A stretch of 64,000 nucleotides of DNA from positions 1,728,001 through 1,792,000 of the forward strand of contig OY969100.1 in assembly GCA_963697895.1 (NCBI GenBank). The letters are read 5' to 3'. Numbering within the stretch: position 1 is the first letter of the stretch; every line of letters starts with the position of its first letter. The notes below the pieces were generated by a model. It ran no database searches. It had not been told where the DNA came from and saw only the letters and a list, made by a program, of their open reading frames with translations. Position numbers and translations under genes: made by a program. Below, one piece after another: positions 1-64,000 of this stretch. The stretch comes from an uncultured Methanomicrobiales archaeon (GTDB lineage Archaea; Halobacteriota; Methanomicrobia; Methanomicrobiales; Methanospirillaceae).

Positions 1-8
1 TGGGAATC

Positions 9-1016
9 GTGGCTGTTTTATTGATACCGTTCCTGTTTATCGCAGTCTATTACCGGTTTGGGCGGGAGATGGAGTTCACGGTCCCCGAATATATGAGTGT
101 AGTGCCCAACCCGAATATGAAGCCCTGGGCAGTTAATCTCCTGTTCAAAGGGGATGCAATGACCTTTGACCAGGATGGCTATTTTGCAACACTGCTCGAT
201 CTTCATCGAAAGAAATTCATCCGCATCGTTGAGACCGCGACTCCGAAATCGATCCAAATTACCGTCCTTCAGGATCATTCAGATGATCCGTATGAACAAA
301 GAGTACTTGCATTCCTGCAGGATGTCTCAAAGGAAGGCGTGGTTGACAGCCTCGCTCTCACGACGCTTGCTGAGCTCGCAAAGAGCGACAGGAAGGCAGA
401 GTCGGCCATCCTCCGATACCAGCGGGAATTATCGGACGTGACACGGCGGGTGGATCCCCGGTTGATCGCACAATACATCGTAGACGGGCGCGATCACCTT
501 CTCCCGATCGCTCTTTTCGGTGCGGCATTCTGTGCGGTCTCGGTCATGATGATAGTCATTGCCCCTGTGTTTATTTCGTACCTGGTCCCGGCGACTCTTC
601 TCTGGGGGGGTGTCATTGTTACGGCAGGGATAGGAATGCTGTTTCCCTCAACGCTCTTCGGGCACTGGAAGGGCGACTCCTACAAAGATAAGCTGGAATG
701 GGACGCATTCGCGCACTTCCTCTCCGACCTGGCCCTCATGCGGCAGTACGCACCGGGAGACCTTTCCATGTGGGGAGAGTGGCTGGTATATGGAACGGCG
801 CTCGGGGTCGGAGATAAGGTCGTGAAAGCGATGCAGGAATTGCATATCGATCTGCCGGAGATCGGTGTGCCGCTCGGAATCCAGACCGCATTTGTACCAA
901 TTCTCTTTTTTGCTCCGGTATCCTCCGGCGGAGGAGGATTTGGCGGAGGAGGATTTGGTGGAGGGGGTTTCGGCGGAGGCGGAGGATTTGGTGGCGGTGG
1001 TGTGGGAGGTCGGTGA
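9..1016 (+). CDS. DUF2207-family membrane protein, C-terminal part (probably begins upstream of the window)
   Basis: TM segments, WGEWLVYGTALGV motif and Gly-rich GGGFGGGG tail typical of DUF2207. Confidence 0.8.
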   Translation: MAVLLIPFLFIAVYYRFGREMEFTVPEYMSVVPNPNMKPWAVNLLFKGDAMTFDQDGYFATLLDLHRKKFIRIVETATPKSIQITVLQDHSDDPYEQRVLAFLQDVSKEGVVDSLALTTLAELAKSDRKAESAILRYQRELSDVTRRVDPRLIAQYIVDGRDHLLPIALFGAAFCAVSVMMIVIAPVFISYLVPATLLWGGVIVTAGIGMLFPSTLFGHWKGDSYKDKLEWDAFAHFLSDLALMRQYAPGDLSMWGEWLVYGTALGVGDKVVKAMQELHIDLPEIGVPLGIQTAFVPILFFAPVSSGGGGFGGGGFGGGGFGGGGGFGGGGVGGR

Positions 1017-1124
1017 GCATATCCCCACATCAAATCAGGAAAGCGGGTGAGACCCTGATCAATTCGGATCCATCAATCTGTTTATCGTGATAAAAGAGCA
1101 AAAGATCAGGGATCAGGATCCATC

Positions 1125-1577
1125 ATGCAGTATGCACAGGGACGATGGGGAAGAGTATTCGTCGTGCGGATAGACCACGGTGAGGACCTGCTGCTTACCC
1201 TTCACCAGTTCATCGTGGAAAACGGCATCCGGAATGGGTTCGTCCAGTTTCTCGGGGCGCTCGGAGAGGGTCTGATGGTCACCGGCCCGGAGCATCTGAT
1301 TCTCCCTCCTGAACCACATTTTGAAAATTTCGAAGGAGGATGGGAACTCTTCGGGATAGCGACGATCTTTCCCGCAGAACAGGGGCCCCGAATCCATCTA
1401 CATGCATCCGTCGGCAGAGGGGGAGATTCGATGACCGGTTGTCTCCGGGAGCGTGCAGTAACGTATATCGTTGTAGAAGCAGTTGTCATGGAGATCAAGG
1501 GATTATCCGGGATGATACGTCACGATGCACGGACAGGGCTTTCATTACCCTCATTCGATAAGGAACCCATGGAATGA
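1125..1577 (+). CDS. PPC/DUF296 domain protein
   Basis: GRVFVVRIDHGEDL and HLHASVG motifs. Confidence 0.85.
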   Translation: MQYAQGRWGRVFVVRIDHGEDLLLTLHQFIVENGIRNGFVQFLGALGEGLMVTGPEHLILPPEPHFENFEGGWELFGIATIFPAEQGPRIHLHASVGRGGDSMTGCLRERAVTYIVVEAVVMEIKGLSGMIRHDARTGLSLPSFDKEPME

Positions 1578-3478
1578 ACGAATCCCGGCAGGGATCCCTG
1601 TGGTCCCCCATGAGTGGTAAGAAGGGGGAAGAGATAGGTATCGAACAACCGAGATTTCTTCCGATGTCCCGGGAAGAGGCGAAGATCCTTGGGATCGACA
1701 GGTTTGACATCATCCTCGTGAGCGGAGACGCCTACGTTGACCATCCCTCATTTGCGACCGCCCTCCTCGGTCGGGTCCTCTGGAATGCGGGGTTTTCAGT
1801 GGGGGTGATCGCACAGCCTGACTGGCGGGAAGATACCGCATTCCTGGGCCTGGGAGCACCCCGGCTCTTTTTCTCCGTTTCCTCGGGAAATGTTGATTCG
1901 ATGGTCAATCACTATACCGCAAACCTGAAGCGGCGGAGTGGAGATGTATATTCGCCAGGTGGGGCGATCAGAAGGCCAGATCGGGCTACAATCGTATATA
2001 CTAACCGCTTGCACGCACTTTTTCCCGGTACTCCCCTGATAATCGGGGGGATTGAAGCAAGTCTCCGAAGGTTCGCACATTATGACTACTGGTCTGACCG
2101 GGTACGGCAGGGGATTCTCGCGGATGCCCCGGCCGATATCCTGGTGTTCGGAATGGGTGAGCGGCAGCTGATAGAGATTGCGGGACGCCTTGCAACCGGA
2201 GAATCTATTGCAAAACTCACTGCCATATCCGGTACCGCGTACCGGGAAAATCTTGGTACGTGGAGGAGCACAAGTCACCCGGACCAAATTAGCCTACCCT
2301 CTTTCACAACGGTTTCGACGGATAAAAGGGCATATGCCCAAGCATTTGCGATCCATAGCGGAGAACAGGATCCCTTCCGGGGAAGACCGGTTGCGCAGGA
2401 ACATCCAAAGACCGTCATCATCCAGAATTCTCCCGCCCTGCCGCTTTCCGCCAGTGAGCTGGACTCCATCCATGAATTGCCCTATACCCGGAGATCCCAT
2501 CCGTCATACCGGGAGCCGGTTCCGGCGCTCGGCCCTGTCGAATTTTCGGTGGTATCTCACAGAGGTTGTTTCGGGGGCTGTGCATTCTGCGCTCTCAGTC
2601 ATCATCAGGGCCGGATTGTCCAGAGCCGCAGTGAAGATTCCATCGTGCGTGAGGTGATGCGGTTGACGAGGATGCCCGGTTTCCGGGGAATCATCCATGA
2701 TATCGGAGGACCGACGGCGAACATGTACGGGTCGTCCTGCGCACGCTGGGAGGGGAGTGGCACGTGTTCCGACAAACCCTGCACCACCGGGTGTGCCCTC
2801 CTGTCCCTGGCGCATGAGCGCCAGATCCACCTGCTCAGGCGGCTCCGTGCCATACCGGGAGTAAAAAAGATCTTTATCGGATCCGGCATCCGGTATGACC
2901 TGGTTCTTGCGGACCCGGCACCGTACCTGGAAGAAATCTGCAGGCATCACATATCCGGGCACCTGAAGGTCGCACCCGAACATATATCCCCCCATGTGAC
3001 GGACTGCATGAGGAAACCGGCCGTCGGAACTTTTGAAACGTTCCTGGTAAAATTTGAGGAACTGCAGAAAGGAAAAGAGAGGAGGGAATACCTGCTTCCC
3101 TACTTTATGTCAGGTCACCCGGGATGTTCTCTCAATGATATGATCGATCTCGCCTGCTATATACGGGATCGTCACCTGTACACGGAGCAGGTTCAGGACT
3201 TCACTCCCACGCCCATGAGTCTTTCGACCTGTATGTATTACACGGGACTCGACCCGTTCACCCTGCAACCGGTACATATCCCGAAAAAAAGGGAGAAACA
3301 AATCCAACGGGCTCTCCTCCATTTCAGGGAACCGAAAAACCGGGCTCTTGTACGGGAGGGTCTTACTCGCGCAGGACGGGGCGATCTGATCGGATCCGGC
3401 CCTGGAGACCTCATCTCCGGCAAATCAGAGGATGCGGCCCGGGTTGGATCGAAAGGGAAAAAGAACCCGACGGGGTAG
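1574..3478 (+). CDS. YgiQ/UPF0313 family radical SAM protein
   Basis: GDAYVDHPSF, RGCFGGCAFC (CxxxCxxC), EQVQDFTPTP. Confidence 0.9.
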   Translation: MNESRQGSLWSPMSGKKGEEIGIEQPRFLPMSREEAKILGIDRFDIILVSGDAYVDHPSFATALLGRVLWNAGFSVGVIAQPDWREDTAFLGLGAPRLFFSVSSGNVDSMVNHYTANLKRRSGDVYSPGGAIRRPDRATIVYTNRLHALFPGTPLIIGGIEASLRRFAHYDYWSDRVRQGILADAPADILVFGMGERQLIEIAGRLATGESIAKLTAISGTAYRENLGTWRSTSHPDQISLPSFTTVSTDKRAYAQAFAIHSGEQDPFRGRPVAQEHPKTVIIQNSPALPLSASELDSIHELPYTRRSHPSYREPVPALGPVEFSVVSHRGCFGGCAFCALSHHQGRIVQSRSEDSIVREVMRLTRMPGFRGIIHDIGGPTANMYGSSCARWEGSGTCSDKPCTTGCALLSLAHERQIHLLRRLRAIPGVKKIFIGSGIRYDLVLADPAPYLEEICRHHISGHLKVAPEHISPHVTDCMRKPAVGTFETFLVKFEELQKGKERREYLLPYFMSGHPGCSLNDMIDLACYIRDRHLYTEQVQDFTPTPMSLSTCMYYTGLDPFTLQPVHIPKKREKQIQRALLHFREPKNRALVREGLTRAGRGDLIGSGPGDLISGKSEDAARVGSKGKKNPTG

Positions 3479-3565
3479 TGCTTTTATCACGACAGACTGT
3501 CGCGGAGAACCGGGAAAGTCACCGAAATCCCCGGGATTCCTGATTTCAGGCCCATTTTTCAGGCT

Positions 3566-4006
3566 TCAATCCTCGACCCCCTCATTCACACAGGGGATGC
3601 ATTTTGCCATTTTTTCATCGATGATCCGGTATGCATTGGCGAGAACCGACGAGTTGGATATGAGGCCAGCCAGGAGTATGACCTCCAGTATCTCCTCGCG
3701 CGAAGCGCCTTTTTTGAGTGCAGCCTGCATGTGATACCCGGTGCAGTGTTGACACCGGAGTGCCGCTCCGACCGCAAGGCTGATCAGTTCCACGTATTTC
3801 GGGTCAAGAGCACTCGTCTGTGCAACGGTACCCTTATAGAGCAGGTGTGAGATGAGCACCTCCGGTCGTTCTGACATCCGTTTGAATATAAGGGGTGTCC
3901 TTCCGTATTCGTGCTCTATATTGTGCATCCATTCCTCGGCGGTGTCCCTGCATCCCCGCTCCACGATCTGGGTGAGCAGATCCTCAAACTCGGTCATATC
4001 AGACAT
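3566..4006 (-). CDS. Carboxymuconolactone decarboxylase/AhpD-like protein
   Basis: LDPKYVELISLAVGAALRCQHCTGYH...GASREEILE; start set at ATG 4006. Confidence 0.85.
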   Translation of the reverse strand: MSDMTEFEDLLTQIVERGCRDTAEEWMHNIEHEYGRTPLIFKRMSERPEVLISHLLYKGTVAQTSALDPKYVELISLAVGAALRCQHCTGYHMQAALKKGASREEILEVILLAGLISNSSVLANAYRIIDEKMAKCIPCVNEGVED

Positions 4007-4437
4007 AATGCCCCAACGTCTATAGTCGTTTATCTTCCATATATTCAGCATCAGGAACCTAAAAAGGGTGTGATCCTGCAGGAGCAGTCTCTTGGGGAGG
4101 AAAAGTTCAGCAGGGTGAAAGGGATCGGAACCGGATTAAAGAATCCGTCGATCATATCCTATCCAGCTGCATTCGGGATTAATTCTGGGCCTTTTAAAGT
4201 ATAGAAAAACATCCCCTTACCATGAGTGACCCAATCAGTACAAGGTCCTGATCATCGAATCCTGATGAAAAAGAAGGAAACAAGAACACCGGGGGTGAAG
4301 GCAATCGATCATCCAACCCAACTTGAGAAATCTCTCCCCCCATCTTGGTAAGACCGCGAATACCCATCCCTGACAGGAACACCAGAAACCCCGGATTGAA
4401 TGCGAACTTATATGGGTATAAGAATCCGATGCCCCAT

Positions 4438-4971
4438 ATGGAACGATCCCATCCATGGTATGGTCCATTCATTACCCTCTCTGCCATCATGTTTCTGATT
4501 ATTGTCTCTGTTCTCTGTACCGGGTGCTTCGAAGAAGGACCGGGAGCCCCGGCAGGGAACCAGTCCTCACCTGCTGTTTCTGCTTCGCCCTCACCGTCTT
4601 TGATCTCCACGTCAGCACCGGGGCCGATGGCGACACCGCTCCCGGGCCTTGGGTACATCAGACGCCCCTATGGGTATGTGGCGTATGAGTCCACGACATC
4701 CCAGCCGGTGAGCGTCCAGGATAACGGGCAGATCGGAATCGATCCATCGGGTCACCAGGTCATCACCGGGAAGATAAAAAACGTCGGCGCGGAGCGTATA
4801 GACTTGCTCGTGATTACTATCAACCTTTATAATGCGAACGGAGAAGTGATAGGAAACACGTATGCGAGCGTCGATTACCTCGCCCCAGGGGCGGTTTGGA
4901 AGTTCCGTTCAACCCCGTTTGACTATCCCGATTACCAATTCCATCAGATATCCGAGATCTTCACGGGATAA
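4438..4971 (+). CDS. Secreted/lipoprotein with FxLYD-type Ig-like domain
   Basis: Hydrophobic N-terminus ending LCTGC, Pro/Ser/Thr linker, ITGKIKNVG...INLYNANG...LAPG; start uncertain. Confidence 0.7.
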   Translation: MERSHPWYGPFITLSAIMFLIIVSVLCTGCFEEGPGAPAGNQSSPAVSASPSPSLISTSAPGPMATPLPGLGYIRRPYGYVAYESTTSQPVSVQDNGQIGIDPSGHQVITGKIKNVGAERIDLLVITINLYNANGEVIGNTYASVDYLAPGAVWKFRSTPFDYPDYQFHQISEIFTG

Positions 4972-5007
4972 TTTCCCGGAGGAGATTCTCTTTTTCGGAA
5001 CGATCCG

Positions 5008-5946
5008 TTACACCATCAGGTTTGTCTCAGAGAACGGTTTTATCCTGACCAGGATATAATCGCGCATCCGCGAGGGAAGGACCAGGGCGATATCTCCTAT
5101 GGTAACTCCCCCTTCTATCTCTATCCGACGAAGTTCTCCGGCGTATGTATCATAGGGGAGTTTCACCCGAAGGCCCGTTATCTGGACCGTGATGGGAGTC
5201 GGCGAGAGCACTTCATGAATCGCGTCCATTTTTTCCTTGATCACATCCATCAGGCGTGCGGGAGAGACCGAAATAGGGTCCTTTCCAATCGCCTCCCTGC
5301 GCAGGTCGAGTACCCGGGTGATTTCCGCGACGATCTCATCCAGTTTGGCAATCTCTTCTGATTCCTGCGTCCGATGCATAAACCGCCCGACGTTGCCGAC
5401 ATACCCGTCCACCGGTGGGTCAATAATTCGCATCAGGGTCTCCCGGTCAGGCCCTCCCGAGACGACGATCGGCACCTCGATTCCGCGCCTGAGTGTCGGG
5501 AACTTATATTCGATACAGGTTTCGAAATCTCCGAAGAGGAATAAGGCAAGGTCATGCTCGTTGATTACATCACGCTCTTCATCATTGAGCTGGGAGATTC
5601 TTTTTCCAAACCCCCGGGCAAGACCCACCATGTTCGTCTTCGCTCCGAATCGTCTTATGTACTCAGCCACGTCACAGGACGCATGCGGAAGATGGTGGAT
5701 CTCCAGGCTCATGCTTACGACCGCGATCTCCGTACCAACAAGTGGTGCCGGTTCCAGCTCGCCCATCAGGGGCTTGGCCACCGTCTGAATGAGGGGAATA
5801 TCCTCTTTCGGAACGAGCGCCTGTAGTATTACTTCCTGTCCGATCAGGTGTTTCTGAATAATATATCCACCCAGATCCTCGATCAGGTCGATGATCTCAT
5901 CATGACGGTACACCCCCCCCTTGTAGGTGACCGGGACGAGAATCAC
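5008..5946 (-). CDS. mmp7: Methanogenesis marker protein 7
   Basis: YKGGVYRHDE, HHLPHASCDVAEY; last gene of the atwA operon. Confidence 0.9.
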   Translation of the reverse strand: MILVPVTYKGGVYRHDEIIDLIEDLGGYIIQKHLIGQEVILQALVPKEDIPLIQTVAKPLMGELEPAPLVGTEIAVVSMSLEIHHLPHASCDVAEYIRRFGAKTNMVGLARGFGKRISQLNDEERDVINEHDLALFLFGDFETCIEYKFPTLRRGIEVPIVVSGGPDRETLMRIIDPPVDGYVGNVGRFMHRTQESEEIAKLDEIVAEITRVLDLRREAIGKDPISVSPARLMDVIKEKMDAIHEVLSPTPITVQITGLRVKLPYDTYAGELRRIEIEGGVTIGDIALVLPSRMRDYILVRIKPFSETNLMV

Positions 5947-6521
5947 AGTGTCTCCCCCATCCGGGTGAACTGCTCCCGAACCATATCAATCACGTCTTCG
6001 GGCAGGGTGTCTTCGCTCGCGACGAGATAAAACTTATTTTTCCCGTAATACTGGCGCCTGACCTTGAACCCCTCCGGTTGTATACACTGAAGGGCATAGA
6101 TCAGATCCTTATACATCGATTCGCTCGGGTCCAGGACTACGAGGTCTTCCAGCCCTGCAGATTCGGCAGGCGTCAGCTCCATCTGGATAGTAAAGCGATC
6201 CGGCTGCATAACTTTCTCCTTTCCGAACCGGTCCCACAGAATTTTGAGAAGAGGTGCGAGATAGGTCTCGTCCCCGATGGAGATTATCACTTTAGTCTCC
6301 TGAATATTGACGTCTGCAAAGTCACGCAGATGGACGAGGCTGGGGAGTTTCCGTGTCTCTCCGACGGCGATGAAGATCGGAACCCTTGGATCTATGAAAA
6401 TGTGCAATTTTTTTATTACCTTGATCAGGTCGTGGTCCAGAAGGACAACCTCCGCAATCCGCCGGTAATAATCTCCACCTTTTGGTTCGGGGCACTCTAC
6501 CTCAAAATGTTCCAGAGCCAT
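5943..6521 (-). CDS. mmp17: Methanogenesis marker protein 17
   Basis: VECPE...YRRI, IQPEGFKVR; operon position. Confidence 0.85.
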   Translation of the reverse strand: MALEHFEVECPEPKGGDYYRRIAEVVLLDHDLIKVIKKLHIFIDPRVPIFIAVGETRKLPSLVHLRDFADVNIQETKVIISIGDETYLAPLLKILWDRFGKEKVMQPDRFTIQMELTPAESAGLEDLVVLDPSESMYKDLIYALQCIQPEGFKVRRQYYGKNKFYLVASEDTLPEDVIDMVREQFTRMGETL

Positions 6522-7760
6522 CTAATCCTCTTTGATGAAACCAGATGCAAGAAGGGCAGATCCGACCGCACCGATATATTGAGAGTGATGTGGCACGACG
6601 ATCTGTGTCTGGAGGAGCTGCCCCATTGCATATACCAGGCCTTCGATCAGTGAGGTACCGCCGACCATAATGACCGGCTCTCTTATGTCGATCTCCTGTA
6701 ATTGCTGTTCGAACACCTGTTCAGCGACACTGTGGCAGGCTGCAGCTGCCACGTCCTCGGGCAGGCTTCCGGCTGCAAGGGCATTGACGAGACTCTGGGT
6801 ACCGAATACAATGCAATAACTGTTCATCGGTACCTGCCGGGAGATCCCTTTCATTGCCAGGGGACCGAGTTCGGTGATATCCACCCCGAGCCTCTTTGCA
6901 GTCATTTCGAGGAACCGCCCGCTCGCCCCGGCACAGATCCCTCCCATCGTGAACGTACCCGGTATGCCGTCCTGAACGCTGATTGCCTTGTTATCCATCC
7001 CTCCGATGTCGATGACAGTCGCCGGGCCATGCTGGGTCCCTGCCAGGTAGACGGCCCCTTTAGAATTAACCGTCAACTCCTCCTGGACCAGGTCCGCCCT
7101 TATCTTTTCCCCCACCAGGAACCGGCCGTATCCCGTCGTGCCAACCGCCTCAATCTCATCACGCTTCACTCCGGCCTCTTCGAGTGCCAACCGGATCACA
7201 GCCTCCGCACTGTCCACAACACCGGTGGTTGGGAGCCAGCCGGTGCCGATGATCGCGTTGTCTCTCATGACAATCGCCTTCGTGGTGCTCGATCCGCTAT
7301 CAACCCCAAGAGTAAGCCCTTTTTGTACCTCACGCGCAAGGAGTGCTCTCCGGCGCGCAATGGTGGTCAATGCTTCCATCCGGGTAAGAAGCGTCCCTGC
7401 GGTGGTCCGCTCGGTGAACGAATAGCTGACCACCGGCAGTTTTGAATTTTCATGGATGTACCGGCGCAGCTCGTTTCTCACTATCGCGGCCTCCGCGCAC
7501 CGGAAACAGGTCGCTATGAAGACCGCATCGGCCTCAACCCGTCCTTCCACCAGTGCTCTCGCCCGTGCGATGGCAAGTTTAAGGTCAGGGCTCCTGACAT
7601 CGAGGCCGAACTGGTCAAACCCCTTGGTGATGTCAGAGAGCTTGATATCCGGGAAGAATATCTCTGCGTCTACGGCTTTTGCTGCTTCTTCGATCTCCCC
7701 CTGTACCCCACTGTATTCCGGGCCGCAGGAGAGCTGGGCAATCCGAACCGGTTGAGTCAT
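6522..7760 (-). CDS. mmp15: Methanogenesis marker protein 15 (BadF/BcrA-type activase ATPase)
   Basis: [46 protein letters not shown]. Confidence 0.92.
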
Positions 7761-8203
7761 GCAGATTTCTCCAGGCCGTCGAGGAATTGTCTGATGGCGG
7801 CCACAAATTCTTCCCCTTCTTTATCATTTCGCGGGTAATTCAGGTCAAGGACCGGGATCTTTCTCTTCTTTAACAAAAACACGATCAGTTCATTCGTACG
7901 GGCACACCCCATACACCCGAAGGCAAGATCTGCGTCATGTATCACGATGGCGGCATCGGCTTCTTCGATCATCGGGCCATAAAGGGACATCCTGCCTCGC
8001 ACACCGGAAGGAACCTCAACTGCTGCATATTTGAGCCCTTTTTTCGGGTCTTCCGGCGTAATCTGGAGGGGTGGGGACTCGAGACCAGCGGTCTGGACAT
8101 GTTCGCGGATTGCCATTGCTGCGCTGAGCGGGGTATGACCGAACCGGGCGACCAGATCAGAGAGGATGAGACTGGTAGCCGGATAGATGAATACCTTGGC
8201 CAT
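7757..8203 (-). CDS. mmp5: Methanogenesis marker protein 5
   Basis: [36 protein letters not shown]. Confidence 0.92.
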
Positions 8204-8204
8204 A

Positions 8205-8663
8205 TCAGGGCTCCTCCTTCTCGATAATCTTCTTTAATTTATAGAGTTCGAGCCTCTTCTCCGGAGCGGGACAGGGAGGAGTTGGAACTGCTTCTTTCGA
8301 CCTTTGCGGGAGCATCTCCAATCCGTGAGTCACATGCCTGATGATTCCTAATTCACACTCGTGTCCATGGAACCCGGGCCGTGCTCCGCCGAGATTTGCC
8401 CGACACCTCCGGCGATCCCCGGGCGGAAATCCACGGTCCTTTACGAAGATATGATTCGGGTCGATCTCTCGCAGTTGAGTGACCACCCTGGTCACTTCTT
8501 CTTCCGTCCCCGTGATCTGGAGCCCGAAACAGGTCTCCTTGATCATTACCCCTTCTGAAATCTCATATGCCCTGATTGCGAGGTCCGACGGGGTGAGATC
8601 CGGTGATTCAATAAAGACATATTTGGTCACTGTTCCCACATGCCGGGGCCGGTATTCGGTCAT
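8205..8663 (-). CDS. mmp6: Methanogenesis marker protein 6
   Basis: IKETCFG, KDRGFPPGDRRRCRA..GGARPGFH. Confidence 0.9.
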   Translation of the reverse strand: MTEYRPRHVGTVTKYVFIESPDLTPSDLAIRAYEISEGVMIKETCFGLQITGTEEEVTRVVTQLREIDPNHIFVKDRGFPPGDRRRCRANLGGARPGFHGHECELGIIRHVTHGLEMLPQRSKEAVPTPPCPAPEKRLELYKLKKIIEKEEP

Positions 8664-10186
8664 CTCCTCTCCTCCCTGATGTACACAGTCTCTTTTTCGC
8701 GGATATGCTTTAGCTTCCCGATGTCGACGACCGTCCCGAGCAGATTGGTCCCCTCAAATGGTTCTGAAGTCGGACCAAATTCCCTGCTCTCCCCGAGCCG
8801 TATCCCGACCAATCCTACCCCCTGCCGTGAGTCGTTGGTTATAGCGAGGGCATTGGCTGGTGAAGTATCATGCGGAAGGTTTTCAGGATTGATCCGTACA
8901 CCTGTGGGGAGCTCCGGTTTGAAGAGATATACATCTTCAAAATGGAAATATAATGGCAATCTACCGATATTGTGTGTATCAAGCCCGGTTAGTTTCCGGA
9001 ATATCGCGCAGGATACCGGGGCATGGAGATCATCGAGGACGATGCCAATCACCTTTTCAAGAGGAACGGTGGTTAATTGAACGGCTCCCCCCGCCAGGAC
9101 TTCGAGGGTGGAACCGGGTTTCTGATCTACAACGACCCCTGCGTCCTGACGCTTCCCGTCCGCGATTGTAATCCCCCGTTCATGGGCATATTCTCTGGCT
9201 TCGGACAGCGAACGGCCGACGAGGTCGAATCTCTCCGGTTCCGTTCTGATACAGAGAATATGTCCTTCCCGTGCGAGTCGGGCGAGCTCTATGCCATGTT
9301 CTACCTGTCCTACCGTGCTGTGGGCCGGGGACCCCGGGACATCTGCCGTGTAGATATACACGCTCCCCCGTTCCCGCCCCCGTGTCCGCACCGTCACCGC
9401 CCCCTCGCGTCTCGGTTCCTTTATCTCCTCCGGCACATACGTTGCCGCAAGTCGTTCATCCCTGATGTGGGTGCTGGACGAACGTCCGACTACGAAATGT
9501 CCCTGTTCCATCGCCATAAGCAAATGTTCCACGCTCAATGCAGCACCAGTTTCAATTTTCCCGGGGCTGTACCCGAGCGCTGCAACTTTGATATATGTGA
9601 TGATCTGCATTCCGTCTTCCAACGGAAGTCCCACCTCAGTTGTCGCGAACGAACGACTCGTGTCAGCCCAGGCGATAACCGGTTCAATCCGGGTGATATG
9701 GTCCCCCGTACTCCACCGGTCGATTACTCCCTTTCCACTCACCACTCTCCCGACCACTCCGCCGCCGGCTCGTGCCCCCACATCTGATGCATGCCTCAGT
9801 TTGGCGAAGACGATATAGGAGGTTTTAGGGTCATAACCACCGCATCCGAGGATCACATCGCCCCGCTCATAGAGATAGGGTGTGCGGGAAGGCACTATCG
9901 TGCTTTCAAACGGACCGAAGGCTGCGGCATACCTGTCCACCCAGTGAAGAGCAAGTTTTGGCACGAGTTCGTTGTCCAGATCTACTGGCACCTCCGGAAC
10001 AGTCACCTCGATGACGATCTCTCCCGCAGTTGTACTCACCTGCAGGTTCTGTGACCTGCCCGCTTCCTGTGTACCGGGGCGGATGACCGCGATAGCGCAT
10101 ACCGCGTCCCTCTCCGGAAGGATATCTGACAGGATGCTGCCGTCAGGAATCTCCCTCCGCTCCCCATCGACCTGGATGGCGATCAT
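8660..10186 (-). CDS. mmp3: Methanogenesis marker protein 3
   Basis: N-terminal ubiquitin-like start, cyclophilin-like segments, FGPTSEPFEGTN; start set at ATG 10186. Confidence 0.88.
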   Translation of the reverse strand: MIAIQVDGERREIPDGSILSDILPERDAVCAIAVIRPGTQEAGRSQNLQVSTTAGEIVIEVTVPEVPVDLDNELVPKLALHWVDRYAAAFGPFESTIVPSRTPYLYERGDVILGCGGYDPKTSYIVFAKLRHASDVGARAGGGVVGRVVSGKGVIDRWSTGDHITRIEPVIAWADTSRSFATTEVGLPLEDGMQIITYIKVAALGYSPGKIETGAALSVEHLLMAMEQGHFVVGRSSSTHIRDERLAATYVPEEIKEPRREGAVTVRTRGRERGSVYIYTADVPGSPAHSTVGQVEHGIELARLAREGHILCIRTEPERFDLVGRSLSEAREYAHERGITIADGKRQDAGVVVDQKPGSTLEVLAGGAVQLTTVPLEKVIGIVLDDLHAPVSCAIFRKLTGLDTHNIGRLPLYFHFEDVYLFKPELPTGVRINPENLPHDTSPANALAITNDSRQGVGLVGIRLGESREFGPTSEPFEGTNLLGTVVDIGKLKHIREKETVYIREERR

Positions 10187-10197
10187 CCGGCACACCA

Positions 10198-11808
10198 CTA
10201 TGGGGCAGGTTTCCCCATCACTTCGCGCTCTTCATTGGTGAGACTGGTCAGAACGTCTTCTGTCCTGCCGATCTGAACAATTTTCCCTCCCCGCATAAGT
10301 GCGATCCTGTCGCAGATGTCCCGCACAAATTCCATATCATGGGAAACGACGATGAACGTCTCATCCATGTCATCCCGTGCATGGAGGATCGAATGCTTCA
10401 CATCTATCTTCGTGAGAGGATCCATCGTGCCGGTCGGTTCATCAAGGATCACCATCCGAGGCTCACGAATCAGTACCTGCGCCAGAGCAACCCGGTGGCG
10501 CTCCCCCTCGGAGAGCTGGCTTGGATAACGGTCGAGCACTTCTGAACTTTTCTTTTCCGTGAACCCTGCCATCTTCAGGGTGATGATCGCCTTCCGCATC
10601 GCGAGCTCCTTGGGGAACTCGAGCCCTATCGCATCGGTCAGGTTATCAAGGACCGTCCGGTGGGGGAAGAGATCATATTCCTGGTGGAGAAGGCCCAGGT
10701 ATCCTTTCGCCCGTCCTCTGAATTCTATACCCGGTTTCGTCATATCGACCCAGTCGTCACCGATATGGATCATCATCTCCCCACTGGTCGGCTCGATAAT
10801 CCCCGCCATTACGCGGGATAGGGTAGTCTTGCCGGCACCGCTCTTTCCGATAATCCCGAATATCTCTTTCGTATTCACGTCAAATGTAACTCCATTGACC
10901 GCACGGACCACACCCCTGTCCACCGATATATACCTTTTAAAGACATCACGGGCGATCAGGATACGATCCCCTATTTCAGGCTTTTCAAACTCTTCCGTAT
11001 CGCTGAATCCCTTCATAAAGTGACGGATAACTTCTCCGGGACTCCCGAGTTTCGCGATCTCCCCATCGACGAGCAGCAAAGCCCGGTTTGCAACATCTTC
11101 GATCACCTGGGAGAAATGCGAGGTGACGACCATCCCCATATTATTCGTCTTTGCGGCCTCCTTCAACATCGAGTGGACGATCCGGGCAGTCTCCGGGTCG
11201 AGGGTCCCGGTCGGCTCATCGGCGTATAGTAAAAATGGTTCCTTCGCCAGCTGCCGTGCCAGAACCACCCGCTGTTTCTCCCCGCCGGAGAGGTCCCGGG
11301 CGATGTGCATCATACGATGGGAGAGGCGGACCTGGTCGAGAAGGTCAGCGGCCCGGTTAATTGCACTCTCAACCGGATAGTCGATGTCATCCAGCGCATG
11401 CAGTACGTTCTCAATAACCCGGTCATTGCCATAGAGGGCAAACGTGCGCTGGAACATGATCGCCGTGTGCTGCATAATACGGCGTTTCATCTTCTCGTTT
11501 GCCTCCTTCCAGAAATCCACGTCCATGAGACGAAGTTCCCCGCCACAAAGGGGACAGGGTTTTTTGTCCGAACTCGGCACCGCCAGATAATCGCAACCGG
11601 AACAGGCAGCAACGTGGTAGATGATTTTCCCCCCCGTCGGTGGCTGCTCGACACCACGCATAAGATGGATCAGGACCGTTTTGCCCGCGCCGCTCCGTCC
11701 GATAATACCGAGAATCTCTCCCTCCTGTATTTCAAAAGAAATATTATTCAGCACCTTTTTTCCATCAAATTCCATGGAGAGGTGATCGACGGTGATCAAT
11801 GGGGTCAT
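10198..11808 (-). CDS. atwA: Methyl-coenzyme M reductase system component A2 (dual ABC ATPase with Zn-binding insert)
   Basis: Two Walker A motifs (GRSGAGKT, GKSGAGKT), CxxC...CxxC insert, QRTFALYG; heads the marker operon. Confidence 0.95.
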   Translation of the reverse strand: MTPLITVDHLSMEFDGKKVLNNISFEIQEGEILGIIGRSGAGKTVLIHLMRGVEQPPTGGKIIYHVAACSGCDYLAVPSSDKKPCPLCGGELRLMDVDFWKEANEKMKRRIMQHTAIMFQRTFALYGNDRVIENVLHALDDIDYPVESAINRAADLLDQVRLSHRMMHIARDLSGGEKQRVVLARQLAKEPFLLYADEPTGTLDPETARIVHSMLKEAAKTNNMGMVVTSHFSQVIEDVANRALLLVDGEIAKLGSPGEVIRHFMKGFSDTEEFEKPEIGDRILIARDVFKRYISVDRGVVRAVNGVTFDVNTKEIFGIIGKSGAGKTTLSRVMAGIIEPTSGEMMIHIGDDWVDMTKPGIEFRGRAKGYLGLLHQEYDLFPHRTVLDNLTDAIGLEFPKELAMRKAIITLKMAGFTEKKSSEVLDRYPSQLSEGERHRVALAQVLIREPRMVILDEPTGTMDPLTKIDVKHSILHARDDMDETFIVVSHDMEFVRDICDRIALMRGGKIVQIGRTEDVLTSLTNEEREVMGKPAP

Positions 11809-12010
11809 GGTACTCCTATAACCTATAGATGCAACGGTCACATATTACCTTTTGTGAAATTGCCAACAAACAGATAATACTTGTGAAATTATCCCCGGAT
11901 CAGAACAGAACTCAACGGTCATTATGGGCCCCGGTATAAAAAGAGAGGATCCGGTTCGCTTTTTCATCATCAGGGATCTTAAATACCTCCGACCCAACAA
12001 AAAATCCAGA

Positions 12011-12266
12011 TCCTGTTGATGGTTTACCTGATCCGGCCCGACGGCCCGGGGAAATCTCCGCTCTCTTATCGGCGCGACCCTCCATGGATTTTAACAGCGG
12101 GACCCCTCATCTTTCCCGGATCTCTCCAAACGAGCATCGGTTCAGGACACTGTCAAGCGGACGAGACTTCTGCCGGTCCGGTTGAACCGTATCTCCCCTC
12201 ATCACCGCTCGGGCACTTATGGGAGGACGATCCCCTTTTGTCCGCTGAATGCATCGGGACCATCAA
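12011..12266 (-). ncRNA. Candidate ~255-nt structured ncRNA with K-loop motifs and ACA boxes (H/ACA-like)
   Basis: 8-bp closing stem (12259-12266/12016-12023), internal 7-bp stem followed by UGACA, CCGA-n-UGAUGA K-loop-like motif, TATA-like box ~25 nt upstream, U-tract downstream; no credible ORF. Confidence 0.55.
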
Positions 12267-12375
12267 AATCTTAACGGGACATACAAACATAAAGGGCCAT
12301 GGATCAATCACCCTCTTTTATCATCCGTTTCCCCGGACCGCCCCCTCTTAAGGTATCATTAAGGCATTTTTTTAT

Positions 12376-13212
12376 TCATGATTTTGCCGCCTGATCCGAA
12401 TCCCTTCGTGCGATCGCCCGCACGATATCTACCACCTCGCGAACATTGGCAACCACGTAGTCTGCGGCTTCATAAAGATCTCGCGGGCGTTCTCCTGGTT
12501 GCTCTTCGGTAAGAATGGCGATATCGGCGGTTTTCATGGCACAGAGATCATTGATCCCATCCCCGACCATGATGACCTGGTTGTACTCGCATTTGAGGTC
12601 GCAGATGATCTGTGCCTTTATCGTCGGTGTAGCGACTCCATACACCCGATCGCGGGGAATCCCCAGGTAATCTGCCATTTTTTCCAGTTTGGTCAGCCGA
12701 TCGCCGGACGCAATATAGGTTGCAATGCCCAGCTGGTGCAGCGTGGTAACGGCTTCCCGGGCCCCTTCGAACGGACGGCCTCCGGTGGTGATCGTATACT
12801 CGATCGTTCGTGAAGCCATGTTCAGGATCACCCCGCTATTCATGGCAACAACCGCTTCTTCCTTGCAGCTCCCCCAGACTGTCCGTATGCACTCCTGTAG
12901 ATCACCGACCCGGGCATGCCGGTCATGATAGAGCACATTACCGATCTCCTCGGTCGTTATGACTTTTCGTGTACAGCTTACGCCAAATCCGATACCGTTC
13001 TCGGCAAGATATGTCGATAAACAGATGCGGGGATCGGATTGAATGATATCATGGGAGTGTGCGTGGAGCACAACCAGGACCCGGTCCGGAGAACTGAAGG
13101 TGAGAGTTACCGTCTCCACGCCCGGGAGAAGCCGGTTATTGACGATATCCTTCACGGCCCGGTACGTATGGAGAAGTGTTCCGGCGCTGTCAAAAACCAC
13201 TGCAAGGGACAT
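12376..13212 (-). CDS. HAD-family hydrolase (soluble P-type ATPase-like)
   Basis: FDSAGT motif I, ASGD, MVGDGIND. Confidence 0.85.
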   Translation of the reverse strand: MSLAVVFDSAGTLLHTYRAVKDIVNNRLLPGVETVTLTFSSPDRVLVVLHAHSHDIIQSDPRICLSTYLAENGIGFGVSCTRKVITTEEIGNVLYHDRHARVGDLQECIRTVWGSCKEEAVVAMNSGVILNMASRTIEYTITTGGRPFEGAREAVTTLHQLGIATYIASGDRLTKLEKMADYLGIPRDRVYGVATPTIKAQIICDLKCEYNQVIMVGDGINDLCAMKTADIAILTEEQPGERPRDLYEAADYVVANVREVVDIVRAIARRDSDQAAKS

Positions 13213-13289
13213 GCCTCTTCCTGCCTGTATACCCGTTATTCTACCCCATAAGTTCTTTCTAGTTGGTTACCCTCTTATCCATGAGGCCA

Positions 13290-14252
13290 ATGGTGCTTAT
13301 TGATACTGCAGAGAAGATAAAGCGGATGGAGATCCGGGGGGCAGGAAGGATAGCACGGGCGGCGGTACGGGCTCTGCAGGATGAGGCAGAAACCATGAGA
13401 ATGGATGATCTCGCACAATTTTTGGCAGCAATGCAGGAAGCCGCCGATGTTCTCGTTGAAACGCGGCCAACGGCGGTTTCGCTCCCGAACGCAGTTCACC
13501 TGGTGATGAGTTCTCTGATCGGTGTTTCGACTATTGAGGAGGCCCGATCCCGTTTTACCACGAAATGCGAGGATTTTATCCGTTCTTCAGAGGAGGCGGT
13601 CGGACATATCGGTACCATCGGATCGCACCATATCAGGGATGGTGACCGGATCCTCACCCATTGCAACTCCGAAGCTGCGCTGGCATGCATCCTTACCGCA
13701 CACCGGCAGGGAAAGGAGATATCGGTATATGCCACAGAAGTCCGGCCGGGTAACCAGGGACTGCTGACCATCCGAAGCCTGAATGAAGCCGGGATCCGGA
13801 CCAATTTTATCGTTGATTCTGCGGTTCGCTTTTTCATCAATGATATCGATCTGGTGATTGTCGGTGCGGATGCTATTGCCGTGAACGGGGCGGTGGTCAA
13901 TAAGATCGGGACAGCACAGATCGCCCTTGCGGCTCATGAAGCACGGACGAATTTTATCGTTGCCGCAGAGACCTACAAATTTGCCCCGAGGACGATCCTC
14001 GGTGAGCTGATCGTCCTTGAGGAGCGACCGGGCAGCGAGGTGCTCTCCGATGAACTCGCACAACAGCTCCCCTGTGTGAAGGTAAGAAATCCTGTTTTCG
14101 ATGTCACCCCCCCGGAATATATCGACGTCATCGTGACTGAAGAGGGAGCGATTCCTCCCCAGATGGCATACAGCATCATCAAAGATTATCTGGGGTGGGG
14201 GATAGAAGAATTTCATAAAGAATTCAGGTTACATAGTAATGGACAGGAGTGA
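13290..14252 (+). CDS. Ribose-1,5-bisphosphate isomerase (eIF-2B alpha/beta/delta family)
   Basis: MEIRGAGRIA, TRPTAVSL, THCNS, GADAI..NGAVVNKIGT; adjacent to RuBisCO. Confidence 0.9.
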   Translation: MVLIDTAEKIKRMEIRGAGRIARAAVRALQDEAETMRMDDLAQFLAAMQEAADVLVETRPTAVSLPNAVHLVMSSLIGVSTIEEARSRFTTKCEDFIRSSEEAVGHIGTIGSHHIRDGDRILTHCNSEAALACILTAHRQGKEISVYATEVRPGNQGLLTIRSLNEAGIRTNFIVDSAVRFFINDIDLVIVGADAIAVNGAVVNKIGTAQIALAAHEARTNFIVAAETYKFAPRTILGELIVLEERPGSEVLSDELAQQLPCVKVRNPVFDVTPPEYIDVIVTEEGAIPPQMAYSIIKDYLGWGIEEFHKEFRLHSNGQE

Positions 14253-14256
14253 GCCG

Positions 14257-15456
14257 ATGCAGGATGTAATTGCCACCTACTATTTCCGGCCCCGGGAGGA
14301 CACCTCCCCCACGGATGCTGCGCAGGCGATTTGTGAGGAGGAAACGACCGGGACATGGACAGGGATCTCGACCCGTGCAGCGTACGTGACGCGTCTTGAC
14401 GGGGCCGTCGAGAGCGTTACCCCGTACCAGGAGGGATTCATCACAAAGATCCGGTACCCGAGGGAACTCTTCGAGCAGGGCAACATCGCCCAATACCTCT
14501 CTGTTGTCGCGGGCAACCTCTTCGGTCTCTCCCGGCTCCGTTCGGTACGGCTCCTCGATGTGGAATACCCGGTGGAACTGGTACCGTTCCATGGGCCCCG
14601 GTTCGGAGTGTCAGGGATTCGGCGAATGGTCGGGACGACCAAAAGACCACATGTCGGTACCATCATAAAGCCGAAGGTCGGGTTAACGCCGAAAGACACG
14701 GCTTGTGTCGCATATGAGGCGGCCATGGGAGGAGTGGATCTTATCAAGGATGACGAGACCCTTACCGACCAGAAATTCTGCCCGATCGCCGAGCGTGTCC
14801 CGCTGGTCATGGCACGACTCGATGATGCCAGGGGCGAGACCGGCCAGCAGGTCCTGTATGCCGTCAATATCACGACCAGGGCAGATCAGATCGTCGAACG
14901 TGCGGAAACAGCGATCGCTCTCGGGGCAAATATGATCATGATCGATGTGATCATCGCAGGATTCGGGGCGCTCCAGGCCCTTGGCGAAAACCCCGCAATC
15001 AAGGTCCCGATCCATGTACATCGGGCGATGCATGCGGCGATGACAAGAAACAAAGAGCACGGTATCGCCTGGCGTCCCCTTGCACGGATGGTCAGAATGC
15101 TCGGGGGAGATCAATTGCATACCGGGACAGTCAGCGGGAAGATGAGTCATGAAGCCGAGGAAGTGACCGGTGATAACGAAGCACTCCTGTCACCGTTCTA
15201 TGCCCTGAAAAGGACATTTCCCGTGGCAAGCGGCGGTTTGCACCCGGGAAAGGTCGATGCGGAACTCCGGACGCTGGGAACCGAAATCATCCTCCAGGCG
15301 GGTGGAGGGATCCATGGTCATCCCGACGGTACGCGGGCCGGAGCCCGCGCGATGCGGCAGGCGGTGGATGCGTTCATGGCAGGGGTTACGGCGGAAGAAT
15401 ATGCAAAAGATCATTACGAGCTCGATCGGGCGCTGAAACACTGGGGAACGAAATAA
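14257..15456 (+). CDS. rbcL: RuBisCO large subunit, archaeal form III
   Basis: IKPKVGL, DLIKDDE, VHRAMH, loop-6 GTVSGKM, ASGG, QAGGGIHGHP: catalytic set appears intact. Confidence 0.9.
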   Translation: MQDVIATYYFRPREDTSPTDAAQAICEEETTGTWTGISTRAAYVTRLDGAVESVTPYQEGFITKIRYPRELFEQGNIAQYLSVVAGNLFGLSRLRSVRLLDVEYPVELVPFHGPRFGVSGIRRMVGTTKRPHVGTIIKPKVGLTPKDTACVAYEAAMGGVDLIKDDETLTDQKFCPIAERVPLVMARLDDARGETGQQVLYAVNITTRADQIVERAETAIALGANMIMIDVIIAGFGALQALGENPAIKVPIHVHRAMHAAMTRNKEHGIAWRPLARMVRMLGGDQLHTGTVSGKMSHEAEEVTGDNEALLSPFYALKRTFPVASGGLHPGKVDAELRTLGTEIILQAGGGIHGHPDGTRAGARAMRQAVDAFMAGVTAEEYAKDHYELDRALKHWGTK

Positions 15457-15457
15457 G

Positions 15458-16285
15458 GTGGCGGATATGAAGATACCCTTCGTGAAGATGGATGCCAACG
15501 GCAATGATTTCGTGGTAATTGATGAATATGAGCAGATGATCATAACGGATGACATGAAGGGGCAATTTGCGGCACTCTTTTGTGACCGTCATTTCGGAAT
15601 TGGAGCTGATGGCATCCTCTTCATTTCCCGGTCGGAGAAGGCCGACCTGCGGATGCGCCTCTTCCAGCCGGATGCGAGCGAAGCGGAGATGTGCGGAAAT
15701 GGTATCCGGTGCTTTGCAAAGTATGCGGTGGATGCAGGGTATGGGAAGGAGAATTTCAGGGTGGAGACTCTCGCAGGGATCATTGGGGTAACCCCCGATT
15801 ATTCGGACGACCTCTTCTCTGCGAGCATCGTCATGACAAGCCCGAAATTTGACCGCAAAGACATTCCGGCCACCGGGGAAGGGGAATATAGGGAAAGGAT
15901 CGAGGGGTTGGATGTGTATGCGGTTAACATCGGGGTTCCGCATGCCGTTGTCTTCGTGCCGGATCTCGATTCCGTAAACGTGGGATCGATCGGCCCGGTC
16001 ATCCGGTTTCACCAGACATTTCCCAAAGGTGCGAATGTCGACTTTGTCCAGCGGGTCGATGATAATAACCTCAAAATACGGACTTTTGAACGCGGGATCG
16101 AAGGAGAGACCCTGTCCTGCGGTACGGGTGCGACAGCAGCGGCAGTTATCGCTCATAAAATCGGAATGGCAGGTGCGCAGGTGGAGGTGGAGACGACCGG
16201 GGGACCCATCACCATCTCCATCGGTGATGAGGTGAAGATGGACGGACCGGCGGAGACGGTCTTTACCGGACAGATCGAATTTTAG
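15458..16285 (+). CDS. dapF: Diaminopimelate epimerase
   Basis: GNDF, EMCGNGIRC, ERG..ETLSCGTG. Confidence 0.95.
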   Translation: MADMKIPFVKMDANGNDFVVIDEYEQMIITDDMKGQFAALFCDRHFGIGADGILFISRSEKADLRMRLFQPDASEAEMCGNGIRCFAKYAVDAGYGKENFRVETLAGIIGVTPDYSDDLFSASIVMTSPKFDRKDIPATGEGEYRERIEGLDVYAVNIGVPHAVVFVPDLDSVNVGSIGPVIRFHQTFPKGANVDFVQRVDDNNLKIRTFERGIEGETLSCGTGATAAAVIAHKIGMAGAQVEVETTGGPITISIGDEVKMDGPAETVFTGQIEF

Positions 16286-16438
16286 GCATAATACCCCTGT
16301 TTCCCCGGAAATCATAAGTTTTTATCTTCAGATTTTTTTATTGTTGGGAAATAAAATTTCCCTGGAAATCCCTGAGTATCGGCTCCGGGAATGTCCCGGA
16401 TACCCGGTCCAGACCCGACTCCGGGAATGCACTTACTC

Positions 16439-17140
16439 CTATTTACTCCTCTCCCGGGTTGTTAGTCCCCCGACCAGCCAGGCGATGAGGACGGCGAGAT
16501 AGAGGACACCGCTTACGACACAGAACATGGCGATTGTCCGTGCAGCCGCTGTCAGGGGGACGACATCCCCATACCCGAGGGTGGTGAGAGTGTAAAAGCT
16601 ATAATAAAAATGATCCGACAGGGTCATCATCCGGTTGATGGAATCTATCGGGTATGGATAGAATGACCCCGGAAGGATGGTGTCGAGGAGAAAGAATCCC
16701 ATTCCATATGTGAGGCCTATCAGGAGATAGACGCAGATACCGCCGTATATCGTATCCCGTTGGATGATGGCGGACTTCAGGACGGAGATCAGGACTGTAA
16801 TCGTCACGAAGATAAAAAAGAGAAGCGTTGCGCTGTTATAAATAAGGGCAACACCAGGGAGGGGCGATATCAGGGAGACCCACCCGGTTACGATCGGGAT
16901 TGCGGCGAGCACCAGGGCAGCGGCCAGTTTTAACCGGGTATCGGCAACCGCGTATACTCCAACGATCAGGAGAAGCATGGTGAGACTGATGAGGGTCCAT
17001 TGTCCGACCGCATTCTCTTCAAAGATCGGATACAGGAGGAGCAGGATAACGATGCTCGTCAGAAGGAGCAGGAATCTGTTATTATTCCGCCATTTATGAA
17101 AGGCAGTCGACATGTTCGCCAAGTTGTGCCCGACATTCAT
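16439..17140 (-). CDS. Potassium channel family protein
   Basis: Multiple TM helices; filter TLTTLGYGD. Confidence 0.85.
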   Translation of the reverse strand: MNVGHNLANMSTAFHKWRNNNRFLLLLTSIVILLLLYPIFEENAVGQWTLISLTMLLLIVGVYAVADTRLKLAAALVLAAIPIVTGWVSLISPLPGVALIYNSATLLFFIFVTITVLISVLKSAIIQRDTIYGGICVYLLIGLTYGMGFFLLDTILPGSFYPYPIDSINRMMTLSDHFYYSFYTLTTLGYGDVVPLTAAARTIAMFCVVSGVLYLAVLIAWLVGGLTTRERSK

Positions 17141-17472
17141 CTCCGTCTCTTACCTCAATTTCTGCATTCGCGCATCCGCCCGGGGAAAACCGCGTGAATA
17201 CGATACGGTATGCATAACAGGGTAAAAAGTTGCGCATTCCCTTATGGGTCAACAGGGGACGTACCGATGGCCGCTGAATCGATGTAATCACTACGAAATA
17301 GTCTGAACGAACACGTATTCTGATGAATGTTTATCCCCGGAGCTGAGCATATTATTTTCCTCCGTTTATCCGTTCCCGGGGTACACCCGTCCAAAAAGAG
17401 GTTTTCATTCATCACTGGTATTGGTTTGATATCAGTTTAAGGATGAATAACGCCGAAGATACAGGATCTAAA

Positions 17473-18147
17473 TCATCCTTTGTACGGTTCGATACCCGTC
17501 CCACTGATGATAAAATCGAAATGTGCTCCTGCAGGGAGCGAACGGTGCTTTGCAAGGGTAGCACGACGATACCGATCCATCCGGTCGACCCGGACGATCA
17601 CCTTTGAGATGTGTTCCAGCGCGGTACCCCCAAGGCCGACGAAGGTGTTCCGCCGGGTGTCCATATAGACCTGATTGGTGATCACGATCGGAATATCGTA
17701 CCGTTTGCCGAATCCGAGGAGCTGCACCATCTGCTGCGTAAGTTTCTGCATCGCATCGCGCCCCTTCTCGAGCTCCGTCCGGTAGAGCCCGGTAGCAGAA
17801 TCCAGGACTACAAGCCCGATATCCTGGCTCCGGAGCACCTGATCCGCGCTTGCGATCATCATCCCCTGCTGATAGAAGTCCGAGGGTTCATATAAAAAAA
17901 GCCGTTCTGCAAGTTTTCCGGCGGCATCTCCGGCTACCTGGCGGAACCGTTCTATAGAGAACCCCTCGGTATCGATGAAGATGACCCCCCTACCCGATCG
18001 AAGACATTCTACCGCGATGATAACGCAAAGAGTGCTCTTGCCACTTGCTGGTTCCCCGAACAGCTGCGTGATAACCCGGGGTTCAAGTCCTCCTCCCAGG
18101 AGACGGTCGAGGTCCGGGTTTCCTGTCGTAAGCCGGCGATGCTCCAT
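17473..18147 (-). CDS. radB: DNA repair protein RadB
   Basis: LDRLLGGG, GEPASGKST, IDTEG, C-terminal KHRS basic patch. Confidence 0.93.
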   Translation of the reverse strand: MEHRRLTTGNPDLDRLLGGGLEPRVITQLFGEPASGKSTLCVIIAVECLRSGRGVIFIDTEGFSIERFRQVAGDAAGKLAERLFLYEPSDFYQQGMMIASADQVLRSQDIGLVVLDSATGLYRTELEKGRDAMQKLTQQMVQLLGFGKRYDIPIVITNQVYMDTRRNTFVGLGGTALEHISKVIVRVDRMDRYRRATLAKHRSLPAGAHFDFIISGTGIEPYKG

Positions 18148-19341
18148 TTACCGCCTCTCTACCGATCTTTCTCCATCACGCCAGGCCTGTTCTTCTGCGA
18201 TGCGGATTACATCCCGGACAGGTATGCCAATCGCTTCCGCACATGCTCGTGCAGCATCGAATTCTGCTTTCATCGTATAGTATCGTCCGCCGATAATACC
18301 ACATTTGACCGGTATTTCACATTGTTTTCCGCCGACCTCGATCGTCACCCGGATGGATCTCCGCTCCGCGACGAAACGGTGGACAACCGGCATGCATCGT
18401 ACACCAAGCGTCCCGAGCTCTTCCGCCATGACCAGGGAGAGTGGTTCCCCGTCCCCGGGCCGGCAAATGACCCGGACAAGATATCCCGCCCTTCCTTTCT
18501 TCATTATGCAGGGGAGAGCACTCGCATCGCGGGCGCCCTCCTTCATCAAACGGGTCAGTGTGGAAGAGAGAACTTCCCCACTGATATCATCGACATTTGT
18601 CTCGAGGATATCGACACGGTCATGCGAGATCCTGGGATTCCCTTCAAACAGCGTTGCCCGAAGAACATTCGGTACTCCTGTCGGGTTTGAATCACCAGCC
18701 CCGTAACCGACCGCCAAAACTGTCCCCTTTTCAGGGCAGGGGGGCAGTGTTGCCCTGAATTCTGCCAGTATTGCTGCACCGGTAGGTGTGCAGAGTTCCC
18801 CCTCTTCCCACACATTCACCGCAACTTCCAGCGATGATCCCGAAAGAACTGCCAGGGTCGCCGGGGCCGGTACCGGATACCGGCCATGCACCGCCTGTAT
18901 GGTTCCCTGTCCGAGTGCGATCGGCCGTATCGATATCCCTTCTACCCGGAGGCTTTCGAGAGCGGTACAGGCACCAATGACATCGGCGATTGCATCATCG
19001 GCCCCAACCTCATGGAAAACCGTTTCAGCCCCGTGTACCGCTTTTTCGGCCTCGTTAATCCGCTCAAATATCCGCATTGCAAGAGATCGGGCATAATCGG
19101 ATAATTCCGCATTTTGCACCCGGATCCTGACCTCCTCGAAGGTGCGGTGGCAGACGGGAGCATGGGTATCGACTTTGACTGCCCTGATACCTGCACGATC
19201 AACCTTCGTGATGGAAGGTTCCCCGACGACGGACCGCATTGCACGACGTACATGCGTTTCTTCTGCACCACAGGCGAGCAGAGCTCCGACAATCATGTCT
19301 CCTGCTGCCCCGTGAAACGGATCGATGACAATGGAACGCAT
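18148..19341 (-). CDS. larC: Nickel-pincer cofactor nickel insertase LarC
   Basis: GAAGDM, FHEVGADDAIAD, HGRYPVPAPAT, ELCTPTGAA, ETNVDD, MKKGR. Confidence 0.92.
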   Translation of the reverse strand: MRSIVIDPFHGAAGDMIVGALLACGAEETHVRRAMRSVVGEPSITKVDRAGIRAVKVDTHAPVCHRTFEEVRIRVQNAELSDYARSLAMRIFERINEAEKAVHGAETVFHEVGADDAIADVIGACTALESLRVEGISIRPIALGQGTIQAVHGRYPVPAPATLAVLSGSSLEVAVNVWEEGELCTPTGAAILAEFRATLPPCPEKGTVLAVGYGAGDSNPTGVPNVLRATLFEGNPRISHDRVDILETNVDDISGEVLSSTLTRLMKEGARDASALPCIMKKGRAGYLVRVICRPGDGEPLSLVMAEELGTLGVRCMPVVHRFVAERRSIRVTIEVGGKQCEIPVKCGIIGGRYYTMKAEFDAARACAEAIGIPVRDVIRIAEEQAWRDGERSVERR

Positions 19342-19387
19342 TTTTTACCAGTACTTATAAATCCGTGCGTATATATCCTTTAAGCTG

Positions 19388-21809
19388 ATGTCCGAGATTC
19401 ACCTGAAGGTTGATAGTGCCTATCCTGGCGACCAGGGGGGAGGAAAAGCACGGCTCGACCCGGAGACAATGCTGTTTCTCAAAATTTCCCCCGGGGATAT
19501 TGTGGCAATCGAGGGAAAGCGGCGTACTGTTGCAAAGGTCTGGCGTTCTTTGGTCGAAGACTGGAACCAGCATAAAATACGAATCGATAACTTCACCCGA
19601 ACAAATGCGGGGGTGAGCATCGGGGATACGGTTAAAATCTCCACGATAAAAGATGAGATCGAGGCGAAACGGGTAGTACTCGCACCACCGGAAGACTTAC
19701 CGAAGAATATCCCGATCAGCAACAATCCCCACGTGCTGAATGCCCTCATCGACTTTCCCGTGGTTAAAAATGATTCCGTTCCGATCATGGTCGGCCTTCC
19801 TTTTATTCAGCCTCAGATCGTCGCATACAAAGTAGTCGAGATTGAGCCCGAACAGGCGGTTATCATCTCGAAAAACACGCAGATTGAGTTTTCCGAGAAA
19901 CCGGCCGCGGGGTTCGAAGGCGTAAAAAGAATATCCTACGAGGACATCGGTGGGCTTAAGGACGAACTCCAGCGGCTTCGCGAGACGATCGAGCTCCCCC
20001 TTCGTCATCCGGAGATCTTCCAGAAACTGGGAATAGAACCGCCAAAGGGGGTCCTTCTGTATGGTCCCCCCGGCACAGGGAAGACGCTTATCGCGAAAGC
20101 GGTCGCAAACGAGAGTGGTGCCCATTTTATCTCCATTGCAGGCCCTGAGGTGATCTCCAAATACTATGGTGAGAGCGAGCAGCGCCTCCGGGAAGTCTTT
20201 GAGGAGGCAAGGTCGAATGCTCCGTCCATCATCTTCATCGATGAACTCGATTCGATTACCCCGAGGCGGGAAGAAGTTACGGGCGAGGTCGAACGCCGGG
20301 TTGTGGCACAGTTGCTCACGATGATGGATGGACTTGAGGAACGCGGGCAGGTCGTCGTGATCGGGGCGACAAACCGGCTTGATGCTATCGACCCGGCCCT
20401 GCGGAGGCCCGGCCGGTTCGATCGAGAGATTGAGATCGGGGTACCCGGGGAGCCCGACCGTATCGAGATCATGAAGATCCATACCAGAGGGATGCCGCTC
20501 TCCGAGGACGTGAAGATGGATCTCCTGGCGCAGCAGACCCATGGATTCGTCGGTGCGGACCTAGCCGCGCTTGCACGGGAAGCGGCAATCCGGGCGTTGC
20601 GGCGATATCTCCCTTCCATCGATCTCGATGCAAAGGAGATCCCTCAGGAAGTCCTCGATACGCTCGCGGTATTGCCGGGCGATTTCAGGAGTGCACTCCG
20701 GGATGTCAGCCCGAGTGCGATGAGGGAGGTGATGCTTGAAGTGTCACATGTTACCTGGCAGGATGTCGGCGGACTTGACGAGGCAAAACAGGATGTCCGG
20801 GAGGCGGTCGAGTACCCGCTCAGCAGGAGGCAGCAGTTCGAGGATCTCGGCATCACCCCGCCACGGGGAGTACTGCTCTACGGTCCTCCCGGGACGGGAA
20901 AAACCCTCATCGCAAAAGCGGTAGCAAACGAGAGTGGTGCGAATTTCATCGCGATTCGGGGACCCCAGACTCCTCTCGAAATGGGTGGGGGAGAGTGAAC
21001 GGGCAGTTCGTGAAGTCTTTAAAAAGGCCAGGCAGGTAGCCCCGTCGATCATCTTCTTCGATGAGCTTGATGCCCTCACCCCCGCACGGGGGAGCAGCGG
21101 GGAGTCGCACGTGTTCGAGAGCGTATTAAACCAGCTGCTGACGGAGATGGACGGGCTCCAGGAGCTGAAAGATATGGTGGTAATGGGTGCCACAAACCGG
21201 CCGGATATCGTTGACCCCGCGCTTCTTCGCGCCGGACGGTTCGATCGGCTGGTATACATCGGTGAACCCGATCTCCCGGATCGGAAAAGAATCCTCGACA
21301 TTCACACCCGGACCATGCCGATCGAAGGTTCTGTCTTCGAAACGGTCATGCAGCTGACTGCGGCATTCGATGAGAATGTAATCGGGGACCTTGCCACCGC
21401 ACTGGGAACAGATCGGGAGTGTACGATCGACGATATCAGGGCCGAGATCGCGAAGATCAAGCCGAAAGAGGAGGAAAAACTGAACCGGGGGCAACGGAGA
21501 TCCCTGATCCTGGAACAATTCCAGCTGAATCACCTCACCATCAGGGATCCCGTGAAAGAAGAGATGGTCACCTCGATCGCCCAACAAACGGAGGGATTTG
21601 TCGGTGCCGACCTTGAGGCACTCTGCCGGGAAGCGGGTATGTTTGCGATGAGAGAAGGATCTCCGGTGGTGAGCTCCCGCCATTTCGAAGCAGGACTGGC
21701 AAAGGTTCACCCGACCATGAACGACCGGCTGCGGGAGTCGTACATGCGAATCCAGCAGCATTTCAAGGGTGGACTACCGAAGGAAGTCCAGCCACCGGAA
21801 TATCAGTGA
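19388..21809 (+). CDS. cdc48: CDC48/VCP-family AAA+ ATPase, frameshifted (+1 at ~20969; probable sequence error)
   Basis: Two GPPGTGKT modules; IRGPQ|[10 protein letters not shown] is restored by removing one A at 20969. Confidence 0.88.
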
Positions 21810-21987
21810 TCCGCATTCCATCCATTTTCGGCCCTTGAAATACCGGATTGGAAGATCCGCAGAGAACTTTACCCCCAGAACCGCGGAAATCTGCTCCCCG
21901 GCGTTTTTTAGAAGAACCGGTGGACAGGAATGGGGAAGCCTTAAATAATGGACGCAGACAGATACACGAGAAGGGAGTTAATAACCG

Positions 21988-22581
21988 TTGGCGAAAGCAT
22001 CCAAGCGTTCCAGTGGAATAGTCGGGCTTGATCCGGTCATCGACGGGGGGTTTCCCTATGGCACGGTGATCGTGGTGACAGGGTCCCCGGTTTCCGGTGT
22101 CGAACATTTCGCGCGGCAGTTCTGGGAAGCGGGTGAAGAAAACGGGGAAAAGGGGGCCTATGTGATGATCGACGGGGATATCGAAACCGGAATGGTCGAT
22201 GCAAAACATCTCCCCACCGAGAATATTCTGCCCCTCCTGGAGGGTGAACGGGTGGTGGTGGACTCACTCTCGGGTCTGATTCTCAAGCATGGAATCGATT
22301 CCGCCTTTATCTGTATCACCGCGGCGAAAAAGCACTGCCGATCCACCGGAGCAAATGTAATTTTTACCTATTACACTGGCCTCCACACCCCGGTCGATAA
22401 CCTGCGGGTCACGCGGACGGCCGATGTGCTGATTGAACTCAAGGAACTGTTCACGGCAAACGAGATCGAGCGACAACTCATGGTGCACAAGATTAAGGGT
22501 ATGACTATTCCAAAACGACTGATCCCGTACAACATCACGGAAAAAGGCATCGAACTCTCCACCACCTCGCGCGTGGTATAG
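21988..22581 (+). CDS. RAD55/KaiC-like single-domain protein with degenerate Walker A
   Basis: SSGIVGLDPVIDGGFP, GSPVSGVE in place of GxxGxGKT, VVVDSLS, YNITEKGI. Confidence 0.75.
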   Translation: MAKASKRSSGIVGLDPVIDGGFPYGTVIVVTGSPVSGVEHFARQFWEAGEENGEKGAYVMIDGDIETGMVDAKHLPTENILPLLEGERVVVDSLSGLILKHGIDSAFICITAAKKHCRSTGANVIFTYYTGLHTPVDNLRVTRTADVLIELKELFTANEIERQLMVHKIKGMTIPKRLIPYNITEKGIELSTTSRVV

Positions 22582-22612
22582 AGCGACCGGCCTCATGGCC
22601 TCCTCCCGTCGT

Positions 22613-23515
22613 TCAGAGTTCCGATCGGACTTCCCGCGCAGCGAAGACCATATTCTGCAGCTTATGGAATGCGGTCTCCCGGGTATGCATCCGGAGCCCA
22701 CAATCAGGGTCTATTATCATCCGTTCCGCACCAAATGCCGTTATTCCCAGAAAGATCTGTTCCCTGATAACGGATACCGGATCAACTGTGGGGGCACTCG
22801 AGTCGATGCACCCGTACCCGATCATGCGTCCCCCCAGATCCTTCCTTGATACAAGTTCCAGATTCGAGGGGTTTTTGGTGAATTCGAAATCGAGTACCTG
22901 CACCGGTATCCGGATGAGTTCATCGATTACCCCGGAGAGGTCGCCACAGACATGGAGGCAGACAGGTACCTTCACCCGGGAGAGGATCACCTGCAGCGCC
23001 TCCATTCCACTCTGCAGGTCAGCCATTCCCGTGGAGAAGATCGGCTCATCAATCTGCAACAGGGTCACCCCTGCCTCTTCCAGCGCGATCGCCTCCGGCA
23101 GGAGAGCCTGCGCAAGATCTACTGCGAGTTCTCCGCGGTTCCGGTAGACCGGGGTATCGATATGGAGGCCATGGGAGAGGGTCGTGGGTCCGGTCAGTAT
23201 CCCCTTCACGAAGGGTGATCTGCGAAGGGCATAGCGGGTATCTGCAAGGGTGATCGCAACAGGCGTTGCCATCACCTTACTAATCACGGACTGTCCGCGG
23301 ATTCCCGGAAGCCGGCCGGCAAACATGTTCACCATGTCCCCCCTGACCTGGCCGTCCGAGATAATATCGACCCCTGCTGCAACCTGGTCGCTGACCGCGG
23401 TTCTGACCGCATATTTCAGGGGATCCCAAAAAGAACCCCATCCTCTTCCCTGCACGACAGGGTAGCTGCCAACAACCGTCGTGGGGAGAATCTTCCCCGC
23501 CAGGAGTGGTTTCAT
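22613..23515 (-). CDS. metE: Single-barrel (core) MetE-type methionine synthase
   Basis: TTVVGSYP, SDGQ, GPTTL, QIDEP, Zn ligands HVC...E...PDCG; ATGA overlap with aspS stop. Confidence 0.85.
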   Translation of the reverse strand: MKPLLAGKILPTTVVGSYPVVQGRGWGSFWDPLKYAVRTAVSDQVAAGVDIISDGQVRGDMVNMFAGRLPGIRGQSVISKVMATPVAITLADTRYALRRSPFVKGILTGPTTLSHGLHIDTPVYRNRGELAVDLAQALLPEAIALEEAGVTLLQIDEPIFSTGMADLQSGMEALQVILSRVKVPVCLHVCGDLSGVIDELIRIPVQVLDFEFTKNPSNLELVSRKDLGGRMIGYGCIDSSAPTVDPVSVIREQIFLGITAFGAERMIIDPDCGLRMHTRETAFHKLQNMVFAAREVRSEL

Positions 23516-24804
23516 GGGACCATTCGATGCCTGTCTCGGGGGAAAAGCACCGCTTCCCGGATATTCGGGAGCCCGAGCATGGTCATTACCAGCCGTTCGG
23601 CCCCCAGTCCCCACCCTGCATGTGGCGGCATGCCGAAACAGAACGGTGCCAGATAAAACGCGAAATTTTCAGGGTTCAGCCCCTTTGACCGGAGCTGGCG
23701 CACGAGCTGATCATACTGGTGCACCCGCTGGGCCCCGCTGGCGAGTTCCATCCGTGGGTGCATCAGGTCGAATGCCTTACAGATCACCGGGTCATGCTCA
23801 CAGGGCATCGCGTAATACGGACGGGTCTCTGTCGGCCAGTCGACGATGAAGTAATGTTCACCCATCTCATCGCCGATCGCCTTCTCAGCCACGGTGCCGA
23901 TGTCATCACCGAACCGCATCTCTTCACCGGTCTTCCGTTGGGCGATACTGATCGCCTCCGCATACGGGAGCCGGGGGAACGGGTGATCCGGGGCGCAGAA
24001 ACAGGGAAGATCCAGCAGCTCCAGCTGGGACGGGCAGTCTTGTCCTACCGTTTCATAGACACTGATTACCAGGTCTTCCAGGAGTTCCATCACCGCATGA
24101 TGATCGGTGAATGATACCTCGATGTCGACCGATGTTGCTTCATTCAGGTGTTTCGTGGTATTATGTTCCTCTGCCCGAAATATCGGACCGATCTCGAAGA
24201 CCTTCTCGAATCCGGCCGCCATCATCATCTGCTTATAGAGCTGGGGGCTCTGATTCAGGAACGCCTCCTTCTCGAAGTAGGCGATAGGGAACAGCTCGGT
24301 GCCACCTTCGGTGGCAGCCGCGACGATCTTCGGGGTGGTTATATGGATAAATTTTCGTTCGAAGAGAAATTCGTTGATGGAACGGATTATGGTGCTGCGA
24401 ATCTGGAAGATTGCCGCGACCCGCGGCTTGCGTGCATCCAGATACCGGGAATCAAGCCGGGTATCGAGGTCGGCAGGCACTTTTTCCACAACATCGAGCG
24501 GCATCGGGCTTGCGCTTGCGCTGACGATCTCGAAGGAATCGGGCACGAGTTCCCGACCTCCCGGCGCTTTGTCGATCGCTTTCACCGTGCCGGTTACGGT
24601 TACGATCGATTCCCGCGACACCTCTTTTATTGCAGAAAGAACCGCATCCGTAGCCCTTTTCTTCGGAACGGTGACCTGGATTATCCCTGTCCTGTCCCGG
24701 ATAAGAAAGAAGGTGAGCCCGCCGAGGTCCCGAACTTCATGTACCCACCCGGTTATTTCAGCCGCGCCCGTCTCCGGCAGAACCTCGCATATCGGTATCC
24801 GCAT
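23512..24804 (-). CDS. aspS: Aspartate-tRNA ligase, archaeal type (likely non-discriminating)
   Basis: [52 protein letters not shown]. Confidence 0.95.
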
Positions 24805-24972
24805 AACAAATCCTATTACTATGGGTGCCGGGGGATTATGGGTTTTTGCCATCTCCTATAAAAAGGCAGCAACGTGAACCGTGGGATTGCATAACCCCCG
24901 GCTCGGATCGCGGACCTTTGGGGGTTCGGTATGGACGATGGGATTGCGGGCAGCCGTTACCCGTCAGTACCA

Positions 24973-25632
24973 TCAGGTCCTTGCGATCATGCCCCGGATC
25001 TTTTGTTCGGTTGGGGGAATCTCGTCCTGGATCGCACTCCAGAGAAGAACCCAGTCCACACCGAACGGGTTCTGGAGGAGGTTATCCCGCAATCCCCTGA
25101 GAATTCCCCAGGGAACGTCCGGGTGCGCTTCGCGGAGTAGGGGGGATAATCCCGCTGCAGCCTCGCCGATCTGTTCCATACTCCAGCATACGGCACGTTT
25201 CATCTGTTCGTCCCGGATAAACTCCTCAAACGACACCGTCTTTTTCCGTTGCTGGATGAACATGCATTCCCGCAGGATCTGCTGGAGCTTCACCCGGTCA
25301 TCGTCCGCACCGGTCCGGTCAGAAACGGGGCGGGAGTGCTCTCCCGAATTAAGCAACCGTGTGGTAACGAGTGTGACCTTCTTTCCGAACTTTTCTTCGA
25401 GGTAGGCGATGAGCCGCATATAATTCCCGAACCGGTCCCGGGATGGATCGAACTCAACCTGGAGCTCAACGACATCATGAGCGGGTTCCTCTCCCTGTGC
25501 GAACCGCCCGAAGATACCGATGGATCGAATACCAAAGAGTTTCTTCAACACCGGGAACTGCGAGTTGAGACTGATAAAAATCTCCTCGCGGAGGGTCTCG
25601 GATGGTTTTTCGGTCATATAATCGGTCACCAT
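24973..25632 (-). CDS. Fused minimal nucleotidyltransferase (MntA-like) + HEPN/DUF86 (HepT-like) protein with degenerate motifs
   Basis: N-half FGIRSIGIFGRFAQGE...LEEKFGKKVTLVT; C-half AVCWSMEQIGEAA...HPDVPW..LRGLRDNLLQ.PFGVD..LLW. Confidence 0.8.
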   Translation of the reverse strand: MVTDYMTEKPSETLREEIFISLNSQFPVLKKLFGIRSIGIFGRFAQGEEPAHDVVELQVEFDPSRDRFGNYMRLIAYLEEKFGKKVTLVTTRLLNSGEHSRPVSDRTGADDDRVKLQQILRECMFIQQRKKTVSFEEFIRDEQMKRAVCWSMEQIGEAAAGLSPLLREAHPDVPWGILRGLRDNLLQNPFGVDWVLLWSAIQDEIPPTEQKIRGMIART

Positions 25633-26053
25633 TTATTTCCCGGTGCAGCGCCGGGTTCTGGAGGGGTGTTCTGATCCCGTATTACCTCCTGTTGATCTGT
25701 TCCGGCACCTCAAAAATGCAATGGAACCGGATCGACAAGTGAAGGATTTCAGCTGCCCGGAAAACCAGGTCCGAAACAACGCTTTAAAGATGCTTATTAT
25801 AACCATTCCCACAAGGATTGTATTTACAAAGCCTGCCGGGATCGGTATAGATCATTATGCGGGGGTTCTTCCGCAGGGAAGCTTTATAAATAAGGGTATG
25901 ATGACCTCCCTTTGGCCGGAAAAGGAATATCTTTTTCCAATTGTGCTATCAGTCCTCCATGATCCCTGTTCCTTCTCCTCGTCGCAGCCGATCTCATCTA
26001 TTCATGATTGGGGAATCCCGAAGGAGATCGATCCGTTTCATCCTTGTCATAGA

Positions 26054-26980
26054 TCATATCCCTCCTCCATTCTTACCTCCTCTCTTCCGTATCAGGCGCA
26101 GTACCGTGGATGCAAGCGCCCGGCTTTTCTGTTCATCCACCATGAGGGTATCCAACCGGACAGCTCCGGGAAGATTCACGGTATCGCGTACGTCCTGGAT
26201 AAAGAGGTCGAGGAGATCGGAGTAGACCCCGGCGGTACCAATGGAATTCGGAGGATAACCCTCTGCGGTCATCAGAGCGCCGGCCGGTCCGCTGACGGGG
26301 GCATCCCCGATAAATGGACTGATGCCGACGACATATTGTTCCGCAAGCGCCTCCCGGACCCCCCGACATCTCAGGATGGGAAGGATGCTGGTGATTGGAT
26401 TGCTCGGCCCGATGACGACCGCCTCACAATCCTGGATTGCGTCCAGTACCTCCCTGCTCGCAGGGGGAGGATCCTGCGGATACCATTCCACACCCATAAC
26501 CTCCCCGGCACCCCGGTTTTTCACCCAGAACTCCTGGAAATGGATCGATCCTGCCGGGGTCTTTACCCGTGTCGTCACCCCGGCATCGGTCATCGGGAGG
26601 ACGGATGCACGGACTCCGAAAAGGCGACAGAGGCTGACGGTCGCTTCGGTGAGACTGCATCCCCTGCGGAGCAGGTCTGCCCGTGCGATATGGACGGCCC
26701 GGTCCCGGTCGCCGATCGCGATGAATTCATCCGGGCTCAAATCTTTCAGCATCTCATGGGTAGTGAAGGTGTCGCCCCGGAGTCCCCACCAGGTATCTGT
26801 ATCGAGAACCCCGGAAAAAAGGTACATTACCGTATCGAGATCGGGTGAGATATGATTGCCGCTCACCCAGATGTCTTCACCGGTGTTTACGACGACAGAG
26901 ATCTGGTCGTCATCGAGAACCTGACGCATTCCGCGGATAAGTTTCGGGGTGCCGGTTCCACCCGAAAGAAACGTGATCAT
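26054..26980 (-). CDS. cofD: 2-phospho-L-lactate transferase (F420 biosynthesis)
   Basis: [42 protein letters not shown]. Confidence 0.95.
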
Positions 26981-27030
26981 TACTCAATACTTTTATCAGG
27001 TCTATATGAAGATGCTGTACCGATCGGCAC

Positions 27031-28233
27031 ATGAAAATCATCAAGGATCCGGTTCATGGCGATATTGAGGTCGCGAATACCTATCTCCCTCTTCTTGACG
27101 CACCGGTCCTCCAGCGCCTCCGGTACATCAGGCAGCTGGGGTTTTCATACCTGGTCTATCCCGGGGCAAATCACACCCGCTTTGAGCATTCGCTCGGGAC
27201 CCTGTATCTCGCCGACATGATGTGCCGAAAACTCGGTCTTATGAGGGACGATCACCGGCTCGTGGTAGCGGCTGCCCTGCTCCATGATATCGGACATGGC
27301 CCCTTTTCTCACGCGATAGAACCCCTGATGGAGGATCTCATGCACCGCAGTCACCATGAGATACGGGAATTTGTCGGGGGGGGGACTACCGGTTCGATCC
27401 TCCAGGGTCTCGGGATCGATCCCGATGAGGTCTCCCGGGTGGTTGCCGGTACCCATCCGCTGTCCGGAATCATCCATGGAGACCTGGATGTGGACAGGAT
27501 GGACTACCTGCTCCGCGATGCCCATTACACGGGGGCTCCCTACGGAACAGTGGATGCACATCGCCTGATCCGGAATACACTCATTGCGGATGGCCGGATC
27601 GTCCTGCAGGAAAACGGGATCAACGCGGCAGAATCACTTATCCTTGCCCGAACGCTCATGCGGCCGGCCGTGTACTTCCATCATGTCAGCAGGATCGCAG
27701 AGACGATGTTTAACTACGCCGTGTACGAGCATATCAGGGATCGACCCGGTTCAGCGAAGGGAATCATGCAGATGGATGACGCAGCCTGTATGCAACTCCT
27801 CCGTTCATCCGATCAGCCGGTTGCACGACTCCTCGCAACCCGGATATACGACCGTGCGCTGTACAAGCGGGCACTCTATGTGGGCAAGGACCAGGTAAAT
27901 ACCGCGTCTCTGGCTGAATATACGGATATGGGGAAAAGGAGGAATATCGCAGGAGAAATAGCGGAAAATTCCGGCCTGGAGCCTCACGAAGTTCTTCTGG
28001 ACATCCCGCCCTTCCCTCACGCGATGTCCATGGAAGTTGTGGTAAAAAACCGGCACCAGGTCATCGGTCTGGAAGAGATCTCTCCGCTTATGAATACCCT
28101 CAATGAAACACGTCAGGGACAGTGGCGGCTGGGTGTCTATACCCCCCGCGGGTCGATGAAAGCGGTTGCGGAAGAAGCGGCTGATATTCTGCATGTCAGG
28201 CCGGTCACCCGCCAGGAGACGCTGCCGCTCTAA
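27031..28233 (+). CDS. HD-domain phosphohydrolase (dNTPase/SAMHD1-like family)
   Basis: IKDPVHG, QRLRYIRQLG, HTRFEHSLG, LLHDIGHGPFSH, DVDRMDYL. Confidence 0.9.
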   Translation: MKIIKDPVHGDIEVANTYLPLLDAPVLQRLRYIRQLGFSYLVYPGANHTRFEHSLGTLYLADMMCRKLGLMRDDHRLVVAAALLHDIGHGPFSHAIEPLMEDLMHRSHHEIREFVGGGTTGSILQGLGIDPDEVSRVVAGTHPLSGIIHGDLDVDRMDYLLRDAHYTGAPYGTVDAHRLIRNTLIADGRIVLQENGINAAESLILARTLMRPAVYFHHVSRIAETMFNYAVYEHIRDRPGSAKGIMQMDDAACMQLLRSSDQPVARLLATRIYDRALYKRALYVGKDQVNTASLAEYTDMGKRRNIAGEIAENSGLEPHEVLLDIPPFPHAMSMEVVVKNRHQVIGLEEISPLMNTLNETRQGQWRLGVYTPRGSMKAVAEEAADILHVRPVTRQETLPL

Positions 28234-28298
28234 AAAGGAGCGGATAAAAAATAAATCATTAAATACAGCCAGAATGAAAATGAGAGCACGGGGTTTTC

Positions 28299-28742
28299 AT
28301 GATACTGGAAGAATGGATCGTCGTCGTGACAGGGGCGGTGTTGATTGTGCTCGCGCTCTGCATCACGTACGCGGTGATGGCGGGGCGGGAACAGAAGTTA
28401 TTCAGGAATGTTCAGAAGATGAAGGTCTATGAAGACTTCTTTCAGGCCATAACGGAGATAAACGTCGCATCCGGGGATGAATCCAACCTGAAACGGGGGA
28501 AGATGCATCTTGCACGGACGTTGAACCGTCTGAATATCATATCAAGCAGGGAAGTGCTCACGAACGTAAACGAGCTCCTGGAGTATCTGAACGAGGTCCA
28601 GGATAAGGACTATGATCAGCTCAAAGAGCTGAATATCCTGAACGCAATCGTCCGCGCCGTACGGAATGATCTGGATCCGCGGAGTGCGCGGATGTTCGAA
28701 GAGGGACAGTTCCGGTTCCGTTTCTACTCACCGCCACGGTGA
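28299..28742 (+). CDS. Hypothetical membrane-anchored protein
   Basis: One N-terminal TM helix then a helical soluble domain; AT-rich promoter-like region upstream. Confidence 0.65.
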   Translation: MILEEWIVVVTGAVLIVLALCITYAVMAGREQKLFRNVQKMKVYEDFFQAITEINVASGDESNLKRGKMHLARTLNRLNIISSREVLTNVNELLEYLNEVQDKDYDQLKELNILNAIVRAVRNDLDPRSARMFEEGQFRFRFYSPPR

Positions 28743-29024
28743 TGGGAGGGACGTCCCCCTTTTTCATATGTCTCCTCCGGGGACTCAGGGAAAAATGTAA
28801 TCCGCAGTCCGGTGGGATTCTCCCGCTTACCCGACGGCATAAGTTCTTTCCGATGGAACTCACATCTCTATGCACCGGAGGTAAGGACCGGGTATTCCGG
28901 CCCGTAAAAGGGCCGTTCACTCGTCTCACGGGCCCTTAAACCGGCACGGAAAATCACGATTCAATGACCGGTGCAGCCCGGTCGGCAGATAGTGTAGTCG
29001 GAGGATGATACAGTGGAGTCAGGG

Positions 29025-30260
29025 ATGCGGCAGTTTATCGGGCAGATGAGGGAGCTCGGGCGGGTGGTCGATGTTGAGGAGGAGTGCTCTCCCGAGTTTG
29101 AAGCTCCGAGAATGGCGAGTGAAACGGACAAACTCCTCTTCTTCCACCGTCTGGGAGGCGCCCGTGGGGTGATGAATGTCACCGCAACGAGAGGCGCTCT
29201 CGCCTGTGCGCTGGGGATGCCGGAGAGAGAGCTGGTGAAGACCCTCGCTTCGGCCTGTCAGGACGGAACAGTGGTAGAAGATGGCCGCGTACCATCCGGA
29301 GAACCGGATCTTTCACGGCTCCCGGTCATGTGGCACTTTCCCCGCGATGCAGGGCGGTATATCACCGCCGGTATCGTATTTTCGCGGTACGGGGAAGAGG
29401 AGAACGCCTCCATTCACCGGATGCTGGTCCTCGACGATCGTCGGGTTGCGGCCCGCCTCGTGGAAGGACGGCATACCCATACCATGTACCGGGCAGCCCT
29501 TGCGGCGGGGGAGCGGCTCCCCGTGGCGGTCGCGATCGGTGTTCACCCTGCGGTCACTTTTGCAAGTTGTACCCGGGTCCCCCGCGGACAGGAACTCGCG
29601 TACGCGGCACATCTGCTCGGCGGGGAGATCCGGGTCAGGAGATGCGGCAACGGGGTCCTCGTCCCGGAAGCAGAGGTGATCCTTGAAGGGTATATCGGCG
29701 GGGAACGTCATGCCGAGGGTCCCTTTGTCGATATATCGGGTACGTACGATATCGTGCGCAATGAACCGGTCATCGAATTTACCGGGATGCATTGTGCTCG
29801 CGATTGCATCTACCACGGGATTCTTCCCGGGGGGGCCGAACACCGGCTCCTGATGGGTGCCCCGTACGAACCCCGGATATTCCAGGCGGTCAACGGGGTA
29901 ACGGAGGCACGGAATGTGGTGCTGACACGGGGAGGATGCGGGTACTTCCACGCAGTACTCCAGATCCGGAAAAATACCCAGGGGGATGCGAAGAATGCCA
30001 TCATGGCAGCATTTGCCACACACACATCACTCAAGCACGTGGTGGTGGTGGATGAGGACATAGACCCGAATGATCCGTACGACGTGGAGTTCGCGATCGC
30101 CACCCGGGTGCGGGGGGATCGGGACATCATGGTGATCACCGGGGTTCGCGGCTCTTCGCTTGATCCCTGCCAGATGGCGGATGGGACGAATGTGAAAGTC
30201 GGCGTTGACGCGACCATGGAACTCGGGCGGGAAGGGGAATTCATCCGGGCCGGATGGTGA
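29025..30260 (+). CDS. UbiD-family decarboxylase (likely anhydromevalonate phosphate decarboxylase)
   Basis: NASIHRM, EGPFVDISG, GGCGYFHAV, KHVVVVDEDID; coupled to AcnX. Confidence 0.85.
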   Translation: MRQFIGQMRELGRVVDVEEECSPEFEAPRMASETDKLLFFHRLGGARGVMNVTATRGALACALGMPERELVKTLASACQDGTVVEDGRVPSGEPDLSRLPVMWHFPRDAGRYITAGIVFSRYGEEENASIHRMLVLDDRRVAARLVEGRHTHTMYRAALAAGERLPVAVAIGVHPAVTFASCTRVPRGQELAYAAHLLGGEIRVRRCGNGVLVPEAEVILEGYIGGERHAEGPFVDISGTYDIVRNEPVIEFTGMHCARDCIYHGILPGGAEHRLLMGAPYEPRIFQAVNGVTEARNVVLTRGGCGYFHAVLQIRKNTQGDAKNAIMAAFATHTSLKHVVVVDEDIDPNDPYDVEFAIATRVRGDRDIMVITGVRGSSLDPCQMADGTNVKVGVDATMELGREGEFIRAGW

Positions 30261-30262
30261 GT

Positions 30263-31423
30263 ATGCACCTCGATGACGACGATAAGTGCGTCCTTGCAGG
30301 GGAATACGGTGAGACCCGGCAGAAGATGATGGAGATCCTGGTCGCCCTCGGGAAGGTCTTTGGTGCAGAGCGACTGGTCAGGATCCGAAATGCACAGGTA
30401 AGCGGGGCGTCCTACAAAACGATCGGGGAATACGGGCTCGACTGGCTCCGCAGTCTCGATTCCCGGGTGGTGGTACCGACGGTGCTGAACCCGATAGGGA
30501 TGGACCGTGAACGGTGGCAGGAGATGGGCATCCCGGAAGACTTCTCCCGTAAGCAGCAGGAAGTGATCGATGCATATCAGAGGCTTGGTATACGGCTTGA
30601 GTGTACCTGCACCCCGTACGAACTGACGAGTATCCGATACGGGGAGCATCTTGCATGGTCAGAGTCATCCGCCGTGGCATACGCGAACTCGGCCATCGGC
30701 GCACGGACGAACCGTGAAGGGGGGCCCAGTGCGCTTGCTGCCGCGATAATCGGGAAAACACCCTGCTATGGTCTTCATCTGCTCGCAAACCGTCATCCGC
30801 AGTTGATCATCGATCCTCCTTCGGATTTCGATCGGGATCCGGCAAGGTACGGTGCGCTGGGGTACCTGGCAGGAAGACTTGCCGGGAACAGGATACCCTT
30901 CTTCCGGGGGATCAGGCCGGATGCCGATGCGCTTAAGGCGCTCGGTGCTGCAATGGCGGCCACCGGGGCGGTGGCACTCTTCCACGTTGAGGGAATCACG
31001 CCGGAGAGCCGTATATTCCGGTACGAGGTATCAGAACTCGAGCGGTTCAGCATCGAATCAGGAGAGATAAACCGGCTCTTCTCAACGATGCCGGTGGAAG
31101 CGGTTGCGATCGGATGTCCGCACTGTTCGCCCCGTGAACTCCACCGGCTTGCGGAACTTCTTGCCGGGAAAAGAACCACCATGCCGCTCTATATTTTTAC
31201 TGCACGCGGGGTTCGCGAACAGAATCCCGGGCTTGTCCATGCAATCGAGCGGAGTGGTGCCCGTGTCTATGCAGATACCTGCATGGTGGTCTCTCCTGCC
31301 ATGGAGCAGTACGGGGCAGTCATGGTCAACAGTGGAAAGGCACTTGCATATGTGCCCAACATGTGCGGCGCAATGGTTCGTATGGGCACGACCGAGGAGT
31401 GCATCGAGACCGCAACAACCTGA
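30263..31423 (+). CDS. Aconitase X catalytic subunit (phosphomevalonate dehydratase large subunit)
   Basis: SGASYKTIG, TCTPY, WSESSA, GARTNREGG, IGCPHCS, DTCMVV, NSGK. Confidence 0.88.
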   Translation: MHLDDDDKCVLAGEYGETRQKMMEILVALGKVFGAERLVRIRNAQVSGASYKTIGEYGLDWLRSLDSRVVVPTVLNPIGMDRERWQEMGIPEDFSRKQQEVIDAYQRLGIRLECTCTPYELTSIRYGEHLAWSESSAVAYANSAIGARTNREGGPSALAAAIIGKTPCYGLHLLANRHPQLIIDPPSDFDRDPARYGALGYLAGRLAGNRIPFFRGIRPDADALKALGAAMAATGAVALFHVEGITPESRIFRYEVSELERFSIESGEINRLFSTMPVEAVAIGCPHCSPRELHRLAELLAGKRTTMPLYIFTARGVREQNPGLVHAIERSGARVYADTCMVVSPAMEQYGAVMVNSGKALAYVPNMCGAMVRMGTTEECIETATT

Positions 31424-31479
31424 GCAGATTGGTCTCCAAAAACCAGGAGAAAACAGGCGATCGAAGGGGATCCAGATCG

Positions 31480-32676
31480 ATGATGGTAGTCTTATCGAAC
31501 CGGCAGAAATGGCTTATTCTTGGTGTCCTTATTCTTATCGGTCTTTTAATCGAAGGATACTTCCAGTTTTATGAAGGCATCAGTGTCGTATATTCCCATT
31601 TCTTTTACATCCCGATCGTCCTGGCGGCGATCTGGTACGGGAAGAAAGCGGCCGTTCTCGGTCTTTTTTTCGGCATTTTCCATGTGACAGGAGTATTGTA
31701 CGCCACCGGTTCCCTATCCCCGGATGCTCTGGTCCGCGCAGCCATGTTCGTGATCGTGGCACTTATCGTCGGGACGGTCGCCGATATGATGAGGAAGGAA
31801 CAGAACGCGATCGTCCGGGATGCCACCGAAAAAGCACTCCGGACACGCCCGGGCATCAGGGAAGGTCTCGAAGACCTCCGGAACCGCATCGTCTCGTCGG
31901 TGAATGTCGACCGTATGAAGAAAGAACGGGACGTGCAGGGTCTCATCCGGGCATTGCACCACCCGGAAGTGAATGTCCAGTACGAAGCTGCCGAAGCGCT
32001 CGGGATGATCGGCGACCCGGCTGCGGTCCTGCCGCTCATCGAGGCGTTGACCGGTGACCCGTACAGCGGCGTCCGATGGAAAGCTTCCGAAGCCCTTGCA
32101 CGGATCGGAAAACCTGCTGTCGAACCCCTCATAGCCGTCCTTCGAAATCCCGACGCCGACGTCCGGTGGAAGGCGGCGATTGCCCTCGGGGATATCGGCG
32201 ATGAACGGGCGGTCGGACCCCTCATCGAACTCCTCCGCGACGGGGACCGGTTTGTGAAAAGCAGGGCGGCATACGCGCTCAGTTCTGTCGGGCGCCCCGC
32301 CGTTCTCCCGCTCATTCAGGCGCTCCGCACTGGGGACGGCAATCTCCGGTGGGGGGCAGCCATCGCTCTCGGTGCCATAAAGGACCCGGACTCGGCACTC
32401 CCCCTCCTCCATGCGCTGGGAGACCGGCACGAGAATGTCCGGACCGAAGCAGCCGCAGCGCTGGTGGAGATCGGCCCCCCTGTTATCGGACCCGTACGCG
32501 AATTTCTCCCTGATGCAGGGGTAGAAGAGACACGGGAGGTGATCCTCCTGCTCGGAGAGATCGAAGGCCCGGAATCGCGTATCCTGCTGGAAGACCTGTG
32601 TAAACACCCCGAACCGGCGATCAGGGAACTGGCGGCAGCCATGCGCGAAAAGCGGGAAAAAGAACTCAATGAATGA
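31480..32676 (+). CDS. Membrane protein with C-terminal HEAT/PBS-lyase repeats
   Basis: About 4 TM helices then repeated VRWKAA.ALG.IG...AV.PLI.AL units. Confidence 0.85.
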   Translation: MMVVLSNRQKWLILGVLILIGLLIEGYFQFYEGISVVYSHFFYIPIVLAAIWYGKKAAVLGLFFGIFHVTGVLYATGSLSPDALVRAAMFVIVALIVGTVADMMRKEQNAIVRDATEKALRTRPGIREGLEDLRNRIVSSVNVDRMKKERDVQGLIRALHHPEVNVQYEAAEALGMIGDPAAVLPLIEALTGDPYSGVRWKASEALARIGKPAVEPLIAVLRNPDADVRWKAAIALGDIGDERAVGPLIELLRDGDRFVKSRAAYALSSVGRPAVLPLIQALRTGDGNLRWGAAIALGAIKDPDSALPLLHALGDRHENVRTEAAAALVEIGPPVIGPVREFLPDAGVEETREVILLLGEIEGPESRILLEDLCKHPEPAIRELAAAMREKREKELNE

Positions 32677-32927
32677 ACTCGGAATCCCAAGATGTCGGGT
32701 CTGGTCTCTTTGTCCCGGTGATTGACCTTTACTTCAAGCTTATGAGAGGACAAGGTGCTTCACTACGGGTGTTAATCGATCTTATGAAATATCTTCTCCA
32801 CAACAAAACGCGCTGGCCAGGGGTATTGACCTATTCTCCGGCGTTTCCGACGGGGAGCGGATGTGGGCGAACCCCTGCGCCTGCATGCGCGGGTTAGATA
32901 TATGAACGCTCATGGTGAACCTGCTTC

Positions 32928-33641
32928 GTGTTTGGATTATACCGTTACCCGTTCCGGTACGAATCGGATCAATTCCGGATTGCGGTCGAAGAATCCGATA
33001 GTTTCTATCTTTATAGTCGGGACTGCGGCGGAGCGCACCGGGAAAAGGTCATCACGTCGGAGTCCGGGACGATCCTCATCCATCCCGTGGAGCCTTTGTC
33101 GACCCCGAAGCCGGTAACCCGGTTTCTCGAGATCCGGTTCCCCGCAACCATGATGGAACCGCAGTCGGAAAAGAACCTGTATCTCACCTTTCCCCTGGAT
33201 ATCGGCGTCTTCATCGAAGGAAAGGGAGATACCGAAAATATTGATGTTTTTTCGCTTAATTCCCCACAATATTCTTTGTACGGCCCCTCAGACCGCGGGG
33301 TAATTACCCGGTATTATGAGAGCAGGATATCGGGGATGATTCCGGAAACCGATCCGGTCAGGGAGGGGGTGATGAAGCTCACCCTGAAAAACTCAACCCG
33401 CTCGTGGCTCGAAGTATCACGGGCGGTCTTCGATAATACCAACATGTCCCTCTCGTACGACGAGATCGTCGCGATGGTGGGCGGAATGGATCTCCACAAC
33501 AACCTCGTCGCTGAGACATCCATCCTCGATCGGCCGCTCCGGGAGGGGATGAAACGTTCGATCGGCCTCTCTTCGGGGAGGAGAATATTCGCAGAACAGA
33601 AGGCATTTCTGATGGAGCACGGGATCGGTGAACAGCCATGA
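32928..33641 (+). CDS. DUF432-family protein
   Basis: HPVEP, YLTFPLDIGVF, YSLYGP..RGVITRYY; typically precedes mscS. Confidence 0.75.
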   Translation: MFGLYRYPFRYESDQFRIAVEESDSFYLYSRDCGGAHREKVITSESGTILIHPVEPLSTPKPVTRFLEIRFPATMMEPQSEKNLYLTFPLDIGVFIEGKGDTENIDVFSLNSPQYSLYGPSDRGVITRYYESRISGMIPETDPVREGVMKLTLKNSTRSWLEVSRAVFDNTNMSLSYDEIVAMVGGMDLHNNLVAETSILDRPLREGMKRSIGLSSGRRIFAEQKAFLMEHGIGEQP

Positions 33642-34477
33642 CTTCTCTTTCAGAGCCGATCATCGGCATGATCACGATCTATGATATTATCGCAATCGCG
33701 GTCATCCTCATCGGGACGCTGATCGCAGCCAAACTCCTCGCTTACCATTTTAGAAAACGTTTGTCGGGAAAGTTAGGGAAAGACGAGCTTGCGATCGTTA
33801 TCCGGGTCGTTTACTACGGGATTATCTTCATCGGCGTCCTGATAGCATTGCCATATTTCAATGTCAACCTCGCGGGGCTGCTGGTCGCGGGAGGGGTCAT
33901 CGGGGTAATCATCGGGTTTGCGAGCCAGAGCGTCGTTTCCAACTTTATTTCCGGACTCTTTATCATCGTCGAACGGCCGGTCAAGATAGGAGACGCCATC
34001 AATATCGGGGAGGTAAATGGAAATGTGGAAGAAATCCGGGTCCTTTCCACGACGGTGAGTGCGATGGACGGGACATACGTCCGTATCCCGAATGAGAAGG
34101 TCTTCACATCGAATATCACCAATTATGTCGCCCATGTGGCCCGCCGCGTGGAGTACACGATCGGGATCGACTATGCCGATGATGCGGCGAAGGCGGTATC
34201 CGTGATCGGGGCACTCCTCTCCACCCACCCGTTTGTGCTGAAGCACCCGAAGCCCCAGATCTTCGCGAAGGAACTCGGTGCGAGTGCGGTGAATATCAGT
34301 GTCCTATTCTGGGTACCATCGGGTGAATGGTGGGACGTTCGGATCGAAATGCTCTGGAAGATCAAGGTCGCGCTCGAAGAGAACGGGCTCTCATTCCCCA
34401 ACCCCCAGCAGATGATCCGGTTCGGGAACGAGCTCCGTATCGAAGGTGGGCCAAATCAGGGGATGGAAGGGAGATGA
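33638..34477 (+). CDS. mscS: Small-conductance mechanosensitive channel
   Basis: GVIIGFASQSVVSNFISG, RPVKIGD, VRIPNE. Confidence 0.92.
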   Translation: MTSLSEPIIGMITIYDIIAIAVILIGTLIAAKLLAYHFRKRLSGKLGKDELAIVIRVVYYGIIFIGVLIALPYFNVNLAGLLVAGGVIGVIIGFASQSVVSNFISGLFIIVERPVKIGDAINIGEVNGNVEEIRVLSTTVSAMDGTYVRIPNEKVFTSNITNYVAHVARRVEYTIGIDYADDAAKAVSVIGALLSTHPFVLKHPKPQIFAKELGASAVNISVLFWVPSGEWWDVRIEMLWKIKVALEENGLSFPNPQQMIRFGNELRIEGGPNQGMEGR

Positions 34478-34553
34478 ACAGAGTACGGCCGAACGAAGGG
34501 ATGGAGAAGAGAATGAACAGGGGATGGCCGAGAGGGGGAATGGAGATGAACAT
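34449..34553 (+). repeat. Three imperfect tandem copies (~38-39 bp period) of GGCC-N7-GGRATGGA-N1-7-ATGAACA
   Basis: Copies start at 34449, 34487 and 34526, spanning the mscS stop and the gap to the next gene. Confidence 0.7.
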
Positions 34554-34556
34554 GCG

Positions 34557-35120
34557 ATGAAGGACGACGAAGAGATCCAGCAATATGCTGCGGACCTGCA
34601 GCAACCGGATATGGAGGTCCGGAGGGCCGCGGTACGAAACCTGATCGCGGCCGGGCCGGAAGCGGTCCCGCTCCTGATCCAGACGCTGAAAGACGCCCGG
34701 GACGACGACTCCCGGTGGTACACGGCGGTCGCACTCGTCGGGATCGGGGAGCCGGCGATCCAGCCGCTCCTTGAAGCGATGAAGGAGGATACGAACCCGG
34801 GGTTCAGGCGCTATGCCGCGGCAGCCCTCGGTCATATCGGGGAACCCGCGATCACCCCCATGATTGCGGCGCTCGCCGATGGAGACCGGGAACTGCGGGG
34901 TTTTATCGCCCAGGCATTCTGCCGGATCGGCGAGCCGGCTCTCGGGGCGCTCCGCGAGCAGCTGGGAAGCACAGACGAGGTGCTCCGGTCCTGCAGTGAA
35001 CTGATCCTGTGGCAGATGGGAGAAGCGGGGATCGATGCAATGGTGGAATCCTACGCGATCGAAAAAGAGCCGAAGGGAAAGGGCCAGAGCGGGGGACCGG
35101 ACAACAGCCCGGGTTCGTGA
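34557..35120 (+). CDS. HEAT-repeat protein
   Basis: Repeated R..AA.AL..IGEPAI.PL units; start set at ATG 34557. Confidence 0.85.
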   Translation: MKDDEEIQQYAADLQQPDMEVRRAAVRNLIAAGPEAVPLLIQTLKDARDDDSRWYTAVALVGIGEPAIQPLLEAMKEDTNPGFRRYAAAALGHIGEPAITPMIAALADGDRELRGFIAQAFCRIGEPALGALREQLGSTDEVLRSCSELILWQMGEAGIDAMVESYAIEKEPKGKGQSGGPDNSPGS

Positions 35121-35350
35121 AAAAGTCTCGCGGTTCACCGGGGGGGGAGGGATTCAGAATCGGGGTTTTTAATCCCGGGACCGGTTGAAGGAAACGTTTT
35201 TCTTATCCCGCCGACAGTTTCGGGAGGCATTCACAACCCTCTTATGGCACGCGGTGAAATATCAGCTCGCATGAACAGGAGGCTGTCTTTCCGATCCGGG
35301 AGGCATCCGGCGCTTACCGGATCAGATACCGACAGAGGATACGGTCTCCC

Positions 35351-38300
35351 ATGATCGAGATCTCGCCGGCCATGGCCGCGTATCGTGCCTCTTTGCAGGA
35401 AGCCCTCGCAGAGGCGATAGAGGTGGCGAAGCGTGCGCGAACAGTCGGCATAGACCCGCAGACGGATACGGAGATCCCGATCGCGAACGACCTCGCAGAC
35501 CGGGTCGAAGCACTGCTGGGGATATCCGGTGTGGCCGCCCGGATACGGGAACTTGAGAGCGGGATGTCCCGGGAGGAGGCGGCGCTCCGGATCGGCGATG
35601 ATTTCGTGGAGCGGAGGTTCGGGGAAACCGACCGCGATCAGGTTCTGGACCATGCGATCCGGACGGCCATGGCCATGCTCACGGAAGGGGTCGTCGCGGC
35701 GCCGACGGAAGGGATCGCAAAGATCGGAATCGGGAAGAACGATGACGGGAGCGAATACCTGAAGATCCTGTATGCGGGACCGATCCGGAGTGCCGGGGGA
35801 ACGGCACAGGCCCTCTCCGTACTGGTCGGGGACTATGTAAGGCGTGCCCTGGGTATCGATCGGTACAAACCCCATCAGGACGAGATCGAACGATATATCG
35901 AGGAGATCCGACAGTATAATTCCATCATGAACCTCCAGTACCTCCCGAGCGAGAAGGAGATCCGGCTGATCGTCGCGAACTGCCCGGTATGCATCGATGG
36001 AGAGGGTACAGAACAGGAGGAAGTGAGCGGATACCGGAACCTTCCCCGCGTAGAGACAAACTCGGTGCGGGGAGGGATGGCGCTGGTTCTCGCCGAAGGC
36101 CTGGCATTAAAGGCGCCAAAAATCCAGAAAAATGTCCGCAAGATGCATATGGATGGATGGGAATGGCTCGGCGAGTTGATCGGAGGAAGCATCCGTAAGG
36201 AAGGAGATGAAGGGGCGGGAGTAGGGCCGAAAGACAAATACCTGCGGGATCTGATCGGCGGCAGGCCGGTCTTCGCCTACCCGATGAGGAAAGGGGGGTT
36301 CCGGCTCCGGTATGGGCGGTCCCGGAATACCGGGTTTGCGGCGGCCGGCCTGAACCCGGCGACCATGTTCGTCCTCGGGGAGTTTCTCGCAGTCGGCACA
36401 CAGATGAAGATTGAACGCCCGGGAAAAGCGGCGGGGATCGTGCCGGTAGATTCGATCGAAGGGCCGACTGTTCGCCTGAAGAACGGGGACGTGTTAAGGC
36501 TGGATGAGGTCGATACCGCCCGTGCAGTGATGGGGGATATCGATATGGTGCTCGATGTCGGGGAGATCCTGATCAGTTATGGTGAATTTCTCGAGAACAA
36601 TCACCTGCTGGTGCCTTCTGCGTACTGCGAAGAGTGGTGGCTCCAGGAAGGGGGGCTGCAGACTCCAGCCGACGAGATGGAAGCGATCACCTTCGCACTG
36701 GAAGGCGGGTATCTCCATCCCGCCTTCACGTATCTCTGGGATGATATCACCTGCGAACAGATCTGGTGGCTCGCCTCGTTCGTCGCAGAGAACGGGGAGA
36801 TCGGAGAAGAGGGGCTGATTCTTCCGTCCGACTCCCCTGCAAAGGCGATCCTCGAGGAACTCCTGGTCCCCCACCGGGTGGTCCCCGGGGAGATACGGGT
36901 GAACCCGTACCTGATCCTCCTCGCATGCCTCGGCCTGGACCATCGCCTCCGGAAGCGGTCCGTATGGGAGGATGCCCCCCGGGACGATCCGCTCCGGCTC
37001 GCGATGCACCTTTCGGGTCTTCCGATCCGTTCGAAGGCCGGAACCCGCATCGGCGGGAGGATGGGGAGGCCCGGGAAATCCAAGCCGCGCAAGATGAACC
37101 CCCCGCCACATTCGCTTTTTCCCCTCGGAGAAGCAGGAGGAACCCGCCGATCATTCCAGGAGGCATCCGCTCATCTGTTACAGGCGAACAGCGACGGGGG
37201 AGTGATCACCGTCGAGGTCGGGAAACGGCGGTGTTCGATCTGTGGGGAATTCACCTACCGGAACCGGTGCTCGTGTGGCGGGCACACTCTGCCGGTCTTC
37301 ACCTGCCCGAGATGCAAACGGGAATCGGATACCGGAGAATGCCCTGCATGCCATACCCCGACCGTATGCCTCCAGACCTGCACGATAAATATGAAGGCAG
37401 AATTTGCTGCGGCGGTTGCATCGCTCGGTATCCGCGAAACGGCGGTTACCCTGGTTAAGGGAGTAAAGGGCCTGATATCCCGGGAACGCGCAGTCGAAGA
37501 TATCCACAAGGGAATTCTCCGTGCACAGTACGAACTCTTCGTATTCAAGGACGGGACGATCCGCTATGATATGATCGACCTTCCGCTTACCCATTTCAGG
37601 CCATGTGAGATCGGGGTCACGATCGACCAGCTCCACCAACTCGGGTATCAGCAGGATATCGCCGGGAACGCACTCAATGAGCCCGGACAGGTTGTGGAGC
37701 TGCGACCACAGGATATTCTCGTCTCCGATTCCTCTGCGGATTACCTCATGCAGACGACCCGGTTCATCGATGACCTGCTCGTCAAATGTTACGGACTCGA
37801 ACCCTTCTACCGGGTGAGCGACAAAAAAGATCTCCTCGGGCATCTCGTGATCGGGCTTGCCCCGCACACGAGCGCCGGTGTGCTTGCCCGCATCGTGGGA
37901 TTTTCTCGGGCGAATGTCGGATATGCGCACCCGTTCTTCCACGCCGCCAAGAGGAGGAACTGTTTTTACGGAGACACCCGGATCGAGGTCTTCGACGGAC
38001 GGAACTGGAAGACGGTCCCCATCCGCCAGTTCGTGATCGAGAACTTCGATATCAGTCGCCCGGGGATCGACCGTCTGGGGACCTATTATTCCGATCCCCA
38101 GACCCATTGCCTGACACGGGCGGTGGATACCCAGGGGCACCTTCATACCCGCCGGATCACCTCCGTCTCCATTCATCGTGCCCCGGAATCCCTGATCCGG
38201 TTCACGACCGGGCTCGGGAAAGAGATCGCCGTGACACCCGATCATGCGATGCTCGTCTGGGACCTCGCCTATCTCCGAAAGGTAAAGGCGGTCGAACTGA

Positions 38301-39208
38301 AGGTCGGTGACCCGGTGCCGGTGCTCGTCGGGCAGAACATGCTCACCGACCATATCACCGCCCGGGATATCATTCCCTCCCCGGAGGAGCGGGTATTCTG
38401 CCTTACGGTCGCCGAGGAGCACACGGTACTCGCAAACGGGATCTTCACGGGCCAGTGCGATGGCGATGAGGATTGCATCATGCTCCTCCTCGATGGCCTG
38501 ATCAATTTCTCCCGGTCGTACCTTCCGGAGACCCGCGGGGGGACGATGGATGCGCCCCTCGTCCTGACGAGCTGGATAGACCCTTCTGAAATCGATAAGG
38601 AGAGCCACAATATCGATGTCGGGGCGAGCTACCCGCTCATACTCTACACCAGTGCGCTCCGGTATGCCCATCCGAAAGAGCTGGAAGGGGTGATCGACCG
38701 GGTAGAGCGGCGGCTCGGTACCCCGGCACAACACGAGGGATTCCTCTTCACCCACGACACCTCCGATATCTCTGCCGGCCCGATCGAGTCGATGTATACG
38801 CAGTTGAAGTCCATGACTGAGAAGCTCGAGGCCGAGCTCCGGCTTGCTGAGCAGATCCGCGCAGTGGACGCGGATGACGTGGCGGAGCGTGTACTCACCA
38901 CGCATTTCATCCGTGACCTGATGGGGAACCTGAACGCATTTTCAAAACAGAAGTTCCGTTGCAGCAAATGCAACCATAGCTACCGCCGGATGCCGATCGC
39001 CGGAAAATGCACCCGGTGTGGCGGGAACATCATACCGACGGTCCATGAAGGCTCGGTGAAGAAATATCTGGAGATGTCCCGGAATATCTGCCAGCGGTAC
39101 CGGGTATCGGAATACACCCGGCAGCGGGTCGAAGTGCTTGACATGGCGATCGCATCCACGTTCGGAACGGAAAAAGACCAGCAGCTGGGACTTGCAGATT
39201 TCATGTGA
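35351..39208 (+). CDS. polC: DNA polymerase D large subunit (DP2), intein-containing
   Basis: [46 protein letters not shown]-terminal Zn finger and [11 protein letters not shown]-like tail. Confidence 0.97.
37961..38455 (+). mobile_element. 165-aa mini-intein in DP2 (no homing endonuclease), ending Gly-Gln
   Basis: KRRN|CFYGDT...block B VTPDH...block F RVFCLTV...NGIFTGQ|CDGDED interrupts the conserved KRRNCDGDED motif. Confidence 0.93.
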
Positions 39209-39263
39209 ATGCATATCTCCAGGGTATTCGATCTTCCCCCGCATCCCGAAAAGAAATTATTTT

Positions 39264-39983
39264 TTATTTATTTTCAGGTCTCCAGGCATGAAGGATGCCC
39301 ATATGGCCGAAAGGACCGTGACAGGGGGTCCGGTCGATAACAAATTCGTACCGCCTCCCAATGTAATCAAGCAGTGCCTGATTGGGGAGACCACCGATGG
39401 GGGGCAGGTGAAGCTCCATCTCGATCCTGCGGATGCCGGAGAGATCATCGGGATCGATCAACCATTCAGCCCCCTCACAATCGCACTTCAGGAAGGTGCA
39501 CCCTTCGGCGAAACGGATTATATCCCGTAGCCGGTATGCCGGCACCCGGGCAGAGCAGCCATCCCATTCGCTCGTGGTGAATTGCCCGGTGCCGAGGGCT
39601 CCCCGGATTACCTGTACCGTTACCCTATTCAACCGGATATTATGGAATAAGAGGTCAGTGGTCACGGGTTCGACCGCAACAACGCGCCGACAGCGTTTCG
39701 CCGCACGTATGGAGAACGCTCCTACGTTCGCACCGATGTCAATCACGGTATCCTCCTCCCGGATATCGTCGACCCAATAGTCTGGAATTTCCGTGATCTG
39801 GCGGAACCCTGTAGGAACAGTACGGAAGAGGGTCCCATCCCGGGTCGTGCTGAGTTTCCCTTCCCGGGAGGTCTGCGGACCTCTCAAGAGAGGGAATCTT
39901 CTTCCTGATAGCGGATTTCGGAAATTCTCAGGAATGCCAGGCATAGAAAACACGCCGTGATCTTTGTACCGGTGGAAATTCAT
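39264..39983 (-). CDS. FkbM-family methyltransferase (start uncertain)
   Basis: VIDIGANVGAFS, AVEP, FLKCDCEGAE. Confidence 0.85.
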   Translation of the reverse strand: MNFHRYKDHGVFSMPGIPENFRNPLSGRRFPLLRGPQTSREGKLSTTRDGTLFRTVPTGFRQITEIPDYWVDDIREEDTVIDIGANVGAFSIRAAKRCRRVVAVEPVTTDLLFHNIRLNRVTVQVIRGALGTGQFTTSEWDGCSARVPAYRLRDIIRFAEGCTFLKCDCEGAEWLIDPDDLSGIRRIEMELHLPPIGGLPNQALLDYIGRRYEFVIDRTPCHGPFGHMGILHAWRPENK

Positions 39984-40383
39984 CCTCTGTTGCTATAATG
40001 TGAGAATAGATCCGGGAAAGGAAATAATTGCTGTCAGGCCGGGAGTACATAGTTCTGGCTCACGGTGAACAGGTGATATGGAGGAATCATCATCAGTCAG
40101 AGGAATCATTATCGATCCGTTCCCGGTGATCGGATTCCAGGTGCATTATCAGGGAGTAGTGAACCCCGGTTTTTTCTCGGGGGTAACCGGGAGCATTACG
40201 TATGAACCCGGCAGGGGATTCGTTCGTTGCATCATGGTAATTTCCGTAAAAATCCTGATTATTCTCATTTATGGTATCTTCTCGTCTCTTTCCTGGTGAA
40301 CTGGAGGGGTTCCTTTCGAAATCAGCAGAAGATCCTCTCTTTTACAAGCATTTTAATGGTCACAAAACCCATAATTAATCTGC

Positions 40384-40466
40384 GCGAGGGTATCCAAGTG
40401 GTTAAAGGAGGCAGACTCAAGATCTGTTCTCGCAGGAGTTCGCGGGTTCGAATCCCTCCCCTCGCA
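40384..40466 (+). tRNA. tRNA-Leu (CAA)
   Basis: Acceptor GCGAGGG/CCCTCGC-A, anticodon arm GCAGA-CTCAAGA-TCTGT, long variable arm, GGTTCGAATCC. Confidence 0.95.
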
Positions 40467-40504
40467 TCCAGACAGTAAGTCAGAATTACAGCTTGATGTA
40501 ATTT

Positions 40505-40936
40505 TTATCCTTCCTCATGGTTGCCCTTGACCCATCGATCTCCATCGGAAAGAATTTCGCGTTTCCAGATAGGTGCCCGTTCTTTGATACGTTCGAGAAT
40601 ACATTCGCATCCGCAAAACGCCTGCTTCCGGTGACCGGCCGAGACTACGATGAGCAGAATATCGTCACCGACCTTGAGTTTCCCGGTCCGGTGCACTATT
40701 GTCACTTCCTGAAGGTCGTACTTTGCAATTGCCTCATCCCTGATATCATGTAAGTCCTTCTCGGCAGCCTCTTCATATGCCTCAATTTCGATTAATTCGA
40801 TATCGTCATCCCGAACAACACCAATGAACGACACAATGGCGCCGGTTGTACGCCGCTTGGCATTTTCTATATGGGCCCCGGCATCAAAAGAGTCTCGAGT
40901 AATGGCGATCCTTCCTCTCGAATCCTGATTTCTCAA
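40505..40936 (-). CDS. moaE: Molybdopterin synthase catalytic subunit MoaE
   Basis: GAIVSFIGVVR, HRTGKL, SAGHR, IKERAPIWKRE; TTG start after GGAGG. Confidence 0.9.
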   Translation of the reverse strand: MRNQDSRGRIAITRDSFDAGAHIENAKRRTTGAIVSFIGVVRDDDIELIEIEAYEEAAEKDLHDIRDEAIAKYDLQEVTIVHRTGKLKVGDDILLIVVSAGHRKQAFCGCECILERIKERAPIWKREILSDGDRWVKGNHEEG

Positions 40937-40940
40937 ATGC

Positions 40941-41219
40941 TCAGCCTCCCGCGACAGGAGGTAGTAATGCCAGCTCATCGGTGTCATCCAGGAGAAGCGA
41001 GATGTAATCGGCAGGAAAGATTCGCTTCCGGTTTACCATCAGGATAATATGGTTCCTGATCCGATCCTGGTCATCGAAAATAGCTAGATATCCTTCAGGA
41101 TTCGTCGCAACTACTTCTTTTAATACATCCAACGGGGTAGCACTATCAGAAACTTCCACTTCCCGCCAATCCCCGAATTGGTGTTTGAATCGACCAAACA
41201 TCCGGACATGAATTTTCAT
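40941..41219 (-). CDS. moaD: Ubiquitin-like sulfur carrier (MoaD/SAMP)
   Basis: Beta-grasp size (92 aa), C-terminus LLPPVAGG. Confidence 0.9.
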   Translation of the reverse strand: MKIHVRMFGRFKHQFGDWREVEVSDSATPLDVLKEVVATNPEGYLAIFDDQDRIRNHIILMVNRKRIFPADYISLLLDDTDELALLPPVAGG

Positions 41220-41223
41220 ACTG

Positions 41224-41961
41224 TCATCTCTGCAACCCTTTTCCTGAACAGTCCCCACAGTGAGGGTTCCTTTCGACCGGAATCTCCTCGAGCATGCACG
41301 AGAGCCCATCCCACAGGAGTAACCGGTTCTCAAGAAGGGTCCCCAAACTGAGCAGATACTTCAGCACTTCATGGGCCTGTATCAGTCCGATAATACCCGG
41401 GGCTACACCAACAACAGGAAATGTTTCTCTCGGCGGTGGATGGGGAAAAATACACCGCAGACATGCAGTTTTCCCGGGAATGATCGTGGTTATCTGACCC
41501 GCGAATCCGTGTATCGCACCGTGGATGAGAGGGATGTTGTGATCAATCGCGGCACAGTTCAGGATATACCGGGTGGGGTAATTATCCATTGCATCAACGA
41601 TGACATCCATATCGTCGAGTAATGGATCGATGCTCTGTGAATCAATGGTGATCCTGCGTGCATCAACCAGGACATACGGGTTTATCTGAGAAAGTTTTTC
41701 CCTGGCCGAATCTGCTTTCAGCACCCCGATATCCTGTTCCCGGTGCAAAATCTGCCGGTTGAGATTTGAGCGCTCTACCCGGTCATGATCCACGATACGG
41801 AGATGCCCCACTCCCGCAGCAGCAAGATAGTATGCTACCGGGGATCCGAGGCCTCCTGCCCCTGCAATAAGGACTGCCGAGTCCTTTAAGGCCGTTTGGC
41901 CTCTTTCCCCGAAGAGCAACATCTGTCTATGGTATCGCTCCGTTTCCCGGTGAGATAGCAT
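41224..41961 (-). CDS. moeB: MoeB/ThiF/UbaA E1-like adenylyltransferase
   Basis: GAGGLG, DHDRVERSNLNRQ, CLRC, CGDC. Confidence 0.92.
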   Translation of the reverse strand: MLSHRETERYHRQMLLFGERGQTALKDSAVLIAGAGGLGSPVAYYLAAAGVGHLRIVDHDRVERSNLNRQILHREQDIGVLKADSAREKLSQINPYVLVDARRITIDSQSIDPLLDDMDVIVDAMDNYPTRYILNCAAIDHNIPLIHGAIHGFAGQITTIIPGKTACLRCIFPHPPPRETFPVVGVAPGIIGLIQAHEVLKYLLSLGTLLENRLLLWDGLSCMLEEIPVERNPHCGDCSGKGLQR

Positions 41962-41973
41962 TCGGGTCCCCTG

Positions 41974-42435
41974 TTACTCCTTTGCGGTATCTATTTTAGG
42001 GATCTCCGGATGAGGTTCGCACTTGGGATCGTCACCATGGCGATGGCTGGTCTCCTCCCATGGTTCGAGACCATGGTTCACCCGGTAATCATTGATCGCC
42101 TTATGGATCCCTTCTTCAGCCAAGACTGAGCAATGCATTTTTATCGGGGGAAGACCTTCCAACGCTTCTGCGACCGCTTTGTTGCTCACAGTCCATGCTT
42201 CTTCAAGGGTCTTTCCCTTGATCAGCTCGGTGGCCATGCTGCTTGATGCGATCGCTGCCCCGCAACCGAACGTCTTGAATTTCGCATCAACAATACGATT
42301 GTTCTCGATCTTAAGGAAGATCTTCATAATATCCCCGCATATAGGATTGCCAACCTCGCCAACCCCGTCTGGGTTTTCTATCTCCCCCACATTTCGCGGA
42401 TTGGCGAAATGGTCCATCACCTTTTCGCTATACAT
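41974..42435 (-). CDS. iscU: Fe-S scaffold IscU/NifU
   Basis: YSEKVMDHF.NPRNVG, GNPICGD, TFGCGAAIA, LPPIKMHCS. Confidence 0.95.
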   Translation of the reverse strand: MYSEKVMDHFANPRNVGEIENPDGVGEVGNPICGDIMKIFLKIENNRIVDAKFKTFGCGAAIASSSMATELIKGKTLEEAWTVSNKAVAEALEGLPPIKMHCSVLAEEGIHKAINDYRVNHGLEPWEETSHRHGDDPKCEPHPEIPKIDTAKE

Positions 42436-43621
42436 GGCAATCTTTCTCCGTGGGGGAATAGAGCGGGGACATCGCACGCAATTTTGTTACCACCTGTGGT
42501 ACCACCTCAAGTACCTTGTCGACATCATCACGGGTATTTTCCTCTCCCAGTGTGAACCGGAGAGATCCATGTGCAACTTCATGGGGGAGACCGATTGCCA
42601 TCATCACGTGCGAAGGTTCAAGCGACCCTGAAGTGCAGGCGCTTCCCGTCGATGCACAGATGCCGTATCCATCGAGGAGTAGGAGCATTGACTCTCCCTC
42701 GACAAATTCCACACTCACGTTCACATTCCCAGGCAACCGCAGGTTGGAATGTCCGTTCAGCCGGGTGTGCGGGATTGTGCTGAGTATTCCATTAATCAGG
42801 CGATCACGCAGGTTCCGGAGCCTTTCAGCTTCTTCCTTCCTGTTTCGTATGGCGATATCGAGCGCTGTTGCCAGCCCCACGATCCCGGCAAGGTTCTCCG
42901 TACCTGCTCTCCGGTTCCGCTCCTGGCCCCCACCCTGAAGAAGGGGATCGATCTTCGTCCCTCTCCTGATATAGAGGACGCCCATTCCTTTCGGCCCATA
43001 GAATTTGTGCGCTGATATGGAGAGCAGGTCAATGTTATCTTCCTTCACCGATACAGGAATATGCCCGACTGCCTGGACAGCATCGGTGTGAAAAGGAATC
43101 CCGTGACTTCGGGCAATACTGCCGATTTCCCGTGTTGGTTCAATCGTCCCGATCTCGTTATTTGCTGTCATGATCGAAATGAGGATGGTCCTGTCGGTGA
43201 TGGAATCTTCAAGGAGTTTCGGATCAATAAGTCCGGATGCGTCAACCGGTAGGAAGGTGACTCGAAATCCCTGCTTTACCAAATACTGTGCTGGATAGAG
43301 CACAGCGTGATGCTCGATTGCAGAGGTGATGATATGGTCTCCTTTTTTCCGGTTTGCATAGGCAATACCTTTCAATGCCCAATTATCCGACTCCGTTCCA
43401 CCGGATGTAAAATAAATCTCTCCCGGCTCTGCACCCAGCGCACGGGCAACCACTTCACGGGCCGATTCAACAACTTTTTTCGATTCCCGTGCTATGGAAT
43501 AGATCGAAGAGGGGTTCCCGAAACGGTCATGAAAATACGGGAGCATGGCCTCCATGACTTCAGGTTTTACTGAAGTGGTAGCGGCATGATCCATGTAGAT
43601 GAGTTTTTGATCAGGTGTCAT
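42428..43621 (-). CDS. iscS: Group I cysteine desulfurase IscS/NifS
   Basis: YMDHAATT, SGGTESDN, SAHKFYGPKG, STGSACTSG. Confidence 0.95.
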   Translation of the reverse strand: MTPDQKLIYMDHAATTSVKPEVMEAMLPYFHDRFGNPSSIYSIARESKKVVESAREVVARALGAEPGEIYFTSGGTESDNWALKGIAYANRKKGDHIITSAIEHHAVLYPAQYLVKQGFRVTFLPVDASGLIDPKLLEDSITDRTILISIMTANNEIGTIEPTREIGSIARSHGIPFHTDAVQAVGHIPVSVKEDNIDLLSISAHKFYGPKGMGVLYIRRGTKIDPLLQGGGQERNRRAGTENLAGIVGLATALDIAIRNRKEEAERLRNLRDRLINGILSTIPHTRLNGHSNLRLPGNVNVSVEFVEGESMLLLLDGYGICASTGSACTSGSLEPSHVMMAIGLPHEVAHGSLRFTLGEENTRDDVDKVLEVVPQVVTKLRAMSPLYSPTEKDCHV

Positions 43622-43720
43622 ATCATTCGATCTCTCAAGTTTTCAGGATTCTGAGCGCTTGTCTGAGTCATCAATCACTTAAATTGGTGCCATAATGGTA
43701 TCTCAGGTTAAGCACGACAA

Positions 43721-43734
43721 TTCACAATTGTGAA
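43721..43734. promoter_or_regulatory. Palindromic operator TTCACAATTGTGAA (site 1), between divergent iscS and the APS-reductase-like::sufS gene
   Basis: Perfect 14-bp palindrome (16 bp with flanks), intergenic. Confidence 0.85.
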
Positions 43735-43936
43735 TGCGTATTCAAATGTTGTGAGTGAGTGCATTTAATTGTTCTGTTTGAAGTTCCCAAAAATAATTCA
43801 GAGAAGACAATAACCTGGATTTTCATAACAGCTCCCGGAATTCTTACCTCAAGTCCGAGCTTGACGGTAATACCATGGGGTAGGTGCTCCCTCCTGGACA
43901 CTGATATTATCAAGCTGCCATGTGCACCTTATAGTG

Positions 43937-46564
43937 ATGCGGGATCCCCCGGTGAAAAAGACGCTCTATTGGTGCGACCACTGCGATGTCCCCCTGATCG
44001 GTAAGCATTGCGGATGCGGAAATACGGGAAGGGCGATCTCCCTGCTACAGCCCTATGATGTCCGTCCCGCCCTATCCCATGACACGGAGTTGATCTATTC
44101 GCTTATCAACGAGCGGTTTGGAGATTTACGCCTTCCACAAGTCATTCTTTTGAACAAAACAGGAGGAATTGACCGGAATGACCTGGTGATAACCCATGGA
44201 GAACGATTGGGGTGGCTCTCATTCGATCCGGTAAGCCGGAAGTTCCGGTTTGACCTTGCGCCAGAGGGACTCCCGTTCATCCTTTCGGAAATGAAAAGAG
44301 GAATAATCGATCTCGAGGCCGCGATTCCTTCTTCAGAAGGGAAGCCCTCAGGGAGGATTGGAGGCAAGCGGTTCAGGGTTACAACCCAGGAGCAGGATGG
44401 AACTGTTATCGTGCGGTATCGTAAACAGTTTGGTACTGGAGTCCTGAAGAATGGATATTTGAGGGTAAAGGAGCTGGGAACGGTACCGGAACGGGAATCC
44501 CCCGACCCGGGCTGGGATGTTGTGGTGGCCAGGAATCAGTACCACTTGAAAAACCTGGAGAGAAACGCGATACGGGCTATCCGCCAGCATATGCATGATC
44601 GCCCGAGGGTGAATGTATCATTTTCCGGGGGAAAGGACAGTACCGCGGTCCTTGCACTCGCTCGCAAGGCCGGTGTCCACGAAGCTTTCTTCATCGATAC
44701 CGGGATCGAATTCCCAGAGACCTTGGCATTTATTGAAAAACAGGGGGTAAAGATCGTCAGGAGAGGTGGGGATTTCTGGAGTGCCGTTCAGAAGGCCGGA
44801 CCACCGGCAAAAGATCGCAGATGGTGCTGCAAACTCCTGAAATTGAATCCACTGAAACTACATCTGGCTGAAACGGGCCCCTGTGTCACCATCCAGGGAA
44901 ACCGGTGGTATGAGTCGTGGAACAGGGCAGACCTAGACATCACCAGCCAGAACCCGGCCAATCCACTCCAGCTGAATATCTCGCCAATCCGAAATTGGCG
45001 GGCACTTGAAGTGTACCTCTACCTCTGGTGGCAGAGGATCCCCTACAATCCCCTATACGACCAGGGGCTTGAGCGGATCGGTTGTTACCTCTGCCCCGCC
45101 ATGCTCGAGAGCGAATCTGAACAACTCGAGAAGATACACCCTGAATTTGCGTCGCGATGGAATGATTTTCTCAGAGGTTGGGAAGATTCCCGGGGGCTTC
45201 CCCGTGAGTATCACAAATGGGGCCTTTGGCGTTGGAAGGAACTCCCTCCCAAGATGAAGGGACTCTGCGAAACCCATGGGATCGTGCTTCAGGAAAACCC
45301 TGTTGCTATCCGCCGGACAACTCCCTCCCCTTATGCGGTCTCCGGGAATGTCGCAGTGCCGAAAAAGGAAGATGATAGTATGATCTATGAAGATGTCAGG
45401 AAGGATTTCTCGCTGGTCGCCGACATTATCTACCTGGACAGCGCCGCGACCAGCCTCTCACCGGAACCGGTGCTGGAGGCAGTCCTTGAATTCGAAAGGA
45501 ACTATCGGGCGAACGTCGGTCGGGGGGTGCACCGATTGGCGCAGATAGCCACCCAGCGGTACTGGCACGCCCATGAGAAAGTTGCCCGTTTCATCGGCGG
45601 GGAGAATGGCACCACGGTGTTTACCAAGAATACCACGGAAGCCATCAACATGGTCGCCCGAGGCCTGGGGTTGCGGAAGGGGGACAGGGTTGTCACCACC
45701 ATCCTCGAGCACCATTCAAACCTCGTCCCCTGGATGCATCTCAGGCAAGAAGGAGTAGACCTCGAGATCGTGGGGATCAACAGAGACTATAGTTTGAATC
45801 TATCAGCACTCGAGGCTGCGGTCACCGATTCAACAAGGCTGGTCACTCTATCCCATGTGTCCAATGCCCTTGGGGTGATCTGTCCCGTCGAAGAGGTGGC
45901 CCGGATCTGCCGGGACCAGGGGGCACTCCTCCTCATTGATGGATCCCAGTCCGTCCCACACCTACCCCTAGATATACATCGTATCGGGGCTGATTTTCTC
46001 TGCTTCTCGGGGCACAAGATGCTCGGACCGACCGGAACAGGCGTGCTCTGGATGAAAGAGCCGGTAATTGCGCCAAGCGACCTGGGAGGAGGGATGATCG
46101 ATACCGTATCAGAGGGGGGATACACCCTCGCCGAAGGATACCAGCGGTATGAAGCCGGCACTCCGAACATCAGTGGTGGAATTGGCCTTGGTGCTGCTGT
46201 CGATTACCTGAAAAGGGTAGGTATGGACAAGATAAGGAGCTCTGAAGAACGTCTGACAACACGGCTTATCGAAGGGCTCCGTTCCATCGACGGGGTAACA
46301 GTCTATGCGCATGACGATCCTGCACGGCGAATCGGAGTCGTTTCATTCACCGTTTCAGGATTCCATCCCCACGAGGTGGCACAGGCACTCGATGAACAGG
46401 CCGATATCATGGTCCGGTCTGGGCATCACTGCTGCATGCCCCTCATGCAGCGACTAGGCCTGCCGGATGGCACAATCAGGGCAAGCCTTTACCTCTACTC
46501 TGCGAATCACGAGGTCGATACTCTCCTCGCGACGGGGAAGGACATTGCGAGAAGTCGTTTATAA
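43937..46564 (+). CDS. Fusion: Zn-ribbon + PAPS/APS-reductase-family domain + SufS-type cysteine desulfurase
   Basis: WCDHC..HCGC; SFSGGKDS, RWCCK, RIGCYLCP; then YLDSAAT, FSGHKMLGPTG, EAGTP, RSGHHC; no stop between domains. Confidence 0.88.
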   Translation: MRDPPVKKTLYWCDHCDVPLIGKHCGCGNTGRAISLLQPYDVRPALSHDTELIYSLINERFGDLRLPQVILLNKTGGIDRNDLVITHGERLGWLSFDPVSRKFRFDLAPEGLPFILSEMKRGIIDLEAAIPSSEGKPSGRIGGKRFRVTTQEQDGTVIVRYRKQFGTGVLKNGYLRVKELGTVPERESPDPGWDVVVARNQYHLKNLERNAIRAIRQHMHDRPRVNVSFSGGKDSTAVLALARKAGVHEAFFIDTGIEFPETLAFIEKQGVKIVRRGGDFWSAVQKAGPPAKDRRWCCKLLKLNPLKLHLAETGPCVTIQGNRWYESWNRADLDITSQNPANPLQLNISPIRNWRALEVYLYLWWQRIPYNPLYDQGLERIGCYLCPAMLESESEQLEKIHPEFASRWNDFLRGWEDSRGLPREYHKWGLWRWKELPPKMKGLCETHGIVLQENPVAIRRTTPSPYAVSGNVAVPKKEDDSMIYEDVRKDFSLVADIIYLDSAATSLSPEPVLEAVLEFERNYRANVGRGVHRLAQIATQRYWHAHEKVARFIGGENGTTVFTKNTTEAINMVARGLGLRKGDRVVTTILEHHSNLVPWMHLRQEGVDLEIVGINRDYSLNLSALEAAVTDSTRLVTLSHVSNALGVICPVEEVARICRDQGALLLIDGSQSVPHLPLDIHRIGADFLCFSGHKMLGPTGTGVLWMKEPVIAPSDLGGGMIDTVSEGGYTLAEGYQRYEAGTPNISGGIGLGAAVDYLKRVGMDKIRSSEERLTTRLIEGLRSIDGVTVYAHDDPARRIGVVSFTVSGFHPHEVAQALDEQADIMVRSGHHCCMPLMQRLGLPDGTIRASLYLYSANHEVDTLLATGKDIARSRL

Positions 46565-46629
46565 AACCCTGGCGTGAACCTTACAGGACCGCGATTTTCC
46601 GATCTAATATCCTGATAACTAGATCCTGT

Positions 46630-47613
46630 TCACACATCCCGGAAAGGCGTGAGATCGCACCCGGTACAGGGGAGGCACATCGTCTTTGCTGCACGGGGGT
46701 CAAGATTAAACTCAGCAAGAAGAGCCTTTTGCATCCGTGCCAGCCGGAGCAGGCGATCGGGCGAGGGTCTATTGACTTTCACCTCGCCAGCCCTGAGCGG
46801 GGAAGCGGAGATTGGTCGAAGGATAGGGATCACTCCCCGTTCGGCCAAAAGCCTCACGCCTTCCCTGACGCAGGCATCATCTTCCCCAAGCCCGATGATG
46901 AAATTGGAAAAGACTGCATTCTTCCCGAAAATCTCCACGGCATGCTCCAGGGAGGCAATGATGAACTCAAGGGAGAGGCCTGGGCAGACCCGTGCAAAGA
47001 TATCCCGGTCTGTGGTCTCAACATTTTACTTGATCTCGTCAGCCCCGGCAGCAGCAAGGATTTCTGAGGAAGTGGTTGTCGGGTATACCGAGACCCCGAT
47101 GGGGAGATCGAATTGTTCCCGGAGCACTCTCACAACCTCTGCCATTCTTAAAACCTCCTTCCCGGGCGTATCGGCAACCCCGCTTGTCAATGAAATTGCT
47201 TTAAGGGTCCCCCCGGCAGCAGCCTCTTCGACCTTTCTTAAGACGGTTGCTCTTCCCTTGATCTTCCCCTGCAGTCTTGGCACCGGGCAGAACTTGCAAT
47301 CATAGATGCACCGCTCGCTGATAGTAATGTACGCCTGATCGGGGCAGTGACAGAGTGATGGTTCAAGCGTTCCATGGGTGATCTCAGTACCGTTCAGGAC
47401 CGCTACTACCCGGTTTCCATCGGGCATAATGTTAAGTGAAGATGCCGGATTGATGGAGAGCCGGACACGGTGATCCCCGGACCGGAGAAAGAAGGAGGCC
47501 CCTCCCGCGCCGGGACCTGCTGTAGCAGTCGTCTTCAGGGACCCTGTGATAAGCGCCTCATCGATCCGTGCACTCCCGATGCTTAGCAGTAGGGCTTTTT
47601 CCTCAGGGGTCAT
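46630..47613 (-). pseudogene. Biotin-synthase-related radical SAM protein interrupted by an in-frame TAA at 47026-47028
   Basis: CIYDCKFC core and C-terminal CLPCTGC; both halves are in the same frame and read EIK*NVET. Confidence 0.75.
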
Positions 47614-47762
47614 GGTATGATATTCCTCTGGTTACAAAGATCCTCTGATCGAGGGTGATCGGTCTCCGGTATTGGAATGGAGAGTAGGCCCACGACGAGA
47701 GATGACTGTCTGTTCCTGATTTCGGCTGTTCAGGATGGGTATCCGGATGCTCGTCTGATGCA

Positions 47763-47804
47763 TTCACAATTGTGAATTACAATACAATGATTAACAATTG
47801 TGAA
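47763..47804. promoter_or_regulatory. Operator pair: TTCACAATTGTGAA (47763-47776) and TTAACAATTGTGAA (47791-47804)
   Basis: 28-bp spacing; the second site abuts TATATA (47805-47810); between divergent radical SAM and nadA. Confidence 0.85.
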
Positions 47805-47907
47805 TATATAACTCTGATGATCAAGTCCGGCCGCCAGCCATGAAAAACGTCCCTGGTTATGGCTGGACCAGTATAAAGGGAAGACCAGAGCAGACCTGAG
47901 GAGAAGA

Positions 47908-48819
47908 ATGACTGATCGCAACACGCTCCGGAGGGAGATCCTTTCCCTCAAAGAGGAATGGAACGTTATCATCCTTGCACATAACTACCAGAATGCCGAG
48001 GTTCAGGATATCGCCGATCTGGTCGGGGATTCGCTCGAACTTGCACGGGCTGCAGGGTCAATGGAAGGTGCGGTTATCGTGTTCTGCGGTGTTGACTTCA
48101 TGGCAGAGACGGCTTCGCTCCTTTCACCGGACAAGACGGTTCTTCTGCCAGCAATTGATGCCTGCTGCCCCATGGCAGAGATGGTGACCTCTGGCGAACT
48201 TGCCGTCTTGAAGGACAGGTATGCGGATGCCGCTGTGGTTTCTTACGTGAATACTACGGCCGAAGTGAAAGCGGTGAGTGACATTTGCTGCACCTCAGCC
48301 AATGCGGTTAAAGTGGTAGAATCTCTCCCTGAATCACGGGTTATCTTTGTTCCCGATCGGAACCTTGCCAGTTATGTTGCCCGACATACATCCAAAATAA
48401 TCCTTCCCTGGGATGGCTACTGTATTGTTCATGATCGCATCACTGTTGAGGATGTCCTCAGGGAGAAAGCCCAGCATCCTGATGCTGAATTGCTTGTCCA
48501 TCCCGAATGCCGTCCCGAAGTGGTTGACTGTGCTGACCACGTATTCTCCACTTCGGGAATCATCAGGCACACCTGCGAAAGCCAAAAAGAGGAGTTCATA
48601 ATCGGAACTGAAGTCGGGATCCTCCACCGGATGAAGAAACTCTGCCCTGAAAAACGAATTTTCCCACTCTCTCCAAAAGCAATATGTGCGAATATGAAGA
48701 AGATATCCCTCGAAAAGGTGCTTACAGCCATGGAAAGGATGGAACCACGGGTTACGGTTCCACCTGACATTGCAGCACCAGCCCGTCGGGCAATCGAACG
48801 GATGCTTGCGATCTCCTGA
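47908..48819 (+). CDS. nadA: Quinolinate synthase
   Basis: ILAHNYQ, VGDSL, CGVDFMAE, CPMA, YVNT, CTSANA, CIVH, HPEC, CANMK. Confidence 0.96.
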   Translation: MTDRNTLRREILSLKEEWNVIILAHNYQNAEVQDIADLVGDSLELARAAGSMEGAVIVFCGVDFMAETASLLSPDKTVLLPAIDACCPMAEMVTSGELAVLKDRYADAAVVSYVNTTAEVKAVSDICCTSANAVKVVESLPESRVIFVPDRNLASYVARHTSKIILPWDGYCIVHDRITVEDVLREKAQHPDAELLVHPECRPEVVDCADHVFSTSGIIRHTCESQKEEFIIGTEVGILHRMKKLCPEKRIFPLSPKAICANMKKISLEKVLTAMERMEPRVTVPPDIAAPARRAIERMLAIS

Positions 48820-48971
48820 GCCTAACCTTGGAACGGATATAGAGTCCTCTGACCTGCGGTCCCCCATGGCTGGGAAGAAGAATGATTCTGAAGGACCGTT
48901 AGCCGGTCGGAGGAGACTGAGACGATGAACGGTGTACGCTATAAGAATACCCGTTCATCCCTCTCAACCTC

Positions 48972-50009
48972 TCAATCGCTGCCGGTAACACTCTCGAAGA
49001 ATACAGGCCAGAAGGGGTCTTGCTCTGGCATGGCAATCTTTTCTCTTTGGCCATTCCTTCTCGTAATCTGTCTGTATCCGGGATCACCGGTGACCTTCCC
49101 GATAACTGATGCGGGGATGCCGGCACTTCTTAACGCCTCGATGATGCCGTCAGTAGATTCAGGTCCCGCGGTGATCAATAGTGATCCTTCTGCAATCGCC
49201 GCAACAGGATCTATCCCGAAATGATCGCAGACCATCTTTACTTCTTCGGGATAAATGAACCGGGCTTCATCAACTTCAATTCCCACTCCGCTAGCCTCGG
49301 CGATCTCGAACAGGCCGCCGATTACCCCGCCCTCGGTGGCATCGTGCATCGCCGTGACTCCCCCGGCAGCCATCGCGATAAGCGCATCATCAACCACGGT
49401 CATCTGATGGACAAGCTCTATGGCTTTGACTACGAGGGAGCCCGGATACTGATCACGGAGGTCATCTTCCCTGAGGACCGATAAGATACCGGCTGTCTCG
49501 ATGGCGGGTCCCTTGGTGAGAATCACTGTATCCCCGGGCCGTGCACCGGCCGGAGTGACATACTCACCTCGGCGTGAGATCGCAAATACCGTGATCCCCC
49601 CGATGGTCGGCGCTGCAAAGCCCGGGTAATGACCGGTGTGGCCCCCGACAATAGCAATCCCGAGATCACGTGCGGCACGGTCGATCGATTCCACTACGGT
49701 GATAAGATCCTCCCTGGAGAACTCTGGGGGCATCAGGAGGGAATAGGTCATATACTGTGGTTTCACTCCCATGACCGCGATATCGCTTGCGCCGATATGC
49801 ACGGTGTACCAACCGAACATCTCCAGGGGCTGGCCCGGAATTGCAAAGATGGGGTCTTCGGCAACGATCAAAACCTTTCCATCCCCGATATCAATGACCC
49901 CCGCATCAATGCCTGGCATCGGGGGAACGATGATATGTTCATCCTTCTTCCCGAGTTTCGGTAGAATGACCGATGAGAATGTGCTCCCGTCGATCTTCCC
50001 GATCTTCAT
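48972..50009 (-). CDS. AIR synthase/PurM-superfamily protein (HypE/ThiL-like)
   Basis: GIDAGVI, ASDIAVMG, VGGHT, GARPGD, AMHDATEGG. Confidence 0.8.
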   Translation of the reverse strand: MKIGKIDGSTFSSVILPKLGKKDEHIIVPPMPGIDAGVIDIGDGKVLIVAEDPIFAIPGQPLEMFGWYTVHIGASDIAVMGVKPQYMTYSLLMPPEFSREDLITVVESIDRAARDLGIAIVGGHTGHYPGFAAPTIGGITVFAISRRGEYVTPAGARPGDTVILTKGPAIETAGILSVLREDDLRDQYPGSLVVKAIELVHQMTVVDDALIAMAAGGVTAMHDATEGGVIGGLFEIAEASGVGIEVDEARFIYPEEVKMVCDHFGIDPVAAIAEGSLLITAGPESTDGIIEALRSAGIPASVIGKVTGDPGYRQITRRNGQREKIAMPEQDPFWPVFFESVTGSD

Positions 50010-50614
50010 TCAGACCGCCTCCGTTGATAGGCTCGTGCAATCCCTATCATCTCATCAACCACGGAGACAGGGTCTCTCCCCACAAGTACTGTAACCGGTT
50101 CCTTTCCTATGGCACCCGTCTCGTAGAAGAGATTAGGCACCCGGCCACCTGCAGCGCGGATCGCCTCTCCCACTTTCCATGGCATGGACGCCCCCTCTTC
50201 CTCCTTCATGTCATCTGGTTCATTTCTCCGGTCGATCACGCTGAAGATCCACCCTTTCTCCAGAGAATAATCCTTCAGCCAGGCAGCGAGTGCGGGGTCA
50301 TTTGCAAAATTGATCCCTGCCCTGATTGATGGATCCCTCTTGCGTAGTTCAAGCAAGAGCCGCGCCATGTGGCTCGATGCACCGAATCTTGGCATTCCCG
50401 CCGCATGCGGCATTCCGTTCACAACCGTGATCCTCCCGTCTATCGCAAGAACATCATCAGGACTCCGGGCACGTTCCTTCGCATACACGAGATTGGTTCT
50501 CACTTCAGGGATCAACGATGTAAATTCCCTGCAGGATTCAAGCATGTAGAGCGCAATGCGCATTTTTTCAAACATCGCAACCGCTTCTTCAGTATCGTCC
50601 TCTCCCTCCATCAT
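50006..50614 (-). CDS. Stand-alone ThiN-like (thiamine-phosphate synthase family) domain
   Basis: LIPEVRTN, GRIT, FGASSHMARLLL, DRRNEP, SMPW, GKEP. Confidence 0.85.
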   Translation of the reverse strand: MMEGEDDTEEAVAMFEKMRIALYMLESCREFTSLIPEVRTNLVYAKERARSPDDVLAIDGRITVVNGMPHAAGMPRFGASSHMARLLLELRKRDPSIRAGINFANDPALAAWLKDYSLEKGWIFSVIDRRNEPDDMKEEEGASMPWKVGEAIRAAGGRVPNLFYETGAIGKEPVTVLVGRDPVSVVDEMIGIARAYQRRRSE

Positions 50615-50744
50615 GGAAACTCCCTTCGAATTCTGTCTTATGTAATAGATCGGTCTGGTTCCGGGTTATTATGCAGGGGGATCTCAGAGCACGGGATGGA
50701 CGATTGAATCCATTCCTGCCTGGTCGCCCATGTATCCAGAACAT

Positions 50745-50758
50745 TTCACAATTGTGAA
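50745..50758. promoter_or_regulatory. Palindromic operator TTCACAATTGTGAA upstream of the thiN-like unit
   Basis: Perfect copy directly downstream of a minus-strand TATA-like AGTATATC (50761-50768). Confidence 0.85.
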
Positions 50759-50873
50759 TTGATATACTTTGCCACCGTACACTTCTCATACACTCGACAG
50801 AGCCCTGATTAGAAATACGTTCCTTGCTTTGGGGATCTTGCACTGCAGTACGAGGCTTGCAGGGTAGTGTTCA

Positions 50874-51650
50874 CTACGGAGTCGACTGCTCCTTCTTTTT
50901 GGAGACTTCGATCCGTTCCGGATGCGTGTACACGTTCATCTTATCGCCACGGGCAAATCCGACGATGCTGAGCCCGTTTTTATCGGCGATCTCTATTGCG
51001 AGAGTAGTTGTCGCACCCCGTGAGATAATGATGGGAATATTGGCAATCAGGCACTTCCGCGCCATCTCCGAGGAGATCCGCCCGGACGCGATGATGAATG
51101 TGTTCGATAGGTCAATTCCGTTTCTCAATGCATACCCAATGACCCTGTCCAAGGCATTGTGTCTCCCGATATCCTCAGATCCGCTGATGATTTTTTGGGC
51201 GCCAACAAGCGCAACGACGTGGATTCCTCCTGTTATTTTATAAAGTTCGGAGTTGAGGGTGTTTTTCATCATGTCCGTAATGAATGCAGTGCTGATAGAG
51301 AAAACAGAATGAATTTTGGGGAGTTTTTCTGGATCGATATACGAGGCACTTCCCCCGCATCCCGAAAGGATCGTTTTTTTCGGGCCGAGGACTTTGAACA
51401 GGTTTGTGGTGATCACACTGATCCGGTTCTTATCCAATTTTATTGATTCAATCTCGTCAGCCTTCCTGATTACCTGTTCGGTGAAGAGGAAGCCGGTGAC
51501 GAAGTCTTCAATACCATCAGGGCTCATCATTGCTGTCATCATGTGCCGCCCGTTCACAAAGAGAGCGTATGGTATCTCTTCGACGACTTCATGGAGGATC
51601 CGTTCAGATATTCCCCCAATGATCCGGATGCAGGGTACCTTACGATACAC
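50874..51650 (-). CDS. fdhD: Formate dehydrogenase accessory sulfurtransferase FdhD
   Basis: VVEEIP, GFLFTE, SGCG, TGGIH, EDIGRHNALD, SGRISSEM. Confidence 0.93.
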   Translation of the reverse strand: MYRKVPCIRIIGGISERILHEVVEEIPYALFVNGRHMMTAMMSPDGIEDFVTGFLFTEQVIRKADEIESIKLDKNRISVITTNLFKVLGPKKTILSGCGGSASYIDPEKLPKIHSVFSISTAFITDMMKNTLNSELYKITGGIHVVALVGAQKIISGSEDIGRHNALDRVIGYALRNGIDLSNTFIIASGRISSEMARKCLIANIPIIISRGATTTLAIEIADKNGLSIVGFARGDKMNVYTHPERIEVSKKKEQSTP

Positions 51651-51713
51651 CTGTCACACCCTCCTCTGTCCGTTGGCCAAGATTAGAGATGATTCCGGGT
51701 ATCGCATGTTCCA

Positions 51714-52523
51714 TCACTTGATTAACACCTCATCCATGCTCCCGCTCCGGTAACCTTCAAGATCCAGTGTAATATACGAAATCCCTAACTTTCTGAATTC
51801 TTTCGCTATCTCGTCTCTCATACCAGCGATCCTGGGTATATCCCTATTTTTTGCTTCAATTCTCGCAATTCCGGAATGCATCCTCACCCGAACCTGGAGA
51901 AACCCTTTGGAGTGAAGATAGTCTTCCGCAACTTCAATCATCCGGAGGCACTTTTCAGTTATCTCTTCTCCGTAGGGAATTCGAGAGGAGAGGCAAGCGG
52001 CGGAAGGTTTGTTCCAGAAATCGTACCCGCATTCCCGGGCAATATTCCTGATATCTTCTTTGTTGATCCTCGCATCGATAAAGGGGTGCACAATCCCCTC
52101 TTCAGTACTGGCGATGATCCCCGGGCGGTGTTCATTGATGTCAGAGAGATTTATCCCATCGGCAACACAGTAAAGGCCAAGTTCGTGAGCCCTCCTTTTC
52201 AGGATTTGTGCATCTGTCTTTTTACAGTGGTAGCAGCGATCGGGAGCATTTCTTCTGATTGTATCATTTATGGCATTCTCCCGGATGATTTCAAACGAGA
52301 GGCCGAGACTATAACCGATACGCTCCGCTTCGATTACTGCCGATCTCGGGACAAGGGGGCTGTCAAGAAAGACACAGTGGGCTCTCTCATCCATCACCAC
52401 TTTTGCCACTGCTGCCAGAAGAGCACTGTCTACCCCGCCCGAATAGGCAATGAGCATGGATTTCCTTATGCCAATCTGTTGCTTCAGGGCTTCATACTTG
52501 CAGCCGTTTCCCTCTTTGTCCAT
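51714..52523 (-). CDS. larE: ATP-dependent sulfur transferase LarE
   Basis: AYSGGVDS PP-loop, RCYHCK, HRPG, KPSAACLSSRIPYG, QVRVR, DLEGYRSGSM. Confidence 0.93.
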   Translation of the reverse strand: MDKEGNGCKYEALKQQIGIRKSMLIAYSGGVDSALLAAVAKVVMDERAHCVFLDSPLVPRSAVIEAERIGYSLGLSFEIIRENAINDTIRRNAPDRCYHCKKTDAQILKRRAHELGLYCVADGINLSDINEHRPGIIASTEEGIVHPFIDARINKEDIRNIARECGYDFWNKPSAACLSSRIPYGEEITEKCLRMIEVAEDYLHSKGFLQVRVRMHSGIARIEAKNRDIPRIAGMRDEIAKEFRKLGISYITLDLEGYRSGSMDEVLIK

Positions 52524-52576
52524 GATGGAACGAGTATCTCCGATGGAAGGAATTCAGTGGGATGAGCCAAAAAAAA

Positions 52577-52906
52577 TCAGGAGTCGCACTCCGATGGTTC
52601 ATACCCGCACTGGTCCCCTTCCTCCCTTAGTTGCTTGCAGATATCACAGATCCGGTCAACGAGGTTTTCCACTTTTCCGTCCTTGAGGTCCTGTGCAAGG
52701 CGTTCAATCGATCGTTTTACTTCATCCTCAAACTCGATTCGGTACCCGCGTTTACCGGATATATACTGGGATACCGCAGAGGGGGCAATCTCGAGCATTT
52801 TTGAGGCCTCGATCTGGGATACTCCGCACCTTACCAGTTCGACGGCAATTGCCGCCCTGATTGCGGGCAAAACATCCCATACAATCTTTTGACACGGTGC
52901 CTGCAT
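52577..52906 (-). CDS. Small Cys-rich XRE-like HTH transcriptional regulator (ThiR-N/COG2522-like)
   Basis: PCQ....VLPAIRAAIA.EL...GVSQ.E..KML.IAPSAVSQYISGKRG; C87-x2-C90, C100, C107. Confidence 0.85.
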   Translation of the reverse strand: MQAPCQKIVWDVLPAIRAAIAVELVRCGVSQIEASKMLEIAPSAVSQYISGKRGYRIEFEDEVKRSIERLAQDLKDGKVENLVDRICDICKQLREEGDQCGYEPSECDS

Positions 52907-52947
52907 ACTCTCACTCTCTGAGTGTAATCATCCATAGATGTTTGGCT

Positions 52948-52961
52948 TTCACAATTGTGAA
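52948..52961. promoter_or_regulatory. Palindromic operator TTCACAATTGTGAA upstream of HTH-larE-fdhD
   Basis: Perfect copy ~40 bp before the HTH start codon. Confidence 0.85.
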
Positions 52962-53102
52962 TCAACTTAGGAACCCAAAATAGTTTGCACGCTCTTTTTT
53001 TTTCATTTTGGAACGATCACTCCCCTTTAAGAGATCCATTGGAGGATCATCTACCGCTTACGAAATCTATAAATAATCACAATAGTTATCAAATAAGGTA
53101 AG

Positions 53103-53116
53103 TTCACAATTGTGAA
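53103..53116. promoter_or_regulatory. Palindromic operator TTCACAATTGTGAA immediately 5' of tRNA-Cys
   Basis: Perfect copy 6 nt before the tRNA; TATAAATA at 53068-53075 is followed by a degenerate copy ATCACAATAGTTAT (53076-53089). Confidence 0.85.
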
Positions 53117-53122
53117 TTCAAT

Positions 53123-53194
53123 GCCCGGGTGGCAGAGTGGTGATGCGTCAGACTGCAGATCTGATCAATATGAGTTCAATTCTCATCCCGGGCT
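53123..53194 (+). tRNA. tRNA-Cys (GCA)
   Basis: Acceptor GCCCGGG/CCCGGGC + U73; anticodon arm TCAGA-CTGCAGA-TCTGA (G37); T arm ATGAG-TTCAATT-CTCAT. Confidence 0.9.
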
Positions 53195-53210
53195 TTCAGG
53201 TGACACAACA

Positions 53211-54575
53211 ATGGATAACAGGATAGATAACGTCTTTCGTGCCCTCTTTACCCTTGAGGACCTGCGGGAAATCCACCGCAAGGCACTCCCCACGGGTATG
53301 GATGCTAAAGAGGAGGACCAGTACCGGGAAACCCTGGCCCGCCTGAAAAGGATCATCTCTGATATCGAGCGGGGGAGACCCGCAAAGGAAATCACGAAAA
53401 TCGCCGGAACCATTGATATCCGTACCCGTGAGGAGAATTACATCAATATTCAGCCCATCCAGGCTGCAGGACGGCTCACACCGGAGGCACGGAAGGCGGT
53501 TATTGCATATGGAGACGGGTATTCGACCTGTGACGCCTGCCGAAAACCCTTCCGCCTCGACAAGATCTCAAGGCCGGGGATAGCCGAGTTCCATGCAGAC
53601 CTTGCAAAGTTCGTGAATATGGACCAGGCCCGGGTCGTGCCTGGGGCGAGGCGCGGGTTCCAGGCAGTCACGGGGACATTAGTGGAGAAAGGCGACAGCG
53701 TAATCGTATCCGCACTTGCTCACTATACCGAGTTCCTCGCAGTGGAAAATGCCGGAGGGATCGTTAAGGAAGTGCCCCTCAACGAGAAAAATATCGTAAC
53801 GGCAGATGCGATGGCACAAAAAATCGAGGATGTCAAACGGGAGACGGGAGAACTCCCGGTACTCGTCATGATCGACCACATCGATTACCAGTTCGCAAAT
53901 GAGCACGAGATCGCCGGAATCGGAAAAGTCGCGCACCAGTACGACATCCCGTTCCTCTATAATGGTGCCTACACTGTCGGGGTCATGCCGGTCGACGGTA
54001 AGAAAATAGGAGCTGACTTTGTCGTCGGCTCCGGACACAAGAGTATGGCATCGGTCGCACCGTCCGGGGTGCTTGCGATGACTGATGAATGGGCACCTTC
54101 CGCGCTCCGCACCACCGCGATGGTCGGTGACCTTACCAAGAGGAAGTTTGGCATCAAGGAGGTCGAGATGCTCGGATGCACGCTGATGGGCGGGACCCTC
54201 ATTTCCATGATGGCCTCGTTCCCGATCGTCAAAGCACGGACGCAGATTTGGGACAATGAGGTAAAAAGGTCCAACTACTTCATCGACCGTCTGTTGAAAA
54301 TTTCCGGCAGCACAGTGCTCTCTGAGTATCCACGCAAGCATACCCTCACGAAGGTGGACACAACAGGAAGCTTCGATACTGTGGCAAAAACTCACAAACG
54401 GCGCGGGTTCTACTTCAGCGACGAATTGTCATCCCGCGGGATCGCCGGAGAGTTTGCCGGGGCGACGAGGACCTGGAAGCTGAACACCTACGGGCTCAGT
54501 GATAAGAAAATCCGGTACCTTGCGGACGTTATCACCGAAATTGCGGAAAAATACGAATTACCCGTCTGTAAATGA
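53211..54575 (+). CDS. pscS: Sep-tRNA:Cys-tRNA synthase with N-terminal helical extension
   Basis: NIQPIQAAGRL, GDGYSTCDAC, GARRG, AHYT, GSGHKS, LGCT; ~65-aa extra N-terminal domain; start at ATG 53211. Confidence 0.92.
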   Translation: MDNRIDNVFRALFTLEDLREIHRKALPTGMDAKEEDQYRETLARLKRIISDIERGRPAKEITKIAGTIDIRTREENYINIQPIQAAGRLTPEARKAVIAYGDGYSTCDACRKPFRLDKISRPGIAEFHADLAKFVNMDQARVVPGARRGFQAVTGTLVEKGDSVIVSALAHYTEFLAVENAGGIVKEVPLNEKNIVTADAMAQKIEDVKRETGELPVLVMIDHIDYQFANEHEIAGIGKVAHQYDIPFLYNGAYTVGVMPVDGKKIGADFVVGSGHKSMASVAPSGVLAMTDEWAPSALRTTAMVGDLTKRKFGIKEVEMLGCTLMGGTLISMMASFPIVKARTQIWDNEVKRSNYFIDRLLKISGSTVLSEYPRKHTLTKVDTTGSFDTVAKTHKRRGFYFSDELSSRGIAGEFAGATRTWKLNTYGLSDKKIRYLADVITEIAEKYELPVCK

Positions 54576-54584
54576 GGACCAACA

Positions 54585-55883
54585 ATGTCAGACAAGAAAT
54601 TCCGTTTAGGAACGACCGCCCTCCATGCAGGGCAGGTACCCGACCCAACCACCGGGTCACGGACTGTACCGATCTACCAGACGACCTCGTACATGTTCAA
54701 GAACACGGAGCATGCTGCAAACCTATTCGGGTTAAAAGAGCTCGGGAATATCTACACCCGGCTTATGAACCCGACAACGGATGTCTTCGAAAAGCGCATT
54801 GCTGCAATTGAAGGAGGGACCGGCGCCATCGCAACAGCATCGGGAGCTGCGGCAATAACCTACGCGATCCTGAACATCACTCGTCCCGGTGACGAGATCG
54901 TCTCAGCAGACAACCTGTATGGCGGTACGTACGAGTTCTTCCACTATACCCTCCCGAAGTTCGGGCGGTACGTCATCTTCGTAAACTCCTCAAAACCGGA
55001 AGAATTCAGGAAAGCGATCACCGGGAAGACAAAGGCGATCTATGCTGAGACCGTCGGCAACCCGAAACTGGATGTCCCTGACTTTGAGAAGATTGCGCAG
55101 ATAGCCCATGATGCCGGCGTTCCCTTTATCGTTGACAACACGACCGGAGTCGGTCTTGTCCGCCCGATAGATCACGGTGCTGATGTCGTCGTCCATTCGG
55201 CGACCAAGTACATCGGCGGTCATGGGAACTCTCTCGGGGGAGTCGTCGTCGACTCTGGCAAATTCGCGTGGAATAATGGTAAGTTCCCCGAGTTCACCGA
55301 TCCGGACCCGAGTTATCACGGCCTGAAATACTGGGACACGTTCGGAAATTTTCCCGGCCTCGGGAACGTGGCATTTGTCTTCAAGATCCGGGTCTCACTC
55401 ATGAGGGATACCGGTGCCGTACTCAGCCCGTTCAATGCCTGGCTTTTCCTCCTCGGCCTTGAGACCCTGCACCTGCGGGTACCCCGCCACTCTGAGAATG
55501 CCCTTGCCGTCGCGGAATTCCTTAACAACCACCCGAAGGTGGCCTGGGTGAACTATCCGGGACTTCCCGATAACCCAAACCACGAGCTCACAAAAAAATA
55601 CCTTGTAGGCGGGTATGGCCCACTTGTCGGGGTTGGTATAAAGGGCGGTGAAAAGGCAAGCAGAAAGTTCATAGACAGCCTCAAGCTATTCAGTAACCTC
55701 GCTAATATCGGAGACTCGAAGAGCCTGGTCATCCACCCGGCGAGCACGACTCACCAGCAACTCACGGTCGAGGAACAGGCAAAGACCGGTGTCACGCCAG
55801 ATGCAGTTCGGCTCGCGATCGGTACCGAAGATATCGAAGATATTCTCTCAGACCTGGATCAGGCATTGGAAGGGGCTTGTTGA
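54585..55883 (+). CDS. metY: O-acetylhomoserine aminocarboxypropyltransferase/sulfhydrylase
   Basis: [51 protein letters not shown]. Confidence 0.93.
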
Positions 55884-57359
55884 TGATCAAAGGTTCGGTG
55901 GGTATTGTGGAGACGAAGTATTACCAACATCAGTACATACTCGAACTAGAAAGCGGGGAAACCCTGCCTTTTCTCACAATCGCCTACGAGACCTATGGAA
56001 AACTGAACCGGGACAAGAGTAACGGGATTCTGCTCTGTCATGCCCTTTCAGGGGATGCCCATGTCGCCGGATTTCATGAAGGCGATGAAAAGGCCGGGTG
56101 GTGGGATAGTGTCGTCGGCCCCGGGAAAGCAATTGATACAGATCGTTACTTTGTCGTATGTTCCAATGTGATCGGCGGGTGCAAGGGCTCCACTGGTCCT
56201 TCGTCCCCTCATCCTGAAACCGGGAAGCCCTATGGGTTATCCTTTCCGGTCATCACCATCGGTGACATGGTGACAGTCCAGAAGATGCTCCTCGATCACC
56301 TGGGGATAAAGCGGCTTTTCGCCGTTGCGGGAGGGTCGATGGGAGGAATGCAGGCACTGCAATGGACGGTCTCCTACCCCGACATGGTAAAAAAAGCGAT
56401 CATCATCGCAGCAACCGGGTATTCAACACCCCAGCAGATCGCGTTTAATGAAGTGGGGAGGAAGGCGATCATCTCCGATCCCGACTGGAACAACGGGGAT
56501 TATTACGGAAGATCGCTGCCCATCCATGGGCTTTCGCTGGCACGGATGGTCGGTCATATCACCTACCTGTCCGACGAGTCGATGCACGCAAAGTTCGGAA
56601 GGGCGCTGCAGGGCAAGGAGCAGATCGGGTTTGACCTCTCCACCGACTTTCAGGTGGAGAGTTACCTCCATCACCAGGGCGATACATTTACCCGGCGGTT
56701 TGATGCGAACTCATACCTGTACATCACCAAGGCGATCGACTACTTTGATCTGACACAAGACGATTCACTCACAAACGGCCTCTCGGGGGCAAAGGCAAAC
56801 TTCCTCGTCATCTCGGTCTCCTCCGACTGGCTCTACCCTCCGTACCAGTCGCAGGAGATCGTATCAGCGCTGGCGGCAAACGAGCGGGATGTTCATTACT
56901 GTGAGATACGCTCCAATTATGGCCACGATGCCTTTCTGCTGGAATCCGGGCAGCTCGAACTACCTTATCGGGAAATTCCTCTCCTCAACCGTGGTGGAGG
57001 ATATAATGACCCGGAATATCCAGATTATCGAGGAAGGAACGACGATCGCAGTCGCGGCGCGTTGCATGATAACGGTGGGGGTAAACCACCTCCCTGTTCT
57101 TACCAGTAATGGGAAACTCGTAGGGATTGTTACATCATGGGACATTGCAAAGGCAGTGGCCTCCAATTACCTGTGGCTGGATGAGATCATGTCAAAAAAT
57201 GTAATCACGAGCACGGTGGGTGAGTCAATCGAGTCGGCGGCAAAGAAGATGGAAGAACATCAGATCTCGGCGCTTCCGGTAATTGATGAACAGGAACATG
57301 TTATCGGGCTTGTCACGAGCGAAGCAATCAGTATGCTCATCGGTGGGTGGAATACGTGA
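55883..57359 (+). CDS. metX: Homoserine O-acetyltransferase fused to a C-terminal CBS pair, frameshifted (+1 at ~56957)
   Basis: [31 protein letters not shown]; removing G56957 joins ESGQL|NYLIGKFL to the CBS pair. Confidence 0.88.
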
Positions 57360-57871
57360 GAATTCTTTCCATTCATGCCGATTCAATGTGGTACCGTGCA
57401 ACACAGAAGACGCAAATGGCCGAGTACATCCAGCAGAGGGAAGATCTGATGAAGGAATGTGTCGTGCTCTTCTGCTGTGTGGAAAAGCTGGACGAGCGGA
57501 GCCCGGATTACGTGATCGCAAGCGCGATAAGGAACATCCTCGAACGGCTGAACAAATTGAAGGTGCACCAGGTGATGATCTATCCGTACGCACATCTCAC
57601 GAGCACACTCGGCTCTCCGGAGTGTGCGCTCCGGATCCTCATAGGTATTGAAGAAGGGCTTCGTGCATCGTCGGTGGAGGTCAAACGGGCGCCGTTTGGC
57701 TGGTATAAGGAGTTCGAGATCCGGGGAAAGGGACACCCGCTTGCGGATCTCTCCATGACAATCTGCCCGTATGAAGGGGTCGAATGTGATTTCCAGTGCC
57801 CGTACTGCAAAAATCCGATCAAGGAAGGCGATCTCCAGAGAACCCGACCTGTGGCGCACATCATGAATTAG
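57356..57871 (+). CDS. Free-standing archaeal ThrRS editing domain (DTD-like) with Cys-rich tail
   Basis: [31 protein letters not shown]...KGHPLADLS; tail CPYEGVECDFQCPYC. Confidence 0.85.
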   Translation: MRILSIHADSMWYRATQKTQMAEYIQQREDLMKECVVLFCCVEKLDERSPDYVIASAIRNILERLNKLKVHQVMIYPYAHLTSTLGSPECALRILIGIEEGLRASSVEVKRAPFGWYKEFEIRGKGHPLADLSMTICPYEGVECDFQCPYCKNPIKEGDLQRTRPVAHIMN

Positions 57872-57897
57872 ACGGTACCCGGGGATGGAATATTCGA

Positions 57898-59010
57898 ATG
57901 ACAAGGCAATGGCTCGTCCGATATTCGGAACTGTTCCTGAAATCAGACCCGGTTCGTCGTCGGTGGGAACAGGTCCTCATTGCGAATATCCTGAAGGTAT
58001 CGCCGGAGATCCAGGTAAGAAGCGAGCGTGGACGCATTTGGCTTAGCGGAGAGGTGATTCCGGAGTGGCTGGAAAAAATCTTCGGCGTTATCTCGTTCTC
58101 CGAGGTCGAGCAGGTACCACTCGGACGGCTCGATTCGGTCCTTCCGGATTACTGCCGTTGTAAAGGGATGGAAAAGGTCAAAACGTTTGCCATCCGAATG
58201 AAGCGGGTTGGGAATCATACCTTCACTTCGCATGAAAAAGCGATCGAATACGGCAACCTGATTCGAAGAACGTTTCCACACCTGAAAGTGAACCTTGCGA
58301 CTCCGGATAAGGAGATATTCATTGAGATCCGGGGATACGAATGTTACCTGTATGATTCGATGATCAAGGGGCCGGGGGGTCTTCCCCTGGGCGTTGAAGG
58401 AACACTGGTTGCGCTCCTGTCCGGTGGAATCGACTCGCCGGTTGCCACATGGATGATGATGAAGCGGGGGTGCAGGATCATTCCGTTGTTCATCGCCCTC
58501 GACAGTGTCCTCGATGAGACTAACCGCGAGCGTGCAGAGAGCGTCGTCGAAGCACTACGGGCGTATCAGCCGGATATCGAGCTCTGCGTGATCACCGATT
58601 CGTATCTTTCCCGTGCAAAACAGGAACTCACACGGGTCGGTCTGGAAAAATATACCTGTATCTTCTGTAAACGAAGGATGTACCGGGTCGCAGAAAAGTT
58701 CGCGCGAAATGCGGGGGCGAAAGGGTTCGTTACGGGTGAATCCCTCGGACAGGTCGCGTCCCAGACACTGGATAATCTCATGGTCCTGAACGAGGCAGCG
58801 ACCATGCCGGTATACCGCCCCCTCATCGGGTTTGACAAGGAAGAAACAATCCGCATCGCACGGGAGATTGGCACCTTCGCCGCTTCCATCACACACGCAA
58901 CCGGATGTACAGCGGTTCCGAAGGGACCCTCAACGAAGGCAGATCTCGACACAATCAGACAGATTGAAAAGGAACTACTTTCCTTCAGTGATACTATTCC
59001 CTTATCCTGA
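57898..59010 (+). CDS. thiI: tRNA 4-thiouridine synthase
   Basis: VRYSELFLKS, THUMP domain, LSGGIDSPVA, CIFC, TGESLGQVASQT, RPLIG, C-terminal GC. Confidence 0.93.
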   Translation: MTRQWLVRYSELFLKSDPVRRRWEQVLIANILKVSPEIQVRSERGRIWLSGEVIPEWLEKIFGVISFSEVEQVPLGRLDSVLPDYCRCKGMEKVKTFAIRMKRVGNHTFTSHEKAIEYGNLIRRTFPHLKVNLATPDKEIFIEIRGYECYLYDSMIKGPGGLPLGVEGTLVALLSGGIDSPVATWMMMKRGCRIIPLFIALDSVLDETNRERAESVVEALRAYQPDIELCVITDSYLSRAKQELTRVGLEKYTCIFCKRRMYRVAEKFARNAGAKGFVTGESLGQVASQTLDNLMVLNEAATMPVYRPLIGFDKEETIRIAREIGTFAASITHATGCTAVPKGPSTKADLDTIRQIEKELLSFSDTIPLS

Positions 59011-59069
59011 TATTAGGGTTCGGGGTACATGTCGGGTCATTCGGTTACTGCCCGAAAAGATATTCCTGA

Positions 59070-59354
59070 TCATGGCTTTTTTCTCGCCTTCGCCCGGATC
59101 ATATCGGCTTCTTCCGCGGATTCGACACGGAGGATATAGGTCCCGTAACAGGGTTTTGTATAGGGGAGGATGACCACCGGACCTTCCAGGCCGATTGAGA
59201 TGGGGGGCACGCCGATCAAACATTTCTCAAAGATTTTAAAGCCGGGATCCACGTAGTATCTCTCCTCACAACGATCCTCGATATATTTCCGCGATTCCTT
59301 AAATGAGACTCCGAAAGCGAGAACTTCGTATCCTAGGTCTTCGACGCAGCCCAT
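59070..59354 (-). CDS. DUF1894-family protein
   Basis: MGCVEDLGYEVL, IGVPPI.IG, PYTKPCYGT. Confidence 0.75.
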   Translation of the reverse strand: MGCVEDLGYEVLAFGVSFKESRKYIEDRCEERYYVDPGFKIFEKCLIGVPPISIGLEGPVVILPYTKPCYGTYILRVESAEEADMIRAKARKKP

Positions 59355-59806
59355 CCAAACACCTCGTCCATTTTCCTCCGCAGCTGCCCGGGATTATGCA
59401 CAGCTTTCTCCACAATCTTCTCACAGGGTACCTCGAGTTGTTCCCCCAAAGCCTCGGCCTCCCTTCCGAAGATCACTGCAATAAGCCGCCCTCCGGTCAG
59501 AAACCGAACGGTAGTTGCATACGAAATCCCGGCATCACTGTGGGCGAAGACAATGCAGAGCTTTGGTTGACGTTTTTTTGTCGAAAGTTCCTCAATGCAC
59601 CGGTCCAGTTCCACGAATTTTTTAATATACATCTTTGCCGGATCAGATACCCGCAACAACGTTAATACCGCCGCATTACCAGCAACCACCAGGGGCTGCC
59701 CGCTCTGGTTGAACCGATACCCACAGTACAGTGCAAGCGCCTGTTGAACCGGTACCTCAGGGCAACCAAGAATTAACAATGGTTCCGTATTTTCAGTATC
59801 ATTCAT
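59333..59806 (-). CDS. DUF1890-family protein
   Basis: LILGCPEVPVQ, GNAA...LLRVSDP, FAHSDAGISY, AVHNP. Confidence 0.78.
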   Translation of the reverse strand: MNDTENTEPLLILGCPEVPVQQALALYCGYRFNQSGQPLVVAGNAAVLTLLRVSDPAKMYIKKFVELDRCIEELSTKKRQPKLCIVFAHSDAGISYATTVRFLTGGRLIAVIFGREAEALGEQLEVPCEKIVEKAVHNPGQLRRKMDEVFGWAASKT

Positions 59807-59894
59807 AGAGATCCCACAGGGACAAAGCCGGATTTGCATTGGAGCGTCGCTGATTTGTAGTCAGCCAACGAGTTGTTATTCAGCTTCTGTTCGG

Positions 59895-59921
59895 TTCACA
59901 ATTGTGATTCACAATTGTGAA
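59895..59921. promoter_or_regulatory. Tandem operators TTCACAATTGTGAT (59895-59908) and TTCACAATTGTGAA (59908-59921)
   Basis: Head-to-tail copies sharing one base, upstream of DUF1890. Confidence 0.85.
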
Positions 59922-60088
59922 ATAATTCTCGGTCTATATTCTATAAGAACATATTCTTTGAGGAAAATCGATAAGGAATTTCATATAGGTAATGCGGCCC
60001 AGATTAGAAATATTTTATAAATACATGGATGATAGGATACACGTTATTTTCAGCGATTGATATAACCATTGAGTGAATTGATCTAAAG

Positions 60089-60102
60089 ATAACAATTGTG
60101 AA
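60089..60102. promoter_or_regulatory. Near-consensus operator ATAACAATTGTGAA upstream of sufS-cysM
   Basis: 12/14 match, directly before a TTTTTAT TATA-like box (60105-60111). Confidence 0.7.
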
Positions 60103-60173
60103 CATTTTTATCCCATGCGATTCTCATGAGTATTGCACATTCCGTGGATACCTTTTCTCCAGGGTGATTGTTG

Positions 60174-61340
60174 ATGTATGATCTACAAAAGTTACGCCAG
60201 GAATTTCCGATACTTTCAAAATGTGTCTACCTAGACAGTGCCTCGACCAGCCAGACACCCCGGTGCTCTGTCGATGCGATGTGTGAATATTTCTTCGAAT
60301 ATGCGGCGAACCATGGAAGAGGTGCTCATCACCTCGCCCGGAAGACAACCGAAAGGTACGAAGAGACCAGAACCAGGCTCGGAAATTTTCTGAAGGTCAC
60401 TCCGGATCACATTATATTCACAAAGAATACCACAGATGCGGTAAATACGGTTGCAAACGGGCTTACGTGGAAACGGGGCGATGAAATTATCACCACGTGG
60501 CTGGAACATCATTCAAATCTTCTTCCCTGGATGATGCTTAAGCGAAAGGGTGTCCGACTTACGATCATCCCACATGAGAACGGATATCTCGATCCCCATG
60601 CAATCCAGGAGGCAATCTCATCAAAGACGAGATTGATTGCGGTCACCCATATGCCCAATATCCTCGGAACGGTCCAACCGGTCGAGGCAATCGGTCGAAT
60701 CGCCCATGATGCCGGGGTGCCTGTGGTCGTTGACGGAGCGCAATCCGTCGGGCATTTTCCTGTTGATGTTACTTATATCGATTACCTGGCAATTCCCGGT
60801 CACAAAGGACTTCTCGGGCCGCAGGGTACTGGGGCGCTTTATACGAAAGATCCAGAGTCTTTGAATTGTTCGATCTACGGGGGAGGGATGGTGGTATCCG
60901 TCTCGCATAATGAAGTAAAATTACTCCCTCCCCCAGCCAAATTTGAACCAGGGACGCCAAATATCCCGGGAGTTATCGGGCTCGGTCCGGCAATTAATCT
61001 CGTCAGTTCAATGGGCGTCAGGAATATTCACTCTTATGAGAAGAAACTCGGCTCTCAGATGTATGCGGGATTGGTAAGAATTCCCGGCGTGAGTATATAC
61101 AGCCCGCACGGAACCGGCGTAGTTTCATTCAATGTCGCCGGGCATAATCCGAATGAATTTTCCCGGAAGCTTGATGATTACCGGAAGATCTGTGTGAGGA
61201 GCGGTATGCATTGCGCAGAACCACTGGCGAGCAGTTATCATTGTGAAGGGACGATCCGGGCCTCGGTCGGTTGTTATACCACGTCTGATGAAGTTGATGA
61301 CCTGATCGAGAGTGTCCGGCATCTGAGCGGGAACGATTAG
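60174..61340 (+). CDS. Group II (SufS-like) cysteine desulfurase
   Basis: YLDSAST, EHHSNLLPW, DGAQS, GHKGLLGPQG, EPGTP, RSGMHCA. Confidence 0.9.
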   Translation: MYDLQKLRQEFPILSKCVYLDSASTSQTPRCSVDAMCEYFFEYAANHGRGAHHLARKTTERYEETRTRLGNFLKVTPDHIIFTKNTTDAVNTVANGLTWKRGDEIITTWLEHHSNLLPWMMLKRKGVRLTIIPHENGYLDPHAIQEAISSKTRLIAVTHMPNILGTVQPVEAIGRIAHDAGVPVVVDGAQSVGHFPVDVTYIDYLAIPGHKGLLGPQGTGALYTKDPESLNCSIYGGGMVVSVSHNEVKLLPPPAKFEPGTPNIPGVIGLGPAINLVSSMGVRNIHSYEKKLGSQMYAGLVRIPGVSIYSPHGTGVVSFNVAGHNPNEFSRKLDDYRKICVRSGMHCAEPLASSYHCEGTIRASVGCYTTSDEVDDLIESVRHLSGND

Positions 61341-61345
61341 ATCTT

Positions 61346-62275
61346 ATGGTCTCCATAGATCAAGCGCGAACGGTTCTTGATGCAATCGGGAACACCCCGC
61401 TCGTCGAGATCCGGAACCTAAACCCCTATCCGGCGATCCGCATCTTTGCAAAGTTTGAAGGCTGCAATCCCGGAGGGTCGATCAAGGACCGGATTGCCCT
61501 TTTCATGATCCTTGCAGCGGAACAATCCGGTGAACTTTCGCGCGATAAAATCATTATGGAACCGACCTCAGGGAATACCGGTATTTCGCTCGCCATGATC
61601 GGAGCTGCAAAAGGGTACCGGGTAAAGCTGGTTATGCCTGGTTGCGTAAGTGTCGAACGCAGACGAATTATTGAGGCGTTTGGGGCGGAAGTGGTGATCA
61701 CCCCTTCGGAGGAGGGAACGGATGGCGCGATCCGGCGAGCATGGAAACTTGCTCAGGAGGACCCGGATATGTACTATATGCCCGATCAGTTCTCAAATCC
61801 TGCGAATATTCAGGCCCATTATGAAACCACAGGTCCGGAGATATATCGCGCACTGGACGGGAAGATCGATTGTTTTGTCGCAGGTATGGGTACCACGGGG
61901 ACACTGATGGGTGTCGGGCGATTTTTAAAAGAGATGAATCCGGGGATACGCATTATTGGGATTGAACCTGAACCGGGACATGCCATCCAGGGCCTGAAAA
62001 ACATGGAAGAGGCAATCGTACCGAAGATCTACGATGCAAATCTGCTCGATGAAAAGATACGGATCGGAGATGAGGAGGCGTATGTGATGGCCCGGAAAAT
62101 TGCGACCCGGGAAGGGATATTCACTGGCATGTCGAGCGGAGCAGCTTTTGCTGGAGTGCTGAAAGTCGCAGAATCACTGGATTCCGGAACCATCGTCACC
62201 ATCTTCCCGGACCGTGGGGACCGTTACCTCAGTACCACCCTATTCCGTTCGATCTGCGGCGATTGCAATCCTTAG
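61346..62275 (+). CDS. PLP-dependent cysteine synthase (CysM/CysK family)
   Basis: IGNTPLV, NPGGSIKDR, EPTSGNTG, GMGTTGT, IQGL, SSGA, PDRGDRYLST; C-terminal CGDC. Confidence 0.92.
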   Translation: MVSIDQARTVLDAIGNTPLVEIRNLNPYPAIRIFAKFEGCNPGGSIKDRIALFMILAAEQSGELSRDKIIMEPTSGNTGISLAMIGAAKGYRVKLVMPGCVSVERRRIIEAFGAEVVITPSEEGTDGAIRRAWKLAQEDPDMYYMPDQFSNPANIQAHYETTGPEIYRALDGKIDCFVAGMGTTGTLMGVGRFLKEMNPGIRIIGIEPEPGHAIQGLKNMEEAIVPKIYDANLLDEKIRIGDEEAYVMARKIATREGIFTGMSSGAAFAGVLKVAESLDSGTIVTIFPDRGDRYLSTTLFRSICGDCNP

Positions 62276-62976
62276 AAAGAAGATCATTATTTATTTACTA
62301 AAGTTCAAGTCCACACAGGTCGGTAAGTATTCCACGCTGATGCAGATCGTCGCTCGACCCGTGTGATAATATCATCCGCAGGGGCGATGTTCGTTGCCCC
62401 TCCTCGTGCAATTGGAACTTGAATTCCCGAAGTATATCTGTGTATGGCAGGCAGAGGTGCAATGCATATTGAAATTGATCAGTGATTTAAGCGTGGTCAT
62501 CGTGCTTTAAGACGAATCTTCACCAAGGCTCGGTACAAGATCATCGTTCTTCTAGTCTACCTTGGTATCAATAATAAATCGTAATAATTCGCATTGATAC
62601 CATGCCAACTTAGTATTATTATTACTCAGAAAGGAGTGCTGCTTTGGAGCATCCGCGCCTGCGGTTAAAATCCCCCAGAATTTTATCTTTGGTGATCATT
62701 TTTCCACCAAGTTTGATCTATTCACGGGGATCTATAAATTATTGTTGATGTTTTTGTTATGTACTAACGTTTTTACTTGATTATAATCGTGAAATCAAGG
62801 TCCCGGGTCATTCAACTCCAGACAATATCCTCAATCAAAACAGTTCCCGGTGATGACGCATCGGGGGTTGGATCCCGATCGTCAGAGACTGTCCTCGGAT
62901 ACCTCCTGAGACTTTGAAAACATCCTTGTTTATATATCAGAGTGAGACTCATACTGTTTTAAGGAGAGAAAACAGG

Positions 62977-63676
62977 ATGGTCAATAAAGAGATATTTCTC
63001 TGCCAGATTTGCAGGGAGCGAAAAACACAGGATGAAATTGTGCCCGCTCAATCGGTTCCAGAGCCCATCGCCGATCTGATTCGGAAAGAATATCCCTCGT
63101 GGTCATCGAGTGGCTACATTTGCCGATCTGATTTTGACCTTTTCAGGGCGTATTACGTCGGAGAGGTGCTGGAAAAAGAGAAAAATGAACTCGCCTTGCT
63201 GGAAGAGGTTGTCGGACAAACAATGAAAGACCATGCGCAGTCCGTAAAAAATATCAATATCGAATTTGAACGCCAGCAAAGCTACGGGAGCACCTTTCTG
63301 ATAATATCGCCGATTTTGCGGGGAGCTGGACATTCGTAATCATTTTTTCGGGAGTGATATTACTGTGGGTTGTTGTCAACACTTTCATCATTTTAACGAG
63401 ACCATTTGACCCATATCCCTATATTCTGCTCAATCTCGTCCTCTCGACAGTTGCCGCGCTCCAAGCTCCCATCATCATAATGAGTCAGAAGCGGCATGAA
63501 TCGCGGGACCGCCTCAATGCAAAACAAGATTACCGTTTAAATTTGCATCCTGAAATGGAAATTCATCAATTGCATAAAAAAATTGACCATCTCCTTTTTG
63601 GTCAAGGGCAAAAGCTTCTGGAGATACAGAAGATCAAGTGGAACTGATGGAGGATCTTTTCCGGAAATCCCAATAA
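62977..63676 (+). pseudogene. DUF1003-family membrane protein with two apparent 1-bp deletions (~63288, ~63636)
   Basis: CQIC...YIC N-terminus; a shifted frame gives HLSDNIADFAGSWTF...FDPYPYILLNLVLS..AALQAPIIIMSQ; a second shift gives QVELMEDLFRKSQ*. Confidence 0.75.
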
Positions 63677-63790
63677 ATCAATGAAATAACAAATTCAACA
63701 ATTTTCATATAATTGTCATCTTTCCGCCAAATCATAAATAACTCCTAAATTTAATCACTTAGCGCCCATTCCGTACCCATTCGAGAACGA

Positions 63791-64000
63791 TCACATATTT
63801 TCCATCTGAAGAACCATTTTTTTCCCAAATATTTTTTGGAAATTCGCCGCCTCGTTCTCTCCCCCCTTCATCTCGAGATGACAGTCTTCAGGGGCTGCAA
63901 TGTGCAGGACCACCCGATCTTCATCGGTTTTGCTGAACCGGACACTCCTGACCAGTCCCATGTGACTCCGGTCCAGGCTCTCAGCCAGCCGGATAAAAGC
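63791..64000 (-). CDS. C-terminal end of a Ppx/GppA-family exopolyphosphatase-like (HD-associated) protein, partial
   Basis: Manual translation AFIRLAESLDRSHMGLV...FQKIFGKK...* (stop at 63791-63793); runs off the window. Confidence 0.7.
   Translation of the reverse strand, partial: AFIRLAESLDRSHMGLVRSVRFSKTDEDRVVLHIAAPEDCHLEMKGGENEAANFQKIFGKKMVLQMENM

Follow-up and report, generated by a model that had tools for sequence, protein, structure and literature searches.

A conserved palindrome as the predicted operator of a new archaeal sulfur regulon, and a small HTH protein as its candidate reader

Genes and palindromes of the sulfur cluster

The window analysed here, a 64,000-nucleotide stretch of the genome of an uncultured Methanomicrobiales archaeon, carries a cluster of sulfur-related genes in nine transcription units. 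The first, on the minus strand (40505..43621), comprises iscS (42428-43621, assigned by Pfam/NCBIfam), iscU (41974-42435), moeB/ThiF (41224-41961), a moaD/ThiS-like gene (40941-41219) and moaE (40505-40987), and is divergent from a plus-strand gene (43922..46564) encoding an 880-aa fusion of a PAPS-reductase-like domain to a SufS-type cysteine desulfurase. A minus-strand radical-SAM gene (46630..47613), in which an in-frame TAA (47026-47028) interrupts the coding sequence at a Tyr of the orthologues, is in turn divergent from nadA, the quinolinate synthase gene (47908..48819, plus strand). Two further minus-strand units follow: thiN (50006-50614) with a gene for an AIR-synthase-related protein (48972-50009; unit 48972..50614), and HTH-larE-fdhD, in which the gene for a 109-aa HTH protein (52577..52906) comes first, with larE (51714-52523; 270 bits for TIGR00268, cut-off 150) and fdhD (50874-51650). 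The plus-strand unit 53123..59010 contains tRNA-Cys (53123-53194), SepCysS/pscS (53211-54575), metY (54585-55883), a frameshifted metX-CBS (55877-57359), a ThrRS editing domain (57347-57871) and thiI (57796-59010). The last two units are DUF1890 (59333-59839) with DUF1894 (59070-59354) on the minus strand (59070..59839), and sufS2 (60168-61340) with a cysM/cysK-type PLP enzyme (61346-62275) on the plus strand (60168..62275). Gene names proposed in the first-pass annotation were borne out by Pfam and NCBIfam matches and by tRNA-Cys detection.

That annotation had also proposed that a 14-bp palindrome, TTCACAATTGTGAA, marks every unit of the cluster, and re-scanning the window recovered it as described, with perfect copies at 43721, 47763, 50745, 52948, 53103 and 59908, one-mismatch copies at 47791 and 59895, a two-mismatch copy at 60089, and no copy in the first 43 kb. 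All nine sites are intergenic, and each of the nine units has at least one at its 5' end. Nine copies at up to two mismatches compare with 0.16 expected in the window, a number reached by none of 100 dinucleotide shuffles. Genome-wide scatter, which the same annotation had said would speak against a regulon, is absent: across the 2,091,725-bp genome (53.8% GC), the 16 kb cluster holds all six perfect copies, two of three with one mismatch and one of six with two. The six copies outside it at up to two mismatches are close to the roughly 6.7 expected at uniform composition. The motif is therefore over-represented in and confined to the sulfur cluster, where the genes under it form a functionally coherent set. 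One outside copy (genome position 1898783) falls within a glycosyltransferase ORF. The palindromic form by itself, with a core (CAATTG) typical of restriction sites, would fit a coincidence, a dispersed repeat, the end of a mobile element or an artefact of restriction sites, but the shuffles, flanks in which conservation stops about 1-2 nt beyond the palindrome, and the retention of the site by orthologous promoters across orders leave such an origin a negligible probability.

The copies are placed at promoters. A single perfect copy (43721..43734) lies between the divergent iscS-iscU-moeB-moaD-moaE (minus) and PAPS-reductase-like::SufS (plus) units; it is kept upstream of iscS orthologues, and on the iscS side a TATA-like 'cattaaatg' is found about 28-36 nt upstream. 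Between the radical-SAM gene (minus) and nadA (plus) there are two (47763..47804), a perfect copy at 47763-47776 and a one-mismatch copy at 47791-47804 that directly touches TATATAA at 47805; the operator likewise abuts a TATA-like box at the nadA orthologues of loci L017 and L023. Upstream of thiN-AIRS-like (minus) is a perfect copy at 50745..50758, with a TATA-like 'agtatatcaa' immediately upstream of it on the minus strand. The perfect copy at 52948..52961 precedes the HTH start codon by 41 bp; it is the predicted autoregulatory site and covers the putative transcription start. The tRNA-Cys/pscS promoter region (53068..53116, plus) has TATAAATA at 53068-53075, a degenerate copy with four mismatches, ATCACAATAGTTAT, at 53076-53089, and a perfect copy at 53103-53116 that ends 6 nt before tRNA-Cys; orthologous promoters have better first copies (L017, L021). 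Upstream of DUF1890-DUF1894 (minus) two copies overlap (59895..59921; one mismatch at 59895-59908, perfect at 59908-59921), and upstream of sufS2-cysM (plus) the two-mismatch copy ATAACAATTGTGAA (60089..60102) is followed by a TATA-like 'catttttatc', with the identical variant at the same position in one relative (G015, locus L018).

This placement also bears on the idea that the palindrome works in RNA rather than DNA, as a short 5'-leader hairpin affecting processing, stability or attenuation. The 24-nt contexts do fold into hairpins of 5-7 bp (-3.8 to -5.7 kcal/mol), but these are weak (z-scores of -1.2 to -2.6, with 4 to 29 of 200 shuffles folding equally well) and match no Rfam family. 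Moreover, copies upstream of TATA boxes would stay untranscribed, divergent promoters share single copies, and common variants such as ...GTGAG and ATCAC... disrupt end pairs asymmetrically, making an RNA function very improbable.

Conservation of the palindrome among relatives

Perfect copies of TTCACAATTGTGAA number 35 in 14 of 40 related genomes, against no perfect match of a reversed-motif control in all 41 genomes. All except one, which sits at a contig end, are at most 450 bp upstream of sulfur-related genes or of the small HTH gene, the 34 comprising sites at HTH, iscS, sufS, pscS, nadA, cysM, DUF1890, thiN, rSAM, moeB/ThiF, larE, a stand-alone ThiI domain and TauE. The phylogenetic footprinting that the first-pass annotation had called for thus finds the operator kept upstream of iscS, pscS, nadA, thiN, rSAM, DUF1890, cysM and larE orthologues, and this association survives rearranged gene order. 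Conservation covers several families and reaches Methanosarcinaceae, which have both the operator and an HTH orthologue, with sites upstream of iscSU-nadA, pscS-metY-metX and cysK-cysE. Among 20 more distant HTH orthologues, 11 have palindromes with a AACAATTGTT core upstream and nine have no recognisable palindrome there.

A small HTH protein as candidate reader

The first-pass annotation had listed the HTH gene merely as a member of the regulon, and its role as candidate cognate regulator is an addition of the present analysis. The protein scores 21.3 bits for HTH_3 (PF01381; E 2.8e-4), below the gathering cut-off of 23; a paralogue scores 29.8 bits, above the cut-off, and some homologues were already annotated with PF01381. 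Neither a curated family nor a matching solved structure was found for it. Searches with Pfam and NCBIfam at E<=0.001 and E<=0.01 gave no Rrf2 winged-helix match, and membership of the Rrf2 family was rejected. The protein and its orthologues have only about 100-110 aa and no separate ligand-binding domain. Cys5, Cys87, Cys90 and Cys100 are invariant in 28 sequences, and Cys5 and the CxxC pair are retained in 21 phylum-wide sequences. In a structure model, residues 1-9 and 97-109 have pLDDT below 50, and with both termini at such low confidence no geometry is assigned to Cys5 and Cys100.

The HTH gene is linked to the operator. A copy with at most two mismatches adjoins it in 29 of 30 loci, and in 24 of these 29 the best-matching copy precedes the ATG by 36-90 bp, the other five having closer copies with more mismatches; no copy was found upstream at L049, a close HTH locus. 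Aligning the upstream regions by their palindromes brings out a conserved BRE/TATA-like element ('aAAg.TaTTTa') whose end is about 14-15 nt upstream of the palindrome, so that the predicted HTH start site falls inside the latter. Presence of the protein and of the sites also coincide: at up to one mismatch, 19 of the 23 relatives with an HTH orthologue (E<=1e-20, a cut-off picked after E-values proved bimodal) have sites, 95 in total, and four have none, whereas among the 17 without an orthologue seven have sites, nine in total and near chance (the reversed control gave five matches). Furthermore, residue 41 of the protein varies together with operator positions 3/12, C/G at these positions going with Ala (31 of 35) and A/T with Thr (11 of 13), although these co-occurrence and co-variation counts overstate the support since related genomes are non-independent.

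These observations weigh on whether a genuine operator might be read by another transcription factor encoded elsewhere, with the HTH gene as a mere target. Membership of the HTH-larE operon in the regulon would by itself explain the site upstream of it, perfect sites occur in two genomes without a detected orthologue (G002, G017), and in G010 MarR-type HTH genes flank operator sites. However, G002 and G017 are, respectively, 73% complete and split into 400 contigs, sites drop to chance level where the orthologue is not found, the spacing from operator to HTH start is nearly constant across orders, and residue 41 varies together with the operator. A role for another factor is consequently improbable, and the HTH protein (52577-52906, minus strand) is, as judged from sequence, the most likely reader of the palindrome.

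Predicted regulation and comparison with known systems

Taken together, TTCACAATTGTGAA is quite probably the operator of a conserved archaeal sulfur regulon, read by the HTH protein as a predicted autoregulated repressor. The 109-aa protein would bind it as a symmetric dimer. At HTH, iscS, tRNA-Cys/pscS and thiN the operator is predicted to lie between TATA box and start site or over the start site, and at nadA and sufS2 to adjoin the TATA box directly on its upstream side, at the BRE that TFB would contact. Since most copies are placed so as to exclude the transcription machinery, the protein is read as an autoregulated repressor. Alternatively, the bound protein may activate, or may have a dual, position-dependent effect, with activation where the site is upstream of TATA (nadA, sufS2) and repression where it covers the start site. 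The position of the site at these two genes and their orthologues, on the upstream side of the TATA-like box, would agree with this, and SurR and TrmBL1 are archaeal precedents for position-dependent dual action. Most sites are, however, downstream of the TATA element, and those at nadA and sufS2 touch TATA without a spacer and would thus cover the BRE, making occlusion of TFB the likelier effect; activation in either form is hence rather unlikely. As a repressor, the HTH protein would coordinately shut down cysteine desulfurases, the Fe-S scaffold, the tRNA-dependent route to cysteine, the synthesis of homocysteine and methionine, and the insertion of sulfur into thiamine, molybdopterin, the LarE product, s4U and NAD-precursor enzymes, and the units would be co-expressed.

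The likely sensor is the set of Cys 5, 87, 90 and 100. The guess favoured here is that they carry an Fe-S cluster or form a thiol/persulfide switch responding to sulfide or Fe-S sufficiency, and that DNA would be bound by the loaded form. A CxxC...C arrangement with an N-terminal Cys is also typical of zinc sites, and the cysteines may instead hold structural zinc, with a small molecule or partner protein as the signal, as in Bacillus, where CymR signals through CysK with O-acetylserine. This is the less likely option, though a serious one: none of the results argues against it, although a protein of this size has no separate ligand-binding domain.

Several known regulators resemble the predicted system in part. 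IscR, an Rrf2 protein of Proteobacteria, is encoded next to iscSU, represses its own gene and uses cysteine ligands to link transcription of the cluster-assembly genes to Fe-S/sulfur status. Similarly, the HTH gene, with its four invariant Cys and predicted autoregulation, is found beside iscSU and a predicted operator lies upstream of iscS; however, the protein has no Rrf2 domain and only a weak HTH_3 match, the operator sequence differs, the regulon is far wider (cysteine, methionine, thiamine, Moco, LarE, ThiI and a tRNA-Cys gene), and archaeal promoter occlusion is proposed in place of sigma-70 control. CymR, also of the Rrf2 family (Bacillus, Staphylococcus), is a single repressor of cysteine synthesis, sulfur assimilation and related genes. 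The presence of cysM/cysK, metY and metX, plus cysE in Methanosarcinaceae, is reminiscent of its regulon, but fold family and operator differ and there is no sign here of a CysK partner. SurR of Thermococcales has a CxxC redox switch, binds a palindromic GTTn3AAC site and responds to elemental sulfur, controlling hydrogenase and sulfur-reduction genes and not sulfur assimilation. The HTH protein is likewise archaeal, sulfur-linked and CxxC-bearing with a palindromic site, but consists of one small HTH domain, has four Cys and occurs in methanogens; identity with SurR was rejected, as GTTn3AAC is absent from TTCACAATTGTGAA and the named relatives are Methanomicrobiales and Methanosarcinaceae. 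NrpR, with the operator GGAA-N6-TTCC, was rejected because TTCACAATTGTGAA differs from it and the regulon has no nitrogen genes. With Cro/C1 (XRE) repressors the protein shares small size, helical character, a symmetric operator, predicted autoregulation and homologues carrying PF01381; the window protein itself nevertheless falls below the PF01381 cut-off, no solved structure matches, and its conserved N-terminal Cys and C-terminal CxxC-x9-C are not XRE features.

A wider and more tentative reading is that this HTH family of about 100 aa, previously unrecognised and with a Cys4 sensor, may act in at least two orders of methanogens as master regulator of how sulfur is assimilated and trafficked, doing in archaea, with a different fold, what IscR and CymR together do in bacteria. 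It would sense Fe-S or sulfide sufficiency directly, via a cluster or persulfide on the four cysteines. Under its joint control would be Fe-S assembly, the synthesis of methionine and thio-cofactors, and tRNA-dependent cysteine synthesis with its dedicated tRNA-Cys gene, to which some species would add the thioamidation of methyl-coenzyme M reductase by YcaO-TfuA.

Methanogens have unusually high iron and sulfur needs. In the literature consulted, how they control sulfur and Fe-S metabolism is described as largely unknown and no regulator for it is named (PMC8351635, PMC7585200). A match to an already characterised regulon would have undercut the novelty claimed in the first-pass annotation, but a literature search found no description of the motif or the regulator, and the predicted regulon is new and widely conserved among archaea. 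It joins pathways so far investigated one by one (IscSU, SepCysS, homocysteine synthesis, ThiI, LarE, Moco sulfur transfer and NadA), and sharing it indicates sulfur-related roles for the DUF1890/DUF1894, AIRS-like and radical-SAM genes. As orthologue and operator both occur in Methanosarcinaceae, whose members include genetically tractable species, the prediction is directly testable, and the co-variation of residue 41 with the operator lends itself to a specificity swap. The predicted regulator-operator pair would provide a first handle on how methanogens control their use of sulfur.

Copies of the candidate operator in the sulfur-gene cluster and in related genomes

A scan of the window for the 14-bp palindrome TTCACAATTGTGAA returned perfect copies at 43721, 47763, 50745, 52948, 53103 and 59908, one-mismatch copies at 47791 and 59895 and a two-mismatch copy at 60089, exactly the nine positions listed in the first-pass annotation. 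Every copy within the cluster (43721..60102) is intergenic and each of the nine predicted units carries one or more at the 5' end, both as claimed there. Dinucleotide shuffles of the window gave a mean of 0.16 matches at up to two mismatches, and none of 100 shuffles reached the nine observed. Across the whole genome (a single contig of 2,091,725 bp) the 16-kb cluster holds all six perfect copies, two of three one-mismatch copies and one of six two-mismatch copies, whereas the six copies outside it are close to expectation (roughly 6.7 at up to two mismatches, by our own arithmetic for uniform base composition). The best outside copy, a one-mismatch site at genome position 1898783, was rejected as chance because it lies within a glycosyltransferase ORF, in a low-GC island. 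A position weight matrix, which is not an unbiased motif since its input sites were picked by similarity to the consensus, added only that the operator flanks are unconserved. Elsewhere in the genome, at 1428509-1428522 (locus L064:3009-3022), the symmetric variant TTCATAATTATGAA stands just 5' of a larB-like gene of the AIR carboxylase family and also precedes a nicotinamide-nucleotide adenylyltransferase-like gene; the same variant is found upstream of thiN in the relative G015 (L018:678). The L064 site could be a weak member of the regulon or a chance occurrence.

Conservation was assessed in 40 relatives, drawn from six families within the order (41 genomes with the window's own). The perfect 14-mer is present in 14 of the 40, in 35 copies, and its reversed, non-complemented control has no perfect match in the 41 genomes. 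When all 35 sites were extracted, the window proteins mapped onto them and unmatched neighbours annotated with Pfam, 34 proved to lie no more than 450 bp upstream of the HTH gene or of a gene on a list of sulfur-related functions, the remaining site being at a contig end with no assignable gene. The downstream genes comprise the HTH gene, iscS, a SufS-type desulfurase, SepCysS, nadA, cysM, DUF1890, thiN, the radical-SAM gene, moeB/ThiF, larE, a stand-alone ThiI PP-loop domain and a TauE/SafE permease, and the same orthologues keep the motif despite widely differing gene order. No iron-uptake gene was seen beside any examined site. In the complete relative G003, eight of the 14 sites at up to one mismatch map to regulon-type genes, including two pscS-metY operons and moeB-moaD-moaE; the other six, whose neighbours include NifH-like and ferredoxin genes, MFS, PP2C, YbjQ and unknown ORFs, could not be linked to a sulfur gene. 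The same genome has a two-mismatch operator-like copy 5' of a nadA-ycaO-tfuA operon (locus L172, C1:1242600-1249000), which would put the supposed methyl-coenzyme M reductase thioglycine enzymes under the same control. In another relative (G010, locus L013 on C115), two MarR/HTH_24-type genes flank operator copies at 3437 and 6031 and could represent a second regulatory layer.

Composition of the putative regulon

Pfam, NCBIfam and ARAGORN agree with the earlier gene calls. The nine units are iscS-iscU-moeB-moaD-moaE; a PAPS-reductase-like::SufS fusion; a radical-SAM gene; nadA; thiN with an AIR-synthase-like gene; HTH-larE-fdhD; tRNA-Cys-SepCysS-metY-metX-ThrRS editing domain-thiI; DUF1890-DUF1894; and sufS-cysM. 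The fusion (43922-46564, 880 aa) joins a Cys-rich N-terminus and a PAPS-reductase-like PP-loop domain to a full SufS-type desulfurase, and its N-terminal part matches only 'hypothetical protein' models of NCBIfam (PRK13795). The tRNA-Cys gene (53123-53194) has an operator copy directly 5' and SepCysS directly 3'; a second tRNA-Cys(GCA) gene lies at genome 1370585-1370656, so that one of the two copies in the genome may be sulfur-regulated. Rfam reports only two tRNAs in 40000-63000.

Two reading frames in the cluster are interrupted. The radical-SAM gene (46630-47613, minus strand) has an in-frame TAA at 47026-47028 where the intact orthologues of G025 (335 aa) and G035 (331 aa) keep a conserved Tyr codon, and is either a pseudogene or the victim of a base error. 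In metX-CBS (55877-57359, plus strand) the reading frame changes at about 56934-56956, between the homoserine O-acetyltransferase and its C-terminal CBS pair. Relatives encode both parts in one ORF (G015, 515 aa; a Methanosarcinaceae genome, 521 aa), which indicates either a frameshift or an assembly indel. Outside the cluster, the translation of a 1285-aa ORF at 35351-39208 gives the impression of a DNA polymerase large subunit with an intein-like insert.

The HTH protein as candidate regulator

The 109-aa helix-turn-helix protein encoded at 52577-52906 (minus strand) is the likely reader of the operator. A copy with at most two mismatches adjoins its gene in 29 of the 30 loci with the best homologues, the window's locus included and L049, a close HTH locus, being the sole exception. 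The best-matching copy lies 36-90 bp 5' of the HTH start codon in 24 of these 29 (mostly 36-50 bp); in the other five it is more distant, and another copy, with more mismatches, lies nearer. Alignment of the HTH upstream regions on the palindrome shows a conserved BRE/TATA-like element, 'aAAg.TaTTTa', whose 3' edge is about 14-15 nt from the palindrome. In archaea, transcription generally begins some 23-26 nt 3' of the TATA centre, and this spacing would therefore place the predicted HTH start site inside the palindrome, a geometry that would suit autorepression.

Co-occurrence also points to the HTH protein. With orthologue presence defined as a best E <= 1e-20, a cut-off set after the E-values were seen to be bimodal, 19 of the 23 relatives with an orthologue have sites at up to one mismatch (95 sites), whereas seven of the 17 without one have a site (nine in total, near chance; the reversed control gives five matches across 41 genomes), counts that treat related genomes as independent, which they are not. 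The two orthologue-less genomes with perfect sites are a 73%-complete assembly and an assembly of 400 contigs. Protein and operator also co-vary in the 48 of 58 distinct orthologues with a recognisable upstream site: without phylogenetic correction, Ala at residue 41, the start of the predicted recognition helix, goes with C/G at operator positions 3/12 in 31 of 35, and Thr with A/T in 11 of 13.

The protein falls just under the Pfam HTH_3 threshold (21.3 bits against 23) and has no NCBIfam model. Searches of the PDB found no match with phmmer at E<=1 or with Foldseek at E<=0.001, and a wide VIA-align search returned only unrelated helical proteins (best Z 5.3); these absences do not argue for a new fold. 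AlphaFold models the protein with five helices (mean pLDDT 77.7) and with residues 1-9 and 97-109 disordered, and a two-copy complex prediction (score 0.01 against a mark of 0.42, run without controls) is uninformative on dimerisation. The family is broad: the HTH profile finds 687 clusters at 50% identity with E <= 1e-10, and matches at E <= 1e-5 occur in 225 of 301 sampled genomes of the phylum, the weaker of which are probably paralogues. In public records the members are named no more precisely than 'helix-turn-helix domain-containing protein' or 'transcriptional regulator', and a search of the ESM Atlas yielded nothing beyond generic HTH_3 clusters, several of them belonging to Chlorobiota and Methanobacteriota. 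The sole paralogue in the window's genome (1961699-1961956; L065:3678-3986, minus strand) has 102 aa and 38% identity over 89 aligned residues; it retains an N-terminal Cys and a CDIC motif, and similar paralogues occur in most relatives.

Cys5, Cys87, Cys90 and Cys100 are invariant in 28 orthologues, and Cys5 and the CxxC pair are kept in 21 phylum-wide sequences, many with extra C-terminal cysteines. Two of the four fall in the terminal stretches of low model confidence, as might be expected if binding of a metal or cluster were needed to order the site. Cysteine desulfurases and sulfur-insertion enzymes are prominent in the putative regulon, which also contains the Fe-S scaffold, so that sensing of sulfide or Fe-S sufficiency by the HTH protein would be physiologically sensible. 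Our preferred guess for the sensor is a cluster or a thiol switch formed by the four cysteines; a structural zinc on the same cysteines, with some other signal being sensed, is a serious rival.

Mode of action, known systems and distribution

Orthologous promoters show two placements of the operator. At HTH, iscS and tRNA-Cys/pscS it lies downstream of the TATA element, over or just past the predicted start; in the tRNA-Cys/pscS promoter, TATAAATA directly adjoins a degenerate copy on its 3' side, beyond which a perfect copy stops 6 nt short of the tRNA. At nadA and sufS2 it abuts the upstream edge of a TATA-like box, in the BRE position. A protein bound in either placement would hinder recruitment of TBP/TFB or of the polymerase, and repression by the operator-bound HTH protein is thus the most economical reading of the promoter sequences, though the sites at nadA and sufS2 might instead serve activation. 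A role of the palindrome as an RNA hairpin is unlikely, since the hairpins are weak, some copies precede the TATA box and the common variants lack symmetry.

Functionally, the candidate regulator resembles the bacterial IscR and CymR but, unlike these, has no Rrf2 domain. The operator differs from those of SurR and NrpR, the two archaeal operators with which the first-pass annotation also found no match. Literature searches by motif, core, keyword and MA2719 (a guess at the Methanosarcina acetivorans orthologue) found no description of motif or regulator, although subscription-only papers and supplements could differ; the 14-mer itself did not occur in the literature searched, and its 10-mer core occurs in 21 papers, of which the 20 listed are unrelated, judging by title. 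In the portions of text available, a study of Methanosarcina ISC reports that in many Methanomicrobia iscS2U2 is grouped with genes for methionine and NAD, and mentions no regulator (PMC7585200); nor is one named in a survey of methanogen Fe/S metabolism (PMC8351635). Transcript and protein data for M. barkeri with sulfide, cysteine or pyrite make, in the passages available, no mention of the predicted regulon genes (PMC10846266). The first-pass interpretation, a sulfur/Fe-S regulon under a dimeric repressor, survives on the three points tested: scattering of copies in the genome, conservation in relatives and previous description.

The nearest named relatives of the HTH protein are from Methanoregulaceae and Methanomicrobiales metagenome bins, and orthologues 57-70% identical occur in Methanolobus, Methanococcoides and larger genomes of Methanosarcinaceae. 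In the latter family the operator, often TTCACAATTGTGAG, is found 5' of the HTH gene, iscS-iscU-nadA, SepCysS-metY-metX and cysK-cysE. The 12-mer core is no commoner than its reversed control in low-GC Methanosarcinaceae genomes; most matches are nonetheless no farther than about 9 kb from the HTH gene, at 4/5, 3/3, 1/1 and 2/2 in the four genomes that have any. Families farther removed have the palindrome in altered form, as TTAACAATTGTTAA or ATAACAATTGTTAT, and it is recognisable 5' of 11 of the 20 distant orthologues examined, with none at the other nine. These sequence comparisons are evidence that the system spans at least two methanogen orders, and it is this spread, together with a specific candidate regulator, that the analysis adds to the regulon as first proposed.

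Follow-up and report, generated by a model that had tools for sequence, protein, structure and literature searches.

Based on the comparisons laid out below, we propose that a 109-aa, cysteine-rich helix-turn-helix (HTH) protein encoded in the window (the whole 64,000-nucleotide stretch of methanogen DNA analyzed here) is probably a sequence-specific regulator of a conserved methanogen sulfur regulon, which it would repress with a set of cysteines as its sensor. The gene is paired with a 14-bp palindromic operator, the operators stand before genes of sulfur, cysteine, methionine, and Fe-S metabolism, and both gene and operator are conserved in relatives; judged from sequence, the protein is a real and well-supported candidate regulator. 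It is likely the switch for sulfur supply in these archaea and is apparently undescribed. To our knowledge, the regulation of sulfur uptake, of cysteine and homocysteine synthesis, and of Fe-S assembly in methanogens is largely unknown, and the analysis yields a candidate protein and an exact operator for methanogen sulfur control.

Our literature searches found no paper on the 109-aa regulator, its Methanosarcina orthologue, or the motif. The accessible portions of three papers on methanogen Fe/S handling (PMC7585200, PMC8516115, and PMC10846266) name no such regulator, and the first notes that in many Methanomicrobia iscS2-iscU2 are grouped with genes for methionine and NAD. The name MA2719 occurs in PMC7585200 outside the main text, and a label in Fig. 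S1 of that paper may be relevant to what was already known. MA2716, a guess at the Methanosarcina orthologue, was ruled out, being quinolinate synthase.

A palindromic operator in the promoters of a sulfur gene cluster

Annotation and a site search together resolve the segment from 40.5 to 62.3 kb of the window into nine transcription units with at least one site before each. The units and sites are as follows (window coordinates; a strand is given for genes only).

40505-43621, minus: iscS-iscU-thiF-moaE, behind the 43721 operator
43721..43734: operator, between iscS-iscU-thiF-moaE and the PAPS-reductase-like/SufS fusion gene
43922-46564, plus: PAPS-reductase-like/SufS fusion gene, behind the 43721 operator
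46630-47613, minus: radical-SAM gene, behind the 47763..47804 operators
47763..47804: two operators, their centers 28 bp apart, one of them perfect and the other with 1 mismatch, between the radical-SAM gene and nadA
47908-48819, plus: nadA, behind the 47763..47804 operators
48972-50614, minus: ThiN/AIR-synthase-like operon, with a stand-alone ThiN gene at 50006-50614
50745..50758: operator, upstream of the ThiN/AIR-synthase-like operon
50874..52523, minus: LarE-like PP-loop sulfur transferase and FdhD sulfurtransferase, following the regulator gene on the same strand
52577..52906, minus: 109-aa Cys-rich HTH regulator gene (ORF translation), first gene of the HTH-LarE-FdhD operon
52948..52961: putative autoregulatory operator TTCACAATTGTGAA, 41 nt upstream of the regulator ATG
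53103..53116: operator, 7 nt ahead of the first gene of the SepCysS operon, tRNA-Cys
53123..53194, plus: tRNA-Cys (GCA), one of two copies in the genome, heading the SepCysS operon directly behind the operator
53211..59010, plus: target operon of SepCysS, O-acetylhomoserine sulfhydrylase (metY), homoserine O-acetyltransferase (metX), a CBS protein, a ThrRS-editing-domain-like protein, and ThiI
59070-59839, minus: DUF1890-DUF1894, behind the 59895..59921 operators
59895..59921: two operators with a one-base overlap, 56 nt upstream of DUF1890-DUF1894
60089..60102: ATAACAATTGTGAA, a variant of the operator, 66 nt before the SufS-like desulfurase/cysteine synthase unit
60168-62275, plus: SufS-like desulfurase and cysteine synthase genes, behind the 60089 operator

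An earlier note, made from the letters of the window, had described a perfect palindrome about 40 bp upstream of the regulator, and TTCACAATTGTGAA is indeed found 41 nt before its ATG. The palindrome is 14 bp long, with an invariant core, ACAATTGT, and occurs nine times in the window with at most two mismatches, against an expectation of 0.16 +/- 0.39 (nine was reached in 0 of 100 shuffles); all nine of these sites are intergenic. Across the whole genome (2,091,725 bp), the six perfect copies all fall within window positions 43721-59921, in promoters of the 22-kb sulfur, cysteine, methionine, and Fe-S cluster, as do eight of the nine copies with at most one mismatch; the reversed-pattern control gave 0 copies in the whole genome. 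The ninth copy with at most one mismatch, at genome position 1898783, was dismissed as an operator, as it sits inside a 338-aa ORF outside the cluster.

The annotation of the segment holds no other recognizable transcription factor, as had been noted, and no IscR/Rrf2 gene lies next to iscS; across the whole genome, no Rrf2/IscR domain (PF02082) scores above the Pfam cutoff. The pairing of the regulator with the LarE-like and FdhD genes is kept in most of 20 Methanomicrobiales loci. Among 60 loci from several families, 15 of 25 tRNA-Cys genes have an operator site within 60 nt, which points to a regulated supply of the tRNA scaffold for cysteine synthesis. The proposed regulon would also bring under one sulfur-related control several enzymes whose role is unknown, namely the LarE-like protein, DUF1890/1894, the PAPS-reductase-like/SufS fusion, and the free ThrRS-editing-like domain.

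The candidate regulator protein

Translation of the ORF gives the six cysteines that had been reported (positions 5, 27, 87, 90, 100, and 107), and the start is in keeping with homologues, which agree in the MxAPCQ N terminus. The segment SAVSQYISGKRG, which had been placed in the HTH, corresponds to residues 43-54. The description of this HTH as XRE-like holds for the relatives and marginally for the protein itself, which scores 21.3 bits (E 2.8e-4) against Pfam HTH_3 (PF01381) and does not reach the curated cutoff of 23 bits, whereas one related protein (L110, 33 bits) and the HTH-ThiN proteins (25.9-33 bits) exceed it; some precomputed matches also carry PF01381. Since relatives pass the cutoff, the family as a whole belongs to PF01381, with the 109-aa protein just under the line. 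An NCBIfam search with the protein returned nothing meaningful, and a PDB sequence search returned 0 matches. The family is large (963 representatives at E<=1e-3), with some clusters labelled Chlorobiota. The idea that the XRE-like protein is an antitoxin or part of a mobile element was ruled out, given that there is no partner toxin gene and that both the chromosomal context and the regulon are conserved.

The AlphaFold model, built with 94 relatives in the alignment, has a pLDDT of 87.2 and predicts five helices (residues 4-26, 31-38, 42-50, 61-75, and 82-97), followed by a disordered, Cys-bearing tail (residues 98-109). In VIA-align, residues 8-51 match the three-helix HTH of the DeoR DNA-binding domain 7bhy (Z 6.7, rmsd 1.2 over 44 residues); the wide search gave domain-level matches only (Z<=6.7), with three-helix HTH domains favored, and matched the C-terminal hairpin only at the level of common helical arrangements. 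Foldseek against the PDB found nothing at E<=0.001; its top matches are XRE proteins, which are weak (E 0.13-0.6, TM about 0.3; ClgR 3f51, E 0.13). The best structural matches are stand-alone XRE/HTH_3 regulators (such as ClgR and HigA) and SorC/DeoR-type N-terminal HTH domains, but none of these matches the whole protein and none has the Cys set. A homodimer prediction scored 0.01, which counts neither for nor against binding.

Co-occurrence of gene and operator in Methanomicrobiales

Of 41 Methanomicrobiales genomes searched, 38 have some match to the 109-aa protein, and 24 have an orthologue, defined as a match at E<1e-20. The genomes without one carry only a paralogue, roughly 35-42% identical, which the window's genome has as well. 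The perfect 14-mer is present in 15 of the 41 genomes (reversed control, 0). The earlier note had suggested looking for co-occurrence of orthologue and motif across genomes, and the two do go together: the degenerate form WTMACAATTGTKAW is found in 23 of the 24 genomes with the orthologue versus 3 of the 17 without it. One genome with the motif but no orthologue, G002, is only 73% complete. Another, G017 (98% complete, in 400 contigs), has one site between sulfur genes and no orthologue in searches that included a profile search, and is either a real exception or a case of loss of the orthologue. In that genome, the operator (G017:C191, locus L128) lies between SufS-like/fdhD genes and thiF-moaE, and these genes lack the regulator gene found in front of them in other genomes. 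Eleven degenerate matches in G027 (L154-L163) were dismissed as operators, as their identical 25-nt flanks mark a repeat element; this repeat family, on G027:C1, holds TTAACAATTGTTAA at its center and mimics an operator in pattern searches.

The site is also conserved in position. Of 20 fetched Methanomicrobiales loci, 18 have it, with at most two mismatches, immediately before the orthologue. No site was found upstream of the orthologue in G006 and G013 (checked at <=2 mismatches) or in G023 (checked with the degenerate pattern alone). A search with a 13-row alignment returned close Methanoregulaceae only, in 80 named records, 79 of them with enough upstream DNA; the site is upstream of the orthologue in 76 of these 79 loci, perfect in 61, and 41-50 nt from the start codon in 72. 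Elsewhere in relatives' genomes there are 20 further sites, 14 directly flanking homologues of the same sulfur genes and 6 flanking other ORFs. Co-occurrence and the conserved site before its own gene strongly support the proposal, already made in the earlier note, that the 109-aa protein is the cognate, autoregulated regulator.

The Methanoregula orthologue promoters (L021-L100) have a second conserved box, TACAATATATTA, directly downstream of the autoregulatory operator, which may be an extra half-site or a leader element.

Operator and recognition helix beyond the order

The family extends well past Methanomicrobiales. In a 201-genome sample of the phylum, 136 genomes have a match to the 109-aa protein, including all 21 of the Methanosarcinaceae, and proteins of identical sequence are deposited under the names Methanosarcina, Methanohalophilus, and Methanolobus, with no annotation beyond "transcriptional regulator," "helix-turn-helix domain-containing protein," or "hypothetical protein." All six Methanosarcinaceae loci have core-conserved variants upstream of the gene (TTCACAATTGTGAG, TTCACAATAGTGAA, and others), with further sites at iscSU, SepCysS-metY-metX, and nadA. 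Sites of the TAACAATTGTTA type are found in four other families (f10, f14, f15, and f16), and several loci of f10, f14, and f15 have core-conserved variants. No site was found upstream of the regulator gene in L107, L108, and L115-L119. Methanosarcinaceae include genetically tractable members, and since the family has both the orthologue and the same operator, the idea is directly testable there.

We compared the operator with residue 41, at the start of the recognition helix, in 140 rows, 22 of which lack a site by the criterion used. The residue is Ala in 81 of 81 orthologues with a TTCACAATTGTGAA-type operator (C/G at positions 3 and 12) and Thr in 20 of 20 with a TTAACAATTGTTAA-type operator (A/T at positions 3 and 12), a match that amounts to only two changes on the gene tree and therefore carries no statistical weight; among eight mixed operators, it is split 4 and 4. 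One genome, G036, holds both paralogues (G036:C1:221369-221671 and 698593-698883), the Ala41 type behind TTCACAATTGTGAA and the Thr41 type behind TTAACAATTGTTAA. The match is suggestive of a specificity link between protein and operator.

These observations bear on whether the palindrome is instead bound by a different transcription factor encoded elsewhere, with the 109-aa protein merely a member of the regulon that has targets of its own. G017, which has a site and no detectable orthologue, would fit such a factor, as would the distant paralogue with a similar recognition helix that every Methanomicrobiales genome carries. However, 14 of the 17 paralogue-only genomes lack the motif, the site keeps its fixed distance of 41-50 nt before the gene in 72 of 79 loci, and operator variants track residue 41 of the 109-aa protein itself. 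We consider a different factor very unlikely and continue with the 109-aa protein as the one that would bind the palindrome.

Promoter layout and proposed mechanism

Alignment of 96 distinct promoters on the site reveals a conserved A/T box that lies 17-21 nt before the site's first base, and the other sites in the window likewise adjoin or overlap A/T boxes. Archaeal TATA boxes are centered about 26 nt before the transcription start, so this spacing would put the start site inside the operator. An operator over the start site is a layout typical of archaeal repressors that block polymerase recruitment. Since the operator covers the predicted start site, the 109-aa protein most likely represses, keeping RNA polymerase off the promoter.

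We thus posit a mechanism in which dimer binding, repression, the cysteine ligand, and the direction of the switch are those that we infer. The 109-aa protein would bind as a dimer to the 14-bp palindrome TTCACAATTGTGAA, which sits on or next to the predicted start sites of nine transcription units, the protein's own operon and eight others, and the bound protein would keep RNA polymerase off these promoters. The units under its control would be those for Fe-S assembly (iscSU), cysteine desulfurases, and tRNA-dependent cysteine synthesis (tRNA-Cys and SepCysS), along with those for homocysteine synthesis (metY and metX), cysteine synthase, and sulfur transferases (LarE-like, FdhD, ThiI, and ThiF/MoaE); the [4Fe-4S] enzymes NadA and the radical-SAM protein would likewise belong to the regulon. 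In this model, C5, C87, C90, and C100 form the sensor, as a metal or Fe-S site or as a reactive-thiol site, whose occupancy would report sulfur and Fe-S sufficiency. Under good supply, the protein would stay on the DNA, and as supply fails, it would fall off.

The cysteines as a candidate sensor

The six cysteines differ in how widely they are kept among 127 family representatives and 118 distinct orthologues.

C5: 105 of 127 family representatives; 118 of 118 distinct orthologues
C27: 9 of 127 family representatives; 78 of 118 distinct orthologues
C87: 102 of 127 family representatives; 118 of 118 distinct orthologues
C90: 100 of 127 family representatives; 117 of 118 distinct orthologues
C100: 53 of 127 family representatives; 114 of 118 distinct orthologues
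C107: 49 of 127 family representatives; 80 of 118 distinct orthologues

Based on these counts, the conserved set is C5, a C-x2-C at 87-90, and C100. Among the six cysteines listed in the earlier note, these four are near-invariant and C107 is often present, but C27 turns out to be lineage-specific. The order of helices in the predicted model would allow C5, at the beginning of helix 1, to come near C87/C90, in the early part of helix 5.

The same regulator and regulon might be served by cysteines of a different kind. The four could hold a structural zinc, with the signal sensed elsewhere (for example, through a partner such as the co-transcribed LarE-like enzyme) or with no ligand at all, the protein providing autoregulatory dampening. 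Cysteine conservation fits zinc as well as it fits Fe-S, longer family members have extra C-x-H...CxxC tails resembling zinc sites, and a natural read-through fusion of regulator and LarE exists. In contrast, the protein has only one CxxC pair, and its other two ligands would be single cysteines far apart in the sequence; widely spaced single ligands are more like known Fe-S sensors (WhiB-type) than like a zinc ribbon. ThiR-type relatives, which sense through ThiN, lack C5 and the CxxC, and this fits a division in which the stand-alone form would sense through its Cys set and ThiR through ThiN. We regard structural zinc as unlikely, if a serious contender.

Alternatively, the cysteines could act as a thiol switch (through persulfidation, polysulfide bridging, or a disulfide) that senses sulfane sulfur or redox state. 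The regulon has many enzymes that form persulfides (three cysteine desulfurases, ThiI, and FdhD), and the C-terminal hairpin is weakly like the chains of CsoR, FrmR, and CstR (Z about 5.3, rated a common arrangement). That resemblance is nevertheless at noise level for helical hairpins, and four conserved cysteines exceed what such switches usually need, so that we hold a thiol switch to be rather improbable. The reading that we favor is still that of a repressor whose Cys set would report sulfur and Fe-S supply.

Comparison with known regulators

Rodionov and coworkers are said to have described ThiR, in 2017, as an archaeal HTH-ThiN regulator of thiamine genes acting on palindromic operators. 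The statement in the earlier note that the HTH is of the type found in ThiR agrees with BLASTP, in which residues 1-106 of the 109-aa protein align with residues 3-112 of the ORF at locus L150 (E 2e-10, 26% identity); haloarchaeal genomes of the same phylum encode such proteins of about 300 aa, with HTH_3 above the cutoff and a ThiN domain. The alignment takes in the 109-aa protein as a whole and the N-terminal ~112 residues of haloarchaeal HTH-ThiN proteins, the two share the signature P-x-E..V...LP..R...A..L...G.(S/T)Q...A..L....(A/S)AVS.Y, and both would be local regulators on palindromic operators, as ThiR reportedly is. They differ in that the 109-aa protein ends at residue 109 and has no ThiN (PF10120) match, in that its C5 and C87-x2-C90 are missing from the ThiR-type proteins examined, and in that its target genes are those of sulfur, cysteine, methionine, and Fe-S metabolism, with only ThiI and the stand-alone ThiN touching thiamine.

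The likeness raises the idea of a split ThiR, in which the 109-aa protein would provide the DNA-binding half and control thiamine metabolism together with the stand-alone ThiN protein (50006-50614). Homology to the N-terminal module of HTH-ThiN proteins and the presence of a ThiN gene behind one operator are what one would expect of such a pair. The regulon, however, consists of cysteine, methionine, Fe-S, and sulfur-transfer genes, with no thiC or thi4 among the targets; ThiN occurs in only 2 of 20 Methanomicrobiales loci; and a search for longer forms of the subfamily gave no ThiN fusion, its one match being a LarE fusion. We give a split ThiR almost no credence, and a sulfur regulator that shares its DNA-binding module with ThiR is the reading carried forward.

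In its working, the proposed regulator resembles IscR, the bacterial [2Fe-2S] regulator of the Rrf2 family. Both would be autoregulated repressors with a Cys-ligated sensor that reports Fe-S sufficiency, and there are sites in the iscS promoter region (43721) and in the protein's own promoter (52948); this is a likeness of working, not of membership. Both the isc and the own-promoter sites are also present in L002, L007, L008, L009, L013, L105, L126, L131, and L133. Unlike IscR, the 109-aa protein has no Rrf2 winged helix (PF02082) but a three-helix HTH and a helical hairpin, and its regulon also spans cysteine, homocysteine, and tRNA-Cys genes. The IscR cluster is ligated by three Cys and one further residue; the 109-aa protein has four conserved Cys.

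We speculate further that the protein is a fold-unrelated archaeal counterpart of IscR, with an Fe-S cluster on C5/C87/C90/C100. It would be one master repressor coupling Fe-S assembly, desulfurases, tRNA-dependent cysteine synthesis (including a dedicated, operator-controlled tRNA-Cys), homocysteine synthesis, and the sulfur relay to sulfide/Fe-S status, conserved from Methanomicrobiales to Methanosarcinales. ThiR, in turn, would derive from this DNA-binding module through replacement of the Cys sensor with a ThiN domain. Taken as a whole, this is a tentative extension, which we consider possible but would not bet on.

The bacterial regulators CymR and SufR respond to sulfur or cluster status by repressing genes of cysteine metabolism or of Fe-S assembly. 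Neither is of the same protein family as the 109-aa protein, both are from bacteria rather than archaea, and CymR reportedly senses through a partner, CysK. Set against these systems, what sequence comparison suggests as new is an archaeal candidate repressor of sulfur and Fe-S genes that has an unrelated fold and would sense through Cys.

Further observations on the cluster and the family

Several gene products of the cluster, and two relatives of the regulator, are worth describing in their own right. The product of 43922-46564 joins a PAPS-reductase-like PP-loop domain and a SufS-type cysteine desulfurase in a single 880-aa chain, a fusion conserved in L008, L011, L014, and L133. The radical-SAM gene (46630-47613) is a single frame with one in-frame stop at window 47026-47028 (minus strand), which replaces a conserved Tyr of the L008 orthologue (ADEIK*NVET versus ADEIKYNVET) and is either a nonsense mutation or a sequencing error. 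Within the SepCysS-metY-metX operon, window 57347-57871 encodes a homologue of the archaeal ThrRS editing domain (PF08915) that is free-standing and has a CxxCxxC-like tail at its C terminus, and this gene recurs beside SepCysS-metY-metX in many loci (e.g., L002, L008, L109, L111-L113, and L134).

In a metagenome, the 397-aa protein P0271 is a natural fusion of the regulator with the LarE-like protein, and its linker resembles an intergenic spacer that has come to be translated, as by read-through once the stop codon was lost. A 102-aa paralogue (PC...CDIC), found in all Methanomicrobiales searched, is encoded outside the window at G000:C1:1961678-1961986, where it lies behind a small ORF resembling another HTH protein and behind a GTTAACAGCGTTAAC palindrome.

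Follow-up and report, generated by a model that had tools for sequence, protein, structure and literature searches.

A tRNA-Cys gene in the window (the whole stretch of 64,000 nucleotides that was analyzed) appears, from its sequence context, to be switched on and off along with a sulfur metabolic pathway. The region, from a methanogen of the order Methanomicrobiales, probably opens an operon that serves tRNA-dependent cysteine synthesis and is under repressor control, and a 109-aa HTH protein encoded beside it would repress a sulfur/Fe-S regulon. The features of the locus are as follows, in window positions:

52577 to 52906, minus strand: candidate repressor, a 109-aa XRE/HTH_3-like protein rich in Cys, whose gene opens a regulator-LarE-FdhD unit
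52948 to 52961, unstranded: operator, exact TTCACAATTGTGAA, in the regulator promoter region, 42 nt upstream of the regulator start codon
53068 to 53075, plus strand: TATAAATA, the TATA box for tRNA-Cys/pscS, read from the sequence
53076 to 53089, unstranded: degenerate operator-like ATCACAATAGTTAT directly past the TATA box (4 mismatches; TCACAAT half intact)
53103 to 53116, unstranded: main operator, TTCACAATTGTGAA, ending 6 nt before tRNA-Cys
53123 to 53194, plus strand: second tRNA-Cys(GCA), a "type A" isoacceptor (T stem AUGAG/CUCAU, G37, U73; CCA not encoded)
53198 to 53203, plus strand: Shine-Dalgarno-like AGGTGA in the 16-nt tRNA-pscS spacer, read from the sequence
53211 to 54575, plus strand: SepCysS paralogue 2 (pscS), 454 aa, with NF006810, TIGR02539, and PDB matches
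54585 to 55883, plus strand: O-acetylhomoserine sulfhydrylase (OAHS), 9 nt past pscS (TIGR01326, 653.1 bits)
55877 to 57109, plus strand: homoserine O-acetyltransferase MetX, overlapping the OAHS stop (NF001209, 528.6 bits)
57796 to 59010, plus strand: ThiI, tRNA 4-thiouridine/thiamine sulfurtransferase (TIGR00342, 283.8 bits)

The tRNA-Cys(gca) at 53123 to 53194 (plus strand) was called by ARAGORN and matches Rfam RF00005 over the full model (1 to 71 of 71) at 63.4 bits (gathering score, 29). In the Rfam alignment, it has a GCCCGGG/CCCGGGC acceptor, an AUGAG/CUCAU T stem, a CUGCAGA anticodon loop (GCA, G37), and a 3' end of ...CCCGGGC-U with U73 as the discriminator; an earlier sequence-only reading of this DNA had named the GCA anticodon, G37, U73, and the self-complementary GCCCGGG acceptor, and all are seen there. 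That reading also pointed to the A/U-rich T stem (ATGAG/CTCAT), which is present but is not a peculiarity of this gene, since it is a conserved isoacceptor type among the aligned tRNA-Cys sequences. The GCA anticodon, the U73 discriminator, and G37 constitute the Cys identity set of a tRNA. In an alignment of 48 distinct tRNA-Cys sequences, almost every one keeps the set, with L065 visibly deviating at its 3' end. According to the part of PMC8762117 that is available, this identity set is common to SepRS and CysRS. The whole genome contains two tRNA-Cys genes, so the suspicion that the window carries a second one was right: the other, a housekeeping copy, is in the rRNA operon between the 23S and 5S rRNA genes, and the operator-associated copy is therefore not the sole tRNA-Cys. 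The two are identical at only 45 of 72 positions, and the housekeeping copy scores 55.5 bits with RF00005, below the window copy, which rules out a pseudo-tRNA in the window. SepRS was found in the genome (672.6 bits) and no CysRS was detected there, the best CysRS-like match reaching 31 bits against a cut-off of 340, which rules out a CysRS-specific tRNA for this genome. Judged by this gene content, with SepRS found and CysRS undetected, the methanogen would form cysteine on tRNA only, and the same content is an indirect sign that the window tRNA may be charged with phosphoserine by SepRS and used in translation. SepCysS is encoded twice in the genome.

The pscS ATG at 53211 is 16 nt past the tRNA 3' end, after the AGGTGA motif, and relatives have GGAGG/GGTGA-like motifs at the equivalent position of the spacer. 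A GTG ORF at 53112 to 54575 (487 aa) was rejected as pscS, since it runs through the tRNA and the orthologues begin at ATG 53211. In an alignment of SepCysS-2 with 17 other SepCysS sequences (A1), all 17 are 452 to 458 aa long, and their match to the product of ATG 53211 begins at its residue 1, in agreement with the earlier view that the ORF call at 53112 wrongly crosses the tRNA; the spacings given in that view, with the operator ending 6 nt before tRNA-Cys and pscS beginning 16 nt after it, were likewise read in the sequence. The 16-nt gap has no space for a promoter and no oligo-T run, so tRNA-Cys and pscS are presumably co-transcribed, with the tRNA released by processing. The placement of tRNA-Cys at the head of a SepCysS operon is borne out by this gap and by the junction itself, SepCysS following tRNA-Cys in 21 of 44 genes (from fetched loci, a set biased toward pattern matches). 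The SepCysS-OAHS gene order is kept in relatives, and ThiI is possibly the last gene of the tRNA-Cys/pscS transcription unit.

SepCysS-2 matches NF006810 at 625.6 bits (cut-off, 301) over residues 60 to 451 and TIGR02539 at 390.9 bits (cut-off, 365.25) over residues 70 to 449, residues 6 to 370 of PDB 2e7i_A align to its residues 74 to 448, and it also matches PDB 3wkr_A, the Methanocaldococcus jannaschii enzyme. K277 (in SGHKSM), which we take to be the PLP lysine, and C107, C110, and C323, presumably the three active-site cysteines of SepCysS, are invariant in A1 (18 sequences) and align with 3wkr_A. The catalytic core thus begins at residues ~70 to 74 and is preceded by an extension of ~70 residues with two helices, close to the ~65 extra helical residues first noticed. 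The AF2 model places these helices at residues 3 to 24 and 32 to 54 (pLDDT, 73 to 93); the full-length model is poor (mean pLDDT, 61.6), and it was used for the N-terminal helices only for that reason. Upstream of SepCysS-1, a SepCysSn-like peptide is encoded as a separate 59-aa ORF (L013:1325-1504) ending at the SepCysS-1 start, and residues 6 to 29 of this ORF align to residues 5 to 28 of SepCysS-2 with 46% identity (pair E, 6e-7). These matches support the proposal, already made from the sequence, that SepCysS-2 residues 1 to ~70 are a fused SepCysSN-type domain. SepCysE chains in the PDB were reached neither by phmmer with SepCysS-2 nor by the 18-sequence A1 profile at an E value of ≤10, so the relation of the extension to SepCysE rests on the literature, where homology between SepCysSn and the SepCysE N-domain is claimed from a structure-guided alignment in the portion available (PMC5424206).

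The palindrome upstream of tRNA-Cys is repeated at other promoters of the window (all sites unstranded):

43721 to 43734: operator between the divergent genes for NifS (42428 to 43621, minus strand) and a PAPS-reductase-like/SufS fusion (43922 to 46564, plus strand)
47763 to 47804: a pair of operators, spaced 28 bp apart, before NadA (47908 to 48819, plus strand)
50745 to 50758: operator upstream of ThiN/AIR-synthase-like genes (50614 to 48972, minus strand)
59895 to 59921: two operators sharing one base, upstream of DUF1890-DUF1894 (59839 to 59070, minus strand)
60089 to 60102: operator with 2 mismatches, upstream of SufS-like (60168 to 61340) and CysK/CysM-like (61346 to 62275) genes

The window holds nine operator matches with ≤2 mismatches, against 0.16 expected, and none of 100 shuffles reached nine. 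The whole genome has 15 such sites, and the window accounts for 9, gathered in 16.4 kb at promoter regions of a 16-kb sulfur/Fe-S island; scrambled palindromes of equal composition give a mean of 3.4 genome sites. The common operator heads the NifS, SufS, CysK, NadA, ThiN, and DUF1890/1894 promoters, which makes the tRNA-Cys/pscS unit a likely member of a sulfur/Fe-S/cysteine regulon. In the genome scan at ≤2 mismatches, no operator was found near SepRS, SepCysS-1, or the tRNA-Cys of the rRNA operon. The site at G000:1898783 (1 mismatch) was discarded as a regulon member, since it is inside a 338-aa ORF and is probably a chance match.

The position of the operator relative to the promoter is nearly constant. 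From the TATA centre down to the centre of the main operator there are 38 bp, and among 50 promoters examined, the distance is 37 to 39 bp in 37 of the 41 with a good TATA box; orthologous promoters have an identical TATAAATA at an equal distance. Archaeal TATA boxes are centred ~26 to 27 bp upstream of the transcription start. With its centre 38 bp past the TATA centre, the operator would therefore be just downstream of the transcription start, the predicted position of which rests on the ~26- to 27-bp rule, and this spacing fits repression at the start. In relatives, a near-perfect operator occupies the position orthologous to ATCACAATAGTTAT, such as TTCACAATTGTGAC in L042 and TTCACAATTGTTAT in L037. 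The palindrome thus behaves as a putative operator aimed at the tRNA promoter, and the earlier reading of an operator before tRNA-Cys holds up, as the palindrome is kept upstream of tRNA-Cys in many genera at a fixed TATA distance. Geometry is not uniform across the regulon, since at NadA a TATA-like sequence follows the operators instead of preceding them. This exception is what an activator or a dual-function factor switching the tRNA-Cys/pscS promoter on would draw upon: the NadA operators (47763 to 47804) are upstream of or over the TATA-like AATATATAAC, a position at which some archaeal activators bind. Such a role is nevertheless very unlikely at the tRNA promoter, where operators 37 to 39 bp past the TATA centre (37 of 41) would be over or just after the start, the second operator copy abuts the TATA box, and the arrangement is that of the known archaeal repressors MDR1, LrpA, and NrpR.

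Conservation of the operator-tRNA-Cys module was assessed with a composite pattern (operator core, 5 to 20 nt, and the tRNA-Cys 5' end). The order is represented by 401 genomes, of which 93 have the pattern (54 of the 215 that are high-quality), covering all six families and 19 of 44 genera, while a reversed-pattern control gave no match among the same 401 genomes. The strict form, which misses variants, was not found in the other 308 genomes, many of which are incomplete. In a sample of the phylum, 26 of 401 genomes have the pattern, and 7 of the 26 belong to two families outside the six of the order (f7, 6 of 57; f23, 1 of 16). An operator core is found ≤80 nt upstream of 40 of the 44 distinct tRNA-Cys genes in the pattern-biased set of fetched loci, with the nearest gap being 6 to 18 nt. 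The junction occurs with both tRNA sequence types. Among 41 relatives, operator-tRNA-Cys is found with CysRS in G003, G004, and G020 and without it in G000, G015, G021, G030, and G035. These distributions also bear on whether a horizontally acquired tRNA-Cys/SepCysS cassette merely landed at a regulated promoter, with its tRNA being redundant and not separately controlled. Compact tRNA-Cys/SepCysSn/SepCysS cassettes are described as prone to horizontal transfer in the part of PMC5424206 available, and the low identity (45/72) of the two tRNA-Cys genes would suit an acquired copy. Such a coincidence is extremely improbable, however, as the junction is kept with both tRNA types in six families of the order plus two further families of the phylum, the TATA spacing is fixed, and the reversed pattern has no matches.

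The genes behind the tRNA vary more than the junction in front of it. SepCysS is missing downstream of approximately 19 of the 40 operator-linked tRNA-Cys genes, and stand-alone operator-tRNA-Cys units exist in which the operator is also kept upstream. G180 and G675 have clusters of four tRNA-Cys genes within 1.8 to 3 kb, and G240 has a cluster of three; most genes in these clusters have their own operator, and in some four-gene loci three or four are so placed. In f5 loci, one of the clustered tRNA-Cys genes leads a ThiF-ThiS pair. A tRNA at the head of an mRNA could instead serve in cis as a processing or stability module, with RNase P or tRNase Z defining the 5' end of the message and the rise in the tRNA-Cys pool being an unselected by-product. 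The differing sulfur operons led by tRNA-Cys (SepCysS-OAHS in the window and ThiF-ThiS in G180 and G240) and the short spacer with its Shine-Dalgarno motif before the start codon are compatible with such a module. We give this explanation little probability, since it does not account for the ~19 of 40 genes without SepCysS behind them, for L041, L043, L082, L083, and L092, in which no co-oriented gene follows the tRNA and some are convergent with their neighbour, or for back-to-back arrays of three to four operator-tRNA-Cys units, and the tRNA in the module is always tRNA-Cys and never any other. Control of the tRNA gene itself by the operator is the reading that we prefer.

The probable repressor acting at the palindrome is the 109-aa protein (P0001), on grounds of gene context and co-occurrence. 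P0001 matches Pfam HTH_3 at 21.3 bits, just under the 23-bit cut-off, and among 37 members of its family, 32 give an HTH_3 match with an E value of ≤0.01 (best, 2.4e-08). The family comprises 963 representative clusters, and in the regulator alignment (A2), P4, C5, P14, G28, Y48, K52, R53, G54, C87, and C90 are near-invariant. The AF2 model has five helices (pLDDT, 86.8), and the top Foldseek rows are XRE-family regulators only, with weak E values (0.2 to 1); against the PDB, no sequence match was obtained at an E value of <1 and no Foldseek match at ≤0.001. Modelling of two copies with A2 gave a score of 0.01, which speaks neither for nor against a homodimer. No Rrf2 family was among the Pfam matches of P0001 or among the 25 families listed of the 50 matched by the 37 homologues. 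The regulator gene and its upstream operator are conserved in relatives, and the operator adjoins the gene in 15 of the 17 regulator-bearing loci L020 to L036, an arrangement that suggests autoregulation. Of 41 relatives, 18 have at least two operator sites, and 16 of these 18 have a regulator match at an E value of ≤1e-25, as do 6 of the 23 genomes with zero or one site, although these counts come from related genomes and hence are not independent observations.

The same data were weighed for the case in which the palindrome is a real operator bound by another factor and the 109-aa protein is just another regulated gene of the island. The HTH_3 score under the cut-off allows for this, and two genomes (G002 and G024) have two operator sites each and no regulator match at an E value of ≤1e-10. 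Against it, most relatives have the operator immediately in front of the regulator gene, a close regulator orthologue is present in 16 of the 18 genomes with at least two sites, and outside these, a genome from f7 encodes a regulator that is 66% identical, with an identical operator likewise upstream. Furthermore, a perfect 14-bp palindrome suits a small dimeric HTH protein, and G002 is only 73% complete. Another binding factor is therefore considered decidedly unlikely, and the 109-aa protein is retained as the candidate.

In the mechanism that we propose, one archaeal promoter (TATA box at 53068 to 53075) would drive a single primary transcript comprising a leader of ~24 nt, the extra tRNA-Cys, the 16-nt ribosome-binding spacer, SepCysS-2, OAHS, MetX, and perhaps ThiI, from which RNase P and tRNase Z would free the tRNA-Cys. 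A dimer of the 109-aa Cys-rich XRE-type protein on the palindrome would block the recruitment of RNA polymerase, and the regulator's own operon may be controlled by the identical mechanism. The operator-free housekeeping tRNA-Cys and SepCysS-1, with its split SepCysSn, would supply basal Cys-tRNA. When the repressor is off the DNA, SepCysS-2 and the tRNA scaffold would rise jointly and provide more capacity for making cysteine on tRNA. As the likeliest trigger, a shortage of sulfide, cysteine, or Fe-S would cost the regulator a Cys-ligated Fe-S cluster or lead to modification of a thiol; this is guessed from the cysteines that are conserved and from the genes that the regulon contains. A bolder version, which we regard as speculative and unlikely, holds that tRNA-Cys serves as a biosynthetic cofactor that can be titrated: a Cys-rich repressor of an undescribed family, sensing Fe-S or thiols, would set the scaffold copy number through one to four operator-driven genes, and type A tRNA, with its weak A/U T stem, would be a SepRS/SepCysSN scaffold that is poorly delivered to the ribosome, its Cys entering a desulfurase sulfur relay and not translation.

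The association of tRNA-Cys, N-terminally fused SepCysS, and sulfur genes has already been published, as the available part of Mukai et al. (2017; PMC5424206) makes clear. In openly searchable full text, no literature was found on the operator, the regulator family, or transcriptional control of tRNA-Cys, nor was any description of a regulator for methanogen sulfur assimilation found there. tRNA genes are usually thought to track growth rate and to stand outside metabolite-specific regulons. Here, few targets of a sulfur/Fe-S regulon are conserved as well as a tRNA gene is, in six of six Methanomicrobiales families and two further families of the phylum. A regulated tRNA-Cys fits the idea of tRNA-Cys as a biosynthetic cofactor in SepRS/SepCysS organisms, which would also explain the two SepCysS and several tRNA-Cys genes in many methanogens. 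The 109-aa Cys-rich HTH family is put forward as a candidate for the master regulator of methanogen sulfur assimilation. The identical operator is also present in low-GC genomes of 2 to 5 Mb from f7; these may belong to genetically tractable methanogens, and, if so, the hypothesis could be tested directly at the bench.

Among known systems, the SepRS-SepCysE-SepCysS transsulfursome is ascribed to class I methanogens in the part of Chen et al. (2017, Nat Commun; PMC5688128) available. Like the transsulfursome (PMC5688128), the window system would use the two-step conversion of Sep-tRNA-Cys to Cys-tRNA-Cys with an adaptor element on SepCysS, whereas its adaptor is the ~70-residue, two-helix domain fused to SepCysS. 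The closest counterparts are the tRNA-Cys/SepCysSn(N)/clade VII SepCysS gene clusters of Mukai et al. (2017, mBio; PMC5424206). The available portion reports that some methanogens have a second SepCysS copy, that tRNA-Cys and "a few sulfur metabolism genes" adjoin SepCysS, and that homology to the SepCysE N-domain is seen in an N-terminal peptide, which comes in a split form (SepCysSn) and a fused form (SepCysSN). The window genome has both of these forms, split at SepCysS-1 and fused at SepCysS-2, and SepCysS-2 shares with those clusters an 8-residue insertion relative to the M. jannaschii SepCysS. A common operator, a regulator, and multiple operator-driven or stand-alone regulated tRNA-Cys genes are not mentioned in that portion, although supplementary figures S1/S2 of PMC5424206 may show the arrangement. 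It also places a tRNA-Thr-ED gene near clade VII SepCysS (PMC5424206). No tRNA-Thr-ED gene was found among the window ORFs scanned.

IscR and CymR (Rrf2 family) and SufR are bacterial regulators of Fe-S and cysteine metabolism. The proposed window regulator would resemble them as a small, dimeric, Cys-bearing, autoregulated repressor acting at a palindrome, and its targets likewise would be cysteine desulfurases, cysteine synthase, and Fe-S-dependent enzymes. Unlike IscR and CymR, it is XRE/HTH_3-like with no Rrf2 match among the families listed, so the resemblance is functional only, and in contrast to all three systems, its promoters are archaeal TATA promoters. We know of no bacterial counterpart with tRNA genes as targets. 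MDR1, LrpA, and NrpR are archaeal repressors that act by promoter occlusion; the window system shares with them an operator downstream of the TATA box over the predicted start and paired operators ~26 to 28 bp apart, but it differs in protein family, in operator sequence, and in having tRNA genes among its targets.

The tRNA-Cys locus comprises the following features.
52577-52906 (-), 109-aa Cys-rich helix-turn-helix (HTH) protein (P0001), candidate repressor
53076-53089, degenerate operator-like site
53103-53116, palindromic operator TTCACAATTGTGAA, 6 nt 5' of the tRNA
53123-53194 (+), tRNA-Cys(GCA), one of the two tRNAs found by ARAGORN in the window
53211-54575 (+), pscS, encoding a 454-aa SepCysS

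The tRNA-Cys matched the whole Rfam tRNA model with 63.4 bits (gathering score, 29), and its gene has no encoded CCA. The Rfam alignment contains all the traits claimed by the sequence-only reading, namely, an acceptor stem of GCCCGGG/CCCGGGC, an anticodon loop of CUGCAGA (GCA, G37), a T stem of AUGAG/CUCAU, and the discriminator U73, and the D stem has a G13-A22 mismatch. The distances read from the sequence, with the operator 6 nt before the tRNA and pscS 16 nt after it, were also correct. The 48 distinct tRNA-Cys sequences aligned fell into two types. Type A, the window type, has the D stem GCAG/AUGC and the T stem AUGAG/CUCAU, occurs in families f1, f2, f4, and f5 of the order, and is usually the gene linked to SepCysS; type B is similar to the tRNA-Cys in the rRNA operon. 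Operators precede both types, and GCA, G37, and U73 are kept in both. Judged by this alignment, the A/U-rich T stem is a conserved trait of one isoacceptor type. In the relative G020, two identical type A genes lie 1446 bp apart (L045 and L049; G020:C1:2227508 and 2228954), with no operator within 80 nt.

The window is part of one 2.09-Mb contig, and the genome (G000) has 46 tRNAs, two of which are tRNA-Cys, so the window copy is not the sole one, as had been suspected. The other copy is located in an rRNA operon, between the 23S and 5S genes (L085, G000:C1:1369000-1372500), and matches the window tRNA at 45 of 72 positions. SepRS is encoded in the genome (672.6 bits). No CysRS was found in the genome, the best match scoring 31 bits (cut-off, 340, passed by 13 of 14 control genomes); the tRNA route is thus the only source of Cys-tRNA. 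Because no serine acetyltransferase above cut-off was found in the genome, this route is probably also the chief cysteine supply. Among 41 relatives, only 7 have CysRS, and the operator-tRNA module is seen both with and without it. In G003 and G020, only a few kb separate CysRS from the sulfur island. An additional tRNA-Cys, lacking an operator, is retained in G004 and G025, and its 5' half is nearly identical to that of the G000 rRNA-operon copy. Another tRNA-Cys-like gene of G004, whose 5' half diverges, lies ~100 nt upstream of the CysRS gene (G004:C1:2055703-2057017), and an operator site at 2052260 lies 3.4 kb upstream of that locus.

The start of pscS is the first ATG past the tRNA (53211), which is preceded by AGGTGA. 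In A1, an alignment of 18 SepCysS sequences, the other 17 (452-458 aa) align from residue 1 of the product of this ATG. The mechanical GTG ORF at 53112-54575, which crosses the tRNA, was ruled out as the true gene by these orthologues, in agreement with the earlier view that it reads through the tRNA wrongly. The protein scored 625.6 bits with NF006810 (cut-off 301) and 390.9 bits with TIGR02539 (cut-off 365.25). Matches to the family models and to the A. fulgidus structure 2e7i_A begin only at residues 60-74, so ~70 N-terminal residues are extra, with two predicted long helices, close to the ~65 extra helical residues first noted. The AlphaFold2 model built from 18 sequences is poor overall (mean pLDDT, 61.6); its N-terminal 60 residues have pLDDT values of 73-93 and form helices 3-24 and 32-54. 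The second SepCysS gene of the genome encodes SepCysS-1 (393 aa), which shares 60% identity with the window protein over residues 63-454 of the latter, and it is preceded by a 59-aa ORF whose end coincides with the SepCysS-1 start (G000 contig C1, 817593-818953; L013:1325-2685). This ORF, over its residues 6-29, has 46% identity (E, 6e-7) to residues 5-28 of the window protein, so the adaptor peptide is present both split (SepCysSn) and fused (SepCysSN) in one genome. A PDB search with the profile of A1 gave no match to SepCysE, and the link of the extension to SepCysE itself therefore rests on PMC5424206.

The promoters of orthologous tRNA-Cys-SepCysS units have the order TATAAATA, an operator-like site, 12-14 nt, the full operator, 6-13 nt, and the tRNA. 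The operator-like site, directly after TATAAATA, is degenerate in the window and near-perfect in L042 and L037. Of 50 distinct operator-tRNA-Cys promoters surveyed, 41 have a good TATA-like box, and in 37 of these 41 its center is 37-39 bp from the operator center. The operator-to-tRNA distance varies from 6 to 18 nt, and the operator is thus placed relative to the promoter and not to the tRNA. Archaeal TATA boxes are centered ~26-27 bp upstream of the start, by which rule transcription would begin near 53098-53099 and the operator would span approximately +5 to +18. Archaeal repressors that prevent the recruitment of RNA polymerase bind at such a downstream position; by this analogy, the site does not fit activation, and the 109-aa protein very probably represses. 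The 16-nt gap between the tRNA and pscS has no oligo-T run and is too short to hold a promoter, which leaves the tRNA promoter as the one from which pscS must be transcribed. The two genes would be cotranscribed and then processed by RNase P and tRNase Z.

The module is conserved well beyond this genome. A composite pattern of the operator core, 5-20 nt, and the tRNA-Cys 5' end, whose counts are lower bounds because the pattern is strict and many genomes are incomplete, was found in 93 of 401 genomes of the order (54 of 215 high-quality ones), covering all six families (f1, 74/220; f2, 6/20; f3, 1/12; f4, 3/39; f5, 5/55; f6, 3/54) and 19 of 44 genera. No match to the reversed pattern was found in these 401 genomes. 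A phylum sample gave 26 matches among 401 genomes, seven of them in two families beyond the six sampled in the order (f7, 6/57; f23, 1/16), and zero for the reversed control in the same 401. Among 44 distinct tRNA-Cys genes in the fetched loci, a set biased toward matches, 40 have an operator core ≤80 nt upstream (nearest gap, 6-18 nt), 21 have a SepCysS start ≤212 nt downstream, and ~19 are operator linked with no SepCysS behind them. In L043, L082, and L083, the operator-linked tRNA-Cys stands alone, convergent with the next gene. In two f5 genomes, G180 (L080, G180:C23:21000-30000; four tRNA-Cys genes within ~3 kb) and G240 (L081, G240:C1:1219000-1228000; three genes), the first operator-tRNA-Cys unit of the cluster leads a ThiF-ThiS pair (E1-like enzyme and sulfur carrier), and the last tRNA-Cys is joined to SepCysS-OAHS (O-acetylhomoserine sulfhydrylase). 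In the low-GC f7 genome G675 (L091, G675:C1:142000-154000), a 454-aa SepCysS with 72% identity follows a 1.8-kb array of four tRNA-Cys genes, and operators lie 8-11 nt before three of these. Most genes in these three clusters have their own operator. The spacing to the TATA-like box, the conserved module, and the 16-nt gap together support the initial proposal of an operator-controlled tRNA-Cys leading a SepCysS operon, and the window tRNA is quite probably a second, operator-controlled copy cotranscribed with pscS.

At ≤2 mismatches, the window contains 9 operator sites against 0.16 expected, a number reached by none of 100 shuffles. The whole genome has 15 such sites, 9 of them inside 16.4 kb of the window, and 30 scrambled palindromes of the same composition averaged 3.4 sites genome-wide. 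The only site at ≤1 mismatch outside this island (G000:C1:1898783-1898796; L084:1984-1997) is probably a chance match, since it lies within a 338-aa ORF. The whole-genome search found no operator near SepRS, SepCysS-1, or the rRNA-operon tRNA-Cys. The nine window sites are all intergenic, each ahead of genes.

Targets of the operator in the window
NifS and the PAPS-reductase-like/SufS fusion
NadA, preceded by paired sites at 47763-47804, 28 bp apart
ThiN and an AIR-synthase-like gene
109-aa HTH gene, head of the LarE-FdhD unit
tRNA-Cys-SepCysS-OAH sulfhydrylase-MetX(-ThiI)
DUF1890-DUF1894, two sites at 59895-59921 sharing one base (TTCACAATTGTGATTCACAATTGTGAA)
SufS-CysK

As read from these genes, the operator set is a sulfur-mobilization, cysteine, and Fe-S regulon. 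DUF1890 and DUF1894, both proteins of unknown function, fall within it because two operators precede them. NadA (quinolinate synthase) is an Fe-S enzyme, and its TATA-like sequence comes after, not before, the two operators. The fusion gene (43922-46564, +), with an operator ~190 bp upstream, encodes 880 aa, in which residues 230-393 are an ATP-pyrophosphatase domain of the PAPS-reductase-like type (PF01507) and residues 501-875 a SufS-type cysteine desulfurase. A 218-aa protein (46649-47305, +) has no Pfam or NCBIfam match; homologs with 54-56% identity adjoin the stand-alone operator-tRNA-Cys in G003, G004, and G020 (L043:1812-2465, L082:3014-3664, and L083:2082-2735).

An operator also lies 42 nt before the start codon of the 109-aa gene itself. 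P0001 scored 21.3 bits with HTH_3, just under the cut-off, and 32 of 37 relatives matched this model at E≤0.01. Its family is large and unnamed, with 963 representative clusters at E≤0.001 and 879 close relatives called "transcriptional regulator" or "hypothetical" at the source. Among 37 diverse members, P4, C5, P14, G28, Y48, K52-R53-G54, C87, and C90 are near-invariant, and many members have additional cysteines around position 100 and at the C terminus. The AlphaFold2 model is confident (five helices; pLDDT, 86.8), and Foldseek gave weak XRE-family matches only (ClgR, an XRE regulator, and HigA; E, 0.2-1). Of 41 relatives, 18 have ≥2 operator sites (≤1 mismatch), and all but G002 (73% complete) and G024 have a regulator match at E≤1e-25; such a match occurs in 6 of the 23 with 0-1 sites. 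This co-occurrence is an association and not a test, because related genomes are not independent. In the low-GC f7 genome G550, the operator recurs with a regulator of 66% identity, and there is also a stand-alone operator-tRNA-Cys. The 109-aa protein is likely the operator binder.

The genome thus has a housekeeping pair without an operator, the rRNA-operon tRNA-Cys and SepCysS-1 with split SepCysSn, and a second pair under the regulon operator, the window tRNA-Cys and SepCysSN-SepCysS. The Cys-rich HTH protein would bind as a dimer and repress the island, and it would leave the DNA upon a fall in sulfide, cysteine, or Fe-S supply, a signal that we put forward tentatively. Derepression would raise the enzyme and its tRNA scaffold together, along with the cysteine consumers of the regulon, its cysteine desulfurases and sulfur carriers.

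The window SepCysS has an 8-residue insertion relative to the M. jannaschii SepCysS; PMC5424206 (Mukai et al. 2017) gives this insertion as typical of SepCysS clades II-VII. Gene content as at 53123-54575 is already described there, and it is a known arrangement. The full-text literature, exclusive of subscription journals and supplements, gave no account of the operator, the regulator family, or regulon control of tRNA-Cys. Compared with the known gene content of the locus, the candidate novelty would be the predicted repressor/operator regulon with tRNA genes as its conserved targets.
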